Source of the DNA: Escherichia phage WaterSpirit
DNA length: 51,324 nt
Sequence record: OR896833.1
Reading direction: 5' to 3' (one strand)
Below, piece after piece: positions 1 through 51,324 of the stretch. Within the stretch, counting starts at the first letter, position 1; each line of letters starts with the position of its first letter. The position numbers and the translations under genes are program-made. The notes beneath the pieces are model-generated. The model did no database searches, had not been told where the DNA came from, and saw only the letters and a list, made by a program, of their open reading frames with translations.

Positions 1-1569
1 ATGCTTATTTGGGAAGATTTAACAGCGGCGCAGAAACGCGCCATTAAGGAAATGAGCGAGCATTCATTCGAAAAGATGATTCGAATCTGGTTCCAGCTAC
101 TCCAGGGGCAAAAGTTTTTAGGTAACTGGCATTTCAGCTACCTGTGCAGCGAAGTAGAGAAAATCATCAAAGGCGAATCACAAAACGTGATTTTCAATAT
201 AACCCCTGGCAGTGGTAAAACCGAGATATTTTCGATCCATATGTCACCTTATGCGTCACTAAAAAGCAAGAAGGTGCGAAATCTGAATCTTTCGTTTAGT
301 GACGGACTTGTGCAGCAGAATAGCAACAGGATTAAGGAGATTATTGGATCTCCGGAATGGCAGGAACTATGGCCTGGCAAACTGGCTAAGGCCAGCGCAA
401 AAGACCTGATAGTCACTGAGAAAGGGAAAGTTAAATTGCAGGTTAATTCCCGCTCTATTGGTGGACAGGTAACTGGCTTGCGCGGCGGCTACATGGATGA
501 TGGCTTTACTGGTATGCTGGTTCTTGATGATCCAGATAAACCAGACGACCAGTTATCAAAGGTTAAGCGCGAAGCCGGACACATGCGCCTGAAAAACACC
601 GTGCGATCACGTCGAATGAAAGACACCACGCCGATTGTAATGGTTCAGCAGCGGCTACACGTCAATGATTCGACTTGGTTTATGACGAATGGCGGTATGG
701 GCGGCATCAAGTTTAAGGTCGTGAGCATTCCGGCGCTCGTTACCGAGGATTATCGGGAAACGTTGCCTGACTGGTTGAAACCTGAGTTTGACCGCGACGT
801 GTTAAGCAGCAAGCCCGTGTATATTGATGGCGTGGCGCATTACTCCTTCTGGCCTGCAAAGGAAAGCGCGGAGGAATTGCTTGCCCTGCGGAATGCAGAT
901 CCTTACACGTTCGCAAGCCAGTACCAGCAGCATCCTATCGCGCTTGGTGGAAACGTGTTTAAGGTGGAGTGGTTCCAATATTACGGCGGCGGGGATAGGG
1001 CAACCGTTCAGAAGCCAGATCGCTTTGAATACACATTCATTACCGTTGATACCGCTCAGAAAACAGGAGAACTTAACGACTATTCTGTGATCTGCTATTG
1101 GGGGATGTATAAAAACCGCGTTTACTTCATTGATGGCGTTCGCGGAAAGTGGGAAGCGCCGGAACTGGAAACAAATTTTGTAGCGTTCGTTAATCAATGC
1201 TGGAAGCGAAACAAGGAGTGCGGAACGTTGCGCCGCATACACGTAGAAGACAAATCATCGGGAACTGGCCTGATCCAGAGTGCAGCTAAAAAGTTGCCAA
1301 TTGCCATCAATCCGGTGCAGCGCGACAAGGACAAGGTAACGCGAGCTATGGACGCAGCGCCAGTAATGAAGGCTGGACGTGTGGCATTACCTGAATCACA
1401 CCCCATGCTTGATGAGATACTTTCAGAGGTTGCGGCTTTTACGTTCGATGATAGCCATCCACATGATGATATTGTCGACACACTGGTTGATGCCGTTAAC
1501 CTTGAAATGAATATGGCAGATGATCCGGTTGCTCGCATGAAAAAACTGGCAGGTCTACGCAATAAATAG
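1..1569 (+). CDS. Terminase large subunit
   Basis: 522-aa ORF directly upstream of the portal gene; P-loop-like GSGKT motif; small-terminase-like gene ends at 51312, so the two are adjacent in the circular map. Family assignment by position and motif only. Confidence 0.8.
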   Translation: MLIWEDLTAAQKRAIKEMSEHSFEKMIRIWFQLLQGQKFLGNWHFSYLCSEVEKIIKGESQNVIFNITPGSGKTEIFSIHMSPYASLKSKKVRNLNLSFSDGLVQQNSNRIKEIIGSPEWQELWPGKLAKASAKDLIVTEKGKVKLQVNSRSIGGQVTGLRGGYMDDGFTGMLVLDDPDKPDDQLSKVKREAGHMRLKNTVRSRRMKDTTPIVMVQQRLHVNDSTWFMTNGGMGGIKFKVVSIPALVTEDYRETLPDWLKPEFDRDVLSSKPVYIDGVAHYSFWPAKESAEELLALRNADPYTFASQYQQHPIALGGNVFKVEWFQYYGGGDRATVQKPDRFEYTFITVDTAQKTGELNDYSVICYWGMYKNRVYFIDGVRGKWEAPELETNFVAFVNQCWKRNKECGTLRRIHVEDKSSGTGLIQSAAKKLPIAINPVQRDKDKVTRAMDAAPVMKAGRVALPESHPMLDEILSEVAAFTFDDSHPHDDIVDTLVDAVNLEMNMADDPVARMKKLAGLRNK

Positions 1570-1585
1570 CACGAATTGCTAAAAG
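1567..1585 (+). promoter_or_regulatory. Conserved 18-bp element, GAATTGC variant (TAGCACGAATTGCTAAAAG); TAG is the terminase stop codon
   Basis: Direct read; followed by TATAAT at 1590-1595 at atypical 4-bp spacing, then a hairpin with T-run. Confidence 0.4.
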
Positions 1586-1596
1586 AAAGTATAATC

Positions 1597-1622
1597 AAGG
1601 CTGGATTTTTCCAGCCTTTTTT
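1597..1622 (+). terminator. Hairpin (GGCTGG/CCAGCC) plus T6, intrinsic terminator-like
   Basis: Inverted repeat with 6-nt loop followed by TTTTTT, between terminase and portal genes. Confidence 0.5.
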
Positions 1623-1637
1623 ATTAGGAGAATAATC

Positions 1638-2921
1638 ATGAGTGAGAAAAATAAAACCATAAAGTACGACGGGTACAACGATATTTTCAAGCGAAGCCAA
1701 AACCAACGAGTCGATCAGCCATTTTACATGCAAGGACTGGAACAGCGAACGCTTGCCGACTTTTACGCCGTTGATGGCATGGCAAAAAGAATCATCGACG
1801 TTGTGCCGGAAGAGATGGTGACGCCTGGGTTTAATATTGATGGCATAGAAGATGAGGCCGCTTTCCGCTCTATTTGGGATGAGAAGCGCCTTAATGCAAA
1901 AATCATTGATGCCCTGTGCTGGTCGCGATTGTTCGGTGGCGCTGCAATTGTGGCAATAGTCAACGACGGGAGAGCGTTAAAGTCAGCCGTCCGCGAAGGC
2001 GCAATGCTTGAAGACATCCGCGTATATGACCGCTTCCAGATCCGAGTAGAAAAACGTGAAACAAATCCCCGAAACGTCCGCTACGGTGAGCCAGTGCTTT
2101 ACACCATCCAACCTGGCGATGATATGCCGGAATATCAAGTACACTACACACGAATTTGTGTTATCGACGGTGAACGTATTCCTAACGCGCAGAGACGACG
2201 TAACGATGGATGGGGCGAGTCAATTCTCAATAAGCGGCTGATTGAGGCCATCGTTGATTACAACTATTGTGAAGAACTGGCGACACAGCTACTACGCCGC
2301 AAACAACAGGCGGTATGGAAAGCACGCGGACTGGCTGACCTGTGCGACGACAACGAAGGTGAACAGGCGGCACGCTTGCGACTAGCGCAGGTTGACGATG
2401 AAAGCGGTGTAGGCCGTGCAATCGGGATTGACGCGGAAGATGAAGAATACGACGTTCTTAATTCTGACATTTCAGGCGTGGATGCCTTCCTGGAGAAGAA
2501 ACTTGATCGTATTGTTTCCCTGTCAGGTATCCATGAAATCATTCTGAAAAATAAAAACGTCGGCGGCGTGAGCGCCAGTCAAAACACCGCGCTTGAAACG
2601 TTCTACAAACTGATCGAACGAAAACGCATTGAGGACTACAAGCCAATCCTGGAATTTCTCCTGCCGTTCCTGATCACTGAAAACGAGTGGAGCATCGACT
2701 TTGCGCCGTTGAGCGTGCCGAGCGATAAGGACGAGGCTGAAATCCTTAACAAAAATATTACTTCTCTGAAAGCAGCTATCGAAGGCCAATTTATTGACGC
2801 AGACGAAGCACGCGACACATTGCGAGCTATCGCGCCGAAAGTTAAACTGAAAGACACCAACAACATCAAATTGCCGGAGCCGGAGCCAGTGGAGCCGGAG
2901 CCAGGCACTGAGGGAGAATAA
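1638..2921 (+). CDS. Portal protein
   Basis: 427 aa, RBS AGGAG upstream, position immediately after the large terminase; acidic C-terminus. Confidence 0.8.
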   Translation: MSEKNKTIKYDGYNDIFKRSQNQRVDQPFYMQGLEQRTLADFYAVDGMAKRIIDVVPEEMVTPGFNIDGIEDEAAFRSIWDEKRLNAKIIDALCWSRLFGGAAIVAIVNDGRALKSAVREGAMLEDIRVYDRFQIRVEKRETNPRNVRYGEPVLYTIQPGDDMPEYQVHYTRICVIDGERIPNAQRRRNDGWGESILNKRLIEAIVDYNYCEELATQLLRRKQQAVWKARGLADLCDDNEGEQAARLRLAQVDDESGVGRAIGIDAEDEEYDVLNSDISGVDAFLEKKLDRIVSLSGIHEIILKNKNVGGVSASQNTALETFYKLIERKRIEDYKPILEFLLPFLITENEWSIDFAPLSVPSDKDEAEILNKNITSLKAAIEGQFIDADEARDTLRAIAPKVKLKDTNNIKLPEPEPVEPEPGTEGE

Positions 2922-2923
2922 TC

Positions 2924-3670
2924 ATGAAACGCGCCGTTAAACAATGGCGCTTTCCTGAAGCCAGCGAGCGGCAATTAAGCCGCTCAATTCAGGAGGCGAT
3001 CCGAGATCTGGTTGTGCTGATGCGCAGCCGGACAAAGGCAATGAAATTTGACGCAAGCGACGCAGAGATTAACGCGGCAGAGGATGAGATCAACAATCTG
3101 TCTACCGACTTAATCAGCGACATCGTTTCAAGTCTTCCGGCTATCGCACTGGCGATCTACAAATTCAATGCGCAGCAGTTTATTAACATCGCGCGCGCTA
3201 CTGGCGGCAAAGATAACGTAGCTGTCATTGTTCTGATCGCGGTCGGCACTAACGCACAAGAGGAATGGTATAGGACGTTATACGGTCAATGGATCGGACT
3301 TACTGAATCATCCCTGAGAAAGCTGTTTACTAACATCGTTTCTGACTGGTCAACAAATATACGCAGCGCCAACTTTCGAGGAAGCAGTGACAAACAGGTT
3401 AATGAACTGGCTGAGAAACGATTCGCCGTCTATAGTTCATGGGGAAAGACCAGGGCGGAAAATATGGTTGGCGCATGGAACAGTCGTCTAATGCGCCAGC
3501 GCCTTTATGATGCCGGAGTGTCTGCCTATTACTGGCACGGGATGTTAGACGAGCGCGAGCGATTGAAACACGTCCAGTGGGAAGGTAAACTGATTCGGCT
3601 GAGTGAAAACCATGTTTTCCCTGGCGAGGAATTTGGTTGTCGTTGTTGGGCTATTCCAAAATGGGATTAA
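2924..3670 (+). CDS. Head morphogenesis / minor head protein (Mu F / SPP1 gp7-like)
   Basis: 248 aa, start overlaps portal stop region (translational coupling); conserved position after portal. Confidence 0.5.
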   Translation: MKRAVKQWRFPEASERQLSRSIQEAIRDLVVLMRSRTKAMKFDASDAEINAAEDEINNLSTDLISDIVSSLPAIALAIYKFNAQQFINIARATGGKDNVAVIVLIAVGTNAQEEWYRTLYGQWIGLTESSLRKLFTNIVSDWSTNIRSANFRGSSDKQVNELAEKRFAVYSSWGKTRAENMVGAWNSRLMRQRLYDAGVSAYYWHGMLDERERLKHVQWEGKLIRLSENHVFPGEEFGCRCWAIPKWD

Positions 3671-3684
3671 CAGGAGACTAATTA

Positions 3685-4797
3685 ATGAAGGCAAAACAAA
3701 GGTTTGATAGTGTGCGCGTCAAAGCGCACTTTGACGATAACGGATTTTTAGTGGATCGCCCAATTGTGGCGCGTATCGGTTTGCAGGAGTACCAAACTCC
3801 TTTCGGCGTTCGACGTGAATTTCGCCCAGCGTCAGAGGTATTCAAGGCCGACTCCCTGGAGACGTTCGCAGGCAAGCCGATCACTATCGGGCATGTTACC
3901 GTCACGCCTGAGAACGCGGAAAAAGTGGTTGTTGGTTCCTGTGCTGGCGCTGGCGTTCCAAACGGGATCGGGGTAGAAGTGCCGTTAAGCATTTACTCTA
4001 AACGCGCGATTGACAGCGCGAAGAAGCGCGCCACTGCGGAAATCTCTGTGGGTTACACTTCCGTTGATATTGATAAGCCAGGCTGGGGAAATAATCAAAC
4101 AGGAGAATATATCTTTGAAGAAGATATGAAAGAAGATTGGAAACCGGATTCTCCTGATTGGGTTAAGTTCGATGCCATTCAGACGAACATCAGAGTTAAT
4201 CATATCGCGCTAGTTTTCCGTGGTCGTGCCGGAGTCGCTAAACTAAACCTTGATAGTGAGCAAGATTTTCCGTATAGTGACGAGGATATTTCAAACAAAG
4301 AGGATGAAAAAATGAACGTTAAAATTAAACTTGATGGAGCTGTAGAATTTGATGTGCCGAAAGAAGTTGCTGCGCACATTGACAACCTGAAAGCTGATGC
4401 CAAAGCTGAGAAAGACAAGGCTGCATCACTTGAGGCAGAGCGCGACGCATTGCAGGCTAAGGTTGATGGCATTCCGGCTAAGATTGAAGAAGCTGTGAAG
4501 CAGGCCAAAGCTGACGCAGAAGCGCACGCCGCGCTTGTTGCTGACGCTACAGAGATTGGCATCAAGTGCGACGGCCTGGACGCAAAAGCAATCAAAGTTG
4601 CTTACATCAAAGAGGTTACTGGTGCGGACGTATCAGACAAGGCTGACGCTTACATCGAAACCGCTTTCGATATTGCGAAGACTTCTGATAAAATGGCAGC
4701 GCAGAGACAAGCAGTTAAGGGTGACTCTTTCTGTTCCAATAAGGAAGACGAAGACAAGCCTCTTAATCCAAACGCTCGCTTTGCTAAACTGAAATAA
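3685..4797 (+). CDS. Putative head assembly protein (scaffold/protease-like, coiled-coil C-terminal half)
   Basis: 370 aa; Ala/Lys/Glu-rich heptad-like segment (AEKDKAASLEAERDALQAKVD...) typical of scaffolding proteins; position between portal and capsid genes. Confidence 0.4.
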   Translation: MKAKQRFDSVRVKAHFDDNGFLVDRPIVARIGLQEYQTPFGVRREFRPASEVFKADSLETFAGKPITIGHVTVTPENAEKVVVGSCAGAGVPNGIGVEVPLSIYSKRAIDSAKKRATAEISVGYTSVDIDKPGWGNNQTGEYIFEEDMKEDWKPDSPDWVKFDAIQTNIRVNHIALVFRGRAGVAKLNLDSEQDFPYSDEDISNKEDEKMNVKIKLDGAVEFDVPKEVAAHIDNLKADAKAEKDKAASLEAERDALQAKVDGIPAKIEEAVKQAKADAEAHAALVADATEIGIKCDGLDAKAIKVAYIKEVTGADVSDKADAYIETAFDIAKTSDKMAAQRQAVKGDSFCSNKEDEDKPLNPNARFAKLK

Positions 4798-4813
4798 TCA
4801 AAGGAGAAATAAA

Positions 4814-5323
4814 ATGGCTAAAATTGGAGCAAGTTACTTTGACGTAATGGCGCGCGCACTTCCTGGTCAGGTGTCTGACACTTCCGCTTATAACATCGAC
4901 GGCGCTTGCGTTCTTGACAAGGAAGACGGCATCCCAATCCTCGTTGGCGTGGCTGTTAAGCTAAAAGGCGTTGACTCAATGGGTAATAAGCTGATCGACG
5001 CTATTTCTGGTGGTGATGATGTTCCTTATGGCGTTGGCATCCGCTCGCACTTTCAAACCACGGCTGATAATGGGCGAATGGTTTATGAGGCTGGCGGCGG
5101 AATCAACGTTATGACCGAGGGCAGAGTCTGGATGGTTGGCGATGATTCTGATAAATCAAAAACTCCACAATATCGCAAGCCTGTGAAAATTGATGAAAAC
5201 ACTGGCAAGGTGAAAAGTGCTGGTGCCATCAATACGAACTGGATCTACACTGGAGATAAAACCACTTTTGGTACTGGTAGCGATTTGTTGACTTTGTTTG
5301 AAGTTCAAGTCTTCCCAAGCTAA
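4814..5323 (+). CDS. Putative head decoration / capsid accessory protein (paralog 1)
   Basis: 169 aa, strong RBS AAGGAGA; N-terminal similarity to next ORF (MAK...YNIDG...GVxV...W). Confidence 0.35.
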   Translation: MAKIGASYFDVMARALPGQVSDTSAYNIDGACVLDKEDGIPILVGVAVKLKGVDSMGNKLIDAISGGDDVPYGVGIRSHFQTTADNGRMVYEAGGGINVMTEGRVWMVGDDSDKSKTPQYRKPVKIDENTGKVKSAGAINTNWIYTGDKTTFGTGSDLLTLFEVQVFPS

Positions 5324-5328
5324 AATTA

Positions 5329-5354
5329 AGGCGCTCGCTTGAGCGCCTTTTTTT
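5329..5354 (+). terminator. Intrinsic terminator (AGGCGCTC-GCTT-GAGCGCCT + T7)
   Basis: Perfect 8-bp stem, 4-nt loop, T-run. Confidence 0.65.
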
Positions 5355-5374
5355 ATTATGTAAGGAGAAATGAG

Positions 5375-6157
5375 ATGGCTAAAGATTACTCATCTGTTAT
5401 GGGGCTTTCCTGTCCTGGATGCCTGGTTGATTCTACTCGCTACAACATTGATGGCACTGGAGTTTGCGGTTCTGAATCCATCATTGCTGGAAAGGTTGTT
5501 TTCTTTAAAGAAAGAGTTGAAGGTTACAACATATTTGTTGATCACAAAGAGGGTGATGCTGTGGTTGCTGGTGTTGCCATAATGAGCAATATCACGACAA
5601 CGGTTAACGAGGAAGACGGATACTCTGACTATAAGGAAGGAGATTCTATCAACATTTTAACAAGAGGGGTTGTATGGTGCTTAACTCAAACGATTGAGTC
5701 TGCGCCTGAACATGGCGATCTTGTTTATGTTAACAATGATGGCTTTGTAGCAAGTAGTGATGGGGATGAAATCGTCGATGGCTGGATTTTTACTGGTGAC
5801 TTTTACAAGTTTGATGAAACAATGAACATAGTCGGAGTCAGAATAACGCCGCTTCATCATAGAAAATACCTTCTTACTGGTGCGATCATTGAGGCCGAAA
5901 ATGGTTATGTAGAGGGAACAGAAACAATTGACAACGTTCAGCTAAAAGTAACCGTTGTTCCAACATGGGCTGACGACAAAACGGGGCAGTGGACGATTAC
6001 AAACGAGCAAGATCCAAAGGTTGCAAGCGTTAGTCGCACTGGTCTTGTAGTTCCTACTGGAGTAGGTGGTCATGTTAATGTTAACTGGACTGCAAACGAC
6101 GGTTCTGGAGTTGCTGATCAGTTTGACATAGTGTTCAGGAAAACAGTAGGCACTTAA
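5375..6157 (+). CDS. Putative head decoration protein with C-terminal Ig-like domain (paralog 2)
   Basis: 260 aa from ATG 5375 (RBS GGAGAA); N-terminal half paralogous to 4814-5323; C-terminal Big_2-like beta-rich segment. Confidence 0.35.
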   Translation: MAKDYSSVMGLSCPGCLVDSTRYNIDGTGVCGSESIIAGKVVFFKERVEGYNIFVDHKEGDAVVAGVAIMSNITTTVNEEDGYSDYKEGDSINILTRGVVWCLTQTIESAPEHGDLVYVNNDGFVASSDGDEIVDGWIFTGDFYKFDETMNIVGVRITPLHHRKYLLTGAIIEAENGYVEGTETIDNVQLKVTVVPTWADDKTGQWTITNEQDPKVASVSRTGLVVPTGVGGHVNVNWTANDGSGVADQFDIVFRKTVGT

Positions 6158-6206
6158 TGAATACCACAAAATAGATTTGCACCTTTAACCAAAAGTGCTA
6201 TCATGA

Positions 6207-6234
6207 GGCTGTTACTTGTTAACAGCCTTTTTTT
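6207..6234 (+). terminator. Hairpin (GGCTGTTAA/TTAACAGCC) plus T7 immediately upstream of major capsid gene
   Basis: 9-bp stem, 4-nt loop, T-run; could be terminator or mRNA-stabilising/processing hairpin. Confidence 0.5.
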
Positions 6235-6248
6235 ATAGGAGAAAAATC

Positions 6249-7223
6249 ATGACAAAGAAAAAATATGATGAGCTAGACGCTTCCATTGTGTCTAATCACC
6301 TGCAATTGCAAGGTATCAAGGGTGACGCTTCCGACATGGGTATTTGGACTGCGCAGGAGTTACACAAAATCCGATCCACTGCTTACGAAAAAGAGTACCC
6401 AGCGGGTTCTGCGCTTCGCGTCTTCCCTGTCACCAATGAACTGAGCGACACCGACAAAACTTTCGAGTATCAGACTTTTGATAAAGTTGGTTACGCGAAA
6501 ATTATTGCAGACTACACCGACGACCTGCCGACCGTTGACGCTCTTATGACTTCTGAGTTTGGCAAAGTGTTCCGCATGGGTAACGCTTTCCTGATCTCAA
6601 TTGACGAAATCAAAGCAGGTCAGCGAACTGGCAAAAGCCTTTCTACTCGCAAGGCTAACGCAGCGCAGAATGCACATGATCAGCTTATTAACTTCCTGGT
6701 TTTCAAAGGTTCCAAGCCTCATAAGATCGTTTCCGTTTTCGATCATCCAAACCTGACTAAAATCACGTCAAAAGGATGGCTGAGTAACGACGGAAACACC
6801 AAGTTTCCAGAAGTTGCAAGCGATGAACTGGAGACTGCAATCGAAACGATCGAGGAAGTAACCAAAGGTCAGCATCGCGCGACCAACATCCTGATTCCGC
6901 CGTCTATGCGTAAAGTCCTTACGGTTCGAATGGAAAATACCACTGAAAGCTATTTGGAATACTTCCAGAAGCAAAACGACGGTATCACCATCGACTCCAT
7001 TGCAGAGCTTGAGGATATTGACGGCAAAGGCACTAAAGGCTGCCTGGTTTACGAAAAAGATCCAATGAACATGAGTATTGAGATCCCGGAGGCATTCAAT
7101 ATGCTGCCTGCACAGCCGAAAGATCTGCATTTTAAAGTTCCTTGTACTTCAAAGTGCACTGGCCTTACAATTTACCGTCCGTTTACGATGGTTCTAATTA
7201 CTGGCTTGAAAAAGGCTGTGTAA
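6249..7223 (+). CDS. Major capsid protein
   Basis: 324 aa from ATG 6249 (RBS GGAGAAAAA); followed by a strong terminator; position and size typical; family not verified. Confidence 0.65.
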   Translation: MTKKKYDELDASIVSNHLQLQGIKGDASDMGIWTAQELHKIRSTAYEKEYPAGSALRVFPVTNELSDTDKTFEYQTFDKVGYAKIIADYTDDLPTVDALMTSEFGKVFRMGNAFLISIDEIKAGQRTGKSLSTRKANAAQNAHDQLINFLVFKGSKPHKIVSVFDHPNLTKITSKGWLSNDGNTKFPEVASDELETAIETIEEVTKGQHRATNILIPPSMRKVLTVRMENTTESYLEYFQKQNDGITIDSIAELEDIDGKGTKGCLVYEKDPMNMSIEIPEAFNMLPAQPKDLHFKVPCTSKCTGLTIYRPFTMVLITGLKKAV

Positions 7224-7234
7224 TTAGATAACAT

Positions 7235-7262
7235 GGGGAGCCTTAAGGGTTCCCCTTTTTAT
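7235..7262 (+). terminator. Intrinsic terminator (GGGGA..TCCCC + T5)
   Basis: GC stem followed by TTTTT directly after the capsid gene stop. Confidence 0.7.
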
Positions 7263-7278
7263 TTATGGAGTGCGCAAA

Positions 7279-7545
7279 ATGAGCAAAAATTTAAAACTTA
7301 AAGTAACTGGCGTTTGCATGATTATTATGGATGGTAAGCGTTATCATCCTGGTGATGAAATTGAAATTGAATCTGATCGCATTAATGATTCCGCAATTGA
7401 ATACCTGATCGCTCGCGGAGATGTGGAAGTTAAAGACAATTCAGAAATTAACGAGCAAATCAAGGAGAAAGCGGAGAAGAAGCGCAAAAAAGATCCTACC
7501 GAGGGTAAGAGCCGCAAAGAGCTAGAGGATGGCGGCGAATATTAA
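7279..7545 (+). CDS. Hypothetical protein (88 aa, Lys/Glu-rich C-terminus)
   Basis: ORF with RBS GGAG 8 nt upstream of ATG 7279. Confidence 0.4.
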
Positions 7546-7591
7546 TAATTGGGGCGCTTATGCGCCCCTTGTCACATCTGGAGAAAACAAA

Positions 7592-8011
7592 ATGGTAGAT
7601 GAATTTTACACAGACGCTGAAATCATGCAGCAAATCGTGAAGTTAGCGCCGCCAATGCAACAAGTTGATCCCGATTTAATTGTGGCATGGATTGAGCTTG
7701 CTAAAGAGTTTGTTTGCAAAAAGCGGTTTAAAAACTCATACCCTAAAGCGGTTGCGCTTTACACCTTGCACCTTATGACGTTGGACGGAGCTATGAAACA
7801 GGAAGGTGAGAGCGTGGAGAGTTACTCACGCCGTATTGCGTCGTTTTCCCTGACTGGAGAATTTAGTCAGACGTTTGACCGCGTGACCAATGACGCAAGC
7901 GGAAAGATGATCCGCCAGACACCGTGGGGAAAAATGTACGAGGCGCTAAACCGTAAGCATGGTGGCGGATTTGGCCTGGTAACTGGATTGCGCCGGAGGT
8001 GTTGCCGATGA
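7592..8011 (+). CDS. Putative head-tail connector/adaptor protein
   Basis: 139 aa from ATG 7592 (RBS GGAGAAAA); position between capsid and tail genes. Confidence 0.35.
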
Positions 8012-8379
8012 ACTACAATGAGATCGCACGATTGGCTACGGCTGGAATTAACTTTTTCAGCGATGGCGCTGGTGAGTTTAAGTGTATCACGCAACAGGGT
8101 AGCGTAGATATTGTGGGAGGCGAGGAAGTGGAGAAGCCGGAAATCAGTGTGATGATTAAAGGTCTTATACGGTCGCCTCGCACGCGTGAGGTGGACGGCG
8201 AAACAATCCGCGTAACTGACAAGCTGGGAGTTTTCACTAATTCCGTAGAAATTAAGAACGGGTATCATATTGATGTTGATGGTGAGCGTTATATCGTAGT
8301 TGAAGCGCGACCAGTCAGACAGACAAACATCACGGTCGCCTACAGGCCAATACTTAGGAGGGTTGCGGTACATGGCTAA
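8008..8379 (+). CDS. Putative head-tail joining protein
   Basis: 123 aa; RBS GGAGG 8 nt upstream; overlaps preceding stop (coupling). Confidence 0.35.
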
Positions 8380-8812
8380 CTACAAGATCAAGGAATTTCA
8401 CGGCGACATTGACCGCTGGATTAACGCCGTAAATGATGGTCTTGAGGATTGCATAGAATTGTTCGCCGTTAAGGTACACACAGATCTGGTAAGACGCTCG
8501 CCAGTTGATACGGGGCGCTATCGGGGAAACTGGCAGGTGACAGCAAATTCCCCGCCACTGTACGCACTGAATCAATATGATAAGCACGGAGATAAGACTA
8601 TTGCGGAAGGCAAGCGGGCAATCTTTGCCATCATGCGTGGAGGCGGCGCGGTAAGGTCGATTTATTTTTCCAATATGTTGATTTATGCTAACGCCCTAGA
8701 GTACGGGCATTCAAAGCAAGCGCCAGCGGGTGTGCTGGGAATTGTTGCAGCGAAGTTAAGAACGTATATAGCAGAAGCAATCAAAGAGTCGAGGAAAAAA
8801 AATGGACTATGA
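8372..8812 (+). CDS. Putative tail completion/neck protein (HK97 gp10-like)
   Basis: 146 aa from ATG 8372 (RBS AGGAGG); conserved position in lambda-like order. Confidence 0.4.
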   Translation: MANYKIKEFHGDIDRWINAVNDGLEDCIELFAVKVHTDLVRRSPVDTGRYRGNWQVTANSPPLYALNQYDKHGDKTIAEGKRAIFAIMRGGGAVRSIYFSNMLIYANALEYGHSKQAPAGVLGIVAAKLRTYIAEAIKESRKKNGL

Positions 8813-9200
8813 ATTGATGTTGGCAGCGCGCAAGGCGCTTGCTGGTGAATTTGAAAGCAGATTTAAAATCGCTTATGAAAACGTCGAGTTTGTACCGCCT
8901 GCCGATGGTTCTATGTGGTTGCGGTTCGATTATACAGAAGTTGACAAGGAGTTTTTCTCAATTGACCGTAGATGTGTTTCTTATATTGGGATGGTTCAGA
9001 TTGGCGTTATTATTCCTCCAGGCGCTGGATCTGACAAAGGTAGAAAACTTGCTAAAGAGATTGCCAGTTTTTTCTATGATGGTAAAATCTTAGAAACTGG
9101 CTATATTAGCGAAGGGGCGAAAGTCCATAAGCTACAAAAAAGTGAAACTGGTTGGTTGATTCCGATCAGGTTCTATGTTCGAATTGAAACAAAGGAGTAA
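8802..9200 (+). CDS. Putative tail terminator protein (U-like)
   Basis: 132 aa; position immediately before major tail gene. Confidence 0.35.
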   Translation: MDYELMLAARKALAGEFESRFKIAYENVEFVPPADGSMWLRFDYTEVDKEFFSIDRRCVSYIGMVQIGVIIPPGAGSDKGRKLAKEIASFFYDGKILETGYISEGAKVHKLQKSETGWLIPIRFYVRIETKE

Positions 9201-9206
9201 TTTACT

Positions 9207-9869
9207 ATGCACCTTCCTAACGGTTCTCAAATTTTTATTGAAAGCAATCGAGCTACTGATGTGCAAGCAACGGCTATTTCTAACGCAGCAGATCCTGTAT
9301 TTACAGTTGCATCAGGCGGCACTGAGTTTAAGAAAGGTGATTATGTAATTATCACTACTTCCTCATGGGGTAAGATGGTTGATCGCGTTCTTCGCGTCAA
9401 GCAGAATGGCGAAGAAACTAGCGTAACGCTTGAGGGTATTGATACTACAGATCAGAATATCTTCCCTTCCGGTGGTACTGCATCGTTTGCGAAAATCAAT
9501 TCATGGGTTGAAATTCCATGCGTTCAGGATCTGTCACAGGACGGCGGCGAACAGCAATATTACACTTATCAGTGTTTATCTGACGACCAGGAGCAGCAGC
9601 TACCAACATATAAAAGCGCGGTATCTCTTACCTACACTTTCGCGCATGAGTTCGATAATCCAATTTATCCATTGCTTCGAAAAGCTGATGAAGGAGGTGA
9701 GGTTACGGCGTTGCGAATGTTCGTTCCAAAGGCGAAAGAAATGCGTTGCTGGGCTGGTGTTCTTTCGTTTAACGAGATCCCGCAGACGACCGTCAACGAA
9801 ATGGAAACAGTTTCCCTTTCCGTTTCTCTGAAAGGTCGATTCACCTTCCTTCCTTCCGATGTTCAGTAA
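9207..9869 (+). CDS. Major tail (tube) protein
   Basis: 220 aa, RBS AAGGAG; followed by strong terminator; position before chaperone and tape measure. Confidence 0.55.
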   Translation: MHLPNGSQIFIESNRATDVQATAISNAADPVFTVASGGTEFKKGDYVIITTSSWGKMVDRVLRVKQNGEETSVTLEGIDTTDQNIFPSGGTASFAKINSWVEIPCVQDLSQDGGEQQYYTYQCLSDDQEQQLPTYKSAVSLTYTFAHEFDNPIYPLLRKADEGGEVTALRMFVPKAKEMRCWAGVLSFNEIPQTTVNEMETVSLSVSLKGRFTFLPSDVQ

Positions 9870-9875
9870 TTACAA

Positions 9876-9897
9876 GGGGGCGTTGCGCCCCTTTTTT
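9876..9897 (+). terminator. Intrinsic terminator (GGGGCG-TTG-CGCCCC + T6)
   Basis: 6-bp GC stem, T-run, directly after major tail gene. Confidence 0.7.
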
Positions 9898-9968
9898 CGT
9901 TCCTGTAGAATCTATCAAACAAGTCATTCAGACTTTTAACAAAAAATGCTATTTAAGGAGAAATTAAA

Positions 9969-10283
9969 ATGGCAAAGATGAAATTAACACTTGGCCCACT
10001 GCCGGACTTCAAGCTACCAGTAAACTTCGTTATGCCTGACGGTAGCGAACAGAAAATCATTTTCACCGTGAAGCACAAGAAAGCGACGGAAGTACAGGAG
10101 CTTTACCGGAAAGAGGGGATCAAAGATTCCGACTTTATCATGAACATTGCGACGGGTTGGGATCTTGAAGAAGAATTTAACCACGAAAACGCAAAACTGT
10201 TAGTCGATTATTACCCTGGGTCAGCGTTGGCGCTCGTTCAATCCTACTTAGGCGCTCTGGCTGGTCAGCGCGTAAAGGGTTAA
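9969..10283 (+). CDS. Tail assembly chaperone (G-like)
   Basis: 104 aa, RBS AAGGAGAAA; located between tail tube and tape measure genes; ends at slippery heptamer A_AAG_GGT followed by TAA. Confidence 0.5.
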   Translation: MAKMKLTLGPLPDFKLPVNFVMPDGSEQKIIFTVKHKKATEVQELYRKEGIKDSDFIMNIATGWDLEEEFNHENAKLLVDYYPGSALALVQSYLGALAGQRVKG

Positions 10284-10594
10284 GGCGCGCGGTTTACCTG
10301 TTTTACCAGAAGCCACCGACAGACGCAGAGCTTGAAGCGGTCGGATTAACACGCGCCGACTACGAAGGCGAGGAGCCGCCGGAGGTTATTTTCGATGAAA
10401 GCATGATGCAGTCATGGGATGTTTTTTGTGCAATGCAAACGCAGTGGAGAAGCGCCGGATCTGGTGCTTACGGATTTGACTATAATGTTTTGCCGATGTT
10501 GTTCAGAATCTATAAAATAGAAGATGAAGAAATGGCCTTAAACGATTTGCGAATCATGGAACAAAAAGCATTAGAAATGATGCACCAAAAATAG
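9969..10594 (+). CDS. Putative -1 frameshift fusion product of tail assembly chaperone (GT-like)
   Basis: -1 frame is open from 10169 to 10594; heptamer A_AAG_GGT at 10274-10280 lies immediately before the zero-frame stop; classic G/GT arrangement upstream of tape measure. Confidence 0.4.
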
Positions 10595-10601
10595 CAATCA
10601 A

Positions 10602-10623
10602 AGCGCCTACGGGCGCTTTTTTA
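10602..10623 (+). terminator. Hairpin (AGCGCC-TACG-GGCGCT) plus T-run
   Basis: Direct read after the T-frame stop. Confidence 0.5.
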
Positions 10624-10642
10624 ATATCTGGAGTAAATGAAC

Positions 10643-13567
10643 ATGGCTGATAAATACGCAGGCTTAACACTTGGCGTTGATGTGTCGCAGGTCACGAATG
10701 CTGTTAAATCATTGCAGCAGTTCAAGAAGGCCAACGACGACGCAAAGAGCAGCGTCGAGGGATTCGTTGATACTGAGGCAATCGCACGACAGCAGGCTAA
10801 ACAGCTTGCCGAGGAATTGCGCAGGCAGCGAGCGGAGTTTAGAAAAATTCAGGACTCCATTGATCCTACATCGGCAAAAATGGATAAGTTGCGACAAGCG
10901 GCATCACAGCTTGATTCCCTTTGGAAAAAAGGCGTAGTGCCGGATGATACTTTCTTTGAGCTTGGCGCTATCTTGGAAACGCAGCAGAATAAGCTGATCG
11001 CCACAAAGAAAGCATTAACCGAAGAAGGCCGAGCAGCGGCAGAGGAAGCGAAACAGAAAGCCCGTGCAGAGGCTGAGGCGCGTAAATTCATCTCTGCATT
11101 GCAACAGCAAGCTGAGGCAGCAGGGAAAACCAGAGAGGAATTGCTGGAGATTCGCGCCGCACAACTAGGGGTAAGTGCTGAGGCAGCGCCATTTATCTCG
11201 CAGATGAAAGCGCAGGATAAGCAAGCCCAAAAATTAGGCATCTCAATGGGACAATATCGGCAGGCTATGAGAATGCTTCCGGCGCAGATCACTGATGTTG
11301 TCACTTCGCTTGCTTCCGGCATGCCTGTATGGCTGGTTGCTATCCAGCAAGGGGGACAGATTAAGGACTCTTTCGGCGGAATCTCTAACACGTTCAAAGC
11401 GTTGTTGTCGTACCTTAATCCGGTAAATGTTGGCGTTGGTGCGCTTGTTGTTTCTCTGGGTGCTTTGGTGAAAGCGGGTTATGATTCCTACTCTTCGCAA
11501 CGAAACTTGCATGAGGCGTTAGTCCTTACTGGAGGTTATGCCGGAACTAACGCGGCGCAATTCGAAAAGATGGCGCAGGACATCAACAGTAGCACGAATG
11601 CAACGATTGGAAGTATCCGCAACATTGCAACCGAGCTTGCAAGATCCGGTAAGTTTACGATTACCCAAATCAGGGCAATCACCAAAACGACTGCGCAATG
11701 GTCAGCGGTAACGGGCGAATCAAGCGGAAAGATTACGGAATACTTTAACAAGATTGCTGATGATCCGGTCAAAGGTCTGGCTAAGCTAAACGAAGAATTT
11801 AACTTCCTGAAACAAGGCCAGCTAACCTATATCGCCGACCTTGAAAAAACCAGCGGCAAAACTGCGGCAGTAACACGGGCGACCGAGCTATTCGCCGATG
11901 TAATGGAGCAACGCCTTGCCAACCTTGCCGATTCGGCAACGCCGTTAGAAAAGATGTGGGACGACGTGCGCAAGTGGGCTTCTGACGCCTGGGGGTGGGT
12001 AGGCGATCACACAATTGGTGCGCTTAACCTGATCACTGACGTTGTGGCGGCAACGGTTGAGCAGGTTCGCTACTTGCTTAATCAGGGTGATATTCTGATC
12101 GGTGAGTTTGTTATTTCTGCCACTAAAGCGATGCAGAACATCCCAGGACTTAGCGGTGTTGGCGATGAATTTATCAAGCAGCAGCAGGAAATCATCGACA
12201 AGAGCAAGAAGGAAAACGAAGAACTGGCGAAGTCCATCGAAGAACGCGACGCGCGAGTCAGAAAGGGCGAGATGGGTTACATTGAAATGATGCGTGAACG
12301 CGCGGCTACAGAGCAGCAGTATTCAGAGAAGACGCGCGAAGCAATCAGGAAAGAGGCCGAAGAACTGGCGAAGCGTGACAAAGCACGTTCTCAAAAGGTC
12401 AAAGTGTCGGCTGGAGACAGGATTGAGGATCAGTATCAGCGAGACATTGTTGCACTGGAGACTCAATTGCGAGTATTGAAGGAGCACGAAACTGTCATTG
12501 CATCAATCAGCCAGCAGCGCCGGACGTTATGGACTGAGCAAGCAAAAATCCAGGTATTGCAGGAAGCATCACAGAAACGCCAGCTTACTGACGAAGAAAA
12601 AAGCATTATTGCCAACAAGGATAAGATCCTTTCGCTGGCAGAGCAGCGGGCTATACTTGGCGACCAGATCCAGTTGCAGGATACATCAATTAAATTCTTG
12701 CATCGTCAAAAGGAAACGCTTCAATCGCTTGAGCTACAGCAAAAAGGCATGAGCGACCGAGAGACGCAAAGGGAGCTTGAACGGCAACGCATCGTCACTG
12801 ACTGGCTGGCAAAAGGAGGTCAGCTTACTGATGCAAGACTCGCCGAGATGATTGATAAGATCAACGAAGTCTACGCAATGCAAGATGAGTTGAGCATGAA
12901 CTCAATCGCAGGGATTGAACGCTCTACGAAAAACTGGATTGATTCGGCTATGGATTTGGGCGGTCAATTTGGTAACGTAATGACCAACGCGTTAAACGGA
13001 ATCAGCGATCAGTTTGTGGAGCTATTGAGCACAGGAAAAAGCAGTTTTAAAGACTTTGCATCTTCAATCATCAAAATGATTATGAACATCATTACGCAGT
13101 TGAGTATTGCCTACGCAATTCAGGCAGCGATGGGATGGGTTAGCGGAAGTCCTAAAACTGGCGGCGGATCTGGTCAGTCATTCCCCGTTCCGTCATTCCG
13201 TCCTCGCGGCTTCTCTGATGGGGGTTACACTGGCGACGGCGGGAAATATGATGCGGCTGGCGTGGTTCACAAGGGTGAATTTGTCATGACGAAGGAGGCA
13301 ACGAAGCGGATCGGAGTCGGAAACCTTTACAAGCTGATGCGCGGTTATGCTAACGGCGGCGTGGTTGGTGGTTCCAGCTATAGCGGCGGTGGCATCAATG
13401 CTGGAGCGGCGCAATTCAATATCGGCGGGATTAGCGTTGATATTAACAACGGTAGCGATCCGAAAGGTATCGAAACTGGCGTTAAGATGATTTTCACCGA
13501 TATGATTAAACGTTCCTGTACGCAGGGCGGCGAAGTTTACGAATTTGTTATGAGCAAGCGAGGCTAA
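10643..13567 (+). CDS. Tail tape measure protein
   Basis: 974 aa from ATG 10643; long coiled-coil/Ala-Gln-rich protein with Gly-rich C-terminus; position before M/L/K/I/J. Confidence 0.9.
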   Translation: MADKYAGLTLGVDVSQVTNAVKSLQQFKKANDDAKSSVEGFVDTEAIARQQAKQLAEELRRQRAEFRKIQDSIDPTSAKMDKLRQAASQLDSLWKKGVVPDDTFFELGAILETQQNKLIATKKALTEEGRAAAEEAKQKARAEAEARKFISALQQQAEAAGKTREELLEIRAAQLGVSAEAAPFISQMKAQDKQAQKLGISMGQYRQAMRMLPAQITDVVTSLASGMPVWLVAIQQGGQIKDSFGGISNTFKALLSYLNPVNVGVGALVVSLGALVKAGYDSYSSQRNLHEALVLTGGYAGTNAAQFEKMAQDINSSTNATIGSIRNIATELARSGKFTITQIRAITKTTAQWSAVTGESSGKITEYFNKIADDPVKGLAKLNEEFNFLKQGQLTYIADLEKTSGKTAAVTRATELFADVMEQRLANLADSATPLEKMWDDVRKWASDAWGWVGDHTIGALNLITDVVAATVEQVRYLLNQGDILIGEFVISATKAMQNIPGLSGVGDEFIKQQQEIIDKSKKENEELAKSIEERDARVRKGEMGYIEMMRERAATEQQYSEKTREAIRKEAEELAKRDKARSQKVKVSAGDRIEDQYQRDIVALETQLRVLKEHETVIASISQQRRTLWTEQAKIQVLQEASQKRQLTDEEKSIIANKDKILSLAEQRAILGDQIQLQDTSIKFLHRQKETLQSLELQQKGMSDRETQRELERQRIVTDWLAKGGQLTDARLAEMIDKINEVYAMQDELSMNSIAGIERSTKNWIDSAMDLGGQFGNVMTNALNGISDQFVELLSTGKSSFKDFASSIIKMIMNIITQLSIAYAIQAAMGWVSGSPKTGGGSGQSFPVPSFRPRGFSDGGYTGDGGKYDAAGVVHKGEFVMTKEATKRIGVGNLYKLMRGYANGGVVGGSSYSGGGINAGAAQFNIGGISVDINNGSDPKGIETGVKMIFTDMIKRSCTQGGEVYEFVMSKRG

Positions 13568-13569
13568 TC

Positions 13570-13920
13570 ATGAAGCTGGAAAGATTCAAATGGTGCACGC
13601 AAACGCAAGGAGGCGGCGGAGCAATGACCACATCCAACAACGACAGGGAGGTCGTTTTTGGTAACGGATACACGCAAGTAGCATCCGGCGGATTTAACAC
13701 GGTGCGGCGAGAGTTTACCATCGTGTACGCCGGACGTGATTACAGGGAGGTGCTGAACTTTCTGCATAATCACAGATTAAAACCGTTTGTTTGGGAAATG
13801 CCGGACGGTCAATTGGGGTTATTCAGGGTGCAGGGAGGCAGCGTTGGCGCAACTCCGATTTCTGCAACCGTTCAGGAAGTCAAAGCTACTTTCACGGAGC
13901 AATTTACATCAATGGGATAA
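13570..13920 (+). CDS. Minor tail protein M-like
   Basis: 116 aa, start 3 nt after tape-measure stop; lambda-like order. Confidence 0.6.
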   Translation: MKLERFKWCTQTQGGGGAMTTSNNDREVVFGNGYTQVASGGFNTVRREFTIVYAGRDYREVLNFLHNHRLKPFVWEMPDGQLGLFRVQGGSVGATPISATVQEVKATFTEQFTSMG

Positions 13921-13926
13921 AACACA

Positions 13927-13950
13927 GGCCGCTTTTGTGCGGCCTTTTTA
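13927..13950 (+). terminator. Intrinsic terminator (GGCCGC-TTTTGT-GCGGCC + T5)
   Basis: Perfect 6-bp stem plus T-run between M and L genes. Confidence 0.6.
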
Positions 13951-13985
13951 TTGGTGTTACAATGCAGCAAACAGGAGGACTTATT

Positions 13986-14744
13986 ATGGCTGAAACAACC
14001 GGAAGACAAGATCTACATAACTGCTTACAAAGCCTGTATCCAGGAGAAATCATCACGCTTATTGAGATTGACGGAACGAAGTTTGGCGCTCGCGTTTACC
14101 GCTTACACGGCGAGAATATCCGCTACACGCCGGAAGAATTATTACAGGCGCAGCAAACAGGAATATTGCCACCGAAAGAAATTACTTTTCGTGGTGAGCA
14201 ATACGGGGCGCGACCGTTTGGAATCACCGGAATTAACTTTACCAGTAACGGAAAGGCAGACAAGCCGCAATTAATCTTGTCCAACCTTGATAGCCAGGTT
14301 AGCGCAATGATCCGAAATTACAACGGCATGATGCAGGCGAAAGTTACCATATACGTTATTCCGGCTGAATTGCTGGGCGAGGATGGGAACATCAAAGATG
14401 GTGCTTTCCGGCGAATGGTTTATTACATTGAGCGTCCTAGTCAGTTTAACCGAACTCTGGCAAAGTTTGACCTTACATCTCCATACGATATGGACGGAAT
14501 CATGATCCCGCCGCGAGTGACACAAAGCGTCTGCTATTGGGCGCAGCGTAACTGGTATCGCAGCGGTAAAGGTTGCAGCTATAACGGATCGCGAATGTTC
14601 GACAAAGACAACAATCCGGTAACTGATCCATCGCAAGACTTTTGCGCAGGAACGGTGAACGCGTGCAAACTTCGATTTGGCGCGGAAAACGAGCTTGATT
14701 TTGGCGGCGCACCAGTGGCAAGCCTGTTAAGGAGAAATCAATAA
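13986..14744 (+). CDS. Minor tail protein L-like
   Basis: 252 aa from ATG 13986 (RBS AGGAGGA); lambda gpL-like position and size. Confidence 0.7.
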   Translation: MAETTGRQDLHNCLQSLYPGEIITLIEIDGTKFGARVYRLHGENIRYTPEELLQAQQTGILPPKEITFRGEQYGARPFGITGINFTSNGKADKPQLILSNLDSQVSAMIRNYNGMMQAKVTIYVIPAELLGEDGNIKDGAFRRMVYYIERPSQFNRTLAKFDLTSPYDMDGIMIPPRVTQSVCYWAQRNWYRSGKGCSYNGSRMFDKDNNPVTDPSQDFCAGTVNACKLRFGAENELDFGGAPVASLLRRNQ

Positions 14745-15475
14745 TGATTAGTGCAAAGATTAAACTTGAAATAATGCAGCACGTTAAAGACGAATACCCG
14801 CGCGAGGCGTGCGGGGTTATCACTCAAAAATCGCGGGTACAGAAATATCACCGCATAACAAATGTGCATGATGATCCAGAAAATCACTTTGAAATGGATA
14901 CGATGGAATACGTCGAAGCGTGCGACAGTGGCGAGCTTATTGCTATTGTGCATTCACACACTGGAGATGGGGCAAGTACAATCCCAAGTGCGCACGACAC
15001 ATGTATGTGTGACGAAACAGGCGTATCATGGGTTATCGTTTCCTGGCCGGAAGGCGATATGCGAATAATAGAGCCGGAAACACGCCCACTGACTGGTCGC
15101 CCATGGTCGCTTGGTTCTTATGATTGCTGGGGGCTTGTTATGGCCTGGCACAAAGAGAATGGCGTAGAACTGAACGACTTCCGAAAGCCTTACGAATGGT
15201 GGAAGCCTGAATACGGCGAGAATCTATATGAGGAAAACTATCTGAAAGAGGGGTTCATACCAACCAATCAGGATCCGAAGGCAGGCGACATGGTGATTTT
15301 TCAGCTATCATCGCCAGTCTGGAATCACGCCGGAATATACTTAGGCAACAACCAGCTATTGCATCACGCTTTTGGTAAGCTATCAAAAATTGATCTGTAT
15401 TCAGGCTGGTATCAGGAACATGCGGTAATGGTATGTAGGCATAAGGATCTAAAATATGACATTGAAAACAATTAA
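14744..15475 (+). CDS. Tail assembly protein K-like (JAB/MPN + NlpC/P60-like)
   Basis: 243 aa; HSHTGDGASTIPSAHD metal-binding-like motif and Cys/His residues; position after L. Confidence 0.7.
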   Translation: MISAKIKLEIMQHVKDEYPREACGVITQKSRVQKYHRITNVHDDPENHFEMDTMEYVEACDSGELIAIVHSHTGDGASTIPSAHDTCMCDETGVSWVIVSWPEGDMRIIEPETRPLTGRPWSLGSYDCWGLVMAWHKENGVELNDFRKPYEWWKPEYGENLYEENYLKEGFIPTNQDPKAGDMVIFQLSSPVWNHAGIYLGNNQLLHHAFGKLSKIDLYSGWYQEHAVMVCRHKDLKYDIENN

Positions 15476-16055
15476 ATTATCGGGGTCGTTAGGCCGTCGT
15501 TTTGGTGTATTTCACAAATTAGCCGTTGACTCATACCCCGAAGCAATCCGCGCCCTTTCTTCACAGATTGAAGGATTCAAGGATTACATGCAAAGCGAGG
15601 TGGGATCGCGTATGCGTTACGCTGTTATTGTTGACGGCAAAGAGATTAGCCAGCATGACGATCGCACCTGGCAATGCGCGAAAGAGATCAGGATAATTCC
15701 AATTCCCACGGGGTCGAAGTCCGGCGGCCTGTTCCAATCCATCTTGGGTGTTACCATCATGGCAGTAGCAGTGGTTGCAACTGGCGGCGTAGCAGCAATG
15801 ATGGCTAGTTCGTTTGCATCGTCTGCTTTCCTTATGGGTGGTGCTATGGCATTGGGAGGAGTAACGCAAATGCTATCACCGCAACCAGGAGGGGCAAAAA
15901 TGCAGGCAACAGCCACAGAGAACAAACCGTCATATGCCTTTGGTGGGGCTGTAAACACTTCTGCGGCTGGCTATCCACTTCCAATACCTTACGGATTGCG
16001 CACCGTTGGTGGTGCGATCTGGTCGGCTGGAAGCTACGCGGAAGATAAAGCATAA
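15456..16055 (+). CDS. Tail assembly protein I-like
   Basis: 199 aa; Gly/Ala-rich hydrophobic C-terminal half typical of gpI; overlaps K end. Confidence 0.65.
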   Translation: MTLKTIKLSGSLGRRFGVFHKLAVDSYPEAIRALSSQIEGFKDYMQSEVGSRMRYAVIVDGKEISQHDDRTWQCAKEIRIIPIPTGSKSGGLFQSILGVTIMAVAVVATGGVAAMMASSFASSAFLMGGAMALGGVTQMLSPQPGGAKMQATATENKPSYAFGGAVNTSAAGYPLPIPYGLRTVGGAIWSAGSYAEDKA

Positions 16056-16063
16056 ACAAAAAG

Positions 16064-16089
16064 AGTCGCGCGTTGCGCGGCTTTTTTTT
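16064..16089 (+). terminator. Intrinsic terminator (8-bp stem with one G-U pair + T8)
   Basis: AGTCGCGC-GTT-GCGCGGCT followed by TTTTTTTT. Confidence 0.7.
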
Positions 16090-16101
16090 CGTCCGTATAA
16101 T
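16073..16101 (+). promoter_or_regulatory. Putative sigma70-like promoter for J (TTGCGC-17-TATAAT) overlapping the terminator
   Basis: -10 TATAAT at 16096-16101; -35-like TTGCGC 17 bp upstream. Confidence 0.3.
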
Positions 16102-16135
16102 GTAAACACGCAAATAGCACAAAAGGTAAAAAAAC

Positions 16136-19100
16136 ATGGCTAAAAATATTATAACTGGCAGTAAGGGTGGGTCGAAAAAACCTTACGTGCCTAAAGAGCT
16201 TGAAGATAACCTGATTTCAATAAACAAAATTAAAATCCTGCTTGCCGTATCCGATGGTGAGTGTGACGCGGATTTCTCATTACGTGATCTGTATCTTGAT
16301 GATGTTCCGGTTATCGCTGACGACGGAACTGTAAACTACCCAGGCGTTAAAGCAGAGTTTAGGCCAGGAACGCAGGATCAGGAATACATTCAGGGTTTTA
16401 CTGACACGTCAAACGAGGTGATCATCAATCGAGATTTGACTACAAATACGCCATATGTTTTGTCGGTAACGAATAAGACGCTTTCCGCAATACGCATCAA
16501 AATGCTAATGCCAGTGGGTATTAAGCAGGAGGATAACGGCGACTTGGTGGGCGTTACCGTTACATATGCAGTTGATATGGCGGTTGATGGTGATTCATAC
16601 AAAGAAGTAATGATCGACACCATTAACGGCAAGACGCGCACCGGATACGACCGTAGCCGACGCATTGACTTGCCGAAATTCAATGAGCGTGTTTTGCTTC
16701 GCGTTCGCCGCGTTACGCCTGACAGCACAACGTCGAAGGTTACAGACCTGATCCGCATACAGAGTTACGCCGAGGTAATTGATGCAAAATTCCGTTACCC
16801 TCTGACTGGGCTTGTTTACGTCGAGTTTGACAGCGAACTGTTCCCTAACCAGATCCCTAACATTTCAATTAAAAAGAAATGGAAGTTGATTCAGGTTCCC
16901 AGCAATTACGATCCTGTATCTCGTCGGTATTCTGGAACATGGGACGGAACATTTAAAAAAGCGTGGTCAAATAATCCGGCATGGGTTCTTTACGATTTGG
17001 TTACTAATCAGCGTTATGGACTTGATCAACGAGAATTGGGAATACAGATCGACAAGTGGAGTCTATACGAGGCTGGGGTGTATTGTGATCAGATGGTTCC
17101 AGATGGCAAGGGAGGAACAGAGCCGCGCTACCTATGCGATATGGTGATTCAAAGCCAGATTGAGGCTTATCAGCTTATTCGTGACATTTGCTCAATCTTC
17201 CGAGGAATGACTTTTTGGAATGGCGAGAGCTTGTCTGTAGTGGTGGATAAACCGCGCGAGCCATCATACATCTTTACAAACGACAACGTAATTAATGGAG
17301 ATTTTCAGTACACGAGCGCCAGCGAAAAGAGCATGTACACTCAATGCAACGTTACGTTTGACGATGAGCAAAACATGTATCAACAGGACGTTGAGGGCGT
17401 ATTTGACACTGAGGCGGCGTTACGTTTTGGCTACAATCCAACAAGTATCACGGCGATTGGTTGTACCCGTCGAAGCGAAGCGAATCGACGCGGACGCTGG
17501 ATACTGAAAACCAACCTGCGCAGCCAAACGGTAAACTTTGCCACCGGGCTGGAAGGGATGATCCCATCTATCGGTGACGTTATCGCGATTTCTGATAACT
17601 TCCTGAGCAGCAACTTAACGCTCAACCTATCAGGGCGCGTAATGGAAGTTTCCGGCTTGCAGGTATTCGTTCCGTTTAAGATTGACGCTAGACCAGGTGA
17701 TTTCATTATCATCAACAGACCGGACGGAAAACCAGTTAAGCGCACAATCTCAAAAGTCAGCGCGGACGGAAAAACCATTGAGTTAAACGTAGGGTTCGGA
17801 TTCGACGTAAAACCGGACACCGTATTTGCAATCGACCGAACAGACCTTGCGTTGCAACAGTACGTTGTAACAGGAATCAGCAAGGGTGACACTGAGGAAG
17901 AATTTACCTACTCGATTACGGCGGTTGAATACGATCCTAACAAATACGACGAAATTGATTATGGCGTAAACATTGATGATCGTCCGATCTCAATCGTGCA
18001 GCCGGACATCATGCAAGCACCGGAAAATGTTCAGGTGTCATCATACTCCCGTGTTGTCCAGGGTGTTAGCGTTGAGACGATGGTTGTGTCGTGGGATAAA
18101 GTGCCTTATGCGTCACTGTATGAAATGCAATGGCGAAAAGGTGATGGCAACTGGCTAAATACGCCGCGCACAGCGAACAAAGAGACGGAAGTAGAAGGAA
18201 TTTATTCAGGGAACTATCAAGTAAGGGTCAGATCTGTTTCAGCTTCCGGCAGTACATCAGCATGGTCGAAGATTGCAACAGCTTCCCTGACTGGTAAAGT
18301 TGGCGAGCCAGGCGCGCCAGTTAACTTAACCGCATCAGATAATGAAGTTTTCGGCATTCGTATTAAATGGGGCATGCCAGAAGGAAGCGGAGACACGGCC
18401 TACATTGAGCTTCACCAGTCGCCAGACGGAACGGTTGAAAACTCAAGCCTGTTAACGCTGATCCCATACCCGCAATATGAATACTGGCACAGTACACTAC
18501 CAGCGGGTCAAGTTGTCTGGTATAGAATCCGCAGCGTTGACAGAATCGGCAACGTTTCTAGCTGGACTGATTTTGTTCGTGGCATGGCATCAGATGATGT
18601 TGAATCTGTTTTAGGAGATATTCTTGATAAGATTTTTGATAGCGAAGCAGGGCAAGAAATCAAGGAGAACGCCATCGAAAGCGCGAACAAGATCAAAGAC
18701 CAGGCGCAGGCAATAATCCAGAACGCTTTGGCGATTGACGCTAACTTGAAATGGACGCGAGTACAGAACGGAAAGCGAAAGGCTGAATATGGTCATGCTG
18801 TTCAGTTGATCGCAAATGAGACTGAGGCGCGAGTAACTCAAATCGAAGAATTGAGGGCTTCAATTGATGGCGAGATAACATCAAGCATCAAGACAGTGCA
18901 GGAGGCAATCGCCACTGAATCAGAGACACGAGCAACTCAAATTCAGCAGCTTGATTCTAAATTCACAAAAGAAATTGACGGCGTGCGAAAGGATACTTCT
19001 GCAAGCATTAGCGATGTAAGGCAGACAATCACTAACGAGTCAGAAGCGCGAGCGCAAGCGGTACAACAGCTTGATGCAAAATTCACCAAAGAGATTAACG

Positions 19101-19714
19101 ATCTCAATGATGCAATCAAGGTTGACGTTGAGGCCAGCATTTCCGAAGTGAGACAAGCTATCGCCAACGAGGAGGAAGCGCGAGTACAAGCTGATCAGGC
19201 ATTAACAGCACGATTTGGAGACGTTGAATCTGCATTGGTTGAAAAGTTGGATTCTTGGGCGAGCGTTGATTCAGTTGGTGCTAAGTACGCTATGAAACTT
19301 GGCCTTACTTACAAAGGACAGCAGTACAGCGCAGGAATGGTAATGCAGCTTTCGCAGGGTTCATCCGGTCTTATCTCGCAAATTTTGTTTGATGCTAACA
19401 GGTTCGCCATTATGACTAGCTCTACTGGAGGGACTTTCACTTTGCCTTTCGTGGTTGAGAATAATCAGGTTTTCATTAATAGTCTTTTGGTGAAGAACGG
19501 ATCAATCACTAATGCGATGATTGGTAATGTGATTCAGTCAAACAACTTTGTTCAAAACCAGCAAGGATGGAGGCTTGATAAAAACGGAATCTTTGAGAAT
19601 TACGGATCAACGACAGGAGAAGGAGCTACTAAATTCACCAATGAGGGATTGAAGGTAAAAGATGCAAACGGAGTATTGAGGGTTGAAGTCGGAAGGATTA
19701 CCGGAAGCTGGTAA
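16136..19714 (+). CDS. Host specificity / central tail fibre protein J-like
   Basis: 1192 aa; size, position after I, internal ~40-aa tandem repeats near C-terminal third. Confidence 0.9.
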   Translation: MAKNIITGSKGGSKKPYVPKELEDNLISINKIKILLAVSDGECDADFSLRDLYLDDVPVIADDGTVNYPGVKAEFRPGTQDQEYIQGFTDTSNEVIINRDLTTNTPYVLSVTNKTLSAIRIKMLMPVGIKQEDNGDLVGVTVTYAVDMAVDGDSYKEVMIDTINGKTRTGYDRSRRIDLPKFNERVLLRVRRVTPDSTTSKVTDLIRIQSYAEVIDAKFRYPLTGLVYVEFDSELFPNQIPNISIKKKWKLIQVPSNYDPVSRRYSGTWDGTFKKAWSNNPAWVLYDLVTNQRYGLDQRELGIQIDKWSLYEAGVYCDQMVPDGKGGTEPRYLCDMVIQSQIEAYQLIRDICSIFRGMTFWNGESLSVVVDKPREPSYIFTNDNVINGDFQYTSASEKSMYTQCNVTFDDEQNMYQQDVEGVFDTEAALRFGYNPTSITAIGCTRRSEANRRGRWILKTNLRSQTVNFATGLEGMIPSIGDVIAISDNFLSSNLTLNLSGRVMEVSGLQVFVPFKIDARPGDFIIINRPDGKPVKRTISKVSADGKTIELNVGFGFDVKPDTVFAIDRTDLALQQYVVTGISKGDTEEEFTYSITAVEYDPNKYDEIDYGVNIDDRPISIVQPDIMQAPENVQVSSYSRVVQGVSVETMVVSWDKVPYASLYEMQWRKGDGNWLNTPRTANKETEVEGIYSGNYQVRVRSVSASGSTSAWSKIATASLTGKVGEPGAPVNLTASDNEVFGIRIKWGMPEGSGDTAYIELHQSPDGTVENSSLLTLIPYPQYEYWHSTLPAGQVVWYRIRSVDRIGNVSSWTDFVRGMASDDVESVLGDILDKIFDSEAGQEIKENAIESANKIKDQAQAIIQNALAIDANLKWTRVQNGKRKAEYGHAVQLIANETEARVTQIEELRASIDGEITSSIKTVQEAIATESETRATQIQQLDSKFTKEIDGVRKDTSASISDVRQTITNESEARAQAVQQLDAKFTKEINDLNDAIKVDVEASISEVRQAIANEEEARVQADQALTARFGDVESALVEKLDSWASVDSVGAKYAMKLGLTYKGQQYSAGMVMQLSQGSSGLISQILFDANRFAIMTSSTGGTFTLPFVVENNQVFINSLLVKNGSITNAMIGNVIQSNNFVQNQQGWRLDKNGIFENYGSTTGEGATKFTNEGLKVKDANGVLRVEVGRITGSW

Positions 19715-19740
19715 AAAAGGGGGCATAGCCCCCTTTAATT
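19713..19740. terminator. Bidirectional intrinsic terminator (A6-GGGGGC-ATA-GCCCCC-T-rich)
   Basis: Hairpin flanked by A-run and T-rich run between convergent J and minus-strand operon. Confidence 0.7.
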
Positions 19741-20355
19741 TTAATCATAGTGTGATGCATTTATAACCAAAACAGATGAAGCGGTGTAAATACCAACTGG
19801 GCCAGGAGTTTGTGCAACTTGCCTAGAGAAAGAATATACACCGTTGCCATACGCAGCAGCCTGAGATTCAAATATCATGAATCCACCTAAAGCCGGATTA
19901 GGAACAGAGTTTAACGCTGTCAGTGATGGCATTATGGCGCAAGGGTATCCCAAATTAACATCAAACGCGATCCCGCTTACGCCTACTTGCTTTGCATCTA
20001 GCGGCCTCATTTTTCCATGATAAACCATTTCACCATGAGCATTATAAAACGCTATGCCGTGACTACCTGGGGGAGTCACCATATTACTAAAAGCATAAAC
20101 AATAACCTCACCCTGATTATCAGATCTATCAAGTCTTATTGCGTGCCTTCCACCATTGTTAAATTGCGTGAATGATATGTATGATTTAGCGGTCAATCTA
20201 ACAAAGAAAAAACATACCCTATCAACAGTAATTGACGAAGTAAAAACGGTTCCAGTATTAGCAGATATTACGGCACGATCAATTAGATTAACCGGAGTGA
20301 AATCTGGGCTTAACCATAATGATCCGTCTGGTTTTTTTATGCTCATCCCGTACAT
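19741..20355 (-). CDS. Putative receptor-binding / distal tail protein (204 aa)
   Basis: ATG 20355 is 2 nt after upstream TGA (TGAtaATG); last gene of lipoprotein operon adjacent to J. Function inferred from position only. Confidence 0.3.
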   Translation of the reverse strand: MYGMSIKKPDGSLWLSPDFTPVNLIDRAVISANTGTVFTSSITVDRVCFFFVRLTAKSYISFTQFNNGGRHAIRLDRSDNQGEVIVYAFSNMVTPPGSHGIAFYNAHGEMVYHGKMRPLDAKQVGVSGIAFDVNLGYPCAIMPSLTALNSVPNPALGGFMIFESQAAAYGNGVYSFSRQVAQTPGPVGIYTASSVLVINASHYD

Positions 20356-20357
20356 TA

Positions 20358-20636
20358 TCACCCCCAAAAAGTATATATATATCTTGAATCAGATCCAGAA
20401 AGTCCACTCCATGTAACGGTGTCGCCACTTACTCCTAAGCTTGGTGCGCCAGGGTCGCCACCGCGCCAGGAATTCATGCCAACATATATTGCTTTCAATG
20501 ATTTACCTGGCGGCCTGTTTTGGTAAGTCTTGCTACCTGATGGCTGAGTGAATTTATCAAGAAAGAAAACAGGCGTTAAAAGTCCTGTAACTTCCCTTCC
20601 TCGATCGTCATATATTGCATAACCATATTGCGCCAT
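20358..20636 (-). CDS. Hypothetical protein (92 aa), Gly/Ser-rich
   Basis: ATG overlaps lipoprotein stop (TAATG coupling); RBS GAGGTG. Confidence 0.3.
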   Translation of the reverse strand: MAQYGYAIYDDRGREVTGLLTPVFFLDKFTQPSGSKTYQNRPPGKSLKAIYVGMNSWRGGDPGAPSLGVSGDTVTWSGLSGSDSRYIYTFWG

Positions 20637-20905
20637 TAATTACACCTCAAATCAATAAATTTACTTTCATTTTGCCAGCGGTTGATAAATTTAACTTCTT
20701 TATTGTCAACGCTCAACCTGTATTGCTTTTGGCTGAATCTGTTTTCGCGTACTGCATTAATTTTGACTTCATGGAATCCGTTAACAGGGAATGTTTTAAC
20801 GTTAAATTTTGCCGTGCAATCGATCTTTTTGAAGCCGCCAGTAGGCGACGATGCGCATCCGGTCAGAGCGGCTACGGTGGCGATAACTGCGATTAATTTT
20901 TTCAT
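20636..20905 (-). CDS. Lipoprotein, putative superinfection-exclusion (Cor/Llp-like by position)
   Basis: 89 aa; signal peptide with lipobox LTGC; strong RBS AAGGAGA; first gene of operon next to tail fibre genes. Confidence 0.55.
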   Translation of the reverse strand: MKKLIAVIATVAALTGCASSPTGGFKKIDCTAKFNVKTFPVNGFHEVKINAVRENRFSQKQYRLSVDNKEVKFINRWQNESKFIDLRCN

Positions 20906-20936
20906 CTTTGTATCTCCTTAGTTGTTGTTGTTTCCA

Positions 20937-20978
20937 ACTATACACGATCTTGAACATCGAGTTTAGCAAAAAGTGCTA
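20937..20978 (-). promoter_or_regulatory. 18-bp element (TAGCACTTTTTGCTAAAC) + 18-nt spacer + TATAGT, upstream of lipoprotein operon
   Basis: Minus-sense read of 20961-20978 matches the conserved element; TATAGT at 20937-20942 (minus sense). Confidence 0.4.
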
Positions 20979-21360
20979 TTTGTTTTTTCTGTTCTCGCTT
21001 GTTATCAAATTCACACCTCCTTAATTTTAGCGCAAAACTTAAACACCAACTGGACAAACAATAGACAGTAAAATCATCTATATACATAAAAAATAAAGAG
21101 TTTATTTATCTATGTATCTATATTTGTTTTTATTTGTTCTCTGTGTTTCATTGGGTTGTGGTGTGTAGCATGTTTGGTGAGTGTATTGATTTATGTAATT
21201 ACAGATGCTCACTGGGTATTGCATATGTATGTATAAAGCTGAGTAGATACGCGAACGCGAGAACAGAAAAATAACAACCTTGATATTCAATCACTTATAA
21301 TCAGATTTTGTTCTTAAGCCCAAAAGAAGCGTTTAGAAAACAGAAAAAACAAATCACCTA

Positions 21361-21388
21361 TTGACTAAACGCATCAAATAGCTAAAAT
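21361..21388 (+). promoter_or_regulatory. Sigma70-like early promoter (TTGACT-16-TAAAAT)
   Basis: Direct read; homologous to the promoter at 42457-42484. Confidence 0.55.
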
Positions 21389-21417
21389 GCAGGCATACCA
21401 ACCAATGAGGGCTAATC

Positions 21418-22479
21418 ATGAATAAATTTATGGCTTACACCAGCGCAGAAATGAGCAACGAGCTTTATCACGATCCAGAAGCATGGACGGCTGAATATGT
21501 TAGCGGTTCAAGTCTGGCAGAGATTTACAGCACTTGCCCTGCTGCCTGGAAGTTCAAGCCGCGCGACGATAAGAGCAAGGCGCTCGTTTTCGGTACGCAG
21601 TCGCATACCAACTTCGAAAGCAAGGAGCTATTTGATAAAACTTACCGCCGTGCGCCAGCGCCGGAAGACTTCAAAGAGTTGATCACAAGCCAAACGGCAT
21701 TGGCTGCAAAGCTGAAATCTTTTGGCCTGAAAGGGACAAGCGGAAAGACTTACCCCGACCTTATCAAAATGATGGTTGATTGTGGCGAAGACCTTAACAT
21801 CATGTGGTTAATCGACATGATCGCAGAAAGCCAGGCCAGAGCCGACGGCGTACAGTTAATCGACGCGAAAGATTACGATGCTTGCGTTGCAATGCGCCAG
21901 GTTTTGGAATCAATACCGGAGCATAACGCTTGTATGAACAGCACAACGGCGCAGCGTGAATTATCGCTGTTCGGTGAAATTAACGGCGTAAAAGTTAAAG
22001 TGCGATGCGACCATGTAGACGTAGTGAAAAACGTCACTGCAACGCTGATTGATGGTTATGATGAAAAAGGTCAGCCCATTTGTCGTGATATTGTTTATCC
22101 AGAAGCAGTGGTGATCACAGACTACAAAACAACAATGAGCGCAAATCCTATGGAGTTTATGCGACTGGCTTACAACCACGGTTATTATTTGAAAATGGCA
22201 CTGCAACATGATTTATTCAGGAAGGCATATCCAGATGAGAAGCGACCTGTAGTTATGCGCCTGTTAGCACAGGAGAAGAAGGAGCCTTATCTACCGCTGG
22301 CTTTCCGCATGAACAGCGAGCAATTGAAAATAGGCCGAGTCCAGTATGTTAGCGTGATCCAACAGTTTGCTATGTGCCAGCAGCATGACGTATGGCCTGC
22401 GTATTCAAACGGTGAGCCGGAAGTTTGCTTGGATACGCCGGAATTTGTGCGCCGACAGTTCAAGCAGTATTTGATTTAA
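21418..22479 (+). CDS. Recombination exonuclease (PD-(D/E)xK-type, RecE/YqaJ-like)
   Basis: 353 aa; ITDYKT motif region typical of this nuclease fold; followed by Erf-like and SSB genes. Confidence 0.55.
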   Translation: MNKFMAYTSAEMSNELYHDPEAWTAEYVSGSSLAEIYSTCPAAWKFKPRDDKSKALVFGTQSHTNFESKELFDKTYRRAPAPEDFKELITSQTALAAKLKSFGLKGTSGKTYPDLIKMMVDCGEDLNIMWLIDMIAESQARADGVQLIDAKDYDACVAMRQVLESIPEHNACMNSTTAQRELSLFGEINGVKVKVRCDHVDVVKNVTATLIDGYDEKGQPICRDIVYPEAVVITDYKTTMSANPMEFMRLAYNHGYYLKMALQHDLFRKAYPDEKRPVVMRLLAQEKKEPYLPLAFRMNSEQLKIGRVQYVSVIQQFAMCQQHDVWPAYSNGEPEVCLDTPEFVRRQFKQYLI

Positions 22480-22560
22480 ACCGCACAAATAGCTAAACAA
22501 ATGATTATCGCGGCGTTATAATGCGCCGCGTAGGTTAACTAAACACAGAAGGAAGATATT

Positions 22561-22845
22561 ATGAATCAGCAAGAAAACCAGGCTTACCAGGCAACCATCA
22601 ACCATGTTAAACGTTTCGTTGATAAAGTGACGATTGCTACACACGAATTGCTGTACCCGCTTAACATCAACGAAAGCGATGAAATGCGCCAGTACATCAA
22701 AGACGTTCTAACCGCCGCAAACAACCTGATTCTTGAAGCGACTCTCACCAAAAAGAGCGCGGAACATGTAAAAATGATGGACGCAGCAGCAGAAGATTAC
22801 ATGCGCCATATGACCGAACGTAGCAACGAACAGGAGGCCAAATAA
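22561..22845 (+). CDS. Hypothetical protein (94 aa)
   Basis: ORF with RBS GGAAG; stop overlaps next start. Confidence 0.4.
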
Positions 22846-23498
22846 TGCAGCTATCAGAAAAGTTTGATCTGGTTCTTCCGGCGTTACATAAAGCACGTTC
22901 AATGTTCGTGAAGGTCAAAAAAGACCGCCAGAACAGCCACCTAAAAAACCGTTACGCCACGCTGGACGCTGTACTTGATGCAATCACGCCAGCGTTGATG
23001 GACAACGACCTTATGTTAATGCAGGACGGTAGCCGCATCGAAAATAACACGCTGCGAGTAGAAACAACAGTAATGCACACATCAGGTCAGTGGGTGAAAT
23101 ATTTCTTTGACATCCCAATCGTGAAGAATGATCCGCAAGGCGTAGGTTCTGCTTTCACCTATGGGCGACGTTATGCGGCGGCGGCAGCGTTCGGTTTAAG
23201 CCAGGCTGACGACGATGCGCAAATCGCTGTTAAGTCTGCGAACGACTGGAAACGTGATCTTGATAAATGCGAGTCTGTACCTGAATTGCAGGAAACATTC
23301 AAGAAAGCATGGAGCGCAAGCGATCCAGCAAGTAAACAGGTCGTTAAGGAACACTACGAGAAACGAAAAGCAGAAATCGAAATCTGCGGCGCTCGCGGTT
23401 TTAATCCAGCGCAACCAAAAAAGAATCTTGCAAGTGATTCCGTTGACACCGCAAAACCTGAGCAAGTACAATCGGCTAACATCACCGATTTTGAATAA
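22845..23498 (+). CDS. Erf-like single-strand annealing protein
   Basis: 217 aa; Erf-family-like central region (RYATLDAVL...[12 protein letters not shown]); position between exonuclease and SSB. Confidence 0.6.
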
Positions 23499-23539
23499 AA
23501 ACGGGGCGCTTGCGCCCCATTTTCATAGGAGAAAACAAA

Positions 23540-23995
23540 ATGCACGTAGTCACAGGAACGATCCGAAAAGAGCCATACACAAAAGAAGGACAAAGCAACT
23601 CCGGCGCTTACAAGATGTATATTGTGGAATTGTCGGAGTCTATTAAAGACAGACAGAGTGGTGAACGGATATATTCAAACTATAGCGCAACGTTCTTCGC
23701 ATCAAGCGATGCAATGCGTCAGTGGTATGATAACGCTTTGCAGGTTGGTAAAGTCGTTTCCATCTCTGCGGAAGTTCTACGCATCAACCAGCGCGAGCAT
23801 AACGGTAACAACTACGTAACGTTGCAGATGGAACAACCACGACTGGTATTCAGCCAGCGCACCGAAGGACAGCAGCAACAGCAGAATCAAGGTGGATGGG
23901 GGCAACCACAACAGCAACAGCAACAAAATACTCAACAGCAACCACAGCAAAGCAATCAGCCGCCAATGAATTTTGACGACGACATCCCATTCTGA
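23540..23995 (+). CDS. ssb: Single-stranded DNA-binding protein
   Basis: 151 aa from ATG 23540 (RBS GGAGAAAA); Gln/Gly-rich linker and acidic tip DDDIPF characteristic of SSB. Confidence 0.8.
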   Translation: MHVVTGTIRKEPYTKEGQSNSGAYKMYIVELSESIKDRQSGERIYSNYSATFFASSDAMRQWYDNALQVGKVVSISAEVLRINQREHNGNNYVTLQMEQPRLVFSQRTEGQQQQQNQGGWGQPQQQQQQNTQQQPQQSNQPPMNFDDDIPF

Positions 23996-24004
23996 TAACA
24001 AAAA

Positions 24005-24030
24005 GCCCCGCATATGCGGGGCATTTTTTT
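24005..24030. terminator. Bidirectional intrinsic terminator (GCCCCGC-ATAT-GCGGGGC + T7)
   Basis: Perfect palindrome flanked by A-run and T-run between convergent operons. Confidence 0.75.
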
Positions 24031-24724
24031 AGTCTAACGTGGTTGGTTTGTTTACCAGTGCCGCTACAACCGCTTTTAGCTCGTCAATTTCTTTTCTCAT
24101 CTCCTCATTTTCCGCTTTCAGTTTCTTAACGTGGTGAATCAGTGGAACAGTGAGGCGGTCATACATAACGCCTTCCGCCACCATGCCATTACTTGAAGCA
24201 ATGGCAGGATCTTCTCCTTCTTGCAGCGGTCGCCAGTGAACGTACTCCGGCGCAACCTCTCCAACTTCCTCTGCAATCAGTCCGTACCATCCCCAATCTT
24301 TACGGTCGCTTTCACAAGTTGACCGATACCACACAGGACGCATTTCAAGCATCAGATCCGCATATTCATCAATAACCGATTCTACGCTGCACTTATAACG
24401 AGAAGAGGAAGTGGAGCGTAAAACTTGCGACACTCCAGCATTTGGATCAAGCCATAAGTTTGCTGATTGAGCGGTTGTGTTAAGATTAAATAAATAAAAT
24501 GCATCGTAACCAGTTAGGGGGTAAAAACTCCCACTATACCTTCCGCTATCCAACTCGGATGATAGATCAGTTTGTTTTAGATACGGTTTCAACTTATTGT
24601 CAACATCAGTAGTTGATGCTTTTCCGGCAACATCCTGTTTTATTGTCGAAACATCCTGTTTTATCGTAGAAACATCATTTTTCAGCTTCGTTATATCAGT
24701 AGGTATAACAGTTACTGTAGCCAT
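24029..24724 (-). CDS. Putative tail fibre-associated protein (231 aa) with C-terminal coiled coil
   Basis: N-terminal short repeats (DVSTIKQDVSTIKQDV), C-terminal heptad segment; downstream of tail fibre gene on same strand. Confidence 0.3.
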   Translation of the reverse strand: MATVTVIPTDITKLKNDVSTIKQDVSTIKQDVAGKASTTDVDNKLKPYLKQTDLSSELDSGRYSGSFYPLTGYDAFYLFNLNTTAQSANLWLDPNAGVSQVLRSTSSSRYKCSVESVIDEYADLMLEMRPVWYRSTCESDRKDWGWYGLIAEEVGEVAPEYVHWRPLQEGEDPAIASSNGMVAEGVMYDRLTVPLIHHVKKLKAENEEMRKEIDELKAVVAALVNKPTTLD

Positions 24725-24736
24725 TTCCTAACCCCC

Positions 24737-25015
24737 TTAAGCCCATTCTCTAATCGGCTGATCTAGCTCAACAACGTATCTGTTAAAAATTACAGCATCA
24801 AACTTATCATCAATGATTCGCACATTAACGAAATAGCCGTCGTTCTTTCGCGCAATCTCCTCGCCATCGTCAGATCGTGCAATTACTGTGTAAGTATTGC
24901 CGATTACATCTAGCAGGATTGCGTCCTGAATGTTTTCGTTTTCGTTCCATTCTATTCTTTCCAGAAAGGCGGAAAACTCCGCCTTGTCTACAAATTTCAG
25001 TGTTAAATCACGCAT
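24737..25015 (-). CDS. Hypothetical protein (92 aa)
   Basis: ATG overlaps tail fibre stop. Confidence 0.3.
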   Translation of the reverse strand: MRDLTLKFVDKAEFSAFLERIEWNENENIQDAILLDVIGNTYTVIARSDDGEEIARKNDGYFVNVRIIDDKFDAVIFNRYVVELDQPIREWA

Positions 25016-26979
25016 TATACAATTTCCCCCAATTGATGATCTGTTAGTGCCTTGTGCCAGATTCTCAAGTTTCTTATATGACCAAAAAGGTGTCTATCCC
25101 CGACTGCTGTCTGACCTGCAATTCTTATCGTAGTTGCCCCTCCTGTATTTTCCCACGTTGTCTTCGCTGGATTTGACAAAATGCCATTGTAACCAGCTTG
25201 GAAACTGCCATCTTTTTTTATCCTATATGCGGCCACGATCTTTTTTGGTGCTTGTCCAGGTGGAAATGATATTGGAGAGCCAAATTGAACATATGGCGTA
25301 CCTAGACTTTTTGGCACATTCCTGAATGCAAAAACAAAGGCACTATCCTTTGTCTTAAATCCACTTATATCATATATGCGCGGAGCGGCATTTGGAGCAA
25401 CAGACCAGTTTTTATTAACTTCAACAAGGCATGTTAAAGGTTTATCAAACATATTGTTTATGCACGGCATAGTCACCATGTCACTCGCCCTTGTTGCCGG
25501 AGTTCCATCAGTGATAACCAGAGACGAAGCAGATGATCCGTTTTCAACTTGGGCGGTAGCTATGGTCATAAATTGACCTGATGTAATATCCTGGCCTGCC
25601 CTTGCTATCATCTCAACGTGAGCATACATCTTTATATCTTCTGGTGCTCTATATGTACCCTGGAATAATACCCATCCACCTGATTCCTGCTTCACATCAT
25701 AAGTCAACTTATCTCCTCCAGTCACATCAAGAGTGACAAGATCTAACATCACGTCAGTTATAAATGTGTTTTCCTGCCCATCAGGATTTAGCTTGGAGAA
25801 TAGCAATCTTAACCTAACTGGTGAAGAATATTCCTCGCCGATTCTTGCGCGTATTGAGATAGTGCCATACTCACCATTCGCAACATCCACTACGCGAGAT
25901 GTACCAGTTGAAATTGCTGTGATCGGGCCAGTATCTTGACTTTCTTTATAAGTGAATTTAGCGGAAGTTATACCAAATTCATCTGTATAATCATCGGATA
26001 CGTCCAGTCTGTTTACGTTTCTATTCCATTTGTTCGGTGAATTGCTATTTATGAAGTTGTTTGTTCTCTGCCCTTCAATCAGCAATCCATCTCTTTCAAA
26101 ACGTGGTTCATCAATTTCTGCAACTGTAAAAACACCTGATTTGTTAATGTAAGTAGCGGTTGATGCTCGTTTAAACTTAACTATCTTGTCACCTGGCATC
26201 GTGATCTCATCGTCACCTATAACAATCTTTTTATATGACGGAGAGAATCCGGTAATCATATCCAGGGAGTCATTAAATGGTATCCACACGTCCGGCAACG
26301 GCTGCAATACATCTTTGTAAGGTTCTGCGGCCTGCTTTGCGTATTCCTCTGCTTTGTCGCGAGCATCCTCTGCGCCAGCCTTTGCAGTGTTCGCATCGTC
26401 ACGCGCAGTTTCAGCTCCTTTTCTTGCTGTTTCAGCGCCAGTCTTTGCAGTGTTTGCAGCGTCGCGCGCGGATTCAGCAGCAGCCTTTGCAGTATCAGCA
26501 CCTTTCTTGCTATTCTCTGCATTTGTTGCTCTTGTCTTCGCGTTATTCTCGCTAGTTTTAGCTGCCTTCTGGCTTGCTGCGGCTGCGTCAGCATTTGTCT
26601 TTACGTCTTCCTGAATCTTCTGTAGCTTATCCCAATCAAAATCCTTGATGATCTCAATAAATCCAGCAAGCTCCGACTCCTTTCCCATGTAGTAGCGCAA
26701 TGTTTCAGCTACGTCTTGCGCCAGGCCATCAACAGTTAACGAGTCATGAAGCAAGATTATGTAGTCTGAACGGGGAACAACAGCACCACCAGTGGTGATT
26801 GCTCGAATGCTAGTATCGTTGACCACTTCGGTGATAACTGCGGCCTGTAGCGGCTGAGTCAGAAAAATAATGGTTGCGCCGGAACGGATCAGCGTTAACT
26901 GCTCACGCCAGTTCGTACCGTAGCCAGTTATATAGCCTTGAGCGTCCATTGACGCTTGACCTTTGCGATAAATTGCCAT
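25015..26979 (-). CDS. Tail fibre protein
   Basis: 654 aa from ATG 26979 (RBS AGGAG, 9-nt spacer); Ala/Thr/Lys-rich repeat region near N-terminus, beta-rich C-terminal region. Confidence 0.55.
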   Translation of the reverse strand: MAIYRKGQASMDAQGYITGYGTNWREQLTLIRSGATIIFLTQPLQAAVITEVVNDTSIRAITTGGAVVPRSDYIILLHDSLTVDGLAQDVAETLRYYMGKESELAGFIEIIKDFDWDKLQKIQEDVKTNADAAAASQKAAKTSENNAKTRATNAENSKKGADTAKAAAESARDAANTAKTGAETARKGAETARDDANTAKAGAEDARDKAEEYAKQAAEPYKDVLQPLPDVWIPFNDSLDMITGFSPSYKKIVIGDDEITMPGDKIVKFKRASTATYINKSGVFTVAEIDEPRFERDGLLIEGQRTNNFINSNSPNKWNRNVNRLDVSDDYTDEFGITSAKFTYKESQDTGPITAISTGTSRVVDVANGEYGTISIRARIGEEYSSPVRLRLLFSKLNPDGQENTFITDVMLDLVTLDVTGGDKLTYDVKQESGGWVLFQGTYRAPEDIKMYAHVEMIARAGQDITSGQFMTIATAQVENGSSASSLVITDGTPATRASDMVTMPCINNMFDKPLTCLVEVNKNWSVAPNAAPRIYDISGFKTKDSAFVFAFRNVPKSLGTPYVQFGSPISFPPGQAPKKIVAAYRIKKDGSFQAGYNGILSNPAKTTWENTGGATTIRIAGQTAVGDRHLFGHIRNLRIWHKALTDHQLGEIV

Positions 26980-26997
26980 CTGTAATTTTCTCCTGTA

Positions 26998-27015
26998 TAG
27001 CACTTTTTGCTAATG
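26998..27015 (+). promoter_or_regulatory. Copy of the 18-bp element (TAGCACTTTTTGCTAATG) antisense to the tail fibre gene, just upstream of its RBS
   Basis: Direct read. Confidence 0.35.
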
Positions 27016-27044
27016 ACAACATTGAGAATAGCAGTTTTGCATGC

Positions 27045-27068
27045 AAAAAAAAACCCCGCGTAGCGGGG
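27045..27068 (-). terminator. Intrinsic terminator for primase operon (CCCCGC-GTA-GCGGGG + U9 on minus strand)
   Basis: A9 run on plus strand followed by hairpin. Confidence 0.7.
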
Positions 27069-27108
27069 TAAGCATAAAGGAAGTGATAACGATGGATTCG
27101 CGCTAATC

Positions 27109-28020
27109 TTATAAAAGCGATTCAGGCTTGTAAAGTTTTTTCTCAATGCCATTTTTGAAGTTTCCACCAATCGGCAGCATAACATCAAGGTTTCTTTCAT
27201 CGGCGGCGATTATTACATCACGATCATCTTTATGGCATACGACGCGCATCTTTCGATTTCCTTTGTATCTGTGGGCAACCATCTCAAGATTGTAGTTATT
27301 GTAGCACGTCCATACTTCTTGCCCCGTCGCAAGGTGCACATGCTGAGCATTTACCCAGTCAGTGCACAAATAGATCGTCTTATCTGTGCTACCAGTTACA
27401 ACAACCGATCCGCGCGTGTAATCCTTTGCCAGAAATGATTTATCGCCTTCCTCGGTGATAAAGAGAATATTGCACATCTCATCATCCACGCCGTCTTCGT
27501 GAACAAGTCGGCACGGAAGCGCGTGAATGTATCGCCCATCCTTAACGCCGCAATCGTAATGACCATCATCAGGCGGGTAGATTCCTTCAAATACGCTTAA
27601 AGGAGTGCGATCAAATTTAAGCGTCTTTGCCATTACTCTTTCACAGCATTCATGGCTGGCCTGCTTCCCGAAATTGTAGCCGGACGAGCGCGACGCTATC
27701 TTGTTAGCCTTTGCCACCACCTCGACCGGAACGAGGTTGAGCCAGTCGCCCAGCGTGTTAATTGCTTCGCTATAGCTTTCCCCGCGCAATCGCATAAACA
27801 ACCCGATCCCGCTATCGTTACCGCATACGTTGCAGATATTGCCGCCATCACCTTTCTTTGCGAGTTGGTTAGTCCAACGAGCGCGATCTTTGCCACCACA
27901 ATACAGGCACGGTTGATGCTTGCCATTAAAGAAAGATTGAGGCGCATTGCATAGTTTCATTAATGCAGTTTGCCACATTCCAAGCATACGCGGTAAAACT
28001 TCGTCTTTGTCGTAGTGCAT
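27109..28020 (-). CDS. DNA primase (zinc-ribbon + TOPRIM-like)
   Basis: 303 aa from ATG 28020 (RBS GAGGT); CxxC...CxxC zinc-binding motif followed by acidic TOPRIM-like segment. Confidence 0.55.
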   Translation of the reverse strand: MHYDKDEVLPRMLGMWQTALMKLCNAPQSFFNGKHQPCLYCGGKDRARWTNQLAKKGDGGNICNVCGNDSGIGLFMRLRGESYSEAINTLGDWLNLVPVEVVAKANKIASRSSGYNFGKQASHECCERVMAKTLKFDRTPLSVFEGIYPPDDGHYDCGVKDGRYIHALPCRLVHEDGVDDEMCNILFITEEGDKSFLAKDYTRGSVVVTGSTDKTIYLCTDWVNAQHVHLATGQEVWTCYNNYNLEMVAHRYKGNRKMRVVCHKDDRDVIIAADERNLDVMLPIGGNFKNGIEKKLYKPESLL

Positions 28021-28077
28021 TGTAAACCTCATACAAGAAAAAGCCTGGCAATGATAAACCACGCCAGGCAATTAACT

Positions 28078-28554
28078 TTAGCTATTTGTGCTTTTTGGTT
28101 CTTTGTAAAATATTCCGCCAGGTTCATAATCGCGCATCGTTACCACTCGCAACATCTCACGACGTTCGCAACGTGTAACAAGCGGCTTACCGTTTGAGTC
28201 GAATTTTAGATCCGGGCGACAGAATGATGCGCGATATCCTTTACAGCCATTATATTTGTAGTCATTATGCACGCGTTGTGCGCCCATCGCTGAAATCATC
28301 CCGCGCTTGCGCCACATATTTACAGTTTGCTGGGATACTCCCAATCGACGAGCCATATTTGCCACACCTCCGAAATACTCCAGAAGAATATCAAGGCGAG
28401 CGGTCAGTCCGGCTTTTACTTCTTCTTTCAGTATGTAATATCCGGTGCGCGGCTTGCGTGGCTTCTTGTCCTTGCCGCGTCGCGTTCCGTTGTTGCCGTT
28501 CAATGTTCTCTTGTCAATCTCACCAGTATAGGCCGCGATTCGCTTTTCTTTCAT
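28078..28554 (-). CDS. HTH DNA-binding protein (158 aa), basic N-terminus
   Basis: From ATG 28554 (RBS GAGGTG); helix-turn-helix-like segment VANMARRLGVSQQTVNMWRKRGMIS. Confidence 0.45.
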   Translation of the reverse strand: MKEKRIAAYTGEIDKRTLNGNNGTRRGKDKKPRKPRTGYYILKEEVKAGLTARLDILLEYFGGVANMARRLGVSQQTVNMWRKRGMISAMGAQRVHNDYKYNGCKGYRASFCRPDLKFDSNGKPLVTRCERREMLRVVTMRDYEPGGIFYKEPKSTNS

Positions 28555-28565
28555 TTTGCACCTCA

Positions 28566-28607
28566 TAGCACTTTTTGTTAAAAATAGCTTTTGAACGTGT
28601 GTATTAT
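28566..28607 (+). promoter_or_regulatory. 18-bp element + 18-nt spacer + TATTAT, upstream of helicase operon
   Basis: TAGCACTTTTTGTTAAAAA at 28566-28584; -10-like at 28602-28607. Confidence 0.4.
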
Positions 28608-28639
28608 ACACGCCTAATGGCTTATTAAAAGAGACAGTT

Positions 28640-30679
28640 ATGATTCCTAATATTGAAAAGCAGATAGCCGCTTTAGGTGAAGAAACGATCCGAAAAATAC
28701 AGGAGCGTTTCACGGTTGGCGATATTGTGCCATATCCTTACCAGGTTGTTGCATACACTGAGATCGCAAAGCGTATGCGCAATTATCAGCATCCATTCTT
28801 TATTAAAGCGTCAGTATCAGCAGGCAAAACATTGATGTTTGCAATGGTTGCGGCGCAATGCCGGAAAATGGGCTTGAAAATGATGGTATTGGCGCGACAG
28901 GCTGAAATTGTGGATCAGGATTCAGAGGAGATCACAAATCTCGGCGTGCCAAATTCCATTTATTGTGCCGGACTGAAAACAAAAAGCGCATACTTTCCTA
29001 TTGTGGTTGGTTCTGAGGGTACTGTAGTTAATGGCTTGTTTAAGTCACTTGGCGACTACGTGCCGCACGTTATCGGGATTGACGAGTGTCATCAAGTGGA
29101 TTGGGAAGACCTTGCCGACGCGATAGAGAATGATGAATCACTCATTCAAATGACGACAAAAAAGGGCGAGAAAGTAAAGAATCCAGATTACGACATCACG
29201 AACGCCCATGAGTGTGATGAATTCCTGATTGGGGAAGATGGCTTGCCAATGGAAGGAACAGGCCGGACACAGTACACCGTTATCATCATGGAAATGATGC
29301 GTCGTTGCAGGAAGGAATACGGTCACGAATTGCGTATATTTGGCATGACTGGATCGGAATTTCGCGGCGTGGTTCCAATCCTGGTTGAAGATAAAAAACA
29401 GAAAGGATTTTGGCGAGAACAGGTTACGAACATAGATACCAACTACCTGATCAAATTCGGTTCGGTCGTGCCAACTAATTTTGGCGACGTTGGCGATCTC
29501 GGTTATGACCTGTCAGAGTTCGAGGCATCCAGCGAGGACGGCGTTGCAGATTTTGACGCTAAAACGCTTCGCAAAATGGAACAGAAGATCCATGAAGAAG
29601 CCACCATGACTAAGCGCATCATGGAGAAGGTGCACGAAATATGTAAAAACCGTAACGGCGTATTGGTGACATGTGCAGGTGAAAGACATTGTAAAGAGGC
29701 GGCGGCAGCGTTGCCACCTGGCACGACTTACCGGATCATCACTGGCAAGACTGGCGACAACCAGCGTAAAGAATGGCTGAAAGAAGCATACGAGGGTAAA
29801 GTAAAATACATCTTCCAGGTGCAGGCGCTAACCACTGGCGTTAATGTGCCGTTTTGGGATACGTCGGTTATTCTGCGCAAGATTGGATCTCTTACGTTGC
29901 TGATTCAGCTTTTAGGTCGCGGTATGCGACTTCTTAAAAAGTGGCACAAAGAGCAGGGCTTTCATAAAGACGATCATCTTGTTTTGGATTTTTCCGGCAC
30001 GATGGACGAGTTAGGGGAGCTTTATTTCGATCCGATACTGGAGCAGGCACAGCATCAGAAGAGATTCAAAAACGGAAAAGATCCTAAGCCTTGCCCTGTA
30101 TGCAAGACGTTAAACAGCTATTACGCTCGACGTTGTATGCACGTAGACGAAAACGGAAACAGATGCGAATGGTTTTTCAAATACAAGATATGCGAGGATC
30201 GGATAGACCAGCGCACCAGAAAGGTTATCCATCACGGCTGTGGTACTAAGAATGATATTGCGGCCAGGGTGTGCAGGCATTGCGATGTGTCGCTTATTGA
30301 CCCTAACGAAAAGTTAAGCGGTAAGCACTACACAAAAAACGACTGGTTCCAGGTAAAATCTTTCTCGGTTGACATGACGAAAAATCAGAAAGGGATCATC
30401 TTCAATTATGAGCTTTCCGACGGCATCGACACATTCAGGGCGCGAGAGATATTTTTCCCTGAATCAGAAAGCCAGATTTGCAGGGATAAATGGCGTAGAG
30501 TCGCGTTAAAGCATATACCGGATCGCCGTATTGCTGGCATGGTGGCAAGCTATCGCAATGCAAGAAAAATCATGCAATATGCGAATCACATCATGCAGCC
30601 GTCGATGGTAACTCACCGCAAGACGAGTAAGGGCGAAGATAATCTATACAAGAAGGAGTTTAATTATGGCAATGACTGA
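28640..30679 (+). CDS. ATP-dependent DNA helicase (superfamily 2-like) with C-terminal Cys-rich zinc-finger region
   Basis: 679 aa; Walker A SAGKT, DECH box (GIDECHQ), multiple CxxC pairs in C-terminal third. Confidence 0.7.
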   Translation: MIPNIEKQIAALGEETIRKIQERFTVGDIVPYPYQVVAYTEIAKRMRNYQHPFFIKASVSAGKTLMFAMVAAQCRKMGLKMMVLARQAEIVDQDSEEITNLGVPNSIYCAGLKTKSAYFPIVVGSEGTVVNGLFKSLGDYVPHVIGIDECHQVDWEDLADAIENDESLIQMTTKKGEKVKNPDYDITNAHECDEFLIGEDGLPMEGTGRTQYTVIIMEMMRRCRKEYGHELRIFGMTGSEFRGVVPILVEDKKQKGFWREQVTNIDTNYLIKFGSVVPTNFGDVGDLGYDLSEFEASSEDGVADFDAKTLRKMEQKIHEEATMTKRIMEKVHEICKNRNGVLVTCAGERHCKEAAAALPPGTTYRIITGKTGDNQRKEWLKEAYEGKVKYIFQVQALTTGVNVPFWDTSVILRKIGSLTLLIQLLGRGMRLLKKWHKEQGFHKDDHLVLDFSGTMDELGELYFDPILEQAQHQKRFKNGKDPKPCPVCKTLNSYYARRCMHVDENGNRCEWFFKYKICEDRIDQRTRKVIHHGCGTKNDIAARVCRHCDVSLIDPNEKLSGKHYTKNDWFQVKSFSVDMTKNQKGIIFNYELSDGIDTFRAREIFFPESESQICRDKWRRVALKHIPDRRIAGMVASYRNARKIMQYANHIMQPSMVTHRKTSKGEDNLYKKEFNYGND

Positions 30680-31085
30680 TAAAGGTGACTATCTGGAGTT
30701 TTACGAAAGAGATCCAACAGATACACTAAAAGAAGAATCGCACCAGATAGGTGCGTTTCAATGGGTGACTTATGCTCATCCTGAATTGCTGGCCTGGCAT
30801 ACGAAAAACGAAGGAGACAAGGGAATCGCCACTGCAATGATGGATCAGCAAGCCGGACTCGTTAAGGGTGTGAGTGACTTCATCATCCTGATTGGATTAA
30901 AAGGCCGCTACCCGTTTGCGGCTATTGAAATGAAGCGCGTCAACAAGTCCGGCAAGGGGAAGGCTTCTCCGGTCAGCAAAGAGCAAAAAGCCTTCTTGCG
31001 CCGCGTGCGCGAGCTTGGCGGCTTCGCTGCCGTCACCTACGGTTACAAGCAATTCATGATCGCAGTTGATTACATGCTGAAATAG
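30666..31085 (+). CDS. VRR-NUC domain nuclease
   Basis: 139 aa; GxSDFIIL...E.K...G.G..S..Q pattern consistent with VRR-NUC/PD-(D/E)xK. Confidence 0.5.
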   Translation: MAMTDKGDYLEFYERDPTDTLKEESHQIGAFQWVTYAHPELLAWHTKNEGDKGIATAMMDQQAGLVKGVSDFIILIGLKGRYPFAAIEMKRVNKSGKGKASPVSKEQKAFLRRVRELGGFAAVTYGYKQFMIAVDYMLK

Positions 31086-31125
31086 CACTTTTTGTTAAAA
31101 CAGGCGCGATGGATTGCGCCATAAT
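31083..31125 (+). promoter_or_regulatory. 18-bp element (TAG = stop codon) + 19-nt hairpin spacer + CATAAT
   Basis: TAGCACTTTTTGTTAAAA 31083-31100; spacer hairpin GGCGCG/CGCGCC-like; CATAAT 31120-31125. Confidence 0.45.
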
Positions 31126-31157
31126 CAAATAAACAAGGAAATCGCGAGGATATTAAC

Positions 31158-31859
31158 GTGAAGAAAGAAATTGAAATCAGCTTTGAACAAATCGAACGAG
31201 AAACGTTTGTAGGTAATGCCCTAGCGACCGGAGGCCATTACCAGGCAGTTAAGTCAAATCAATATTTCAAAGTGACGGGCAACCGATATAACGGAAGCAA
31301 TACGCCGGACGTTGTGCGCGATTTATGGTCTACGCCATCAGAGCTTGTCGCATGGATGGAAAGCGAATATGGTGATTATGACATCGACGCGGCAGCAAGC
31401 AAAGATAATGCTGTATGCGAAAAATTCTACAGCAAGGAAACGAATTGCTTAAAGCGTTGGTGGGGTAGTAATAAGCACATCTGGCTTAATCCACCATACA
31501 GCAACATCACGCCATTCGTTAAGAAAGCGATTGAGCAGATGGAGCACAACAACCAGATCGACATGCTTTTACCATGCGACACATCAACAGGATGGTTTTA
31601 TGAAGCGCAACAGCACGCGGCGGAAATAATCTGGATCACTGGAGAAGTTTACAAAGAGGATGGAACAGAATATTCACGCACCGGACGCCTGGCGTTTACT
31701 TCCGCACTTACAGGTAAACCAGTACAGGGCAACAACAAAGGAAGCGTTATTTTCATCATGCGTGAACTGAAAGAAGGCGAGCATCAGAAAACGCGATACG
31801 TTAAAATCAGCGACATTTGCCCTTCCGTGGCAGAGCGTCGGGCAAGAAAGCGGAGTTAA
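31158..31859 (+). CDS. DNA N6-adenine methyltransferase (phage Dam-like)
   Basis: 233 aa, GTG start with RBS GAGGA; NPPY catalytic motif (WLNPPYSN). Confidence 0.65.
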   Translation: MKKEIEISFEQIERETFVGNALATGGHYQAVKSNQYFKVTGNRYNGSNTPDVVRDLWSTPSELVAWMESEYGDYDIDAAASKDNAVCEKFYSKETNCLKRWWGSNKHIWLNPPYSNITPFVKKAIEQMEHNNQIDMLLPCDTSTGWFYEAQQHAAEIIWITGEVYKEDGTEYSRTGRLAFTSALTGKPVQGNNKGSVIFIMRELKEGEHQKTRYVKISDICPSVAERRARKRS

Positions 31860-31863
31860 TATC

Positions 31864-32121
31864 ATGCAAAAAGAAAGAAGCGTTTATTTAAATGAGTGTG
31901 GCGAATGGTTGCTTTATCGCGCTATGGTTTGCGATGCGCTTGATAAAAACCCTAACGTGAAAAAGATGATTGATTGCGATCCGTGGGAATTTTCAAGCGC
32001 ATTGGATATGAGCTTTGAGGAGACAAAAAAACTCCCGCTTGAAAAATGGCATGAACAGATCAGAAATGACATGCAAGAATTTGTCGATTCGTGGAATTTT
32101 CAGCACGGAATGATCCATTAA
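31864..32121 (+). CDS. Hypothetical protein (85 aa)
   Basis: ORF 4 nt after methyltransferase stop. Confidence 0.4.
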   Translation: MQKERSVYLNECGEWLLYRAMVCDALDKNPNVKKMIDCDPWEFSSALDMSFEETKKLPLEKWHEQIRNDMQEFVDSWNFQHGMIH

Positions 32122-32164
32122 CAGCACTTTTTGTTAAAACGCCCGGCATTTTGTCGGGCATAAT
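32122..32164 (+). promoter_or_regulatory. 18-bp element (CAGCAC variant) + 19-nt hairpin spacer + CATAAT
   Basis: Spacer hairpin GCCCGGC-ATTTTGT-CGGGC; CATAAT 32159-32164. Confidence 0.45.
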
Positions 32165-32196
32165 TATTTCATCGAAACGAACATGAGGAAATGAAA

Positions 32197-32376
32197 ATGG
32201 TAGTATATAGCAAGAAAGCATTTGACCAGGCGCAACAAACAGCACGCGAGGCGGTAAAAGGTGGAACGAAAAACAATATGCAGCTTGATTGGGGCGCTGC
32301 AATGATTCTACTTCGCGTTGCATATGGTCACTACCCATTAGAATTTGCGGAGGTATATTATAAGCATGAAAGTTGA
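32197..32376 (+). CDS. Hypothetical protein (59 aa)
   Basis: RBS GAGG 8 nt upstream of ATG 32197. Confidence 0.3.
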   Translation: MVVYSKKAFDQAQQTAREAVKGGTKNNMQLDWGAAMILLRVAYGHYPLEFAEVYYKHES

Positions 32377-32608
32377 ACAAGGGCGTGAAGCAGTCTGGCA
32401 ACATATAAACGAAATGGGGATGGCTGACGACATAAAGAAGATCGCGCAATATTTCGATATTGCAGACATTAGCGTGATCGGAGGCGGCAAAATGACTTTC
32501 CTCAAGGAAAAGCCGCGCAAGATGGTGCGAGTTCCAGCCATACCAACAAAAATTGATTTCAAAGAGGCAATGGCTAAAATTCGAGAGCCTCGCAAATATT
32601 ATAAGTGA
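32366..32608 (+). CDS. Hypothetical protein (80 aa)
   Basis: RBS GGAGGT upstream of ATG 32366. Confidence 0.3.
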   Translation: MKVEQGREAVWQHINEMGMADDIKKIAQYFDIADISVIGGGKMTFLKEKPRKMVRVPAIPTKIDFKEAMAKIREPRKYYK

Positions 32609-32708
32609 GGATGGTTATCATGTGGCGCTTGTTTGTTCTACCGTTACCCGTTATCATTGCGACCGCTATCATATATAGTATCGTAATGCACCAATAGGAG
32701 AAAAAATC

Positions 32709-33827
32709 ATGAGTCAGAGCAAGATAACGGACGAGCAATTCACGCATGAGCGATTAAAGGGTAAGAGCTATCGTCAGATTGCTGAGGAATACGGCCTTAA
32801 CGTTCGTAGCGTCGAGCGCCGAGCGGCACGACTGGCAAAACAGGGTAAAATATCAACCATCGGAACTCCTGGTTTTGGTGTTCACGGTGAATCGGTCATG
32901 ACCGACAAAGAAGGTAACGTGATCGTCAAATGGACAAAGACCAGTAAGGACAAAGAGCAACTGGAAGCGTTGATGCGTGCAGCTATGGACGCTTTTACCG
33001 AAGAATTGCCGCGAGTAGATCCGACACCGGAAGAAGCGAGCGAATACAGCGAAAGCCTTGCCCTTTACCCCGTTTTTGATATGCACCTGGGAGCTATGGC
33101 GCACAAACACGAATGCGGCGAGAATTGGGATACTTCCACGGCTGAGAAAGTAATGAATGACTTTTTCGATTATGCTGTGGCCTGTGCACCGTTCAGCGAG
33201 AAAGCAGTGCTACTGATTGGGGGTGACATGCTTCATAGTGACGGCCTGGAAGCAGTAACGCCTGCAAGCGGTCACGTCCTGGATCAAGATAGCCGATACG
33301 CAAAATTGGTTTACGTGGCAATCCGCGCCGTCCGTCGTGCCATTGAGTTGATGCTCAAAAAACACAAAGAAGTAGAGATCCAGATAATTGAGGGAAACCA
33401 TGACCAAAGCGGCATGATCTGGTTACGTGCAGCTATGGCGGCGGCATATGAAAAAGAGCCGCGCGTTTACGTTGATGTATCGCCGCGAGTGGTTCACCAT
33501 ACGCAGTACGGAAAAACCTTCCTTGCATATCATCACGGTCACACCGTCCGCAAGCCGGAAACATTGCTAATGATGTGCGCGGCAGACTGGCGGGAGGACT
33601 TCGGCAACTCAAAAACGATGTATGCGCACGTAGGGCATTTTCATCATCAGACTGTAACAGAAACATCGCTCGGCATTGTTGAAGTACATAGCACGATGGC
33701 AGCTAAAGACGCATACGCCGCGCGAGGCGGTTGGCGTTCCCGTCGCCGTGCTGCGGTTATCATTTACGACAAAGAACACGGCGAAATCGGAAGATTTATG
33801 TTTTATCCTGAGATGGCAGAGAAATAA
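32709..33827 (+). CDS. HTH domain fused to calcineurin-like metallophosphoesterase
   Basis: 372 aa; N-terminal HTH-like SYRQIAEEYGLNVRSVERR; phosphoesterase motifs DxH (FDMH), GD (GGDMLH), GNHD, and His-rich HHGH/HVGHFHH. Confidence 0.5.
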   Translation: MSQSKITDEQFTHERLKGKSYRQIAEEYGLNVRSVERRAARLAKQGKISTIGTPGFGVHGESVMTDKEGNVIVKWTKTSKDKEQLEALMRAAMDAFTEELPRVDPTPEEASEYSESLALYPVFDMHLGAMAHKHECGENWDTSTAEKVMNDFFDYAVACAPFSEKAVLLIGGDMLHSDGLEAVTPASGHVLDQDSRYAKLVYVAIRAVRRAIELMLKKHKEVEIQIIEGNHDQSGMIWLRAAMAAAYEKEPRVYVDVSPRVVHHTQYGKTFLAYHHGHTVRKPETLLMMCAADWREDFGNSKTMYAHVGHFHHQTVTETSLGIVEVHSTMAAKDAYAARGGWRSRRRAAVIIYDKEHGEIGRFMFYPEMAEK

Positions 33828-33998
33828 ATGAAAGTACGTTGCACCAGAAACACATCTAAGCAATTGCCTTATACCGTCGGCCTGATTTACACGGCTGTAG
33901 CAATTCCTGGCGGCATGTATGAGATCCGCGACGGGCAAGGCAGTGCAATAATCGCACCATTACACGGCTATTACCTGACTTTTTCACCAGCAGAATAA
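33828..33998 (+). CDS. Small hypothetical protein (56 aa), below ORF-track cutoff
   Basis: ATG immediately after upstream TAA; ends before strong terminator. Confidence 0.25.
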   Translation: MKVRCTRNTSKQLPYTVGLIYTAVAIPGGMYEIRDGQGSAIIAPLHGYYLTFSPAE

Positions 33999-34020
33999 CC
34001 ATATAAAACATTAACTTATA

Positions 34021-34052
34021 AGGAGGCTTAATTTACAAGCCTCCTTTTTTTT
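34021..34052 (+). terminator. Intrinsic terminator (AGGAGGCTT-loop-AAGCCTCCT + T8)
   Basis: 9-bp stem plus T-run. Confidence 0.75.
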
Positions 34053-34122
34053 ATTTATTTTTTCAGCACAATGTTTAAAATGCAATCATCACTATTGACA
34101 TTTGAATAAAGAGGATCTAAAA

Positions 34123-34335
34123 ATGAAAGATTTTTTGAACGCTGCAACGTCAGGCACGGGTGGTGCATCAATCACTGGAGCAGTAACAGGACAAACTGCA
34201 ATTGCAATTGCCAGCTTCGTATTGATGGCTATTTTCGGCGTGTGGGGCGCTTATCTGCGGTGGCGTGATAGTAAAGCCTTCCAGAAGGCGCTTGATAGTG
34301 GTGACTTTAAAAAAGCAATTGAAATTAGGGGGTAA
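34123..34335 (+). CDS. Holin (single predicted TMD)
   Basis: 70 aa from ATG 34123 (RBS AGAGGA); hydrophobic segment IAIASFVLMAIFGVWGAYL, charged C-terminus; immediately upstream of endolysin. Confidence 0.5.
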   Translation: MKDFLNAATSGTGGASITGAVTGQTAIAIASFVLMAIFGVWGAYLRWRDSKAFQKALDSGDFKKAIEIRG

Positions 34336-34338
34336 ATA

Positions 34339-34827
34339 ATGAGCGCAAGAAATAGCGTCGTCGCCGTCGCCATCGGCGCTGCGCTTGCTCTTACTTCTCC
34401 ACTTCTTGAGGAAATCGAAGGGATCAGATACACGCCATATAAAGATATTGCCGGAGTCTGGACGGTATGCGCCGGAATCACCGGAAAAGATGTGATTATC
34501 GGCAAGACCTACACAAAGCGCGAATGCGATGCGCTACTGGCAAAACATATCAAGGTGGCGAAGGATGAAGTAGACAAGCGCGTGAAGGTTGAAATCCCAG
34601 CCACGATGAGAGCGGCGATGTATAGTTTCACTTTTAACGCTGGTGTGGGTGCATTCCGCAATTCGACAATGCTTAAACTGATTAATCAGGGCAGATTGCC
34701 GGAAGCGTGCCAGCAGTTATGGCGGTGGGATAAATTCACGAATCCTAAAACCGGAAAGAAAGAACGCTCTAAAGGTTTACGCAACCGTCGCGCGGTTGAG
34801 TTTAAATACTGCATGAGGGATCTGTAA
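34339..34827 (+). CDS. Endolysin (lysozyme, GH24-like)
   Basis: 162 aa; catalytic-region motif [23 protein letters not shown] typical of T4-type lysozymes. Confidence 0.8.
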
Positions 34828-35213
34828 TGAAACGAATCACAGCTATTGCACTGGCGGTTTTATTGTCCGGCTGTTCTGCTATAAGTCCAGTTGACCTACT
34901 GACCGGAAGTAAGCCAGATATTAGCGCCCAGGCTGGCGCGGAGAACGTGAAGCAGGCCGTTGGTATTACCGCAAAAAAAGACTCCAGCAGCAAGCAGGAA
35001 AACACCTTTAAAGAATCGAAGGTCGAAAAGGTGGATACATCCAGCAAGAAGACGGTTAAGGCATCAACCATTCAGGCCAATACCATCAATGCGGAAAAAA
35101 TCCATGTTGTGCAGGGTGATAACGGCAGATGGTACGACCCGATAATCGTATGTTTTGCCACATTCGCCGTAATGCTTGCTATCTACTTCTGGACAAAGAA
35201 AAAGGAGGCTTAA
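34827..35213 (+). CDS. Unimolecular spanin (lipoprotein with C-terminal TMD)
   Basis: 128 aa; lipobox LSGC at N-terminus and C-terminal hydrophobic segment IIVCFATFAVMLAIYFW; T1 gp11-type architecture. Confidence 0.6.
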   Translation: MKRITAIALAVLLSGCSAISPVDLLTGSKPDISAQAGAENVKQAVGITAKKDSSSKQENTFKESKVEKVDTSSKKTVKASTIQANTINAEKIHVVQGDNGRWYDPIIVCFATFAVMLAIYFWTKKKEA

Positions 35214-35230
35214 AGCCTCCTTTATTTTTA
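35203..35230. terminator. Bidirectional intrinsic terminator (AGGAGGCT-TAA-AGCCTCCT, flanked by A-run and T-run)
   Basis: Direct read between convergent lysis and early-left operons. Confidence 0.7.
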
Positions 35231-35446
35231 AGCATCAGGCCATTCGTGTGAATGATTTGTTAGCTTCTGGTTTTCCTGAAATTCAATATCATAATGACCA
35301 GCCATTACGCGTTTAGCCATTTCCTCAACATATCCGACAGCTTGCTCGTGAGTCCAGGAGTCGGCTGGGAATTTTGTAGGGATCTCAGTGGTAGTGCCGT
35401 TTTCATGTTTGATAATCAGCGCCACGGTAAAAAATTTGTTGCTCAT
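35228..35446 (-). CDS. Hypothetical protein (72 aa)
   Basis: ATG 35446 with RBS GAGGAAAACAAA. Confidence 0.35.
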   Translation of the reverse strand: MSNKFFTVALIIKHENGTTTEIPTKFPADSWTHEQAVGYVEEMAKRVMAGHYDIEFQENQKLTNHSHEWPDA

Positions 35447-35478
35447 TTTGTTTTCCTCATATTCGTTTCGATGAAACA

Positions 35479-35521
35479 AATATACCCGACTATAAGCCGG
35501 GCGTTTTAACAAAAAGTGCTA
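35479..35521 (-). promoter_or_regulatory. 18-bp element + 19-nt hairpin spacer + TATATT (minus sense)
   Basis: Minus-sense TAGCACTTTTTGTTAAAA at 35521-35504; TAG is stop of upstream gene. Confidence 0.45.
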
Positions 35522-35716
35522 TTCCATCCGCTTCACCGTAACCAGCAAGACACCATCATCATCACATAAATTGTGTTCGGAAGTGTCAAAGGCACGCATA
35601 TCCGATAAAAGCAGCGTAAGTAACGCATGAATGAAATCATCATGTGATATTGAATTTACGGCGCAAAATTTCAATATCTTGTCTATTAGACTTTGCTCCA
35701 AAGAGTTCATCATCAC
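35519..35716 (-). CDS. Hypothetical small protein (start uncertain)
   Basis: ORF overlapping the 3' end of 35640-36035; real start may be an internal ATG. Confidence 0.2.
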   Translation of the reverse strand: MMMNSLEQSLIDKILKFCAVNSISHDDFIHALLTLLLSDMRAFDTSEHNLCDDDGVLLVTVKRME

Positions 35717-36035
35717 TCATTTCTCCTATCCGTGCCATATCCCTTATCCATTCATTTTGCATTCCCTCAAAGGTGTAAAATTCGAATCCGAACGGCCTAC
35801 GGGCAGATCCGTCAATGCACCAAAATCTACCTTCAACGCCATCCAGATAACCAGCGCCCATCATTCTTGCGCAAAACTCTTTCGATAGCATGGAAGCGAA
35901 CATGCGCGGGGTGAATCCGGCCTGCTTCGCCAGGCGTTCACATTCTCTGTGCTGATAGATAAATTTTGCAATGTGCTGACGAGTAAACCAGTCGTAAGAC
36001 TCACACCATCTGTAGAGATCCAGAATGAACATCAT
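35640..36035 (-). CDS. Hypothetical protein (131 aa)
   Basis: ATG overlaps stop of upstream ATPase gene. Confidence 0.35.
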   Translation of the reverse strand: MMFILDLYRWCESYDWFTRQHIAKFIYQHRECERLAKQAGFTPRMFASMLSKEFCARMMGAGYLDGVEGRFWCIDGSARRPFGFEFYTFEGMQNEWIRDMARIGEMSDDELFGAKSNRQDIEILRRKFNIT

Positions 36036-37618
36036 TACCCCATTAACACAGGATTCACAAAAATAACACCATTAATAACACAAACGTAGTTTTTTTGCTC
36101 AAGCATCGGAAGCAGTTGCGATTCTATGCGCTTCATCACGCCAGCTTGCCCCAGGAAAGGTTTTACCTTGCGTGCTGCCTCATACAAAGCGCGGACATTC
36201 AATACGCCTTTATTTGCCTTACCGTGGCGGGTGATTAACTCAATCAGTTTTGACATCTCGGCATCATCACCAGCATAGCCGGACGCGTTCGCCGCGCTGA
36301 TATACGTTTTGCTCAATTCATGGAACATCAGCAAGGCTTCTTGCATCGTGTCAACGTCAATCTCTCTAGACTTTTGCGGGTATCCAGCAGGATTAAACCA
36401 ATTGCGTATCACATGCAGAACGGCAGCAATGCGGATCACCTGCTTATCCATTTTACCCAGCGCACCGCGTAGCATCGTATGCGAATACTTTCCGCCGTCG
36501 GCAAGATGCGGTTCCATATCCTGGCGTGCAATGTTCAGCACGCGCATTGCAGAACGGCTAACTTTCAGAGAAACGTTAATTTCGCTCATAATGTTATGCA
36601 CCAACTGAAAGTATTGCGCTTTCAATTCACCGTCTACTGGTTCGTAAGTTGAATCACCATTCTCATCAACAAATACACGCGTACCGATTAACGGCTGTTC
36701 GCGCACCAGTAGAAAACGCTCGCTTACACCGATGCCACGAGATCCTGCATCCATGATGCCATTAATGGTTTCATCCTGGGCGATAACACTCATACATCCA
36801 AGCGCAAAAAAACTCATGTTATTGTCTGCATTAGAACGGGCGATAGAAACATGGCCGTGATCCCATGCTTTTAACACAAGTTCGCTGTTAGTTTTGCGCT
36901 CGCTATTCGCGTAAGTCAGGCCAAGCAGACTGTTAATACTGGTTGCTTCATCAGAAATAACCGCGAAGTTTCCTTGTCTGTTATTTATCTTTGCTAATCC
37001 CTCTGGTGTGGTGTCGGAGACAGGGAAAACAACATCGCAAAGTTTGCTTAGTTTTTCTTCCAGATCTTCTTTTTCTTGATATAGAATCTCCATATCTGCG
37101 CCGGAGCGTTCGCTTTTCATCTCCTTTAGTAGTCCGGCAAGTTTTGCCTGTATCTTTTTTCGATCTTTCTTGCGTTGCTCGTTGATGCGATCAACCTCTG
37201 CAACCATAGGAGCAATAGCCAGACTGTTAATCGCGGATTTACCTGCCGACGGAGGCTGGCTTGTCACAACGTAAAGCGCGGTCGGCTGATCTGTTCCGTG
37301 GTAGTCAACTGTGAATCGACCAAGCATAGCGGCAGAAATACATCCGATAAAGTGCATGTAGGCCGATGATTCAGGGAATTGAACAGATCTCGCAAGATTG
37401 CGCGCCAGCTTACCAACTACATCAACATCATTCCCAAGTGAAATAACAGGGTAGCGGTCGTTACCGCCGTTAATATCTTCCACCTGGCCCCAATAGCTTG
37501 AAGATTGGCGGTATCCGTTGGCCTGAATGGATACACGAACAGGGGAAATACCTTGAGATTCGGCGGTTTCAATGATTTGTTTCGGTGATAACTGACTTGT
37601 TTCAAATGAAAAATTCAT
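36035..37618 (-). CDS. P-loop ATPase-like replication-associated protein (possibly DUF3987-type)
   Basis: 527 aa; Walker A-like PPSAGKS; strong RBS AGGAG; in early-left operon. Confidence 0.4.
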   Translation of the reverse strand: MNFSFETSQLSPKQIIETAESQGISPVRVSIQANGYRQSSSYWGQVEDINGGNDRYPVISLGNDVDVVGKLARNLARSVQFPESSAYMHFIGCISAAMLGRFTVDYHGTDQPTALYVVTSQPPSAGKSAINSLAIAPMVAEVDRINEQRKKDRKKIQAKLAGLLKEMKSERSGADMEILYQEKEDLEEKLSKLCDVVFPVSDTTPEGLAKINNRQGNFAVISDEATSINSLLGLTYANSERKTNSELVLKAWDHGHVSIARSNADNNMSFFALGCMSVIAQDETINGIMDAGSRGIGVSERFLLVREQPLIGTRVFVDENGDSTYEPVDGELKAQYFQLVHNIMSEINVSLKVSRSAMRVLNIARQDMEPHLADGGKYSHTMLRGALGKMDKQVIRIAAVLHVIRNWFNPAGYPQKSREIDVDTMQEALLMFHELSKTYISAANASGYAGDDAEMSKLIELITRHGKANKGVLNVRALYEAARKVKPFLGQAGVMKRIESQLLPMLEQKNYVCVINGVIFVNPVLMG

Positions 37619-37645
37619 TAAATCGACTCCTATTTGGTGCGGTGT

Positions 37646-37688
37646 ATGTTACCGCACCAATACTACCCTTATTTGTCAAAAAGTGCTA
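37646..37688 (-). promoter_or_regulatory. Variant 18-bp element (TAGCACTTTTTGACAAAT) + hairpin spacer, upstream of ATPase gene
   Basis: Minus-sense read; spacer hairpin GGTGCGGT/ACCGCACC; weak -10-like TAACAT. Confidence 0.3.
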
Positions 37689-37907
37689 TTTGATCCGCTC
37701 GATTGCAACCAGTAGGCGATCCGGCTGGCGGTCGCTGTAGCATTCTCCGGTTACATCATCCTTAAAAGTGAAGTAAAGCGACTTGTGATATGAATACCCA
37801 ATCAGCCAACCTTCCGCAGTTCTCTTTATTGGCCTGACAATATCGCCAGGCTTGAAAGTTGCAGTTGTGGCGTGAGTTACTTTATATCGGTATTCACTGC
37901 GGATCAT
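37686..37907 (-). CDS. Hypothetical protein (73 aa)
   Basis: ORF; stop TAG lies within the conserved element. Confidence 0.35.
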   Translation of the reverse strand: MIRSEYRYKVTHATTATFKPGDIVRPIKRTAEGWLIGYSYHKSLYFTFKDDVTGECYSDRQPDRLLVAIERIK

Positions 37908-38290
37908 GAATATTTGGCCTCAAAAAGATAAGAGTAACCAGCAGAGAATCCGACCTCCTCGCGGTAGAGCGTCCATCGGTCGCCGTCCTCATCGAAGACG
38001 TAACCAGCAACTGATCCAAGAACGCGACCCTGTTCGACCTGGTAACGCTTTCCAGCTTTAAAACTTTTTTTGGTTGCCATCCGGTGATCAACAAACGTAC
38101 ATAGAATCGTCTTTGCCTTGATAGTGCGGTATTCGTCCTGGTTGGCTGATTCCCACTTCGCGCCCTTAGCCAGCGCCTTAACCTGAAATTCCTCCATTTC
38201 GATCACGTCGTCGCTGCCAGCTACTTTTGTGTAAACAGTTTTATAGCGACCGTTCATCAATTTGTTGTCGGAATTGCGGATAACTTTCAT
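37904..38290 (-). CDS. Hypothetical protein (128 aa)
   Basis: ATG 38290 with RBS GGAGAAAA. Confidence 0.35.
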   Translation of the reverse strand: MKVIRNSDNKLMNGRYKTVYTKVAGSDDVIEMEEFQVKALAKGAKWESANQDEYRTIKAKTILCTFVDHRMATKKSFKAGKRYQVEQGRVLGSVAGYVFDEDGDRWTLYREEVGFSAGYSYLFEAKYS

Positions 38291-38322
38291 TTGATTTTCT
38301 CCAGTTGTTTTCGTTGAAACGC

Positions 38323-38365
38323 ATTATTCCCGACTCAAGGTCTGGCGTTTTAACAAAAAGTGCTA
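38323..38365 (-). promoter_or_regulatory. 18-bp element + 19-nt spacer + AATAAT (minus sense)
   Basis: Minus-sense TAGCACTTTTTGTTAAAA at 38365-38348; TAG is the methyltransferase-like gene stop. Confidence 0.4.
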
Positions 38366-39067
38366 TTTTGAGTTTGCCTCAAATACGGCGCGAGCAAATC
38401 CTCGCGGAGTGAGGGAGCGTATCATCTTTGTTCTGGATGATTTGCCACCAGTTTTAGCCCAGCCTGGGTTATCCTTCTCGGTTGGCAATACCAGTTTTCT
38501 CTGTGGAACGATAAAGCCGTTTCCAGTCCAAAGGCATGTTTTCTTAAAGTAGCAATCACGCGCCGGAATAATATCAGGGAAGTCTGGATGCTTATCATCT
38601 TCCGGCAGATAGCCAGCGTAATCGCACGGATGGAACGTATAATCAGGCTTTCGCCATAACGTTGACAACTTGCCAACCGGATTTTCGATCATGTAAGGAA
38701 CACCGAAATAATCAGCTATATCAGCCGCGATTCTGCAAGTGTCGGCGGCCTCATCCTGGAACGATGGATTCTCAAGGCGTTTTTTAGCCCAATGGCGAGA
38801 TCCGCTATTTGCAAGGTCAGTGCATGGTGGGAAGGCCATAATAAAATCAGGATTGCCCCACTCATTATTTATTGCCTTAACATAAAAAGCATCGTCAATC
38901 CAGACGTTAACGTATTCGATATTCTCATGCTTTATGCGCACTGACTGGTAATCACCGTGATCGCCACCGTCAGCATTAAAGCAAATGCACTTATAGCCAT
39001 TATCAGCCCAATCTTTAACGGCTTTACCAGATCCATCAAATAGGGAGAATATTAAACCTTTATACAT
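38363..39067 (-). CDS. DNA methyltransferase-like protein (C5-cytosine type, diverged)
   Basis: 234 aa from ATG 39067; FSLFDGSG (motif I-like), FPPCTDLANSG (PC motif), ENP (motif VI-like). Motif match is partial. Confidence 0.45.
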   Translation of the reverse strand: MYKGLIFSLFDGSGKAVKDWADNGYKCICFNADGGDHGDYQSVRIKHENIEYVNVWIDDAFYVKAINNEWGNPDFIMAFPPCTDLANSGSRHWAKKRLENPSFQDEAADTCRIAADIADYFGVPYMIENPVGKLSTLWRKPDYTFHPCDYAGYLPEDDKHPDFPDIIPARDCYFKKTCLWTGNGFIVPQRKLVLPTEKDNPGWAKTGGKSSRTKMIRSLTPRGFARAVFEANSK

Positions 39068-39077
39068 CGTCATTACC

Positions 39078-39302
39078 TCAAAACGGAAAACAGCGCGCAC
39101 AACCAGGATCGAAATCGCATCCACAATCATTAACAATCATAGTGGGATCTGCAAATATTGCGCTTGATTCAAGATCCATATCCATATCACCTAAAGCCTC
39201 ATCAAGAGTCTTAAATTTATATGCCACTTCAAGCGCCGCCTCTTTATTTAGTCCGGCATCTTCTGCCATTTGAAGGCGCTCAAAAAAACCGTCCTGACTC
39301 AT
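39078..39302 (-). CDS. Hypothetical acidic protein (74 aa) with C-terminal Cys cluster
   Basis: ORF; ATG overlaps upstream small ORF stop (ATGA). Confidence 0.35.
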   Translation of the reverse strand: MSQDGFFERLQMAEDAGLNKEAALEVAYKFKTLDEALGDMDMDLESSAIFADPTMIVNDCGCDFDPGCARCFPF

Positions 39303-39415
39303 CGCATAACTCCATTAATAACAGCCAAGATAATAGCCAGGCCAGCAGCAGTAACCAAAAATCCAACCGCGCCAATAATCGAATAAAAAAAGAAATCAAT
39401 AGCTTTATCTATCAT
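39299..39415 (-). CDS. Small hydrophobic protein (38 aa), below ORF-track cutoff
   Basis: RBS GAGGTGG; single predicted TMD; stop overlaps next ATG. Confidence 0.25.
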   Translation of the reverse strand: MIDKAIDFFFYSIIGAVGFLVTAAGLAIILAVINGVMR

Positions 39416-39457
39416 TTTCCACCTCATTTAAAAGGCGGCAAAACGCCGCCAGATTAA

Positions 39458-39685
39458 TTAAAGAGCGCGCCAACTTTGAATATAGAAAGCGTTTTCTTCC
39501 AGTAATTCTTTTACCTGATCTTTATTGTATTTGCGCACCTTACCGCCTGGATGGATACCAATAAGATAGCCGCCTTTGCCCTCGGTGATAGTGATTTGGC
39601 TAATTCCACAAGACTTATCAAGTTTTACAGCCACGCGGTGATGAGCGTCAATAGTTGACATAATGTTTAAAACTTTTGCTTTCAT
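39458..39685 (-). CDS. Hypothetical protein (75 aa)
   Basis: ORF in early-left operon. Confidence 0.35.
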   Translation of the reverse strand: MKAKVLNIMSTIDAHHRVAVKLDKSCGISQITITEGKGGYLIGIHPGGKVRKYNKDQVKELLEENAFYIQSWRAL

Positions 39686-39793
39686 TTAAATATCCTCAAT
39701 TGAAATATGAATGGCGTCGTGCTCTTTTTCCGTCGCCGCCGTAATGGTCATTTGCAACCGCCACCATCCAGGCATTTTTGAAAATAAATAGCC

Positions 39794-40006
39794 TCATTTC
39801 TTATTTTTCATCTTAAATTTATGGCCTGGAACACCAGCACCAATATATCCATCGTTGTATTCCATTAAATAAAGGTGAAGACCATTATCTGAAATTACAT
39901 GAGGATCTTCTTTGAGATTTCCCATTAGTGGATATTCTTTTTCGCGCGTGAATTTCCAAATTGAGTTATAAGTTTCTACGCATTTAAGTTTTAATTGCTT
40001 TGCCAT
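39794..40006 (-). CDS. Hypothetical protein (70 aa)
   Basis: ATG overlaps upstream stop. Confidence 0.35.
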   Translation of the reverse strand: MAKQLKLKCVETYNSIWKFTREKEYPLMGNLKEDPHVISDNGLHLYLMEYNDGYIGAGVPGHKFKMKNKK

Positions 40007-40203
40007 TAGATGATCTCCATGTATGTTTCAAAGCCATTTAACTTGAACAGGCCGTTTTCACATTTGCGAACGTTCCAAGTTAGCCCTGAGTGGTACGCCT
40101 CCATATCATCAAGGTCAATGGTGATTTCAGCACCTTTCTTAAACAAACCTTTTTCGTGAGACTTGTCGCGCTTGATAACCTTAACGTCAACCTGCGTTTC
40201 CAT
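40006..40203 (-). CDS. Hypothetical protein (65 aa)
   Basis: ATG 40203 with RBS GAGGAATTGAAA; 5' leader paralogous to that at 40701. Confidence 0.35.
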   Translation of the reverse strand: METQVDVKVIKRDKSHEKGLFKKGAEITIDLDDMEAYHSGLTWNVRKCENGLFKLNGFETYMEII

Positions 40204-40234
40204 TTTCAATTCCTCGTTCGTTGTCGATGCGCAT

Positions 40235-40277
40235 ACTATACCAATCAGCCGCGCATCGTTTTTAACAAAAAGTGCTA
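40235..40277 (-). promoter_or_regulatory. 18-bp element + hairpin spacer + TATAGT (minus sense)
   Basis: Minus-sense TAGCACTTTTTGTTAAAA 40277-40260; GATGCGC/GCGCATC stem with TATAGT in loop. Confidence 0.45.
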
Positions 40278-40559
40278 TTCTTCAATGATTCCGGTTAGCG
40301 ACACAATTGTGCCAGTCCGGCGGCGATAGCGGCGCATTACAACCGGAAGGTTTTCACCGCTTTGATGCCCGAAGCAGATCGGCATCATTCCATTTTCTGA
40401 ATACCATGCGTCAAACTCACGATCCCGCACTGGCCTGAATTGCCACGCGCAGATAAAGCCGTTTGCATCGCGCGTGATAAATTTATAAATGTTCGGCAAT
40501 TGTAGTTTGATGCCTTCGAAATCCACCTCGTCGCTATAGCTGCGAAACTTAAAACTCAT
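40275..40559 (-). CDS. Hypothetical protein (94 aa from internal ATG; ORF extends to 40610)
   Basis: RBS TGGAG 9 nt upstream of ATG 40559; stop TAG lies in the conserved element. Confidence 0.3.
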   Translation of the reverse strand: MSFKFRSYSDEVDFEGIKLQLPNIYKFITRDANGFICAWQFRPVRDREFDAWYSENGMMPICFGHQSGENLPVVMRRYRRRTGTIVSLTGIIEE

Positions 40560-40701
40560 AGTCAACAACTCCAAATTCATTGACGATTTGCGCCTTGTAG
40601 AATCCGCCATTTTTCGCCAGGTTGTAACAAGCGGCTACGGTTTCAAATTCGCGTGCTTCCGGCTGGCTGTTTTCGTGTTCCCAGGTAATCAGAGTAACCA
40701 T
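40549..40701 (-). CDS. Small hypothetical protein (50 aa), below ORF-track cutoff
   Basis: ATG 40701 preceded by the same leader/RBS module (GCGAGGATTTGAAA) as gene 40006-40203. Confidence 0.3.
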   Translation of the reverse strand: MVTLITWEHENSQPEAREFETVAACYNLAKNGGFYKAQIVNEFGVVDYEF

Positions 40702-40734
40702 TTTCAAATCCTCGCATTCGTTGTCGATGCGTGT

Positions 40735-40777
40735 AATGTACAGGAATACGAGGATTGAGTTTTAACAAAAAGTGCTA
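40735..40777 (-). promoter_or_regulatory. 18-bp element + 19-nt spacer + TACATT (minus sense)
   Basis: Minus-sense read of 40760-40777. Confidence 0.4.
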
Positions 40778-40778
40778 T

Positions 40779-41072
40779 TTAGTCCAGTAATTCGATTTCA
40801 CGTTCTCCAGTTAACGGATCTACAAGCCAGAATCCGAGCGGTTCGCCGTAAACACCGCCATAGAATCCAAGCGCCGCCAGATCTTCACCTTTAACGAATA
40901 CCAGGTTTCCGCTACGGCTTACGTGAGACACGTTAACGATAACCGGAAAGGTGCGATCCTTAAATGCAGGCATCAGGGCGTAACATCCTTTATTGAGCAA
41001 ACGTGCTTTGCGCTTTACTGGAATAGGTGCATTGATACGTGCCATCAGTTGATTCTCCCATACAGATCGCAA
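40779..41072 (-). CDS. Hypothetical protein (97 aa)
   Basis: ORF in early-left operon. Confidence 0.35.
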   Translation of the reverse strand: MRSVWENQLMARINAPIPVKRKARLLNKGCYALMPAFKDRTFPVIVNVSHVSRSGNLVFVKGEDLAALGFYGGVYGEPLGFWLVDPLTGEREIELLD

Positions 41073-41281
41073 ACTTCGTTGATAAAGCAGCGTTGCGCCT
41101 CCTTATCTTGTTTCTCAAACATCGCACGGCACTCATAGCGGTGATTATGCACAATGACTACAACCATATTTTCCTGCGCTAACGGGTGACGCGCGGACGC
41201 GTCGCAGATTGAAACATCCATACCCATCTCACGGGCTTTCTTGATCACATTAAGCATTTTTTCTTCTCCTGCAATAAGCAA
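41045..41281 (-). CDS. Hypothetical protein (78 aa)
   Basis: ORF in early-left operon. Confidence 0.3.
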   Translation of the reverse strand: MLIAGEEKMLNVIKKAREMGMDVSICDASARHPLAQENMVVVIVHNHRYECRAMFEKQDKEAQRCFINEVCDLYGRIN

Positions 41282-41511
41282 ACATCATTGATAAAATCAG
41301 CGCGGCCTTTAATGTTGCTGATGTGGAAAGTCTTTTCAGCGTACAGGCCATCACCTTCAATCACGATCATTACGCGAGTCGGTTTATTCACGGGCGCACA
41401 TGAAAAGAGTGGGCGCACCGGAAGAAATTTAGTAGTCACATCCAGGTTAGCCCTGGCCGCCCTGCAAAATGCCTCCGCCAGATCTAAATCATTTTCGGTA
41501 ATCACCGCCAT
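41245..41511 (-). CDS. Hypothetical protein (88 aa)
   Basis: ORF in early-left operon. Confidence 0.3.
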   Translation of the reverse strand: MAVITENDLDLAEAFCRAARANLDVTTKFLPVRPLFSCAPVNKPTRVMIVIEGDGLYAEKTFHISNIKGRADFINDVCLLQEKKKCLM

Positions 41512-41783
41512 TACTTCTTGATCTCCTCACTGATAAATTTCAGCACCCGGCGCAAGAAAACTTCGTTGTTGATAGTCGCTGGCAATTCTTCTTTCACCTC
41601 TTGCGGCAGATAGATATTGCCGTGCCAGGTCAAGCAATCGTAGTTGATACGATAAGAGCAAAGCCACTCGCAATCGTTATCTGCTTCCCAAATGCAGAGT
41701 TGCAGAACATCGCCTAAGTTCTCAACAGTCAGATCCAGACCGTGACGCTTAGCGAAATTGAAAGTGGTTTTGCTGATGTTCAT
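41511..41783 (-). CDS. Hypothetical protein (90 aa), first gene of early-left operon
   Basis: RBS GGAGATAGCAAATG. Confidence 0.35.
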   Translation of the reverse strand: MNISKTTFNFAKRHGLDLTVENLGDVLQLCIWEADNDCEWLCSYRINYDCLTWHGNIYLPQEVKEELPATINNEVFLRRVLKFISEEIKK

Positions 41784-41818
41784 TTGCTATCTCCTGAGCG
41801 GTTTGTTTCGATGTGTGT

Positions 41819-41861
41819 AATGTACCCGATCAGAATGATTCGGTTTTAACAAAAAGTGCTA
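41819..41861 (-). promoter_or_regulatory. 18-bp element + 19-nt spacer + TACATT (minus sense), upstream of early-left operon
   Basis: Minus-sense read of 41844-41861. Confidence 0.4.
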
Positions 41862-42456
41862 TTCCATGCCTGGTGCATTATTCCAGTTATTCCACGCTCA
41901 AAGAATAATCGGAATAAGTTGCTTAACTGTTAAATTGGTTAGTGTGATATGCGTTTACCAGGTTTTTCGATTGATTGCGTGTGTGATTAATCATGTGTGG
42001 CGGGGTGTATAGAAAGTAGTTGCCCTCTCGCCTCGTCCTGGTGGCGTCAGCAAACAGAAGCTGTTTATTTTGTTCGCGCGTGTTCGCGTTTCAGGGAGGC
42101 ATGTTTCCGCGCTGTTTTTCAATGTATTGCGAACGCAAAAAACAAAATAAATCCCTTATAATACATTGAAAATAAAGAATATTTATTTATGTGTATATTT
42201 ATGTGTTATTTCTTGTTAGCGTTGTTAGTGTGATATGTGATGGTTGCGGTGTCGCTTTGTTGGTATATATATGGATAGTTGCGCGCCTGGTGGAATGAGT
42301 ATGTATATATACTTTTATTGCGATATTGCGCTAACAGCGCGAACAGAAAGAAAACAAGCGGTAAAAACTTATTGAAAATCATGTGTTTATGTAGCGATTC
42401 TCTCAAAACGTCGGCAACGCGAACAGGCCGCGAACGTTATACGGACAAAATAAACA

Positions 42457-42484
42457 TTGACACGCATGAAATAGCACTTATAAT
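42457..42484 (+). promoter_or_regulatory. Near-consensus sigma70 early promoter (TTGACA-16-TATAAT)
   Basis: Direct read; spacer contains AAATAGCAC; drives early-right gene block. Confidence 0.65.
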
Positions 42485-42515
42485 GGCCTGCAACTGACCA
42501 ACAGGAGGAATGACA

Positions 42516-42977
42516 ATGAGTCAGAAAACATCGAAAGACTATTGCGACTGGTTGCGAGAGCTTGGGCGACGCCTTGCAAGCGGCGAGATTGTAGAGCATA
42601 AAATGTCAGTTCTCGACCTTGCCGGAATGTTAAACGGCGACGACTACTACAAGGTGACAAAGAATCAGGCATACAGCCGCACAATAATCAACCGTGTGCC
42701 GGAAGTGAAAGCGGTTGGAAAGGTGCGAATCAGAACGGAAGAAACGGAAGACGATAAGTTTTACGTTTTCAGCCTGAATCGCGACGTTAAGCGCAAGGTG
42801 ATCACGAGCGAAGACTTGCCAGCCGTCCAGGCAAAGGCGGTAGAAAAGTTCGCCGCTCGCATTCTTGCATCAATGCCAAACGTTACCGATATGCAAGGCG
42901 ATAAACTGGCTGGAGCTTGTGAAGGAATAAGCCGCTACCAGGAAATGATCCGCAATCTTGTTAACGAGGAGAAATGA
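42516..42977 (+). CDS. Hypothetical early protein (153 aa)
   Basis: RBS AGGAGG 7 nt upstream; first gene after the strong promoter. Confidence 0.4.
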   Translation: MSQKTSKDYCDWLRELGRRLASGEIVEHKMSVLDLAGMLNGDDYYKVTKNQAYSRTIINRVPEVKAVGKVRIRTEETEDDKFYVFSLNRDVKRKVITSEDLPAVQAKAVEKFAARILASMPNVTDMQGDKLAGACEGISRYQEMIRNLVNEEK

Positions 42978-42978
42978 A

Positions 42979-43242
42979 ATGAATAAGGCATTAATGGCGG
43001 TTTTTATGGCAACAGCATTCCTTACCGGATGTAATGGTGATGGTGCTTACGTCGATGCACAAATGGCTAACCCTGCCGATACTTACAACGTCAGAAAACT
43101 ATTTACAGTTGATGGTTGCGATGTGTACAGGTTCAGCGATAGCCGATACGTGTACTTTACCAACTGCCAGGGTAGCGCAAACTGGTCAACTAACGAAGGT
43201 AAGTCGGTTAGTCACTACCAGAACACAACAAACGTTAAATAG
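42979..43242 (+). CDS. Early lipoprotein (87 aa)
   Basis: RBS GAGGAGAAA; signal peptide with lipobox LTGC; two Cys pairs in mature part. Confidence 0.5.
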   Translation: MNKALMAVFMATAFLTGCNGDGAYVDAQMANPADTYNVRKLFTVDGCDVYRFSDSRYVYFTNCQGSANWSTNEGKSVSHYQNTTNVK

Positions 43243-43282
43243 CACTTTTTGTTAAAACTCAAAAACGATAACCAGTCATAAT
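43240..43282 (+). promoter_or_regulatory. 18-bp element (TAG = stop codon) + 19-nt spacer + CATAAT
   Basis: TAGCACTTTTTGTTAAAA 43240-43257; CATAAT 43277-43282. Confidence 0.45.
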
Positions 43283-43288
43283 ACACAC

Positions 43289-43484
43289 ATAGACGGGCGG
43301 CAAGGATTGCTGCGGGAGAGGAGCGACGCAGGGGCTTGATCGAAGTGTCAGGATTCCCAACCGTGAGGCCAGAACTATCACACTCGCCACCAGGCAGAAC
43401 GCTAGATAGGTCACTGAACTGAGGCTACCGACGAAGTGAAGCCCGTCACCAAAGATTAAACGGTTATTTATGTGAAAGGGGTTA
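43289..43484 (+). ncRNA. Candidate structured RNA / long structured 5' leader
   Basis: About 195 nt GC-rich non-coding segment between a promoter and the next RBS; long-range complementarity GACGGG (43292-43297) with CCCGTC (43442-43447) plus several local stems. Not verified by folding or homology. Confidence 0.25.
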
Positions 43485-43667
43485 ATGATGGATAAAATCA
43501 TCAAAATGAGCGAAGTCAAACCGGGAATGATGGTTAAGTTTGCTGGCAAATATCGCCTGGTGCTGGATAACTGCCGCAAAGAGAACATTCTCACCATTCG
43601 CGTTAACGGCAAGGCGCAGCTATTCGCCCCCAACGCAGATATTAATGTTGAGGTAAGAATTAAGTAA
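43485..43667 (+). CDS. Hypothetical protein (60 aa)
   Basis: RBS AAAGGGG upstream. Confidence 0.3.
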   Translation: MMDKIIKMSEVKPGMMVKFAGKYRLVLDNCRKENILTIRVNGKAQLFAPNADINVEVRIK

Positions 43668-43735
43668 TAATCCAGGCCGTAAAATCCGGCCTATAACCAG
43701 AAATAATTTTGTTAAACCAATCAGGAGAAAGCACC

Positions 43736-44626
43736 ATGTTAAAACTTGCTGACATTAAATTCCCGATCACCTTCCAATCAAAGGGAGTCGGACACTTCAT
43801 GTTTACCGATGAAAATACATGCACTAAGTTTAACGAATACGGAAAGCCTGATGTTTCATCAATGGAGATTGATCACTTCATTGATGCGCATAACAAGCAC
43901 TACAACTCGCTTAAAGACTACGGCTACGCAATGCCAGGATATACCAGCCTCCACTACAAGCCATATAAAGGCCAGGTGTTACCAGTGCGCTCGCCGGAAC
44001 GCGCAGAGATTCCGATGGTCGAGATGAAAACATGCGACTATAAAAAGCTGTGGTGCTTAAACGTGGACAATATCAAGTATCCGATCACGTTCCGAGCCAC
44101 TGGTGATAGCACGATAACATATACATCAAGAGATAACGGCGTTTATAGCGATGGTCAGAAATCAGAGCTAAAAGTTGATTTCTTTGTTAATGGTCACAAT
44201 AGATTCAACCCACACAATGAAAAAGATAAGGTGTACTACGTGGAAGACATTACAAAACACTTATTTGGAGAAACACCATTCGGCGGCGGGAAGACGTCAA
44301 TTCAGAAAATAATTGGCGAGGAGATCCACAAAGCGGCTAACGAAATAAAAGCGCCTGGAGGCTGGCGTATTGATAAGAGCGCCTTTGCCAATCAAGAAAT
44401 CTTAACGCAGGGAGCAATTGAAGACATGCCAGTTGCAGCCACTCTAAAAGGAGTCCAGCTTGATGATGGTTCATGGTATGAACTAACTGCGAAACCAAAG
44501 ACGATTGAGATTCATGATGATGTTGTTATCCTTCTGCTTCACTATGGCAGCGCAAAAAACCGGACTGTTGCGGGTGAGATCAGCATCAAGCGCGGAACGA
44601 TGGTTAAGTGGAAGGTGAAGATTTGA
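43736..44626 (+). CDS. Hypothetical protein with internal tandem domain duplication (296 aa)
   Basis: RBS CAGGAG 8 nt upstream of ATG 43736; repeated segment D(I/N)K(F/Y)PITF...F(I/V)(D/N)(A/G)HN at aa ~5-60 and ~120-180. Confidence 0.45.
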   Translation: MLKLADIKFPITFQSKGVGHFMFTDENTCTKFNEYGKPDVSSMEIDHFIDAHNKHYNSLKDYGYAMPGYTSLHYKPYKGQVLPVRSPERAEIPMVEMKTCDYKKLWCLNVDNIKYPITFRATGDSTITYTSRDNGVYSDGQKSELKVDFFVNGHNRFNPHNEKDKVYYVEDITKHLFGETPFGGGKTSIQKIIGEEIHKAANEIKAPGGWRIDKSAFANQEILTQGAIEDMPVAATLKGVQLDDGSWYELTAKPKTIEIHDDVVILLLHYGSAKNRTVAGEISIKRGTMVKWKVKI

Positions 44627-44702
44627 GTTTGCTCACTGCGGCGACGTGCGCCGCATGGATCGGATTGTTTGTCTACCTGTTTAGCTTTTATTGAGGTGAG
44701 AG

Positions 44703-44855
44703 ATGGCTACCTGGATTTTACTGATTCTTATGATTGATGGCGGCGTTGACCATATTGAAATGAATAGCCAGCAATCTTGCATTGAGGCACGAGAGCAGAT
44801 CAAGAACAACAACAGGTTTTATGCTTACACTCACACGCTATGTATTAAGAAATAG
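44703..44855 (+). CDS. Small hydrophobic protein (50 aa), below ORF-track cutoff
   Basis: Strong RBS GAGGTGAGAG; N-terminal TMD (WILLILMIDGG); stop TAG inside the conserved element. Confidence 0.3.
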   Translation: MATWILLILMIDGGVDHIEMNSQQSCIEAREQIKNNNRFYAYTHTLCIKK

Positions 44856-44894
44856 CACGAATTGTTAAAACTCAAATGTGGGGCCAGGTATAAT
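44853..44894 (+). promoter_or_regulatory. 18-bp element, GAATTG variant + 18-nt spacer + TATAAT
   Basis: TAGCACGAATTGTTAAAA 44853-44870; TATAAT 44889-44894 within GGCC/GGCC hairpin loop. Confidence 0.45.
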
Positions 44895-44924
44895 GGCCTC
44901 ACTTTCAACGAAGGAGATAAAACG

Positions 44925-45143
44925 ATGTACATTAACAAGAAGATGAAATGCGTTTCCGTTGGCTATGGTTGCGCTGGCATGTTTAAGCCTGGCGAAATCT
45001 ATACGGCGCAAAAACTGAAATCATCAACCGGATCTTTTTACGTGAGCAATAGCAAGGGGCATCGCATGTTTCTTAACGGTGGTGAAGGAACGAAGGTTAT
45101 GGCGCACGCTATGGTAATTGCTGAATTTGAGGAAGTGAAATAA
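44925..45143 (+). CDS. Hypothetical protein (72 aa)
   Basis: RBS AAGGAGA upstream of ATG 44925. Confidence 0.35.
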   Translation: MYINKKMKCVSVGYGCAGMFKPGEIYTAQKLKSSTGSFYVSNSKGHRMFLNGGEGTKVMAHAMVIAEFEEVK

Positions 45144-45325
45144 TGGATGATTTTACTCGGATTGTTCTCTGTTGGATTTTGTTTCTTTTTGCCTGGCTTA
45201 TCTACTGTGCGAAATATAAATTCAGACTGAGCTATGATAATTCATTTGTTATGGCTTGCTTCAGTGTTCCAGGATGGATCATTTTACTTTTAGCTACTGC
45301 TGAATACATTCATAAAACATTTTAA
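45143..45325 (+). CDS. Small membrane protein (60 aa)
   Basis: Two hydrophobic segments. Confidence 0.3.
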   Translation: MDDFTRIVLCWILFLFAWLIYCAKYKFRLSYDNSFVMACFSVPGWIILLLATAEYIHKTF

Positions 45326-45335
45326 GGATTAATAT

Positions 45336-45878
45336 ATGAAAAAATACACTTTCGAACTATGGGGCAAGAAATACGAATTAATGACCAGCAAGCCGATTGT
45401 TATCGTTGATCTTGATGGCACGCTATCGGACGGATCGCATCGTTTGCACTTGTTGCCAACGGAAAACTTGCACCTTACTGAATCGTGGAGCGAATTTAAC
45501 AGGGCAGCCGCCGGAGATTCACCTATTAAGAGCACGATCGCGGTTATTAACGGTTTATGGGTATCAGGATTCGCCGTCATTATCCTGACCGGACGCAGCG
45601 ACGAAGTTCGCTATGAAACATGCAAATGGTTGAATGAGAACGGAGTGAAGTTTGACGAAATCATCATGCGCCGCCAGGAGGATAACCGAAAGGATACGGT
45701 TATTAAAGAAGAAGCCTTGCGCGCTATTGGCCTGGACAATATCGTTTGCGCCTTTGACGATTCCGCGAACGTGGTGAAGCACTTCCGTAACCTGGGGATC
45801 ACAACCTATCAGGTAACGGAATATGACAAGCCACACGCTCACCTGCAATCTCACGGCGTGGAGGAGTTGCAGAAATGA
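45336..45878 (+). CDS. HAD-superfamily phosphatase (polynucleotide 3'-phosphatase-like)
   Basis: 180 aa; HAD motif I DLDGTLSDG near N-terminus; small size typical of phage Pnk phosphatase domains. Confidence 0.5.
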   Translation: MKKYTFELWGKKYELMTSKPIVIVDLDGTLSDGSHRLHLLPTENLHLTESWSEFNRAAAGDSPIKSTIAVINGLWVSGFAVIILTGRSDEVRYETCKWLNENGVKFDEIIMRRQEDNRKDTVIKEEALRAIGLDNIVCAFDDSANVVKHFRNLGITTYQVTEYDKPHAHLQSHGVEELQK

Positions 45879-46084
45879 TCCTGAATGTAGCATATGCTAA
45901 CCCTCGCGGCTGCAATATATACGGCTTTAAGGTTGGCGCGATGGTCAACGCCAGGATAAACGAAAAAGGCGTATTAGTTGTCAAGTCACCTAAAACTGGC
46001 ATGGATATGCGCATCAAGGAGAACGGCGGAAGATTGTTTATCAGGTCAATGTCTGGTCAAACGCTCGCAACGTTCACCAAATAG
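45875..46084 (+). CDS. Hypothetical protein (69 aa)
   Basis: Start overlaps upstream stop (ATGA). Confidence 0.3.
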   Translation: MILNVAYANPRGCNIYGFKVGAMVNARINEKGVLVVKSPKTGMDMRIKENGGRLFIRSMSGQTLATFTK

Positions 46085-46125
46085 CACGAATTGCAAAAAA
46101 CAGATCATCGGGCTTGCTTTATAGT
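46082..46125 (+). promoter_or_regulatory. 18-bp element, GAATTGC variant + 19-nt spacer + TATAGT
   Basis: TAGCACGAATTGCAAAAAA 46082-46100; TATAGT 46120-46125 in loop of GGGCTT/AAGCCC hairpin. Confidence 0.45.
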
Positions 46126-46187
46126 AAGCCCATCAACAACGAAAGAGGAAAGCATCATGTTGTTACAGCAGACGAGGAGACGAAGAA

Positions 46188-46457
46188 ATGACACGCAAAA
46201 TTGAAATATTCCAGGCCATAGACAGAATCGACATGAGGGATTCACTATTCGCTATTGAGTCCATTGATGGCGAAGACGTCGCCTACAACGTAGAGCTGGA
46301 TGAATACAGCTTCGACTGTGTGCGCAAAAAGTTTGCAGATAAAATTGCTATGCAAGGCCGATGCTTGCATAAAGACTCAAGCATAGAGCCTAGACGAAGC
46401 GACATGATTAATCCAAAACTTGTTGAGACTATTACTTTTGTGGAGAGCAGAAAATGA
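46188..46457 (+). CDS. Hypothetical protein (89 aa)
   Basis: ORF; stop overlaps next start. Confidence 0.3.
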   Translation: MTRKIEIFQAIDRIDMRDSLFAIESIDGEDVAYNVELDEYSFDCVRKKFADKIAMQGRCLHKDSSIEPRRSDMINPKLVETITFVESRK

Positions 46458-47044
46458 AAAGAGACATCATTATCCTGAATGGGCCACCTGGAGTGGGAAA
46501 GGACACCATTGCGGCATACCTTACCGGACACCGATACCCAGCAGTTAAGGCATCATTCAAACAGCCAATGTTCGATATTGCGTTCTCCATGCTTGGCGTG
46601 TGCCGATACGATGAATTTATGGACTTGTACAACGACCGGGAACAGAAAGAGAAGCCTCAAGTTATTTTGGGCGGCAAGTCACCGCGACAGTTCATGATCT
46701 GGATTAGCGAGGAGGTCATGAAGCCAGCATTTGGGGATCAGTATTTCGGCCGTCGCATGGTTGAAGAGATTCACGAGATGTACCGAGATTTGGCAGTTGT
46801 GATCAGCGATGGGGGATTCACCGAAGAAATAAAGCCACTGATTAAAGCAGGTCACAAAGTGCACATTTGCCGACTGCATCGCGAGGGGTACACGTTCGAT
46901 GGCGACTCGCGAAACTATATCGACATGGGCGACTATCATCACCGCCTCAAGCATTACGATTTCACGTTGCACGATGGCGAGCCAGAAAAGACGGTAGAGG
47001 AAATCATCGAAACCGTGCAGTGGTATTTCACAAAAATCAAATAG
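46454..47044 (+). CDS. P-loop kinase (nucleotide or polynucleotide kinase-like)
   Basis: 196 aa; Walker A GPPGVGKDT near N-terminus. Confidence 0.5.
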   Translation: MKRDIIILNGPPGVGKDTIAAYLTGHRYPAVKASFKQPMFDIAFSMLGVCRYDEFMDLYNDREQKEKPQVILGGKSPRQFMIWISEEVMKPAFGDQYFGRRMVEEIHEMYRDLAVVISDGGFTEEIKPLIKAGHKVHICRLHREGYTFDGDSRNYIDMGDYHHRLKHYDFTLHDGEPEKTVEEIIETVQWYFTKIK

Positions 47045-47084
47045 CACGAATTGCTAAACGCGGGGCGCAATGCTCCGCTATAAT
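47042..47084 (+). promoter_or_regulatory. 18-bp element, GAATTGC variant + 19-nt spacer + TATAAT
   Basis: TAGCACGAATTGCTAAAC 47042-47059; TATAAT 47079-47084 inside CGGGG/CCCCG hairpin. Confidence 0.45.
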
Positions 47085-47115
47085 TTACCCCGTTCAGTAA
47101 ACATAGGAATCAACA

Positions 47116-47517
47116 ATGTTAGAGCTTAACAATATCCGCACCGGAACAAAATTTCGCGTAACCTGGGCAGACGAAAAATGCGGCCTTCGTCGTGGTGAGA
47201 TTGTAACCGCCCAATCCCGTTACATCGGCAGACTGGAGAACTACAAGCGCCCACGCATTAAATTCGGCTACATCATCACCGATAGCCTGGGATTTGACAA
47301 TTACGTGATCAAGTCCAGCACCGGAATCATCGCAGACCTTAAGCGAATCCGCAACCATCGCGGCTGCCACGTAAAGACCATGAAAACTCCATTCCAGAAT
47401 GCCAGATACGATGCGCGACGTATGCGCCGACTTGCTCGCAACGCCTGTAAGTTCAAGAAGACTGGCGATGATTTTTACAAAACCTACCAGGGGATCGCGC
47501 GCAATGCTGGCAAATAA
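47116..47517 (+). CDS. Hypothetical basic protein (133 aa)
   Basis: ORF, Arg/Lys-rich. Confidence 0.35.
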   Translation: MLELNNIRTGTKFRVTWADEKCGLRRGEIVTAQSRYIGRLENYKRPRIKFGYIITDSLGFDNYVIKSSTGIIADLKRIRNHRGCHVKTMKTPFQNARYDARRMRRLARNACKFKKTGDDFYKTYQGIARNAGK

Positions 47518-47616
47518 CGTCGATTCGACTAATCCAAAGCCGCCATTTGATTTTCATAAGGCGATGGCTGTGATACTATTCGTTCTGTTAATTTTTCACT
47601 GTTTGAGGTTTGGATT

Positions 47617-47868
47617 ATGGTTATCAATGCACTAAAGCGGCTTATTCGTCCAGAATACAGGATCGTATGTTGCACTGAATGCAAGGTTTACTATCTGCAA
47701 CGTCGTAGCACCTGGCGCGGTCGCTGGGAATATCTGACAGAGGATTCATTCGGCCTGTTAGCTATGGAGTTTGCCCGATACAGTTCGGCGGCAATGTATG
47801 CGAAAACAGCGCACCGATTCCGCAAATCACGCCTTCGTTTGCTTGTTGTTAATAAGTGCGATGTATAG
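47617..47868 (+). CDS. Hypothetical protein (83 aa) with CxxC motif
   Basis: RBS GAGGTT upstream. Confidence 0.3.
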   Translation: MVINALKRLIRPEYRIVCCTECKVYYLQRRSTWRGRWEYLTEDSFGLLAMEFARYSSAAMYAKTAHRFRKSRLRLLVVNKCDV

Positions 47869-47876
47869 GATCACGA

Positions 47877-48056
47877 ATGAAGATAGCAATTATCACTTTT
47901 ATTGCCCTTATCGCTGGTTGCTACCTTGCTTATAATTATAGCGGCATTGTTGAGTCAATCGGCGGGTTGATTATCTTCATGGCTGGCGGTTATGCTGGAT
48001 ATTGTGACGGATTCGAAAACGGAAAGCGTTATGTGCTGACCGGAAAGAAAAAGTAA
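47877..48056 (+). CDS. Small membrane protein (59 aa)
   Basis: Two hydrophobic segments. Confidence 0.3.
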   Translation: MKIAIITFIALIAGCYLAYNYSGIVESIGGLIIFMAGGYAGYCDGFENGKRYVLTGKKK

Positions 48057-48100
48057 AACACGCGCCGCCGCAAGGTGGCGTTTTCTATAGGAGAAAGAAA

Positions 48101-48391
48101 ATGGCAACTATGCGCAAAATGCTTATCAATGGCTTTGAAAGAGAAATTCGCCGTCGAGGCTGGGATGATTCTAAAAATTCACCTTACACTATCAATCGCG
48201 GAGATTATAAATCAGTTCGACATTTTGCACGATGCCTGGCTGGATGCTACGACCTGGAGCATCCTTTCCCGTTCATGAACGAAACTCTAACAGAAATGAT
48301 GGAAGAGGCCGCAACTCAAGATCGCCCACTGACGCAACATGATTTTGATGAGTTTGCGCACTGGGAAATCGAATGTGCGCTATATAAATAG
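48101..48391 (+). CDS. Hypothetical protein (96 aa)
   Basis: RBS GGAGAAAGAAA; stop TAG inside the conserved element. Confidence 0.35.
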   Translation: MATMRKMLINGFEREIRRRGWDDSKNSPYTINRGDYKSVRHFARCLAGCYDLEHPFPFMNETLTEMMEEAATQDRPLTQHDFDEFAHWEIECALYK

Positions 48392-48431
48392 CACTTTTTG
48401 TTAAAACCAGCTTCGGCTGGTTTTGTATTAT
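48389..48431 (+). promoter_or_regulatory. 18-bp element + 19-nt hairpin spacer + TATTAT
   Basis: TAGCACTTTTTGTTAAAA 48389-48406; CCAGC-TTCG-GCTGG hairpin + TTTTG; TATTAT 48426-48431. Confidence 0.45.
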
Positions 48432-48461
48432 ATGCGCATCGACAACAGAGGAGGCCGGAAC

Positions 48462-48647
48462 ATGGCAACGCTGACAGTTAAAACAAAATTTTCCGTTATG
48501 AAGTTCGAATGTGAGCAATACAATTACAAGAAAGGTGGCAGCTTCGGAACGCTGGTTACATACGACAAAGAAGGTCGACAACTTGAAGTGGTGACAATAG
48601 GTAATGCGCTAGGCGGCGAGAATCCACAATTTCAGTTTGAGGGATAA
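48462..48647 (+). CDS. Hypothetical protein (61 aa)
   Basis: RBS GAGGAGG upstream of ATG 48462. Confidence 0.3.
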   Translation: MATLTVKTKFSVMKFECEQYNYKKGGSFGTLVTYDKEGRQLEVVTIGNALGGENPQFQFEG

Positions 48648-48650
48648 GTG

Positions 48651-48899
48651 ATGAAAGATAAAAGTTTTGTAGGCCATGTTCGCGTTAAGTTAATCAATGT
48701 TGACTATCGTCCAGATCCAGAATCACCTACATTGCGCGAGTGGGCTGGATTCGAAAATGGAAAGGAAATGGTAGTAGAGCTTTACAAAGACGGTGAGATG
48801 TGGGCTATGGCTGGCGTTAACCGTAGCGGCGAATTTGGCGAAGTGAAGGAAACAGATTGGTTTAGTTTGACAAACGAAGAAGCGGAGATTATCGAATGA
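48651..48899 (+). CDS. Hypothetical protein (82 aa)
   Basis: RBS GAGGGA upstream. Confidence 0.3.
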   Translation: MKDKSFVGHVRVKLINVDYRPDPESPTLREWAGFENGKEMVVELYKDGEMWAMAGVNRSGEFGEVKETDWFSLTNEEAEIIE

Positions 48900-49204
48900 T
48901 TACGATCAACCTTTCAGAAGAGCAAGCGCGAATTATGTTAGCGGCCTTTGGTTGGCGAGATGATAACGGTATTCAGGCAACGGTTAAAATTCCTGAGTCT
49001 GTAGCGCGTGAAGTTTTTAACCAGCTTGAACACGCATTTGTTCCCGCTGGTTCTGATCAGGCAGAAACAGCGGCATGGTTTGGTGAGAATGGCTACCGAG
49101 ATCAGCAGATTGAGGACTGGAAGCGAAAGAATGAAAGCATGGAGTCGGCATTTGCTGATTACGTTCAATCAGTTGCAAATCATGTATCGGAGAAATACAA
49201 ATGA
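48896..49204 (+). CDS. Hypothetical protein (102 aa)
   Basis: Start overlaps upstream stop (ATGA). Confidence 0.35.
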   Translation: MITINLSEEQARIMLAAFGWRDDNGIQATVKIPESVAREVFNQLEHAFVPAGSDQAETAAWFGENGYRDQQIEDWKRKNESMESAFADYVQSVANHVSEKYK

Positions 49205-49515
49205 TTTACATTCACTACTACCAAATCGGAACAAACGAGAACAAAAAAGAGCATCGCTTCATTCATGATGATTTTGACAAGGCAAAGGCGCAGCAACAGG
49301 TTTTAGGCGGTGTCATTCAGGCTTTTGAGCCTGTAGAAGATATTGAGCACCGCGATCATTTAAAAGATATTGTCATTGATGAGATCTCTTGCTTGATTGA
49401 CGATATGACAAATCACGGCCCTGGTTCCCCGTGGGAAGATGCAGGATCTGTAACGTGGGACAAGGCAAAAGTTAAGACGCTAAACAACTTTCGGGAGATT
49501 CTCGACGGTTTTTAA
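49201..49515 (+). CDS. Hypothetical protein (104 aa)
   Basis: Start overlaps upstream stop (ATGA). Confidence 0.35.
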   Translation: MIYIHYYQIGTNENKKEHRFIHDDFDKAKAQQQVLGGVIQAFEPVEDIEHRDHLKDIVIDEISCLIDDMTNHGPGSPWEDAGSVTWDKAKVKTLNNFREILDGF

Positions 49516-49585
49516 TTAAAAACACATAGCCGCTAGAGAGCCTCAATAGCATTCTAACGAGCTATTTTTTAAGTAAGGTGATTTT

Positions 49586-49714
49586 ATGGGTGAGTACAAA
49601 CAGCCTTCGCAGTGGTGCAAAGAGAAGCAGGAGGAAGCACTGGAGCGCGGAGATGTAGAAGAAGCTATGAACTATTTCAAACTTGCGGAAGAATGGAAGG
49701 GGAGAGGATACTGA
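49586..49714 (+). CDS. Small hypothetical protein (42 aa), below ORF-track cutoff
   Basis: RBS AAGGTG; stop overlaps next ATG (TGATG). Confidence 0.25.
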   Translation: MGEYKQPSQWCKEKQEEALERGDVEEAMNYFKLAEEWKGRGY

Positions 49715-49944
49715 TGTTCGGCATGAATGAGGCGCAATTCAACGCAGCTAAACGCCAGGCTAAAAAGTGCGGCGAGGCGATGAAAGCGGATGTAGAAAAG
49801 CGCGGGAAGTATGTTGATGAAGTAATGAAGAGCATCATTGCAGAGCACTACCAACCAATCGCGCCAATGTTGACGATCACGCAATTTATCTGGCTGTGCG
49901 GTTACTTGCGCGGGAGGTGGGGTAATGCTTTCGACCGCGAATGA
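49714..49944 (+). CDS. Hypothetical protein (76 aa)
   Basis: ORF from ATG 49714. Confidence 0.3.
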   Translation: MFGMNEAQFNAAKRQAKKCGEAMKADVEKRGKYVDEVMKSIIAEHYQPIAPMLTITQFIWLCGYLRGRWGNAFDRE

Positions 49945-50075
49945 TTGACAACGTTGTCATGATTGGATAGCATCAATCCCGTAAACGTAAGAGCGGCCTT
50001 GCTGCCGAACGCGTGACGCGATAGTCACAAACAACGGCGCTATGCTGGGACACTGTAAGACGTAGCGCCTTTTTT
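49945..50075 (+). promoter_or_regulatory. Palindromic operator-like site (TGACAACGTTGTCA) within TTGACA element, followed by hairpin + T6
   Basis: Perfect 14-bp palindrome at 49946-49959; GGCGCTA/TAGCGCC stem at 50036-50069 followed by TTTTTT. Confidence 0.3.
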
Positions 50076-50089
50076 ACGGAGCAAATAAA

Positions 50090-50323
50090 ATGCAAAAGTT
50101 CAAACTTACAATTGCCTTTCGCGATGAGGTCATTCATCCTTTCTACGGTAGCTTTGATAAATGCTTTACGGTAGAAGTCACAGAAAATCAGCTTAATGGT
50201 GATGATACGTGTATTTCTATCGGTGATGTTGCCTACCCGATTCATAATATTACTTGCATTAAGCGTGAGGTTATCGCCAGTGATTTACAAGGTGAAACTA
50301 ACGATTCGACGGATGGGGCGTAA
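50090..50323 (+). CDS. Hypothetical protein (77 aa)
   Basis: ORF from ATG 50090. Confidence 0.3.
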   Translation: MQKFKLTIAFRDEVIHPFYGSFDKCFTVEVTENQLNGDDTCISIGDVAYPIHNITCIKREVIASDLQGETNDSTDGA

Positions 50324-50461
50324 TTGCTCATCTTGCAAACAAGATTTTGAATGTGAGGTTGCGGCCTTTAATGCAGAGCACGCCGTTAACCTTGCAAAAC
50401 GCCTTTCAGGTGCGAATCCTGAAACACATCAATTTTCCATTAACTTTGTAAAGGAAATGTC

Positions 50462-50704
50462 ATGAGTACGTTACTATTTGTTTTAAGTTATATCCTCACC
50501 TTTATTGCTGGCGCATTTGCATGGGGATGCCTGACGTCAGTCGCAATAGCTCATCTTGCACGTAAAGGCAAGGCGGCGTTTGCCATTTACTCAAGCAAGG
50601 ATGAGAAATGGCATGTTCGCGGTCGATACCTGCGGATCGGACAGGAAATTCACAAGCACATCAAAGCAATGGACGGAAAAGTGGAATACAAATTGCTTGA
50701 GTGA
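50462..50704 (+). CDS. Small membrane protein (80 aa)
   Basis: N-terminal hydrophobic segments. Confidence 0.3.
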   Translation: MSTLLFVLSYILTFIAGAFAWGCLTSVAIAHLARKGKAAFAIYSSKDEKWHVRGRYLRIGQEIHKHIKAMDGKVEYKLLE

Positions 50705-50713
50705 CGAAAAACA

Positions 50714-50738
50714 GCCCGCCTTTATGGCGGGTTTTTTA
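50714..50738 (+). terminator. Intrinsic terminator (CCCGCC-TTTAT-GGCGGG + T6)
   Basis: Direct read after the early-right gene block. Confidence 0.6.
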
Positions 50739-50790
50739 TTGCCTGTTATTTGCTATAATGATGCCCTGTTATCAAAAAGGAGAAATGATT

Positions 50791-51312
50791 ATGGCACGCA
50801 ATCCTGAGCCAGTAGTGAAGGTTCAAAACTTCAAGGAACTATATAACAAGAAATACGGAGATATTGTCACCGTGCAGGCCAGCAGCCGATACACACCGGA
50901 ACAGATTTTCGATCTGGCTGTGCGTTACTTCACCTGGGCAGAACAAAACCACATCCAGGCGGCAGAAACGGCATCTTTCCAGGGCGATGTGTATGAAAGC
51001 AAAGTGCATAAGCCGCGAGTGTTTACGCTGACCGGATTTTCTTTGTTTTCCGGTATCTCTGACAGCAACATCCAGAGACTGCGAAAACTCCCAGGTTACA
51101 GCGATGTTATGGCGTTTATTGATTCCGTTGTATTTGAGCAAAAATTTCAGCTTGCCGCTCACAACATGATTAACCCTGGCTTAATCGGCAAAGAGATCGG
51201 AATAGACAAGCCAGCAAGCATCAACGTTGAGGCCACGGCTGATTCCAGCATCGAATCCGTGACGGCTGAGGAAGTGCGCGAGGCTGTACGCGATATTCTG
51301 GATAATATCTAA
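50791..51312 (+). CDS. Terminase small subunit
   Basis: 173 aa from ATG 50791 (RBS AAGGAG); segment FTLTGFSLFSGISDSNIQR resembles the small-terminase HTH region; adjacent to the large terminase in the circular map. Confidence 0.6.
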   Translation: MARNPEPVVKVQNFKELYNKKYGDIVTVQASSRYTPEQIFDLAVRYFTWAEQNHIQAAETASFQGDVYESKVHKPRVFTLTGFSLFSGISDSNIQRLRKLPGYSDVMAFIDSVVFEQKFQLAAHNMINPGLIGKEIGIDKPASINVEATADSSIESVTAEEVREAVRDILDNI

Positions 51313-51324
51313 TGGTGGTGTTTT

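Follow-up and report, generated by a model that had tools for sequence, protein, structure and literature searches.

A 21-nt direct repeat (DR), aaATAGCACnnnTTGnTAAAA, was described in the reannotation of phage TLS, where 18 intergenic copies were listed, similar repeats were noted in T1, Rtp and Rogue1, and what the repeat does in T1-like phages was left open (PMC11447400). According to the text of that study, all TLS copies lie along the direction of transcription, at ~76 nt from the start codon, although in its own table DR7, ahead of the capsid gene, has the opposite strand, a point left uncommented. A comparison with stoperators was proposed by the TLS authors, and the repeat was not connected with the marbox, with any fixed −10 distance or with late promoters (PMC11447400). 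MarA, SoxS and Rob, enterobacterial regulators of the AraC family, bind the marbox (consensus AYnGCACnnWnnRYYAAAY) as monomers. In class II promoters, a forward marbox overlaps the −35, and RamA was placed on micF at ~−41, with CACT-7X-AAA. Moreover, a marbox in the spacer of the pbpG promoter leads to repression by MarA/SoxS, while MarA bound beside the −10 of flgB can activate.

The window analysed here is the 51,324-nt sequence of Escherichia phage WaterSpirit (OR896833.1), a Warwickvirus genome (Drexlerviridae, T1-like), in which the motif TTAACAAAAAGTGCTAT was matched 16 times with at most 3 mismatches, compared to 0.17 matches expected. The initial annotation had claimed three copies before late genes, inverted relative to the gene that they precede. 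All three are present, each with one mismatch to TTAACAAAAAGTGCTAT, before the major capsid gene (6185-6201, plus strand, TTAACCAAAAGTGCTAT), the tail-chaperone gene (9936-9952, plus strand, TTAACAAAAAATGCTAT) and the tail-fibre gene (26997-27013, minus strand, TTAGCAAAAAGTGCTAT). Their inversion was confirmed against the early regions, where the element (ATAGCAC...TAAAA) runs in the gene direction and, within the early modules, sits between the stop codon and a terminator hairpin. The WaterSpirit element is the TLS DR, with the three late copies 1-3 positions off aaATAGCACnnnTTGnTAAAA. These copies depart from the placement described for TLS (sense direction, ~76 nt upstream), since they run the opposite way and stop 16-48 nt short of the ATG.

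Judged on its letters and its surroundings, the Drexlerviridae repeat is probably a marbox, the asymmetric 20-bp site of MarA/SoxS/Rob (RamA in Klebsiella). Sites were scored over 14 positions of AYnGCACnnWnnRYYAAAYn, with GCAC and YAAA 7 bp apart. DR copies score 13/14, on a par with the mar and micF marboxes of E. coli MG1655, and the late copies score 13/14 (6182-6201), 12/14 (9933-9952, with GCAT) and 12/14 (26997-27016); matches of at least 13/14 number 19 in the window and 1.3 in shuffles. Upstream of the Erf gene, the window, T1 and Webervirus share a marbox of a second lineage, ACnGCACAAATAGCTAAACA-17-TATAAT. Conservation keeps RE1 and RE2, leaves the centre free and fixes an 18-bp distance to the −10, which is the pattern of a DNA site. 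Position 19 is mostly A instead of Y, and micF likewise has A there. Note that the repeat is more uniform than the E. coli marboxes, and the nearly invariant A3, T11 and T12 would also suit a more specific binder, possibly phage-encoded; no MarA homologue was found to be encoded by these phages. The genes rob, marA and soxS go unmentioned in a single-gene Keio screen that used a T1-like phage, but this silence is weak evidence since the three are redundant. Our literature search returned nothing usable on T1-like phage transcriptomics, start-site maps or Drexlerviridae promoter binding and expression.

Class II arrangements were sought as a forward marbox centred at ~−41 and 18 bp (17-19) from a TAnnnT −10. 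About 18 early modules carry a forward marbox 18 bp upstream of such a −10, and the distance from TAAAA to the −10 is exactly 19 nt (i.e., 18 bp after the 20-mer) in 62 of the 71 canonical copies of four phage genomes. Class II-like modules amount to 19 in the window, 20 in T1, 20 in TLS and 17 in Webervirus, against 1 in the lambda control. These modules resemble micF of E. coli and Klebsiella, a class II promoter dependent on MarA, SoxS, Rob or RamA, with a 20-bp forward marbox, CAC(T/G)-7 nt-AAA, 18 bp from marbox to −10, a centre near −41 and no good −35 (in E. coli, marbox-18 bp-TAGAAT with a centre near −41.5); the micF sequence ACAGCACTGAATGTCAAAAC compares with A(T/C)AGCACTTTTTGTTAAAAC in the phage. 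The phage differs from micF in having ~18 near-identical copies per 50 kb. As the early copies share the micF arrangement, we propose that host RNA polymerase and a MarA-like host factor would drive these ~18 promoters, which have no −35. Among the late copies, the likeness extends to a minus-strand promoter behind the chaperone copy, whereas those of the capsid and fibre genes have no −10 at that distance on either strand (T at position 6 of the antisense hexamer in 2/47 and 0/27 relatives, respectively) and, relative to the sense strand, their marboxes are reversed and located in the spacer or the leader. The class I layout (marbox reversed, with its centre between −56 and −85, upstream of the −35) does not describe the three late copies either, the start codons 16-48 nt after them leaving no space for a class I downstream promoter.

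At the capsid gene, a reverse marbox (ATAGCACTTTTGGTTAAAGG, 13/14; 6182-6201, minus strand) fills the spacer of a predicted sigma70-type promoter (6177-6204, plus strand) composed of a −35 TTGCAC (6177-6182), a 16-nt spacer and an extended −10, TGc + TATCAT (6196-6204), with a start predicted near 6211. The marbox thus spans −29 to −10 and itself provides both TG and TA to the extended −10. The form TTGnnn-16/17-TGn-TAnnnT is kept in 70/74 distinct relatives, with TTGACG, TTGCAC, TTGACC or TTGAAC as −35 and TATCAT, TATATT, TATTAT or TATTCT as −10, while the core of the copy (at most 1 mismatch) is kept in 47/74 and is degenerate in Webervirus. A hairpin with a T-run (6205-6236, plus strand; −14.2 kcal/mol, z −3.0) lies between promoter and ribosome binding site (RBS), shows compensatory changes in relatives and holds the predicted start inside its 5′ arm. 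Consequently, the position immediately upstream of the RBS, initially assigned to all three copies, applies to the chaperone (2-3 nt before AAGGAG) and fibre (2 nt before AGGAG) copies but not to the capsid copy, which the 25-nt hairpin (6205-6229) and the T-run separate from the RBS.

The chaperone leader contains a reverse marbox (ATAGCATTTTTTGTTAAAAG, 12/14; 9933-9952, minus strand) 2-3 nt before the SD, centred at ~+27 from the predicted start (near 9918) of a sense promoter (9883-9911, plus strand) that serves the chaperone/tape-measure operon. This promoter has its −35 TTGCGC in the loop of a terminator (9874-9894), 17 nt from the −10 TAGAAT (9906-9911). TTGCGC/TTGCAC-17-TAGAAT/TAAAAT/TACAAT/TAATAT occurs in 34/61 distinct relatives, DR-free TLS-like ones included, and TTGTGC-16-CATAAT, judged by eye, in the remaining 27/61 (Webervirus). 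The marbox copy itself is found in 21/61 distinct relatives including T1, and is missing from TLS-like phages and Webervirus. On the minus strand, 18 bp from the marbox, a leftward extended −10 TGaTAGATT (9909-9917; predicted start near 9902) overlaps the sense −10 by 3 bp. The antisense marbox-18 bp-TGnTAnnnT arrangement is kept in 21/21 distinct relatives bearing the copy, through nine hexamers that are all TAnnnT (TAGATT, TAGAGT, TAAGAT, TAGGAT, TACGAT, TAGCAT, TACAGT, TATATT and TATCAT). Antisense promoters into late operons, as suggested at first, are therefore supported at the chaperone gene and not at the capsid (2/47) and fibre (0/27) genes. Two minus-strand ORFs were also observed in this region, at 9841-9927 (28 aa, ATG), beginning upstream of the predicted antisense start, and at 9665-9844 (59 aa, GTG), downstream of it.

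The fibre gene (minus strand, ATG at 26979-26977) is preceded, 2 nt before its SD, by an inverted marbox (ATAGCACTTTTTGCTAATGA, 12/14; 26997-27016, plus strand). A sense extended −10 promoter, TGcTATTCT (27025-27033, minus strand), stands just after a terminator (27045-27068), and its predicted start near 27018 puts the marbox centre at ~+14 in the leader. The promoter appears in relatives as TGCTATTAT, TGCTAAAAT, TGCTATAAT, TGATAAAAT and TGCTACAAT, with TGnTAnnnT throughout. The copy core is kept in 27/74 distinct relatives with six central pentamers, both recognition ends being held through these differing centres, and an antisense −10 is found in none. Like the chaperone copy, it is missing from TLS-like phages and Webervirus, so that the family does not require either. 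The sense late promoters, with predicted starts and sigma70-type 16-18 bp spacing or an extended −10, are conserved in relatives.

Inversion is not a general property of late-gene copies, since the copies that precede portal (1566-1585) and the tail-tip gene J (16114-16133) are forward. At the portal gene, the forward marbox (13/14) overlaps the −35/spacer of the promoter (−10 TATAAT at 1590-1595; the two together at 1566-1595, plus strand). The J-gene promoter, with TTGCGC within a terminator loop and 17 nt to TATAAT (16096-16101), is followed by a forward leader marbox (the whole at 16073-16133, plus strand) scoring 12/14, and 13/14 in T1 and TLS. A fourth inverted copy (28565-28584) adjoins the RBS of a regulator gene; read on the plus strand, it is the marbox of a class II helicase promoter (−10 TATTAT, 28602-28607), and it also falls within the leader of the regulator gene, which diverges from the helicase (−10 TATAAT, 28608-28603), next to the regulator's SD. 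Its core is kept in 67/69 distinct relatives and the helicase −10 in 67/67.

The best reading of the observed match, orientation, spacing and conservation of the sites and flanking promoters would be that host-factor sites act as a brake on late promoters, with early ones being activated by the same factor, an explanation to which, as a whole, we give a probability of about 55%; from these patterns we infer binding by MarA/SoxS/Rob, the sign at late promoters and the timing. The capsid, chaperone and fibre copies would be marboxes placed where the adjacent gene cannot be activated, inside or just past late promoters, positions from which marboxes usually dampen transcription. We propose that the factor acting early also holds late promoters down, by occluding or blocking RNA polymerase at otherwise constitutive sigma70 promoters. 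The chaperone marbox would in addition power the opposite-strand class II promoter, whose −10 overlaps or abuts that of the sense promoter, adding promoter competition and an antisense transcript. Among the possibilities raised by the initial annotation, a protein-binding site at late genes is thus the best supported, by the marbox match, the use of both orientations and the core-promoter or leader positions, although the site itself is asymmetric. The marbox overlapping the promoter spacer recalls pbpG, where repression by MarA/SoxS was shown, the effect in the phage being an analogy. The E. coli rob upstream region, AAAACAGCAAAAAATGCTATTAT, has a reverse marbox-like sequence (10/14 by our own count) fused to TGcTATTAT, a fusion that the capsid promoters of T1 and the window share. 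Schneiders and Levy reportedly counted rob, purA and hdeA among repressive core-promoter marboxes. Unlike the pbpG/rob type, the marboxes of the chaperone and fibre genes are found past the start, outside the spacer, and activation at flgB makes the sign at the capsid promoter uncertain. Late repression by a persisting factor would also demand some further release step, which weighs against this reading.

Two phage systems offer further comparisons. Lambda CI at OR activates the −35-poor PRM from ~−42 and represses PR by occupying core-promoter DNA, as we propose for the marboxes, and here too a single site would serve two divergent promoters (helicase and regulator); CI is made by the phage and binds dyad operators as a dimer, whereas the best match here is a host factor acting as a monomer at an asymmetric site. 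The stoperators of mycobacteriophage L5 are likewise many short asymmetric sites across a phage genome, some in transcribed leaders, but they bind a temperate-phage repressor and act in one orientation, whereas the Drexlerviridae phage is virulent, orientations are mixed and most copies appear to be promoter elements.

Less likely, though the strongest competitor, is a reading in which the repeat serves as operator for a dimeric HTH regulator made by the phage, the Cro-like protein at 28078-28554. Bound at −42, in the manner of lambda CI at PRM, this protein would switch on the early promoters, and it would repress the late promoters as well as its own. Site orientation would then be irrelevant, given the core dyad TAGCA-N5-TG(C/T)TA, which most copies match on both strands with nearly invariant half-sites and variable centres. 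Indeed, the sole annotated regulator has a Cro/YdaS-like HTH, its RBS adjoins a copy in 67/69 relatives, and TLS has only three consensus sigma70 promoters, that of the regulator among them. However, the J-gene copies and the Erf lineage retain marbox positions and lose the dyad, which is also where a pure dyad operator, our working model before the marbox match, fails. The conserved asymmetric A1, C7 and AAA16-18 fit a marbox and no dyad, the micF-exact spacing and orientation would be coincidental, and the HTH matches fall under curated thresholds. No homologues of the regulator were found in bacterial genomes.

It is improbable that the late copies are functionless leftovers of shuffled promoter cassettes, with the capsid likeness arising because GTGCTAT makes a good extended −10. 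The absence of chaperone and fibre copies from TLS-like phages and Webervirus, the degenerate Webervirus capsid copy and the late sense promoters that occur without copies would all agree with it, but at 57-100% capsid identity the whole 15-20 bp, and not TGCTAT alone, is kept while neighbouring bases vary, the fibre recognition ends are retained across six centres, and the chaperone antisense −10 is kept in 21/21 relatives. Pairing of late leaders with the complementary element at early 3′ ends, controlling late translation or stability, is very unlikely: predicted starts do make the copies of the chaperone, fibre and regulator genes part of the 5′ UTR, beside the SD, and the early element, between stop codon and terminator hairpin, offers 17-19 nt of complementarity, but at the capsid gene the predicted start falls downstream of the copy (so that the capsid leader would not carry the complement, as first claimed for all three), the J leader and portal promoter carry forward copies, the fibre-leader centre CGTTTTG of one lineage (L087/L092) is unmatched among the early copies sampled at partial genome coverage, the leaders have no strong structure (z −2.1, −0.9 and +0.7), and the fixed −10 distance, like the conservation pattern, belongs to DNA.

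Several other assignments of the motif were rejected. As a sense promoter with TTAACA as −35, its spacing misfits; read along the motif strand as an extended −10 of general use, TGCTATnnn has a final T at the capsid site only; TTGnTA as −35 of the early −10 would require a 22-nt spacer, which is too long. For sigma54 (TGGCAC-N5-TTGC), the repeat has AG for GG and 3 nt for 5, at −50 to −31. The IHF, Fis, CRP, ArcA and lambda CII (TTGC-N6-TTGC) consensuses do not fit, and invariant G/C positions speak against an UP element.

Altogether, we raise the tentative possibility that Drexlerviridae, as a family of virulent enterobacterial phages, have wired their transcription programme to the host Mar/Sox/Rob stress regulators, with ~18 micF-type early promoters per genome and marboxes in repressing positions at several late promoters and at that of the phage regulator. 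Replication, by multiplying the ~20-25 marboxes per genome, might titrate the host factor and turn early promoters down and late ones up without a phage-encoded switch. In the literature searched, we found no precedent for a lytic phage family using the host stress/antibiotic-resistance regulon as early activator and late brake. If true, this would provide a compact, portable promoter design and document terminator-nested promoters together with a conserved antisense promoter within a structural operon. Moreover, T1-like phages are common laboratory contaminants and therapy candidates, and the finding would bear on their behaviour in hosts with constitutive MarA, SoxS or RamA, such as clinical multidrug-resistant strains. 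Phage development would then respond to bile, salicylate and oxidative stress as well, by way of Rob, MarA and SoxS.

The window is a single circularly permuted genome with a T1-like gene order and the large terminase gene at its start, and over bases 5300-10300 it shares 99.5% identity with Escherichia phages MatMar and BabyEgg (Drexlerviridae, Tempevirinae, Warwickvirus). The motif TTAACAAAAAGTGCTAT was matched 16 times in the window (0.17 expected), and copies with one mismatch precede the major capsid gene (6185-6201, plus strand), the tail chaperone gene (9936-9952, plus strand) and the tail-fibre gene (26997-27013, minus strand). Early-region copies are oriented so that the reverse complement, ATAGCAC...TAAAA, runs in the same direction as the genes; thus, judged against this orientation, all three copies are inverted relative to the gene they precede, as the initial annotation had stated. 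Their location immediately upstream of ribosome binding sites holds for the chaperone and fibre copies (2-3 nt from the Shine-Dalgarno sequence) but not for the capsid copy, where a hairpin of 25 nt and then a T-run stand before the ribosome binding site. At position 6190, inside the capsid copy, the window differs from MatMar by a single base (TTAACC vs TTAACA). The element itself was already described, with no function assigned, in the reannotation of phage TLS (PMC11447400), as a repeat of 21 nt (aaATAGCACnnnTTGnTAAAA) that occurs 18 times between genes, reportedly following the direction of transcription at ~76 nt from start codons; T1, Rtp and Rogue1 have similar repeats. Its authors guessed at stoperators, enhancers or UP elements and posed the function as an open question, and the supplementary table places one repeat (DR7) directly before the capsid gene on the opposite strand, without comment.

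On sequence grounds, this repeat is best read as a marbox, i.e., the site of the host regulators MarA, SoxS and Rob, and no link between marboxes and T1-like phages was found in the literature searched. The repeat agrees with the published consensus (AYnGCACnnWnnRYYAAAY) at 13 of 14 specified positions, a score equalled by two marboxes read from E. coli MG1655, the archetypal one of mar (ATGCCACGTTTTGCTAAATC) and that of micF (ACAGCACTGAATGTCAAAAC). Sites scoring at least 13/14 number 19 in the window (1.3 in shuffles), and so do class II-like modules (again 1.3 in shuffles), class II promoters being defined by a forward marbox overlapping the -35; T1, TLS and the Webervirus carry 17-20 such modules each, and lambda has one, with no marbox site of at least 13/14. 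In micF of MG1655, the forward marbox (centre ~-41.5) lies 18 bp from the -10 TAGAAT, an orientation and distance identical to those of the phage modules, and in the RamA-micF complex the activator sits at ~-41 on CACT-7X-AAA, and the phage repeat has this sequence too. No MarA homologue is encoded by these phages, and therefore binding would fall to a host protein.

Among 80 copies surveyed in the window, T1, TLS and one Klebsiella Webervirus, a (T/C)AnnnT hexamer follows TAAAA by 19 ± 1 nt in 71 (exactly 19 nt in 62), TG stands ahead of the hexamer in 26 of these copies, and a recognisable -35 was found in none. The modules of repeat and hexamer are accordingly placed among predicted promoters, with the repeat centred near -41/-42. 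Ahead of the Erf gene, the window (22480), T1 and the Webervirus have a second marbox lineage, ACnGCACAAATAGCTAAACA-17-TATAAT, which differs from the repeat only where consensus positions are free. The window's Erf-like gene marbox (ACCGCACAAATAGCTAAACA, 22480-22522) is a perfect 14/14 match, not a repeat copy, 17 bp ahead of TATAAT, and is kept across three genera (31443 in T1, L002; 25276 in the Webervirus, L094). Early modules have in common a leader box, CATCGAAACGAAC or CATCGACAACGAA, placed after the -10 and ahead of the ribosome binding site (e.g., 32139-32190, 35440-35502, 40200-40258), and many contain a GC-rich hairpin in the marbox-to--10 spacer, annotated in T1 as the upstream gene's terminator. 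Right after the stop codon of the Cro-like regulator gene, a 12/14 marbox (AAAGCACAAATAGCTAAAGT, 28075-28056, minus strand) lies 18 bp ahead of TATCAT, and together they likely make up the primase gene's class II promoter.

For the capsid site, 78 related loci (capsid identity 54-100%) gave 74 distinct upstream sequences, 70 of which keep a sense promoter TTGnnn-16/17-TGn-TAnnnT. The inverted marbox occupies the spacer of this promoter, its ATAGCA end providing the TG and the first -10 bases, and 47 of the 74 keep its core with at most one mismatch, the copies in Webervirus being degenerate. At class II distance, the antisense hexamer has its T at position 6 in only 2 of these 47, so that no antisense promoter is predicted at this copy. 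Terminator-like hairpins with a T-run directly follow both the portal and the capsid promoters (1590-1625, 6199-6236), and their 5′ arms would hold the predicted starts (~6211 for capsid); upstream transcripts could therefore terminate, and locally started ones would lack the full stem.

Of 61 distinct sequences upstream of the chaperone gene, 34 have a sense promoter TTGCGC/TTGCAC-17-TAGAAT or similar and the other 27 (Webervirus), judged by eye, a TTGTGC-16-CATAAT variant; in the relatives the -35 of this promoter is located in the preceding terminator's loop. Late promoters nested in this way occur in the window at 9874-9911 and 16066-16101, with TTGCGC in the loop and 3′ arm of a rho-independent terminator and 17 nt to TAGAAT or TATAAT, an arrangement kept in T1 (TTGCAC-17-TAAAAT) and TLS. 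The leader carries an inverted marbox in 21 of the 61 sequences, including T1, centred at ~+27 in the window and ~+30 elsewhere, and in all 21 the minus strand reads marbox-18 bp-TGnTAnnnT, with nine distinct hexamers among them. The chaperone copy is thus part of a conserved candidate antisense class II promoter, whose -10 overlaps or abuts the sense -10. On the minus strand, a 28-aa ORF (ATG, 9841..9927) begins upstream of the predicted antisense start (~9902) and a 59-aa ORF (GTG, 9665..9844) lies downstream of it.

Downstream of a terminator, the fibre gene has an extended -10 in sense orientation (TGcTATTCT; relatives have TGCTAAAAT, TGCTATAAT and others). The marbox, at ~+7 to +21, recurs in 27 of 74 distinct relatives, its central pentamer taking six different forms. 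The AAA flank is not conserved, and none of these 27 has an antisense -10 behind the copy, so that the antisense promoters into late operons initially proposed are supported at the chaperone site but not at the other two. In the chaperone and fibre leaders (9946-9974, 26975-27003), the element end UGCUAU can pair with AUGGCA (start codon plus Ala codon), leaving the Shine-Dalgarno sequence in the loop, with z of only -2.1 and -0.9, respectively; the pairing is lost where the gene starts ATGTCA. Forward marbox copies also occur, one overlapping the portal promoter (1566-1585; -10 at 1590) and one inside the leader of J (16114-16133; T1 and TLS J copies score 13/14), and therefore late-region copies are of mixed orientation. 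All of them are placed inside a predicted sigma70 promoter or shortly after one. In 67 of 69 relatives, the divergent regulator gene has the helicase marbox (28565-28584) in its leader; the two -10s (TATTAT/TATAAT) share the same 7 bp (28602-28609), allowing one RNA polymerase occupancy at a time.

Reading the repeat as a dyad operator TAGCA-N5-TGYTA bound by the Cro-like regulator fits many copies, but not those of J and Erf, and leaves the asymmetric conserved positions unexplained. RNA-RNA pairing of early 3′ ends with late leaders, as initially suggested, is disfavoured, the predicted capsid start lying past its copy. That late copies are neutral relics is unlikely because they are conserved. 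The suggested protein-binding site at late genes agrees with the marbox match and the occurrence of late copies in both orientations, but the site is asymmetric and not orientation-independent. In pbpG, a marbox in the promoter spacer represses, and upstream of E. coli rob a reverse marbox-like sequence is fused to TGcTATTAT, as in the capsid promoter; according to Schneiders and Levy, MarA reportedly represses rob there. Because of these two likenesses, we favour, at a probability of roughly 0.55, that the host factor behind early-module activation would also restrain these late promoters, its titration by replicating DNA being speculation. At the chaperone site, the same factor would also fire the antisense promoter, which may interfere with the sense one.

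What the first reader, a model, noticed from the sequence alone, without database searches (positions are those of the whole stretch)
19741..20905. Three-gene minus-strand operon next to J: likely host-range and superinfection-exclusion locus
The operon is translationally coupled throughout (TAATG and TGAtaATG junctions). Its first gene encodes a small lipoprotein with lipobox LTGC, the classic position for Cor/Llp-type receptor-masking proteins. The two downstream proteins (92 and 204 aa) are candidate receptor-binding or distal tail proteins. In T1-like phages this position is where receptor specificity varies most, so these genes may define an uncharacterised receptor pairing.
Basis: partly seen in the sequence, partly recalled or inferred. 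Interest (0 to 1): 0.5.

Follow-up and report, generated by a model that had tools for sequence, protein, structure and literature searches.

The report
BtuB-type host-recognition cassette of a T1-like phage

Summary
Three minus-strand genes (89-aa lipoprotein, 92 aa, 204 aa) lie at 19741-20905 with overlapping or near-overlapping junctions, convergent on the J tail-tip gene.

The window is a Warwickvirus (Drexlerviridae). Its three proteins are 97.8%, 100% and 98.5% identical to bas04_0025, bas04_0024 and bas04_0023 of BASEL phage FritzSarasin (Bas04), whose terminal receptor was determined experimentally as BtuB. Bas06 (also BtuB) carries the same cassette. A Warwickvirus studied by TraDIS needs BtuB, SdaC and DcrB.

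The lipoprotein has the Llp/Cor architecture: lipobox, a conserved cysteine pair and a small beta-barrel. Its mature part shows no sequence similarity to Cor. Its exclusion function is inferred, not shown.

The 92-aa protein (PHROG 557) is an accessory protein of unknown role.

The exchangeable module runs from about 19,550 (the last ~55 codons of J) to about 20,850 (the signal-peptide codons of the lipoprotein gene).

Verdict: already known, low interest.

The parts
16136..19714 (+). J-like central tail fibre / tail-tip protein (1192 aa). It is the trimeric shaft onto whose C-terminal tip the RBP is thought to dock.
   Evidence: ORF; annotated 'J-like tail tip protein' or 'tail protein' in Bas04, Bas05 and tonn; aligned with T1 gp33.
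19520..19714 (+). The last ~55-65 codons of J. This tip segment co-varies with the RBP allele and forms the left boundary of the exchangeable cassette.
   Evidence: Nucleotide identity to the FhuA-type Warwickvirus Bas05 is 98-100% from 18558 to 19517, then falls to 82, 73, 63 and 40% up to 19757. Identity to the BtuB-type Bas04 rises to 90-95% from 19552. At protein level the last 50 aa match Bas04/tonn, not Bas05/T1.
19716..19736 (.). GC-rich hairpin between the convergent J and RBP genes; a probable bidirectional intrinsic terminator.
   Evidence: Terminator scan. On the minus strand the stem GGGGGC-TAT-GCCCCC is followed by TTTTTT.
19741..20355 (-). 204-aa receptor-binding protein candidate, BtuB-type ('hand-like' RBP; PHROG 425; public annotation 'membrane associated protein').
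20358..20636 (-). 92-aa accessory protein (PHROG 557; public annotation 'outer membrane protein'). Its role is unknown; it may be an assembly factor or adaptor for the RBP.
   Evidence: PHROG 557 E=4e-20. 100% identical to bas04_0024. Same family as T1 gp32, 933W p64 and the JenP2 93-aa protein. No hydrophobic segment. Shares the N-terminal YG...D/N..G motif with the RBP.
20636..20905 (-). 89-aa lipoprotein precursor (signal peptide plus lipobox LTGC; 73-aa mature part). Candidate receptor-masking superinfection-exclusion protein for BtuB.
20852..20905 (-). Signal-peptide codons of the lipoprotein gene; right boundary of the exchangeable cassette, where homology with FhuA-type phages resumes.
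   Evidence: blastn of window vs Bas05 resumes at 20852. Alignment and sliding identity. BLASTP between this lipoprotein and T1 Cor aligns only residues 1-21.
20906..21417 (.). 512-bp AT-rich divergent intergenic region between the lipoprotein gene and the RecE-like exonuclease gene. It presumably holds the promoter of the three-gene operon. The Shine-Dalgarno AAGGAG is at 20919-20914.
   Evidence: Sequence. The promoter scan found only a plus-strand site at 21361-21388 and none on the minus strand at its threshold.

Best explanation
This is the BtuB allele of the modular receptor-specificity locus that small siphoviruses (Drexlerviridae and relatives) carry next to the J tail-tip gene.

Proposed mechanism, with shown and inferred steps marked:
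1. Inferred from fold, family and homologues: the 204-aa protein is a soluble all-beta receptor-binding protein. One copy caps the C-terminal tip of the J trimer. Its conserved N- and C-termini, and the co-varying last ~55 residues of J, form the docking interface. Its variable middle binds extracellular loops of the TonB-dependent vitamin B12 transporter BtuB. That binding gives irreversible adsorption and triggers DNA ejection.
2. Role unknown: the 92-aa protein is a soluble accessory protein of the same module. It is most likely an assembly factor or adaptor for mounting the RBP on J.
3. Inferred by analogy with T5 Llp/FhuA and Rtp45/LptD: the 89-aa lipoprotein is exported, lipidated at Cys17, and sorted to the inner leaflet of the outer membrane (Ala at +2). 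A Cys30-Cys88 disulphide ties together the ends of its mature domain. It binds the periplasmic face of BtuB and locks the receptor in a conformation the RBP cannot bind. This would protect the infected cell from superinfection and protect progeny from inactivation on cell debris.
4. Shown by sequence comparison: the module from about 19,550 to about 20,850 is exchanged as a unit. The conserved flanks are the body of J and the signal-peptide codons plus upstream region of the lipoprotein gene. A swap of this unit switches a Warwickvirus between FhuA (T1-like arrangement, Bas05) and BtuB (this arrangement, Bas04 and the window).
For: Receptor: the three proteins are 97.8%, 100% and 98.5% identical to bas04_0025/0024/0023. 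BASEL S5 Table lists BtuB as the terminal receptor of Bas04 and Bas06. Bas06 has the same three-gene minus-strand cassette, at 54, 72.5 and 64% identity. Phage Arnold is 97% identical to G3B1, and G3B1 carries a 98%-identical 204-aa protein. Arnold requires BtuB by TraDIS and knockout. Warwickviruses JLBYU01/07/10/16/19/26, which carry this allele, are not FhuA-dependent.

J tip co-variation and cassette boundaries; the same point was made independently in the 2026 preprint.

Lipoprotein: lipobox; invariant Cys pattern like Llp Cys11-Cys58; a small-barrel fold that superposes on Llp; strict co-occurrence with the RBP allele. Structural precedents exist for periplasmic SE lipoproteins encoded in this locus and in T5.
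Against: No experiment on this phage or on any BtuB-type Drexlerviridae protein shows RBP-BtuB binding or lipoprotein-mediated exclusion. The published support for the RBP-BtuB contact is AlphaFold3 modelling.

Sequence similarity of the 204-aa protein to the Oekolampad RBP is undetectable, and the global TM-score is low at 0.27-0.32.

The window's RBP differs from Bas04's at three residues.

No promoter was found for the operon.
Confidence: 0.85

Rival explanations
1. The 92-aa and 204-aa proteins are host-membrane proteins that work with the lipoprotein as part of the exclusion machinery. [quoted passage not shown]
For: PHROG/RefSeq names. The KanT1 authors assumed a Sie-related role because of the association with cor. 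All three genes sit in one apparent operon with the lipoprotein.
Confidence: 0.04
2. The receptor is recognised by the C-terminal tip of J itself. The 204-aa protein would then be only an assembly chaperone or tip cap that is not the specificity determinant.
For: The last ~55 residues of J co-vary with the locus. In TolC-, LamB- and NupG-specific relatives, distal J domains carry the specificity.
Against: The co-varying J segment is short and stays 69% identical between FhuA and BtuB types, whereas the 204-aa proteins are only ~25% identical. The fold homologue from Oekolampad binds its receptor directly in a cryo-EM structure. The phi24B needle tip was judged too simple a surface to bind BamA.
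Confidence: 0.06
3. This allele targets a receptor other than BtuB. One candidate is BamA, because the nearest non-Drexlerviridae relatives (44-45% identity) are the gp54-type proteins of BamA-dependent Stx phages.
For: The 204-aa protein is 44-45% identical to 933W p65 and about 41% to the JenP2 protein, against about 25-29% to the FhuA-type proteins. Lewis et al. listed Warwickvirus receptors as unknown in 2023. The window's RBP differs from Bas04's at three residues.
Against: Bas04 (98.5% identical RBP) and Bas06 were assigned BtuB using knockout strains. Arnold's btuB knockout is fully resistant. An essential receptor such as BamA would not give that result.
Confidence: 0.04
4. The lipoprotein is not a receptor-masking exclusion factor. 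It would instead have another envelope role, such as a lysis accessory or a moron affecting the host.
For: The mature part has no sequence similarity to Cor or Llp. The fold match to Llp is not specific. Weak signal-peptide-level hits to spanin families appear in PHROGs.
Against: It co-varies strictly with the RBP allele across genera. It occupies the position of cor in FhuA-type relatives. It has the same lipobox plus terminal-cysteine-pair architecture as Llp and Cor. The lipoproteins encoded in this locus (Rtp45) and in the analogous T5 locus (Llp) were shown structurally to bind the periplasmic face of the receptor.
Confidence: 0.1

Closest known systems
[quoted passage not shown] 2021, PMC8594841)
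   Same: Same position, gene order, orientation and junctions. Proteins are 97.8, 100 and 98.5% identical to Bas04 and 54, 72.5 and 64% identical to Bas06. Both phages have BtuB as their terminal receptor by experiment.
   Different: Two to three amino-acid differences in the lipoprotein and the RBP relative to Bas04. The body of the window's J protein is that of a Bas05-like (FhuA-type) phage and 51 aa longer than Bas04's J.
T1 gp32 / gp31 / Cor (also N15 gp22/gp23/Cor, ES18 gp30/gp31/gp32, Bas05): the FhuA allele of the same locus
   Same: Same three gene families by profile (PHROG 557, 425 and nominally 1119). Same location between J and the recE-like gene. The lipoprotein gene is on the minus strand next to the same intergenic region. 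N- and C-terminal motifs of the RBP are conserved.
   Different: The receptor is FhuA rather than BtuB. Pairwise identity is only ~25-30%, with no significant BLAST hit. The small-plus-large gene pair is co-oriented with J in T1 but inverted here. The mature lipoproteins are unrelated in sequence.
RBP of phage Oekolampad (Bas18) bound to LptDE (PDB 9RPT chain C), and the SE lipoprotein Rtp45 (bioRxiv 10.1101/2025.07.07.663478)
   Different: The receptor is LptD, which is not a TonB-dependent transporter. The protein is 254 aa, 16% identical, with no detectable sequence similarity. Rtp45 acts by steric displacement of loops rather than the plug-mediated allostery expected for a TonB-dependent transporter.
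phi24B gp54/gp55 (= 933W p65/p64), the proposed BamA-binding tip of short-tailed Stx phages
   Same: The closest relatives outside Drexlerviridae, at 44-45% (large protein) and 52% (small protein) identity over the full length. Same small-then-large gene order after the central fibre gene. gp54 is in the virion proteome.
   Different: Podovirus tail needle rather than siphovirus J. The receptor is BamA. No adjacent small lipoprotein; lom follows instead.
T5 pb5 / Llp (FhuA) and BF23 Hrs / Llp (BtuB)
   Same: Same logic: a monomeric RBP on a trimeric central fibre, plus an adjacent small lipoprotein that blocks a TonB-dependent transporter from the periplasm. A cysteine pair ties together the ends of the lipoprotein. 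The small-barrel fold superposes on Llp at 2.4 A over 49 residues.
   Different: The RBPs are unrelated (pb5 is ~640 aa). No sequence similarity between the lipoproteins. The genomic location differs (upstream of the terminase genes in T5-like phages).

Membership tests
BtuB allele of the small-siphovirus RBP locus downstream of gpJ (Maffei 2021; 2026 receptor-prediction preprint) | [quoted passage not shown] | tested here: met
   The J stop is at 19714 and the stop of the 204-aa gene is at 19741, in convergent orientation. The layout is the same in Bas04 and Bas06.
BtuB allele of the small-siphovirus RBP locus downstream of gpJ (Maffei 2021; 2026 receptor-prediction preprint) | RBP more than 30% identical over more than 99% coverage to RBPs of phages with experimentally determined BtuB dependence (the family criterion quoted) | tested here: met
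   98.5% identical to Bas04 and 64% to Bas06 over all 204 residues. Receptors are taken from BASEL S5 Table.
BtuB allele of the small-siphovirus RBP locus downstream of gpJ (Maffei 2021; 2026 receptor-prediction preprint) | The phage itself depends on BtuB for infection | not testable with these tools
   Needs plating on a btuB deletion strain with complementation. The nearest evidence is Bas04, Bas06 and Arnold.
PHROG 425 / PHROG 557 pair (T1 gp31/gp32, N15 gp23/gp22, 933W p65/p64) | Full-length profile match of the large and the small protein, encoded as an adjacent small-then-large pair next to the central fibre gene | tested here: met
   E=7e-49 (residues 1-204 on profile positions 3-224 of 224) and E=4e-20 (residues 3-92 on positions 2-92 of 100). 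The reference proteins hit the same PHROGs. Context is shown.
Oekolampad-type RBP fold (PDB 9RPT chain C) | Structural similarity of the predicted fold well above background | tested here: met
Oekolampad-type RBP fold (PDB 9RPT chain C) | Detectable sequence homology | tested here: not met
   Neither phmmer nor a profile search of PDB sequences finds 9RPT at E<=10.
Cor superinfection-exclusion lipoproteins (PHROG 1119; T1, phi80, N15) | Signal peptide with lipobox, small size, and a gene adjacent to the RBP genes | tested here: met
   LTGC lipobox and 73-aa mature part. The gene occupies the position of cor in Bas05 and T1.
Cor superinfection-exclusion lipoproteins (PHROG 1119; T1, phi80, N15) | Sequence similarity of the mature domain to Cor | tested here: not met
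   The PHROG 1119 hit (E=5.6e-8) is lost when residues 1-17 are removed. BLASTP against T1 Cor aligns residues 1-21 only.
Cor superinfection-exclusion lipoproteins (PHROG 1119; T1, phi80, N15) | Expression excludes phages that use the cognate receptor | not testable with these tools
   Requires expression in E. coli followed by challenge with BtuB-dependent phages and colicins.
T5 Llp-type receptor-blocking lipoprotein | Small beta-barrel fold with a disulphide tying together the termini of the mature protein | tested here: inconclusive

The most novel reading that the evidence does not exclude
The FhuA-, BtuB-, BamA(Stx)- and LptD-specific tip proteins, described in a 2026 preprint as 'unrelated families', may be one divergent superfamily. 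It would be built from a repeated beta-domain that starts with a YG...D/N..G hairpin. The small accessory protein would be a single-domain paralogue of that repeat, possibly competing for or preparing the same docking site on the J tip. Receptor switching would occur by swapping a cassette whose recombination anchors are the J body and the signal-peptide codons of the exclusion lipoprotein gene.
Probability: 0.35. Interest if true: 0.4.

Novelty: already known. Interest (0 to 1): 0.2.

Why it matters
In practice the window's phage can be predicted to use BtuB, and probably SdaC and DcrB for DNA entry as its relative Arnold does. That prediction is useful for designing phage cocktails and for anticipating resistance through btuB loss.

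The locus is a compact, well-bounded module of about 1.3 kb, which makes it suitable for engineering receptor swaps.

What is still missing for the BtuB allele is direct biochemistry. RBP-BtuB binding, the role of the 92-aa protein, and the lipoprotein's proposed periplasmic blocking of BtuB all remain untested. BtuB would be a second TonB-dependent-transporter example after Llp-FhuA.

None of this is a surprise to specialists.

Tried and rejected
1. BamA as receptor. The 44-45% identity to the Stx-phage protein and the 2023 statement that Warwickvirus receptors are unknown suggested an essential receptor. I rejected this once the 98.5-100% identity to Bas04 and its BtuB assignment were found, together with Arnold's btuB knockout resistance.

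2. Cor family membership of the lipoprotein. The PHROG 1119 hit turned out to rest on the signal peptide only.

3. Pfam. No family matched the 92- or 204-aa proteins. The lipoprotein gave only sub-threshold hits to LPAM_1 and DUF6491.

4. Sequence searches of PDB with single proteins and with profiles gave nothing significant.

5. Pairwise BLASTP to T1 gp31 and gp32 was not significant. The relationship shows up only through profiles.

6. The promoter scan found no minus-strand sigma-70-like promoter for the operon.

7. The hhalign comparison of the RBP family with the small-protein family gave only a weak local match (probability 18%). The paralogy idea therefore rests mainly on motif recurrence.

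I could not measure the Cys30-Cys88 distance or the domain boundaries in the models.

Full report
**Observation**

- 20905..20636 encodes an 89-aa protein, MKKLIAVIATVAALTGC..., with lipobox LTGC at residues 14-17.
- 20636..20358 encodes a 92-aa protein.
- 20355..19741 encodes a 204-aa protein, counted from the ATG. The mechanical ORF list extends it to a TTG at 20367.

The junctions are TAATG and TGAtaATG, as described. Each start is preceded by a Shine-Dalgarno-like sequence. The operon converges on the J-like tail-tip gene (16136..19714, 1192 aa). A GC-rich hairpin at 19716-19736 lies between the two stop codons and is followed by a T-run on the minus strand.

The genes are under purifying selection. 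Against phage Bas04 the 204-aa gene differs at 35 synonymous and 3 nonsynonymous codons. Co-transcription and translational coupling are inferred from the layout. No minus-strand promoter was detected in the 512-bp upstream intergenic region.

**What the window is**

Megablast of the region finds 67 phage records, all T1-like coliphages, at 80-98% identity. The annotated relative tonn is classified as Drexlerviridae, Tempevirinae, Warwickvirus. [quoted passage not shown]

**Families**

Against PHROGs:
- The 204-aa protein matches phrog_425 over its full length (E=7e-49).
- The 92-aa protein matches phrog_557 (E=4e-20).
- The lipoprotein matches phrog_1119, 'Cor superinfection exclusion protein' (E=5.6e-8).

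Pfam has no family for the two larger proteins. T1 gp31, gp32 and Cor, 933W p65/p64 and the JenP2 pair fall in the same PHROGs. Pairwise BLASTP to the T1 proteins is nevertheless not significant.

The window therefore carries the same three gene families as the classical T1/N15/ES18 locus. That locus reads J -> small -> large, <- cor. Here the small-plus-large pair is inverted and lies on the same strand as the lipoprotein gene.

The Cor hit does not survive scrutiny. With the signal peptide removed there is no Cor match, and BLASTP to T1 Cor aligns residues 1-21 only.

**Receptor**

tblastn shows that the 204-aa protein is 98.5% identical to a gene of BASEL phage FritzSarasin, Bas04 (MZ501069, Warwickvirus). 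The 92-aa protein is 100% identical and the lipoprotein 97.8% identical to their Bas04 counterparts.

The BASEL S5 Table lists BtuB as the terminal receptor of Bas04. The paper states that Drexlerviridae receptors were determined with single-gene mutants, and that allelic variants of the locus downstream of gpJ match the receptor.

Further evidence points the same way:
- Bas06 KarlJaspers (Hanrivervirus, BtuB) has the same three-gene minus-strand cassette, at 54, 72.5 and 64% identity.
- Bas05 PeterMerian is also a Warwickvirus but uses FhuA. It has the T1-like arrangement with unrelated alleles, about 26-33% identical.
- Phage Arnold is 97% identical to Warwickvirus G3B1, and G3B1 carries a 98%-identical 204-aa protein. 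Arnold needs BtuB, SdaC and DcrB by TraDIS and knockouts.
- Lewis et al. found Warwickviruses JLBYU01/07/10/16/19/26 not to be FhuA-dependent. All of these carry this allele.

The pairing is therefore BtuB, and it is already characterised at the phage level. The 2026 KanT1 paper even notes a BtuB-using Tempevirinae species with a Cor-like protein and the 'membrane-associated protein'. Its HMM missed the small protein, which is clearly present here.

**The 204-aa protein as RBP**

It has no signal peptide and no TM-like segment, so the 'membrane' annotation is unfounded.

Outside Drexlerviridae the closest relatives are the 205-aa proteins of short-tailed Stx phages, at 44-45% identity. The phi24B copy, gp54, was detected in the virion proteome, and extra density is seen at the tip of the central needle. 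Matusiak et al. (2025) modelled these 'hand-like' proteins as monomers capping the trimeric spike tip and contacting FhuA or BamA. The 2026 receptor-prediction preprint treats the locus-encoded proteins as bona fide RBPs and modelled Bas06's protein with BtuB.

These lines make the RBP role very likely, but none is a direct experiment on a BtuB-type protein.

**Module boundaries**

The window's J protein is a mosaic.
- Its nucleotide identity to the FhuA-type Bas05 is 98-100% from 18558 to about 19517. It then collapses across 19520-19757.
- Its identity to the BtuB-type Bas04 rises to 90-95% from 19552.
- At protein level the last ~50 residues match Bas04 and tonn, not Bas05 or T1.
- On the other side, homology with Bas05 resumes at about 20852, inside the signal-peptide codons of the lipoprotein gene, and continues into the intergenic region.

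The exchangeable specificity cassette is therefore about 19,550-20,850. It holds the J tip, the RBP, the accessory protein and the mature part of the lipoprotein. This also explains why the only Cor-like part of the lipoprotein is its signal peptide. The co-variation of the J tip fits the idea that the tip provides compatibility with the RBP.

**The lipoprotein**

Thirteen homologues share an invariant lipobox Cys17 and two further invariant cysteines, C30 and C88, which are mature positions 14 and 72 of 73. This pattern parallels the Cys11-Cys58 disulphide that ties together the ends of T5 Llp. T1 Cor has the same pattern (sequence). Residue +2 is Ala, which by the established Lol-sorting rule predicts outer-membrane localisation.

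The lipoprotein occurs only in phages that carry the BtuB-type RBP, and it diverges in step with it. Precedents exist for the proposed mechanism:
- Rtp45, encoded in this very locus type, binds the periplasmic side of LptDE.
- BF23, a BtuB-dependent T5-like phage, also has a non-homologous receptor-blocking lipoprotein.

Exclusion through BtuB masking is thus the best-supported inference, at about 0.7, but it has not been shown.

**The 92-aa protein**

It is soluble and conserved with the RBP in FhuA-, BtuB- and Stx-type loci. Others have modelled it as Ig-like. It was not detected in phi24B virions.

It shares a YG...D/N..G N-terminal motif with the RBP, and the RBP repeats that motif near residue 100. 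The motif occurs 21 times in 16 proteins against 2.3 expected in shuffles. hhalign aligns RBP residues 98-118 with residues 3-22 of the small protein, but weakly (E=0.0013, probability 18%). This hints that the small protein is a single-domain paralogue of a repeated RBP domain. Its role, whether adaptor, chaperone or placeholder, remains open.

**Comparison and verdict**

The locus is a member, at 98-100% protein identity, of the already described BtuB allele of the small-siphovirus RBP/SE locus. It works like T5 pb5/Llp and Oekolampad RBP/Rtp45 without being a sequence relative of either.

The suggestion of an uncharacterised receptor pairing is not supported.

Minor additions from this analysis:
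- the fold link between the BtuB-type and LptD-type RBPs
- the precise cassette boundaries
- the finding that 'Cor' homology is confined to the signal peptide
- the repeated motif shared by the RBP and the accessory protein

Interest is low, at 0.2.

Noticed in passing
window 18558-19757 (3' part of the J gene) and 20852-21450: J is a recombinant. Its body is 98-100% identical at nucleotide level to the FhuA-type Warwickvirus Bas05, while its last ~55 codons and the downstream cassette are of the BtuB type. Homology with Bas05 resumes inside the signal-peptide codons of the lipoprotein gene. This bounds a swappable module of about 1.3 kb.
   Followed up: yes
window 20358-20636 and 19741-20355 (proteins); also L005 28607-29601, L004 5678-6645, L007 8051-8956: A YG...D/N..G motif recurs at the N-terminus of the small protein, the N-terminus of the RBP, and near residue 100 of the RBP, in FhuA-, BtuB- and Stx-type loci. 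It occurs 21 times against 2.3 expected in shuffles, with a weak hhalign match. This suggests an internal duplication in the RBP and paralogy with the accessory protein.
   Followed up: partly
window 20636-20905: The PHROG 'Cor superinfection exclusion protein' hit for the lipoprotein is carried entirely by the signal peptide and lipobox. The mature domain has no detectable similarity to Cor. Automatic 'Cor' labels on such genes should be read as 'lipoprotein in the cor position'.
   Followed up: yes
window 19741-20636; L001 6142-7037; L002 5768-6618: [quoted passage not shown] Neither protein has a signal peptide or a hydrophobic segment. The large protein has the fold of a solved phage RBP.
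   Followed up: yes
window 20906-21417: A 512-bp AT-rich divergent intergenic region lies between the lipoprotein gene and the RecE-like exonuclease gene. The scan finds a good plus-strand promoter-like site (21361-21388, TTGACT-16-TAAAAT) but none for the minus-strand operon. A 49-aa ORF (20938-21087, minus strand) lies here. Some relatives annotate extra hypothetical genes under the 1.5-kb query, which may correspond to this ORF.
   Followed up: no
phage records MG065643, MG065649, MG065657, MG065680, MG065681: Five 49,946-bp records labelled 'Campylobacter phage' with host Campylobacter jejuni carry this coliphage-type BtuB cassette, with RBP 64% and lipoprotein 51% identical. The host label looks doubtful for a Drexlerviridae-like genome.
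   Followed up: no
L002 5768-5995 (933W ST933Wp64): The annotated 75-aa 933W small protein starts at 'VLTPVFFLD' and lacks the conserved N-terminal M..YG.A.YD..G.DVTG segment present in all other family members. The annotated start may be too far downstream, or the gene may be 5'-truncated.
   Followed up: no
window 24029-24724 (minus strand): This 231-aa ORF contains a tandem 'DVSTIKQ DVSTIKQ' repeat near its N-terminus. It lies where Bas05 annotates a putative lateral tail fibre chaperone, next to the lateral tail fibre locus, which is the other hypervariable host-range region of these phages.
   Followed up: no
P0032: A 66%-identical homologue of the 92-aa protein is annotated in an E. coli genome on a 206-kb contig. 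This implies prophage-borne copies of the module in E. coli chromosomes.
   Followed up: no

Follow-up and report, generated by a model that had tools for sequence, protein, structure and literature searches.

A duplicated unit of phased repeats, AT-rich core, and predicted sigma-70 promoter in T1-like phages as a candidate replication origin

The genome of Escherichia phage WaterSpirit (sequence record OR896833.1) carries two copies of a homologous unit of ~410 to 425 nt, located at positions 20981-21392 in one intergenic region (region 1) and 42062-42488 in another (region 2). The window, i.e., the whole stretch of 51,324 nucleotides that was analyzed, is the complete genome of a T1-like phage of the genus Warwickvirus, family Drexlerviridae, and is 98 to 99% identical to Jahat_MG145, BEBK14, and MatMar. 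From left to right, each unit can be read as a repeat box (box L), an AT-rich core of 60 to 100 bp, a second repeat box (box M), ~100 nt of GT-rich sequence, an inverted box R, an IHF-like site, and a predicted sigma-70 promoter (Table 1). By analogy with oriL and oriR of phage SPP1, each unit may combine an early promoter with a replication origin of the type made up of iterons and a DNA-unwinding element (DUE); we regard this reading as a serious possibility that falls somewhat short of probable.

Table 1. Features of the two intergenic regions and their units (positions in the window)
Feature	Position	Strand	Description
Region 1	20906-21417		Non-coding; between Cor-like lipoprotein gene (20636-20905, -) and exonuclease VIII (21418-22479, +)
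Leftward promoter, region 1 (predicted)	20937-20981	-	21-nt-repeat class; AAATAGCACTTTTTGCTAAACT at 20981-20960, 17-nt spacer, -10-like TATAGT at 20942-20937
Box L, unit 1	20981-21004	+	Three TGTT(C/A) at 9-10 nt spacing: 20981, 20990, 21000
AT-rich core, unit 1	21053-21152		Least stable 100-bp window of the genome; 60-bp minimum at 21076-21135
Box M, unit 1	21125-21148	+	TGTT triplet at 21125, 21135, 21144; orientation as box L; directly right of core
GT-rich spacer, unit 1	21149-21249	+	Second small AT patch CATATGTATGTATAAA at ~21223-21238; variable
Box R, unit 1	21250-21278	+	CGCGAAC GCGAGAACA GAAAAATAACAAC; inverted copies of TGTTC repeats
IHF-consensus-like block, unit 1	21285-21297	+	ATTCAATCACTTA, 1 mismatch to WATCAANNNNTTR
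Promoter-proximal part, region 1	21334-21388	+	AACA pair at 21339-21351, then TTGACT at 21361-21366, 16-nt spacer, TAAAAT at 21383-21388; downstream of the predicted promoter: exonuclease VIII, Erf, SSB
Region 2	41784-42509		Non-coding; between genes 41511-41783 (-) and 42510-42977 (+)
Leftward promoter, region 2 (predicted)	41819-41864	-	21-nt-repeat class; repeat at 41864-41843, 18-nt spacer, -10-like TACATT at 41824-41819
Region 2-specific segment	41865-42061		~200 nt; absent from region 1; poorly conserved; GT-rich
Box L, unit 2	42062-42085	+	TGTT triplet at 42062, 42071, 42081 (TGTTTATTTTGTTCGCGCGTGTTC)
AT-rich core, unit 2	42137-42236		Second least stable 100-bp window; 60-bp minimum at 42144-42203; includes conserved TATAATACATTGAAAATAAAGA
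Box M, unit 2	42204-42227	+	TGTTA triplet at 42204, 42214, 42223
Box R, unit 2	42328-42359	+	GCGCTAACA GCGCGAACA GAAAGAAAACAAGC; inverted copies
IHF-consensus-like block, unit 2	42377-42389	+	AATCATGTGTTTA, 1 mismatch; position homologous to 21285-21297
Promoter-proximal part, region 2	42417-42484	+	GAAC boxes at 42417-42436, then TTGACA at 42457-42462, 16-nt spacer, TATAAT at 42479-42484; downstream of the predicted promoter: small-gene operon starting at 42510

Both regions are AT-rich (GC content of 33 to 40%), and the gene calls on each side of them bear out the divergent arrangement of flanking genes described in the initial annotation. That annotation had region 2 at 41864-42509; its non-coding and divergent character stands, and its true left edge is 41784. 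The similar strings quoted there came up in a repeat search (21082-21147 versus 42161-42226, 71%), and pairwise alignment placed the similarity well above dinucleotide shuffles. Local alignment of the two regions gave a score of 53 versus 22.0 +/- 2.4 (maximum of 35) in 300 such shuffles, and global alignment of 20981-21392 with 42062-42488 gave 167 versus 29.6 +/- 8.0 (maximum of 57; z = 17); 358 columns were aligned, with 79% identity, and 123 columns contained gaps. The homology extends further than was first seen: the promoter and ~330 nt upstream of it are paralogous, in agreement with the proposed duplicated control module.

This duplication is conserved across the Drexlerviridae. Comparison with T1-family genomes, suggested as a check on the proposal, recovered it in T1, TLS, tonijn, AHP42, and BUCT556A (local scores of 63 to 114, z of 14 to 34), and the duplication is old: it is seen in all six genomes examined, which come from four lineages (Tempevirinae, T1, Rogunavirus, and Webervirus). 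In Warwickvirus and Changchunvirus, copies of the unit cluster by position. Concerted evolution or gene conversion was considered and is not demonstrated, as TLS and T1 alone have two copies that resemble each other as closely as they resemble their orthologues. Region 1 is not divergent in TLS and Webervirus, both of which still have the unit; in Webervirus, it lies directly 3' of the primase gene, with no divergent flanking gene. Divergent transcription is therefore not intrinsic to the unit. This non-divergent region 1 was overlooked in the initial annotation, as were the repeat architecture, the leftward promoters, and the additional pac-associated segment of region 2. A search of Escherichia coli genomes and plasmids (e.g., satellites) found no copies of the unit, and no description of the paralogy or of the architecture of repeats and AT core was found in the literature.

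The rightward promoters lie where they had been placed, TTGACT-16-TAAAAT at 21361-21388 and TTGACA-16-TATAAT at 42457-42484, and match the sigma-70 hexamers at 10 of 12 and 12 of 12 positions, respectively, the latter being the only perfect consensus in the genome. The element ACGCAT(C/G)AAATAGC is present in both spacers, with exact matches genome-wide only at 21369-21382 and 42462-42475, and compensating 3-nt indels between the two spacers hold their length at 16 nt. The position of this promoter is conserved in T1 region 1 and in the examined Tempevirinae genomes, apart from the truncated W011D region 1 extract, and the -35 hexamer with the 30 nt upstream of it is among the best conserved blocks. 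The equivalents in TLS, P01 (preceding gene 1) and P51 (preceding the exonuclease), have already been predicted and belong to a set of only three predicted sigma-70 promoters in that phage (PMC11447400). On the basis of the canonical hexamers and these TLS equivalents, the rightward promoters are predicted to be early ones. Literature searches found no transcript data for any T1-like phage; on transcriptomes and origin mapping in this group, only the TLS and SU57 papers proved relevant.

The predicted leftward promoters belong to another class. The Drexlerviridae 21-nt repeat (aaATAGCACnnnTTGnTAAAA), published as direct repeats for TLS (German, Kropinski, Misra et al. 2024, PMC11447400), matches with no mismatches at 20960-20981 and 41843-41864, both on the minus strand. 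Such full matches are found on the leftward sides only, are intergenic, and are oriented with transcription; the rightward spacers hold only the AAATAGC(AC) part, which in Warwickvirus corresponds to the first half of the 21-nt promoter element and is absent from TLS and W011D. In the sections consulted, the TLS paper lists P01/P51 and these repeats only as separate predicted elements and makes no mention of paralogy, AT core, or phased repeats (PMC11447400).

The repeat boxes consist of short words phased at 9 to 10 bp. In box L of unit 1, GCGAGAACAGAAAAA on the minus strand (20984-20998) is an exact inverted copy of 21257-21271, and the GCGNGAACA boxes of box L and box R start 267 nt apart in unit 1 and 266 nt apart in unit 2. 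The paired motif TGTTN-N4-5-YGTT has 15 matches in the genome, 11 of which fall in the two regions (2.4% of the genome), versus 0.36 expected and 0.40 +/- 0.69 in shuffled regions; in tonijn, the two regions hold 9 of the 20 matches. The helical-period signal of TGTT/AACA reaches its genome maximum at these two loci, and no third repeat cluster was found elsewhere in the genomes. A repeat map consisting of an L pair, the core, M, ~110 nt, and an inverted R pair is common to both copies in the window, tonijn, and TLS, three genomes that represent two genera of Tempevirinae; the symmetry is less evident in T1 and AHP42. The repeats are degenerate and only 5 to 9 bp long, unlike the classical iterons of 17 to 22 bp.

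Within each genome, the repeat word is common to both copies, and it differs by lineage: it is GAACA/GTGAAC in Tempevirinae, GTTACA in T1 (9 of the 24 genome copies are at the units), ATACGC in AHP42 (8 of 18), and GTAAGAT in BUCT556A (12 of 17). Because the word varies by lineage and yet is common to both copies, this pattern suggests binding by a phage-encoded protein, and it is the behavior expected of sites that co-evolve with such a protein.

In all six genomes, the two AT-rich cores rank first and second among the least stable 60- and 100-bp windows, with genome-wide z values of 4.1 to 5.9, compared to at most 4.3 for the third-ranked site. Among four Tempevirinae lineages, 70 to 80% of the core sequence is invariant. 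The spacer at 21149-21249 is non-coding, as it is rich in indels not divisible by three. The IHF-like block keeps its position between box R and the promoter, ~70 nt upstream of the -35 hexamer, and has the exact consensus in tonijn region 2 and W011D region 1. Other exact matches to the IHF consensus are sporadic, and the one in the core of tonijn region 1 is not general. At its left edge, the core has a TATAAT that is conserved in region 2 and, in T1 and TLS, also in region 1, but not in Warwickvirus region 1; it has no accompanying -35 hexamer. In region 1, the search for a conserved promoter directed into the core was negative. Inspection by eye for DnaA and LexA boxes revealed no consistent matches, and the GC and AT skew tracks gene orientation, which makes it uninformative on origins. 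As for Chi sites, CCTGGTGG occurs twice in region 2; however, single-mismatch Chi sequences are not enriched and the genome has no exact Chi, so this candidate was rejected.

The possibility of a replication origin was already raised in the initial annotation. It now has real, if circumstantial, support, because the cores are the two most meltable sites in all six genomes and are flanked by phased, lineage-specific inverted repeats. A locus-specific cluster of phased repeats with an adjacent AT-rich region of exceptionally low stability is what an iteron-plus-DUE origin would be expected to have, and the retention of the unit in TLS and Webervirus without a divergent flanking gene also counts for this reading. 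Genome papers on T1-like phages state that no origin could be found (PMC7718038, PMC11447400). The phage encodes its own primase (27109-28071) and an MCM-like DUF3987 helicase (36035-37618) with a C-terminal winged helix (pLDDT of 88). A Foldseek search with the latter matched MCM proteins (E = 9e-5) and, more weakly, Orc1/Cdc6, at low TM-scores of 0.33 to 0.38; its sequence search against PDB gave nothing significant, leaving the fold search as the only informative one. DUF3987 proteins have been described as replicative helicases of mobile elements (PMC11724360).

Under the origin reading, host RNA polymerase would fire the strong promoter on DNA entry, and a phage-encoded protein would bind the phased repeats flanking the core. 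Candidates for the binding protein are the winged-helix domain of the helicase (residues ~450 to 527) and a Cro-like HTH protein (28078-28554) encoded beside the primase. Negative supercoiling behind the outgoing transcription, possibly together with an IHF bend, would then open the AT core, where the helicase and primase could be loaded.

The closest parallel is found in SPP1, a virulent pac siphovirus with two distant, similar regions (oriL and oriR) that combine direct repeats with an AT-rich DUE; a single phage protein binds the two regions, one of which occupies a long intergenic stretch (PMC6316719). The likeness is that of two homologous repeat-plus-AT-rich regions in a virulent pac siphovirus, and it does not extend to sequence or protein homology. 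SPP1 uses gp38, gp39, and the DnaB-type gp40, and its oriL is inside the initiator gene, whereas the two copies described here are both intergenic and each joined to a sigma-70 promoter, their repeats consist of 5-bp words in inverted arrays with a phase of 9 to 10 bp, and the helicase is MCM-like. Two origins per genome would be unusual, which speaks against the origin reading, and the second copy could differ in role, as proposed for SPP1 oriR.

Other systems offer partial likenesses. The ori and crr of satellite phage P4 are two separated cis regions in which octamer repeats of the TGTTCACC type occur in either orientation and are recognized by the alpha protein, a fused primase and SF3 helicase, through its C-terminal winged-helix domain. 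TGTTCACC is also found in box L of tonijn region 2, a resemblance of words that may be coincidental; unlike in P4, the primase and MCM-like helicase are separate here, and no sequence similarity to P4 alpha was detected. In archaeal oriC, an AT-rich DUE is flanked by inverted ORB elements and served by Orc1/Cdc6 plus MCM. The AT-rich element between inverted repeats and the MCM-like helicase fold with its C-terminal winged helix recall this arrangement as an architectural analogy only, and no Orc1/Cdc6 homologue was identified in the phage. At the T7 primary origin and T4 oriF and oriG, a promoter and an AT-rich unwinding element act together, with the promoter transcribing into the element; in contrast, the strong promoter here points away from the AT core.

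The main rival to the origin reading is that the unit is purely a transcriptional control region, with the phased repeats serving as operator or enhancer sites for a phage regulator such as the Cro-like HTH protein; we consider this possible but rather unlikely. The repeats and the IHF bend would form a nucleoprotein complex that first enhances the two main early sigma-70 promoters and subsequently silences them, and the AT-rich core, as curved or UP-like DNA, would not take part in replication. A promoter is invariably the last element of the unit, whose position is explained equally well by a promoter-centered function. Long AT-rich intergenic sequences that precede strong phage promoters can serve regulation alone. 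The strong conservation of the -35 hexamer and the adjoining 30 nt, the fixed position of the IHF-like block, and the fact that P01 and P51 make up two of the only three sigma-70 promoters predicted in TLS (PMC11447400) all fit such a role. The repeats nearest the -35 hexamer (21339-21351 in region 1 and 42417-42436 in region 2) abut it, where activators and UP elements act, and the AAATAGC(AC) of the Warwickvirus spacer could allow an early-to-middle switch, an element that is, however, missing in TLS and W011D. On the other hand, a conserved upstream stretch of ~330 nt, in which repeats lie symmetrically on both sides of the single most meltable site of the genome, exceeds the needs of known promoter control, the promoter region of the HTH regulator itself (28555-28640) has no such repeats, and A-tract phasing, a proxy for curvature, shows nothing special at either locus.

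A packaging function deserves separate discussion, as the region 2-specific segment plausibly contains the pac site. In both T1 and TLS, coordinate 1 of the GenBank record, a mapped or assigned pac end, falls within the equivalent of this segment; T1 has a terminal repeat at 1-2800, and the TLS record opens with the assigned AGATTT pac. The segment itself ends in a decayed remnant of the 21-nt repeat (42045-42064). It would be a further step to make the shared unit part of the packaging signal, with pac in region 2 and a weak or cryptic terminase recognition site in region 1, and we find this improbable. Coordinate 1 of T1 and TLS does lie inside the region 2 equivalent, and several public records open in or beside the cores. 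However, the pac coordinate is 130 to 220 nt to the left of the shared unit, region 1 lacks the segment, and virion DNA of TLS yields a single submolar pac fragment, so that region 1 is not efficiently used (PMC11447400). For the records that end in the AT cores (Jahat_MG145, BEC3, and ityhuna), a break in the assembly at a repeated AT-rich sequence is the simpler explanation. Because the restriction mapping of the TLS pac is coarse, a packaging role retains a small probability for the region 2 copy.

Also improbable is that the unit is a gene for a small RNA or a small protein, with the similarity being that of paralogous genes. The plus strand of region 2 folds better than shuffles (z = -3.4), and there are minus-strand ORFs of 62 and 66 codons, where some public records annotate "hypothetical proteins." However, these ORFs (21102-21290 and 42206-42406) both start with TTG, are of low complexity, and are mutually unrelated, and the alignments are full of indels not divisible by three; they are not credible genes. 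Neither strand of region 1 folds better than its shuffles (z of about -0.8), the RNAalifold consensus of eight homologues reaches -2.1 kcal/mol with inverted repeats as its only "pairs," and the whole window has no Rfam match at the gathering threshold. Together with the folding of both cores on both strands, these results show no conserved RNA structure and speak against a structured non-coding RNA. Finally, a chance likeness of two AT-rich, low-complexity intergenic regions, which their base composition might suggest, is refuted by the alignment scores, by the same paralogy in five other genomes, and by shared blocks, among them GC-containing repeats and the promoter spacer.

T1 belongs to the seven classical T phages and, to our knowledge, neither its origin of replication nor its transcription program has ever been mapped. 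The two units are the first concrete candidates for a T1-type replication origin, in the form of two defined fragments of ~420 bp, a repeat word for each subfamily, and two named candidate binding proteins. In its full form, the proposal is that Drexlerviridae replicate from two paralogous origins, each physically fused to one of the very few constitutive sigma-70 promoters in the genome, at which an MCM-like winged-helix helicase is assembled on inverted, helically phased 5-bp repeats on both sides of an unwinding element; we hold this to be doubtful at present. If true, early transcription and origin firing would be coupled in one module, an example of a promoter acting together with an origin, each subfamily would have repeats that evolve jointly with its helicase or initiator, and an MCM-like helicase of a bacterial virus would have a defined loading site. 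It would also provide an origin for the engineering of T1-like phages, which are common both as therapeutic phages and as contaminants. Should the unit serve regulation only, the family would still have its main early control element defined by it.

The window is the complete genome of a T1-like siphovirus, and both of its control regions show 98 to 99% identity to the Escherichia phages Jahat_MG145 (Drexlerviridae, Tempevirinae, Warwickvirus), BEBK14, and MatMar; their equivalents are the longest two intergenic regions in the annotated relatives tonijn and T1. As the initial annotation held, region 2 lies between divergent gene blocks, a leftward one of small genes that includes the DUF3987 helicase gene and a rightward one of small genes leading to the terminase, but its left edge is at 41784 and not at 41864. 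The similarity claimed for the two regions is real: the strings quoted from them form a 66-nt repeat pair (71% identity), and the local alignment score of 53 exceeds that of dinucleotide shuffles (22.0 ± 2.4; maximum, 35). The homology also extends beyond what was reported, from the repeat cluster at left to the -10 hexamer at right. A global alignment of these ~420-nt noncoding units scores 167 (29.6 ± 8.0 for shuffled sequences; z = 17), with 79% identity and 358 aligned columns. As side observations, in-frame tandem or near-tandem repeats are found within large tail or tail fiber open reading frames (ORFs) (63-nt units, 75% identity; 59-nt units 132 nt apart, 73%), and ~19 GenBank “Campylobacter phage” records (MG0656xx), which state Campylobacter jejuni as the host, hold ordinary genomes of T1-like coliphages with an exonuclease 93% identical to that of the window. 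This host label looks wrong and likely reflects contamination or mislabeling.

The order of elements, established from multiple alignments and motif maps, is identical in the two units. The 15-mer GCGAGAACAGAAAAA has just two exact occurrences in the window, which form an inverted pair (20984-20998 and 21257-21271), and the GCGNGAACA boxes on the left and right sides lie 267 nt (unit 1) and 266 nt (unit 2) apart, start to start, despite many intervening indels. Eleven of the 15 genome-wide matches to paired TGTTN-N4-5-YGTT fall inside the two regions, which represent 2.4% of the sequence (0.36 expected; 0.40 ± 0.69, maximum 4, in dinucleotide-shuffled regions); in tonijn, 9 of 20 do so. In the window, tonijn, and TLS, the 10- to 11-bp periodicity of TGTT/AACA reaches its genome-wide maximum at both loci. 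The phasing of A-tracts there is unremarkable, and a search for a third repeat cluster elsewhere in the genome found none. The predicted rightward sigma-70 promoters were correctly located in the initial annotation: they match the consensus at 10 of 12 and 12 of 12 positions, both with 16-nt spacers, the second being the genome's sole perfect match, and exact matches to ACGCAT(C/G)AAATAGC are confined to these spacers.

Coordinates of the regions, units, and associated features (WaterSpirit genome unless another phage is named)
Feature	Position	Strand or remark
Region 1	20906-21417	
Region 2	41784-42509	
Unit 1; unit 2	20981-21392; 42062-42488	
1. Box L, three TGTT(C/A) words	20981/20990/21000; 42062/42071/42081	9-10 nt spacing
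2. Conserved block CGGCGT...GCGC		
3. A-rich run		TATA(A)TACAT at its end
4. AT-rich core		
5. Box M, second TGTT triplet	21125/21135/21144; 42204/42214/42223	Oriented as box L
6. Variable GT-rich DNA		~100 nt, plus a further small AT patch
7. Box R, inverted copies (..AACA GCGNGAACA GAAAAATAACA)	21250-21278; 42328-42359	
8. IHF-consensus-like block	21285-21297; 42377-42389	
9. More AACA/GAAC words		Beside -35
10. Predicted sigma-70 promoter	21361-21388; 42457-42484	Right end of unit
Least stable 60-bp windows	21076-21135; 42144-42203	
Same, T1	214-273; 30010-30069	
Same, tonijn	36396-36455; 15217-15276	
Same, TLS	216-275; 28823-28882	
Same, AHP42 (Rogunavirus)	42351-42410; 22658-22717	
Same, BUCT556A (Webervirus)	34089-34148; 19029-19088	
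Cor-like lipoprotein gene	20636-20905	-; left flank of region 1
Exonuclease VIII, Erf, and SSB genes	from 21418	+; right flank of region 1
Primase, DnaG/T7 type, zinc ribbon	27109-28071	
HTH protein, Cro/YdaS-like	28078-28554	Just upstream of primase
DEAD/ResIII-type (SF2) helicase	28640-30679	
DUF3987 helicase	36035-37618	-
21-nt repeat, examples	1566, 28565, 31082, 43239, 44852, 47041, 48388	+
21-nt repeat, examples	20979, 35522, 38366, 40278, 40778, 41862	-
80-nt inverted repeat	32120-32199; 35444-35523	
Region 2-specific (putative pac-end) segment	41865-42061	
Same, T1	48750-48836 and 1-90	
Same, TLS	49800-49902 and 1-60	
Tail or tail fiber ORF repeats, 63-nt; 59-nt	26369-26494; 19001-19191	

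The comparison with T1-family genomes, suggested earlier as a check, revealed significant alignment of region 1 with region 2 in every genome examined, with local scores of 114 (z = 34) in tonijn, 66 (z = 14.5) in T1, 63 (z = 15.7) in TLS, 68 (z = 16) in AHP42, and 93 (z = 31) in the Klebsiella phage BUCT556A. Among Warwickvirus and Changchunvirus, the region 1 copies group together, as do the region 2 copies, so the duplication is older than these genera. The repeat word varies between lineages and is common to both copies within each genome: GAACA in Tempevirinae (GTGAAC in TLS), GTTACA/TGTAAC in T1 (9 of 24 genome copies in the regions; also TAACAC), ATACGC in AHP42 (8 of 18), and GTAAGAT in BUCT556A (12 of 17). 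Such variation looks like that of sites coevolving with a phage-encoded protein; were a host factor involved, a single motif should have been retained.

Whole-genome scans of nearest-neighbor duplex stability with 60-bp and 100-bp windows place the two cores first and second among the least stable segments in all six genomes (z values of 4.1 to 5.9; the third-ranked window never exceeds 4.3). The cores are more than merely AT rich, as 70 to 80% of their sequence is invariant among four Tempevirinae lineages; together with the 21-nt repeat discussed below and the promoter -35 region, they show the highest noncoding conservation in either region within Tempevirinae. Several public assemblies are broken within the cores (window sites ~42143/42144, ~21117, and ~42203): the Jahat_MG145 record both starts and ends at 42143/42144, the region 1 core contains the start of the BEC3 record, and the region 2 core contains the end of the ityhuna record. 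They resemble artifacts of assembling a repeated AT-rich sequence more than real genome termini.

The phage encodes its own primase, SSB, Erf, exonuclease VIII, and two helicases. The DUF3987 helicase was modeled with confidence by AlphaFold2 from 30 homologs (mean pLDDT, 88; pTM, 0.85); the model contains an AAA+ core followed by a C-terminal winged-helix domain (residues ~450 to 527; helix-strand-helix-helix-strand-strand). Because its best Foldseek matches in the PDB are MCM2-7 and archaeal MCM subunits (E values down to 9e-5; probability, 1.0; TM, 0.33 to 0.38), with weaker ones to Orc1/Cdc6, the ASFV primase-helicase, AAV Rep, and the SaPI5 primase-helicase, it is predicted to be an MCM-like replicative helicase. 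A related protein with DUF3987 was shown to act as a 5'-3' replicative helicase for a mobile element (PMC11724360). With its own helicase and primase, the phage should therefore need a specific loading site; according to both the TLS (PMC11447400) and SU57 (PMC7718038) papers, no origin or loading site was found.

The left edge of both regions bears the 21-nt repeat aaATAGCACnnnTTGnTAAAA as part of a putative leftward promoter. The TLS paper already describes this repeat, posing its function as an open question, and predicts promoters P01 and P51, to which the two rightward promoters correspond (PMC11447400). Copies with at most one mismatch have a -10-like hexamer (TAnnnT with at least 4 of 6 matches to TATAAT) exactly 17 to 18 nt after their TAAAAN in 15 of 19 cases in the window, 17 of 18 in TLS, 14 of 19 in T1, 17 of 20 in tonijn, and 9 of 13 in AHP42, versus ~4% of random positions. 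The repeat thus behaves as the upstream half of a putative phage-specific promoter class. Many copies share CATCGA(C/A)AA after the -10. The variant ATAGCAcgaatTGCTA (with cgaat) is a perfect palindrome, TAGCA-N5-TGCTA, centered near -42, a hint of an activator site. In an alignment with the repeat, the upstream part of the region 1 rightward promoter places TTGACT opposite TTGCTA, and the BUCT556A exonuclease promoter (1490-1560 in sequence L010) has ATAGCAC and TTGACT followed by a long 21-nt gap to TATACT, the geometry of the 21-nt-repeat class; its homolog in T1 and Tempevirinae is a canonical TTGACT-16-TAnAAT. The two classes therefore seem interconvertible via spacer indels. The two arms of an 80-nt inverted repeat (88% complementary, 3.2 kb apart) each combine one 21-nt repeat with a GC-rich hairpin and a -10; they look like promoter/terminator modules in mirror image, directed apart toward the plus-strand gene block from 32191 and the minus-strand genes from ~35512.

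The origin-like features of the unit comprise locus-specific, helically phased repeats in inverted arrays that enclose the genome's most meltable DNA, lineage covariation of the word, two copies per genome, and the phage's own helicase and primase. Judged from sequence, they fit the standard signature of an iteron-plus-unwinding-element origin. Every copy of the unit terminates in one of the few canonical sigma-70 promoters; on this ground, we tentatively favor an early promoter coupled to an origin, in which outward transcription would add negative supercoiling and so help to open the AT core. The closest functional precedent is SPP1, likewise a virulent pac siphovirus, which has two distant, similarly organized origins composed of repeats and an AT-rich unwinding element, with one phage protein binding both (PMC6316719). 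The main rival, a purely transcriptional control complex of the repeats and the IHF-like site serving the two early promoters, is possible but rather doubtful; the data are compatible with either reading, and both could be true. Region 1 has same-strand genes on both sides in TLS and Webervirus (directly between those for the primase and exonuclease in the latter), and the unit is therefore independent of a divergent partner.

The shared unit is quite unlikely to have a packaging role. Coordinate 1 of the GenBank records of T1 (terminal repeat, 1-2800) and TLS falls inside the equivalents of a ~200-nt segment present in region 2 and absent from region 1; the TLS record opens with AGATTT, which its authors assigned as pac after restriction mapping. 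This segment is GT rich, with GATTG/TGATT-type repeats; candidates for terminase recognition are GATGTGATTGTTGC, found twice around coordinate 1 in T1, and TAGACCGATTGGTCTA, found twice just upstream in TLS. Box L of T1 directly adjoins a second leftward 21-nt repeat, whose counterpart in the window is only a decayed remnant (42045-42064). The simplest history is a duplication of the whole unit, including its two divergent promoters, with the packaging segment and another, outer leftward promoter also carried by the region 2 copy.

That the unit codes for RNA or protein is effectively excluded: its ORFs have TTG starts and are mutually unrelated, and the alignments contain many indels not divisible by three; there is no Rfam match, the folding of region 1 is no better than that of shuffled sequence, and RNAalifold gives a consensus of -2.1 kcal/mol, with “pairing” confined to the inverted repeats. 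Chance similarity of the regions is effectively excluded as well. A Chi cluster was rejected as the identity of the unit, and no copies of it were found in E. coli chromosomes and plasmids.

Our literature search found no description of the paralogy of the regions, the phased-repeat architecture, the stability ranking, or the lineage-specific covariation of the words. The unit that we tentatively favor as an origin is a candidate iteron/DNA-unwinding element module, duplicated as in SPP1 and fused to promoters already predicted, and the T1 origin, so far unmapped, becomes directly testable.

What the first reader, a model, noticed from the sequence alone, without database searches (positions are those of the whole stretch)
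20937..41861. Same element-spacer-hexamer architecture drives minus-strand early genes and the lipoprotein operon
Read on the minus strand, the same element sits upstream of TATATT (35479), AATAAT (38323), TATAGT (40235), TACATT (40735 and 41819) and TATAGT (20937, lipoprotein operon) with 18-19 nt spacers. Again the TAG is usually the upstream gene's stop codon. The 5' leaders after three copies are paralogous (40203-40231, 40701-40731, 41790-41843), suggesting duplicated promoter-leader-gene cassettes in the early-left region.
Basis: seen in the sequence. Interest (0 to 1): 0.65.

Follow-up and report, generated by a model that had tools for sequence, protein, structure and literature searches.

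The report
Repeated promoter cassettes of a T1-like phage
The repeated 18-base element really does sit a fixed 18-19 bases upstream of a promoter-like hexamer in front of the leftward early genes and the lipoprotein operon of this T1-like coliphage; the repeat itself was already published with no function assigned. It looks like a family-wide special promoter class, often fused to a hairpin that ends or protects the upstream message.

Summary
The window is a complete Drexlerviridae (Warwickvirus) genome, 98% identical to phage MatMar.

**Observation confirmed.**
- All six coordinates are correct. TAGCACTTTTTGTTAAAA occurs 16 times at up to 3 mismatches, against 0.14 expected.

**The repeat is already published.** The phage TLS paper (2024) describes it as a 21-nt direct repeat and leaves its function open.

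**New evidence, from 96 copies in five genomes:**
- A TAnnnT hexamer lies exactly 19 nt downstream in 60 copies.
- G is frequent at -14 and A at the predicted +1. The start codon follows 51-60 nt after the element.
- The element spans -49 to -32 and is centred at -42. Its TTGyTA lies 21-22 bp from the -10, too far to serve as a -35.
- These are therefore very probably promoters that depend on an unidentified reader placed like a class II activator.

**Embedded hairpin.**
- Cassettes that follow a co-oriented gene also carry a compensatory, sense-strand hairpin. Cassettes at the head of an operon lack it.
- This makes them composite promoter/terminator cassettes, like the T4-phage promoter-early stem-loop cassettes (PeSLs).
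- They also mark recombination breakpoints between related phages.

**Correction.** The promoter-leader units are paralogous, but the genes behind them are not.

No transcript data exist for this family.

The parts
41781..41864 (-). Head cassette of the leftward early cluster. DR 41844-41861, hexamer TACATT 41819-41824, predicted +1 A at 41812, ATG at 41783 (90-aa gene).
   Evidence: No co-oriented gene lies upstream. Fold is weak (-5.3 kcal/mol). DR, hexamer and leader are conserved in Phunderstruck and tuinn.
40699..40780 (-). Internal cassette. DR 40760-40777, TACATT 40735-40740, predicted +1 A at 40728, ATG at 40701 (50-aa DUF7170 gene). The upstream gene stops with TAA one base before the DR.
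   Evidence: This is one edge of the 500-bp module absent from MatMar.
40201..40280 (-). Internal cassette. DR 40260-40277 (its TAG is the stop of the 111-aa gene), TGg TATAGT 40235-40240, predicted +1 A at 40228, ATG at 40203 (65-aa Pfam Gp54-family gene). A GCGC...GCGC hairpin flanks the -10.
   Evidence: This is the other edge of the 500-bp module.
38288..38368 (-). Internal cassette. DR 38348-38365 (its TAG is the stop of the methyltransferase gene), AATAAT 38323-38328, ATG at 38290 (128-aa gene). The spacer hairpin CCAGAC/GTCGGG is imperfect in this genome.
   Evidence: Orthologous stems are CCCGAC/GTCGGG (MatMar), CCAGGT/ACCTGG (Phunderstruck, tuinn) and CCGGAT/ATCCGG (TLS), which is fully compensatory.
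37616..37691 (-). Variant DR TAGCACTTTTTGACAAAT 37671-37688 (its TAG is the stop of the 73-aa gene), TAACAT 37646-37651, ATG at 37618 (527-aa helicase). The hairpin GGTGCGG/CCGCACC flanks the hexamer.
   Evidence: The orthologous stem in Phunderstruck and tuinn is GGGCCGT/ACGGCCC.
35444..35524 (-). Internal cassette. DR 35504-35521 (its TAG is the upstream stop), spacer hairpin GCCCGGC-TTA-TAGTCGGGT 35484-35502, TATATT 35479-35484, predicted +1 A at 35472, ATG at 35446 (72-aa gene).
   Evidence: (MFE -12.0, z -3.8). Also listed as terminator-like by the consensus scan.
20903..20981 (-). Head cassette of the lipoprotein (Cor-like) operon. DR TAGCACTTTTTGCTAAAC 20961-20978, 18-nt spacer, TATAGT 20937-20942, ATG at 20905 (89-aa lipoprotein with an LTGC lipobox).
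   Evidence: No hairpin (MFE -2.1). DR and hexamer are conserved in relatives.
28552..28642 (.). Divergent control region. DR 28566-28583(+) and TATTAT 28602-28607 lie upstream of the helicase operon (ATG 28640). The minus-strand TATAAT 28603-28608 of a conventional sigma-70-like promoter for the regulator gene (ATG 28554) overlaps the plus-strand hexamer, and the regulator's 5' leader runs through the DR.
   Evidence: The same arrangement is present in T1, TLS (published P57), Rtp and KP36.
28078..28554 (-). Conserved 158-aa Cro-like helix-turn-helix 'transcriptional regulator' (T1 gp23 family). It is the only core DNA-binding candidate that could read the element.
31083..48431 (+). Plus-strand copies of the same cassette. 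DR starts (hexamer in brackets): 31083 (CATAAT), 32122 (CATAAT), 43240 (CATAAT), 44853 (TATAAT), 46082 (TATAGT), 47042 (TATAAT), 48389 (TATTAT). The end coordinate is the last base of the 48389 hexamer.
   Evidence: All follow a co-oriented gene. All but 43240 contain a stable hairpin (MFE -8 to -15 kcal/mol).
40280..40779 (-). 500-bp two-gene module present here and absent from phage MatMar, bounded on both sides by copies of the DR-promoter-leader cassette.
   Evidence: The two alignment segments overlap on the 82-bp cassette in MatMar (39921-40002).
42457..42484 (+). Conventional, perfect-consensus sigma-70 promoter (TTGACA-16-TATAAT) that heads the rightward early cluster. This is the contrasting promoter class.

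Best explanation
Each site is a compact, reusable transcription cassette of about 80 bp. It has up to two functions.

**1. A phage-class promoter read by host sigma-70 RNA polymerase.**
- The core is a -10 hexamer (TAnnnT, often preceded by G at -14 or a full TGn), a 6-nt discriminator, and a start at a conserved A.
- A short leader of about 25-30 nt (AUCGA(A/C)A(A/C)...GAGGA) then runs to the ATG.
- There is no usable -35.
- Instead the invariant element aaTAGCAC-nnn-TTGyTAAAA occupies -49 to -32.
- The element holds an imperfect dyad, TAGCA-N5-TGyTA, centred at -42. That is the position from which class II activators recruit polymerase.
- I infer that a sequence-specific protein docks there and supplies the missing -35 contact.
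- The most likely reader is the phage's own conserved Cro-like regulator. It is made from a conventional promoter that overlaps the DR promoter of the helicase operon.
- That would place the leftward cluster, the helicase and methylase operons and the lipoprotein operon in a delayed-early class. The few operons with canonical promoters would fire first.

**2. A 3' hairpin for the upstream message.**
- Where a cassette follows a co-oriented gene, the only unconstrained positions are used to encode a stem-loop. These are the spacer (-31 to -16) and the discriminator (-6 to -1).
- The stem-loop acts on read-through RNA from the upstream gene, as a leaky terminator or a 3'-end protector.
- Because the cassettes are repeated, they also act as recombination points that swap small early genes.

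**Shown:** the anatomy, spacing, conservation, compensatory stems, the difference between head and internal cassettes, and breakpoints at cassettes.

For: **Promoter core.**
- The fixed 19-nt spacing to TAnnnT holds in 60 of 96 copies, plus 7 at 18 nt. Information content peaks at G-14, A-11, T-7 and A+1.
- The distance from element end to ATG is 51-60 nt in 13 of 15 window cassettes checked. The exceptions are 46082 (88 nt) and 43240 (no start found).
- A-11 and T-7 are kept in orthologues while flanking bases vary.
- Several hexamers are weak (TACATT, AATAAT), lack TG and have no -35, so they need help from upstream.

**Head cassettes.** These have the element and hexamer but no hairpin. Internal cassettes have all three.

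| Cassette class | n | Mean MFE (kcal/mol) | Mean z | Share at or below -7 |
|---|---|---|---|---|
| Head | 14 | -2.5 | -0.09 | 0% |
| Internal | 56 | -10.3 | -2.98 | 77% |

Mann-Whitney p = 2e-7.

**Hairpin.**
- Cognate spacer and downstream-arm combinations fold at -8.78 kcal/mol against -4.56 for chimeras (z -11).
- The sense strand folds better than the antisense strand (-8.8 against -6.3, p = 6e-9), with 12.7% G-U pairs.
- Orthologous stems are fully compensatory.

**Recombination.** 6 of 13 breakpoints between the window and MatMar fall inside cassettes, which occupy 4.1% of the genome (p = 6e-6). The 500-bp module is bounded by two cassettes.

**Two promoter classes.** Conventional promoters exist only at the head of the rightward cluster (12 of 12 consensus matches), at recE and at the regulator gene. 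The same three were reported for TLS.

**Regulator.**
- It is the only core helix-turn-helix protein.
- Its start codon abuts a reverse copy of the element in all five genomes.
Against: - No transcript 5' or 3' ends have been mapped in any Drexlerviridae. None was found in the searched literature.
- The base-contacting positions of the regulator's recognition helix vary among T1, TLS, Rtp, KP36 and this phage, yet the element is invariant. It is unchanged even in a Vibrio phage whose regulator is only 51% identical. Cro proteins normally co-vary with their operators (PMC6649833).
- The dyad is imperfect. G3 is invariant but its partner, position 13, is C or T.
- In this window only 2 of 17 hexamers have a full TGn.
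- Three copies face against the local genes (6183, 9934, 26998). Two of them (6183, 26998) have no -10 at the standard distance.
- Type II hairpins are not followed by a U-tract, so they are not canonical terminators.
Confidence: 0.62

Rival explanations
1. Host RNA polymerase alone reads the whole cassette. The element is an unusual upstream promoter element: an A/T tract bound by the alpha C-terminal domains, with TTAAAA or TTGyTA as a displaced -35. The promoters are then constitutive and immediate-early, and no phage protein is needed.
For:
- The central 5 bp is always A/T-rich (TTTTT, GAATT, AAATT, TAATT).
- The last six bases, TTAAAA, match 4 of 6 positions of TTGACA at a 19-bp spacer.
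- Head cassettes must fire somehow to express whole clusters.
Against: - The most conserved part, (A)ATAGCAC, is not A/T-rich and matches no known alpha or sigma-70 contact.
- TTGyTA is 21-22 bp from the -10, about half a helical turn out of register.
- The exact element-plus-hexamer pattern was not seen in Enterobacterales chromosomes among 185,579 species genomes. The 112 hits were scattered singles in unrelated, mostly AT-rich taxa (80 rows shown).
- The phage keeps a separate class of perfectly conventional promoters.
Confidence: 0.18
2. A conserved host transcription factor docks on the element. The best candidate found is Lrp. Its SELEX consensus yAGhAwATTwTdCTr has the same 5+5+5 layout.
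For: - TAGCACTTTTTGCTA matches the Lrp consensus at 13 of 15 positions, including both half-sites YAGHA and TDCTR. The consensus is quoted in PMC5554404.
- Lrp is nearly invariant across the enterobacterial and Vibrio hosts (own knowledge), which would explain the invariance of the element.
Against: - This is a resemblance to a degenerate consensus, not a binding test.
- The GAA class matches only 11 of 15 positions.
- Lrp is dispensable, and classical T1-resistant mutants map to tonA and tonB only (own knowledge), so it cannot be essential.
- Lrp is scarce in rich medium, where T1-like phages grow well (own knowledge).
- Lrp is not known as a -42 activator.
Confidence: 0.08
3. The element is an operator for shut-off, not activation. 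It would be a stoperator-like or Cro-like site. The cassettes are intrinsically active early promoters, and the Cro-like regulator binds at -42 to silence them (and its own gene) later.
For: - The regulator's helix-turn-helix domain most resembles Cro proteins and restriction-modification controller proteins, though weakly (Foldseek E about 0.02, TM to target about 0.7).
- A reverse copy of the element lies in the regulator's own leader, which suits autorepression.
- The TLS authors raised the stoperator analogy.
- Reverse copies abut the start of the tail fibre gene and the tail chaperone gene.
Against: - A repressor site needs no rigid 19-nt register with the -10, yet the register is strict.
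- Without the element these promoters have no -35 and often a weak -10, so there would be little to repress.
- The recognition-helix problem applies here too.
Confidence: 0.08
4. The cassette works mainly at the RNA level on one long read-through transcript. The element would be a small hairpin or A/U-rich site (nut/boxB-like, or an RNase E site) followed by a second hairpin. The '+1' would then be a processing site, not a start.
For: - Positions 1-5 and 11-15 of the element can pair. The only variable paired position is C or U opposite an invariant G, giving G-C or G-U.
- The downstream hairpin is selected on the sense strand.
- The regulator has an invariant, disordered, arginine-rich N-terminal arm.
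- The element usually starts at the upstream stop codon.
Against: - The element and hexamer are equally conserved at head cassettes, where no co-oriented upstream transcription is expected (28566, 41844, 20961 and their equivalents in four other genomes). The helicase operon has no other possible promoter in its 86-bp intergenic region.
- An RNA site does not explain TAnnnT with G-14 at a fixed distance.
- The 5-bp stem is very weak.
Confidence: 0.04

Closest known systems
21-nt direct repeats of phage TLS (Kropinski and co-workers, Phage 2024; PMC11447400). The authors say similar repeats exist in T1, Rtp and Rogue1.
   Same: It is the same sequence, aaATAGCACnnnTTGnTAAAA. It has the same orientation with transcription, the same distance to start codons (about 76 nt from repeat start) and the same TTT and GAA subclasses.
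   Different: That paper left the function open (stoperator, enhancer site or UP element). It did not report the fixed 19-nt distance to a -10 hexamer, the G-14 or A+1 signals, the -42 dyad, the embedded compensatory hairpins, or the recombination breakpoints.
PeSLs (promoter-early stem-loop cassettes) of T4-like phages (PMC2839356, PMC4122927)
   Same: Both are small composite terminator/promoter cassettes repeated between small early genes of unknown function. Both lie at the edges of insertions and deletions between close relatives.
   Different: - The sequences are unrelated.
- The phage family differs (siphovirus Drexlerviridae).
- Here the hairpin is interleaved with the promoter, in the spacer or around the -10.
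- Here the promoter depends on a long invariant upstream element instead of a -35.
Promoter-coupled terminators in bacteria (Fletcher et al., bioRxiv 2026, 10.64898/2026.08.19.745784)
   Same: A terminator stem-loop lies inside the upstream part of the next promoter, with the T-rich tail running into the -10. This matches the 'type I' cassettes such as 35504, 32122 and 48389.
   Different: - In that work the stem-loop DNA doubles as the -35. Here the stem sits between a separate conserved element and the -10.
- Most hairpins here (type II) enclose the -10 and lack a U-tract.
Class II activator-dependent and extended -10 promoters (CRP or FNR at -41.5; lambda cI at PRM; T4 MotA/AsiA middle promoters; Mu Mor/C). 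Based on own knowledge.
   Same: - The -35 is absent or unusable.
- A conserved protein-sized site overlaps the -35 region and is centred at -42.
- The register with the -10 is strict.
- A TG/G-14 extension is frequent.
- In phages, such a class separates delayed-early or middle genes from immediate-early ones.
   Different: - No activator has been identified.
- The element matches none of the CRP, FNR, MotA-box (centred at -30) or Mor/C sites.
- The dyad is imperfect and the flanks are asymmetric.
Mycobacteriophage L5 stoperators (own knowledge; cited as an analogy in PMC11447400)
   Same: Both are many copies of an asymmetric site, oriented with transcription, often at gene ends.
   Different: - L5 is temperate, and its sites bind the prophage repressor to block elongation.
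- Those sites have no fixed relation to a -10.
- This phage family is virulent, and its sites are in rigid register with a -10 hexamer.

Membership tests
Drexlerviridae 21-nt direct repeat (TLS DR family) | Sequence consensus aaATAGCACnnnTTGnTAAAA | tested here: met
   There are 19 copies at up to 2 mismatches in the specified positions. Nine are exact 18-mers, of which five lie on the minus strand within the finding's range. The consensus is quoted from PMC11447400.
Drexlerviridae 21-nt direct repeat (TLS DR family) | Intergenic, pointing in the direction of transcription, about 76 nt upstream of start codons | tested here: met
   16 of 19 copies are co-oriented with the downstream gene. The distance from element end to ATG is 51-60 nt, which is 69-78 nt from the element start.
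Sigma-70 promoter (conventional -35/-10) | -10 hexamer with A at position 2 and T at position 6 | tested here: met
   nAnnnT lies at 18-20 nt in 17 of 19 window copies (one, the GATTTT at 1567, is probably chance). TAnnnT lies at exactly 19 nt in 60 of 96 copies across five genomes.
Sigma-70 promoter (conventional -35/-10) | -35 hexamer 16-18 bp upstream of the -10 | tested here: not met
   TTGyTA is 21-22 bp upstream. The bases at the canonical -35 position are AAAAnn.
Extended -10 promoter | TG at -15/-14 | tested here: inconclusive
   Full TGn occurs in 2 of 17 window copies but in 7-9 of 16-18 in T1, TLS, Rtp and KP36. G-14 occurs in 11 of 17 window copies and in 67-89% of copies in those four genomes.
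Any promoter | Mapped primary 5' ends or in vitro transcription | not testable with these tools
   No transcript-end data for Drexlerviridae were found in the paper library.
Class II activator-dependent promoter | Activator site centred near -41.5 in fixed register with the -10 | tested here: met
   The dyad centre (element position 8) is at -42 when T-12 is at element position 38. The spacing is invariant at 19 nt.
Class II activator-dependent promoter | An identified activator that binds the site | tested here: inconclusive
   The Cro-like regulator is core, and its gene is wired to a copy of the element. Its recognition helix varies while the element does not.
Composite promoter/terminator cassette (PeSL or promoter-coupled terminator) | A stem-loop physically fused to the promoter and selected as a structure | tested here: met
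   Mean MFE is -8.8 kcal/mol against -3.8 for shuffles. Cognate against chimera gives z -11. Orthologous stems are compensatory. The hairpin is present only when a co-oriented gene lies upstream.
Composite promoter/terminator cassette (PeSL or promoter-coupled terminator) | Cassettes lie at indel or recombination boundaries between related phages | tested here: met
   6 of 13 breakpoints fall in cassettes (p = 6e-6). The 500-bp module 40280-40779 is bounded by two cassettes.
Composite promoter/terminator cassette (PeSL or promoter-coupled terminator) | Termination or 3'-end formation at the stem-loop | not testable with these tools
   Only type I hairpins are followed by a U-rich tail (for example 35504). 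Type II hairpins are followed by AUCGAAAC.
Sigma-54 promoter | GG at -24 and GC at -12, exactly 10 bp apart (TGGCAC-N5-TTGC; own knowledge) | tested here: not met
   The element reads TAGCAC-N3-TTGC. That is AG rather than GG, and the spacing is 2 bp too short. A sigma-70-type -10 follows instead.
Lrp binding site | Match to yAGhAwATTwTdCTr | tested here: met
   13 of 15 positions match for the TTT/TTGCTA form, 12 of 15 for TTGTTA and 11 of 15 for the GAA form. The consensus is from PMC5554404.
Lrp binding site | Lrp binding or Lrp-dependent expression | not testable with these tools
   No data are available. The indirect arguments against it rest on own knowledge.
L5-type stoperator | Repressor of a temperate phage, with sites independent of promoter elements | tested here: not met
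   No integrase or repressor module appears in the annotation of the near-identical MatMar. The sites are in strict register with a -10.

The most novel reading that the evidence does not exclude
Drexlerviridae run most of their non-structural genes from a private promoter class. In it, a dedicated reader bound at -42 replaces -35 recognition by sigma-70.

- This would be a previously uncharacterised sigma-70 redirection system in one of the oldest model phage families.
- The same 80-bp cassette would also encode the upstream RNA's 3' hairpin and serve as a recombination joint.
Probability: 0.3. Interest if true: 0.7.

Novelty: new variant of a known kind. Interest (0 to 1): 0.5.

Why it matters
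T1-like phages are classic, abundant and used in therapy collections, yet their transcription programme is essentially unmapped. Annotation pipelines find only 3-20 'sigma-70 promoters' per genome and miss this class.

If the cassettes are promoters with a dedicated reader, three things follow:
- The temporal classes are defined: three conventional immediate-early promoters against about 15 element-dependent ones.
- A portable 80-bp regulatory part becomes available.
- The question of who reads TAGCAC...TTGyTAAAA becomes directly testable.

The interleaving of a structured RNA 3' element into the free positions of a promoter is a clear case of overlapping codes. The position of cassettes at indel edges explains how small early genes are shuffled in this family.

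Tried and rejected
- **Element as a -35 box.** Rejected. TTGyTA is 21-22 bp from the hexamer, and no alternative -10 lies 17 bp downstream of it.
- **Sigma-54 promoter.** Rejected on the AG and on spacing (N3 rather than N5).
- **Sigma-32 and sigma-28 consensus, and CRP, FNR, Fis, IHF, ArcA and OmpR sites.** Compared from memory only. No convincing match, so not pursued.
- **Gene paralogy behind the cassettes.** blastp found nothing significant.
- **Non-coding RNA behind the 43240 cassette.** No tRNA, no Rfam family, and the fold is no better than shuffles (z +1.3).
Poorly conserved (37-86% identity), and the next gene encodes a lipoprotein.
- **Co-variation of the element with the regulator in distant relatives.** The element is unchanged in Vibrio phage Vc1 and in a metagenomic contig whose regulators are 47-51% identical.
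- **N15 Cro operator comparison.** The paper gave no usable sequence.
- **Collecting many orthologues of the 38348 site from IMG/VR.** Only TLS-like copies were returned.
- **Genome-wide scan of 185,579 species genomes for element plus hexamer.** 112 scattered single hits in unrelated, mostly AT-rich taxa, with no enterobacterial regulon seen in the 80 rows shown.
- **Automatic head-versus-internal classification by open reading frames.** Noisy. It was replaced by a list curated from the annotation tables.
- **Searches for transcriptome or start-site data on Drexlerviridae.** None found.
- **Non-Drexlerviridae phage VLCpiS13b.** It shares only a short helix-turn-helix segment with the regulator, so it was uninformative.

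Full report
**What the window is.**
The 51,324-bp window is a whole genome of a T1-like siphovirus (Drexlerviridae, Tempevirinae, Warwickvirus). It is 98% identical to Escherichia phage MatMar. Gene order and strand blocks match T1, TLS and Rtp:
- structural genes on the plus strand up to about 19.7 kb;
- a leftward lipoprotein operon;
- recombination, replication and lysis modules;
- a leftward cluster of small genes at 35.2-41.8 kb;
- a rightward cluster of small genes from 42.5 kb.

**Check of the observation.**
Each lies 18-19 nt after the last A of TAGCACTTTTTGTTAAAA on the minus strand.
- The 18-mer has 16 matches at up to 3 mismatches, against 0.14 expected from shuffles.
- A degenerate scan (TAGCACnnnTTGnTAAAA, up to 2 mismatches) finds 19 copies.
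- A seventh minus-strand copy in the finding's range was missed: 37671-37688, the TTGACA variant. It is followed after 19 nt by TAACAT and sits in front of the 527-aa helicase gene.
- The stop-codon remark is right for cassettes that follow a gene. The TAG closes the upstream frame at 35504, 37671, 38348 and 40260. A TAA sits one base upstream at 40760. 41844 and 20961 have no co-oriented gene upstream.

**The element is already in the literature.**
- The 2024 re-annotation of phage TLS describes a 21-nt direct repeat, aaATAGCACnnnTTGnTAAAA. [quoted passage not shown] It has A, T and G subclasses, and the authors say it also occurs in T1, Rtp and Rogue1.
- They found only three conventional sigma-70 promoters. 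They left the repeat's role open: stoperator, enhancer site or UP element (PMC11447400).
- Other T1-like genome papers rely on generic promoter predictors and do not mention it.

**Evidence that it is part of a promoter.**
I scanned this genome plus T1, TLS, Rtp and KP36, which gave 96 copies.
- Anchored on the element, TAnnnT lies exactly 19 nt downstream in 60 copies and at 18 nt in 7. Any other offset has about 1-2.
- Information content outside the element peaks at four places:
  - G two bases before the hexamer (-14, 1.0 bit; with T-15 this makes the extended -10 motif);
  - A-11;
  - T-7;
  - an A seven bases after the hexamer (0.8 bit), which is the expected start point.
- Full TGn occurs in about half of the copies in the four reference phages but in only 2 of 17 here. 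G-14 occurs in 11 of 17 here.
- From the end of the element to the start codon is 51-60 nt in 13 of the 15 window cassettes I checked. This implies a leader of about 25-30 nt that begins AUCGA(A/C)A(A/C) and ends in a Shine-Dalgarno sequence.
- In orthologous cassettes of relatives that are 83-92% identical, the element, A-11 and T-7, and the leader start are kept while the spacer changes.
- Three window cassettes stand where a promoter is logically required: 41844 (first gene of the leftward cluster), 20961 (lipoprotein operon) and 28566. For 28566, the 86-bp gap between the divergent regulator and helicase genes consists of nothing but the cassette.

**The element is not a -35 box.**
- With T-12 at element position 38, the element spans -49 to -32.
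- Its TTGyTA lies 21-22 bp from the hexamer, half a helical turn too far. The bases at the canonical -35 position are AAAAnn.
- Several hexamers here are weak (TACATT twice, AATAAT) and lack TG. The upstream element must therefore supply most of the recruitment.
- Positions 1-5 (TAGCA) and 11-15 (TGCTA, or TGTTA in most copies here) are reverse complements around an always A/T-rich centre. The dyad centre is at -42.
- That is the geometry of class II activation (own knowledge of CRP, FNR and cI at PRM).
- The strict 19-nt register argues for a stereospecific contact with polymerase and against a free-standing operator.

**Who reads the element is unresolved.**

*In favour of the phage's own regulator:*
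- The only core helix-turn-helix protein is the 158-aa 'transcriptional regulator' (28078-28554, minus strand). It is found in 848 phage records, nearly all T1-like, and is 56-67% identical to the T1, TLS, Rtp and KP36 homologues.
- Its modelled helix-turn-helix domain (pLDDT 86) weakly resembles all-alpha Cro proteins and restriction-modification controller proteins.
- In all five genomes its start codon abuts a reverse copy of the element. A conventional sigma-70 promoter for it overlaps, hexamer on hexamer, the DR promoter of the helicase operon. This looks like a switch.

*Against the regulator:*
- The canonical base-contacting residues of its recognition helix differ among the five phages, although the element is identical.
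- The element is unchanged in Vibrio phage Vc1 and in a distant metagenomic relative whose regulators are 47-51% identical.
- Cro proteins usually co-vary with their operators (PMC6649833).
- The invariant residues lie instead in a disordered basic N-terminal arm and in the C-terminal part.

*Host alternatives:*
- The element matches the E. coli Lrp SELEX consensus yAGhAwATTwTdCTr at 13 of 15 positions, including both half-sites. This is a resemblance only, and Lrp cannot be essential for T1 growth (own knowledge).
- Polymerase alone does not explain the invariant ATAGCAC.
- The exact element-plus-hexamer pattern does not appear as a host motif. It gave 112 scattered single hits in unrelated, mostly AT-rich taxa among 185,579 species genomes.

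**A second function is interleaved in the cassette.**
- The stretch from the end of the element to +1 folds far better than shuffles: mean -8.8 against -3.8 kcal/mol, with 57% of cassettes at z below -2.
- Two layouts occur:
  - Type I is a stem-loop within the spacer that abuts the hexamer, often with a GNRA or UUCG loop. T1's record annotates several of these as terminators, and the window's 35504 cassette is flagged by the scan.
  - Type II has arms that flank the hexamer, with the 3' arm ending at -1.
- Stem sequences differ between cassettes and co-vary within them. Cognate against chimeric combinations give -8.78 against -4.56 kcal/mol (z -11).
- Orthologous sites show complete compensatory replacement:
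  - at the 38348 site, CCCGAC/GTCGGG, CCAGGT/ACCTGG and CCGGAT/ATCCGG;
  - at the 37671 site, GGTGCGG/CCGCACC and GGGCCGT/ACGGCCC.
- The sense strand folds better than the antisense strand (p = 6e-9), with 12.7% G-U pairs. The selected molecule is therefore RNA read through from upstream.
- The decisive comparison is between head and internal cassettes. The 14 cassettes that head a transcription unit have no hairpin (mean -2.5 kcal/mol, z -0.09). The 56 internal ones do (mean -10.3, z -2.98; 77% at or below -7; p = 2e-7).
- The element and hexamer are present in both groups. The promoter and hairpin functions are therefore separable. The hairpin serves the upstream message, as a leaky terminator or a 3' protector.
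- Its arms occupy exactly the promoter positions that are free to vary.

**Cassettes as recombination joints.**
- Compared with MatMar, this genome has an extra 500-bp two-gene module (40280-40779). It is bounded by two copies of the cassette, and the two alignment segments overlap on the single 82-bp cassette in MatMar.
- Overall, 6 of 13 alignment breakpoints fall inside cassettes, which cover 4.1% of the genome (p = 6e-6).
- The first genes behind the cassettes are not paralogous. They are small proteins of unknown function, including a DUF7170 protein and a Pfam Gp54 'antiviral trigger' homologue.
- What is duplicated is therefore the regulatory cassette, not promoter-gene units.

**Comparison with known systems.**
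- The sequence is the published Drexlerviridae repeat.
- The architecture is closest to the PeSL composite terminator/promoter cassettes that mediate shuffling in T4-like phages (PMC2839356, PMC4122927).
- It also resembles the promoter-coupled terminators recently described in bacteria (bioRxiv 10.64898/2026.08.19.745784).
- The recruitment geometry resembles class II and extended -10 promoters and phage middle-promoter systems.
- It differs from all of these in three ways:
  - the long invariant element at -42 has no known reader;
  - the hairpin is woven around the -10;
  - the same unit recurs across a whole family, including phages of Vibrio.

**Verdict.**
The promoter reading is well supported by sequence statistics but unproven. 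The 'duplicated gene cassette' reading is only partly right. The element itself is not new. What remains open, and testable, is who reads it.

Noticed in passing
window 6183-6200(-), 9934-9951(-), 26998-27015(+): Three copies of the element point against the local genes. Two abut the ribosome-binding site of an opposite-strand late gene: the tail assembly chaperone (ATG 9969) and the tail fibre (ATG about 26980). Each of those two is followed by the bidirectional terminator of the neighbouring gene. The same reverse copies occur in T1 (15068-, 18832-, 34903+), TLS (15024-) and Rtp (33763+). They could be antisense promoters, roadblocks or leader elements.
   Followed up: partly
window 28602-28608: The -10 hexamers of the helicase DR promoter (TATTAT, plus strand) and of a conventional promoter for the regulator gene (TATAAT, minus strand) overlap almost completely. 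The regulator's leader is transcribed through the element. The arrangement is conserved in T1, TLS, Rtp and KP36 and looks like a genetic switch.
   Followed up: partly
window 42457-42484(+): A perfect-consensus sigma-70 promoter (TTGACA-16-TATAAT) heads the rightward early cluster. Its spacer contains the left half of the element (aaATAGCAC). A partial version (aaATAGC) is also present in two other Warwickvirus genomes, but not in T1, TLS, Rtp or KP36.
   Followed up: partly
window 41862-42456: A non-coding region of about 600 bp lies between the divergent early clusters. It has repeated GCGAACAG-type motifs in both orientations, a 13-nt perfect inverted repeat (42116-42128 and 42160-42172) and AT-rich tracts. 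It may be an origin or packaging region.
   Followed up: partly
window 43240-43484(+): This DR cassette is followed by about 195 nt with no start codon before the 60-aa ORF at 43485, unlike the 25-30 nt leaders elsewhere. The stretch has no tRNA or Rfam match and folds no better than shuffles (z +1.3).
   Followed up: yes
window 1567-1640(+): The GAA-class copy after the large terminase gene is atypical. TATAAT lies only 5 nt after the element, followed by a strong terminator hairpin (GGCTGGatttttCCAGCC plus a T-run) before the portal gene.
   Followed up: no
window 28078-28554(-), residues 1-38: The regulator's most invariant residues (D14, R16, N19, G20, N21, N22, R26, R33) lie in a basic N-terminal arm that is predicted to be disordered. 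Its helix-turn-helix recognition helix is variable. That is unusual for a sequence-specific Cro-like protein.
   Followed up: partly
element positions 1-15, all copies: RNAalifold pairs positions 1-5 with 11-15 of the element itself. The one variable paired position is C or U opposite an invariant G, so pairing is kept as G-C or G-U. The stem is only 5 bp, so the significance is unclear.
   Followed up: partly
window 40006-40203(-) and 42979-43242(+): The 65-aa gene behind the 40260 cassette belongs to Pfam PF25180, 'phage antiviral trigger protein Gp54'. The second gene of the immediate-early operon encodes a small lipoprotein (lipobox LTGC).
   Followed up: no
L075 and L080 (NZ_VSMK01000220.1): A 46.7-kb contig filed under Nitratidesulfovibrio liaohensis carries two exact element-plus-hexamer matches. 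It is probably a T1-like phage contaminant in that assembly.
   Followed up: no
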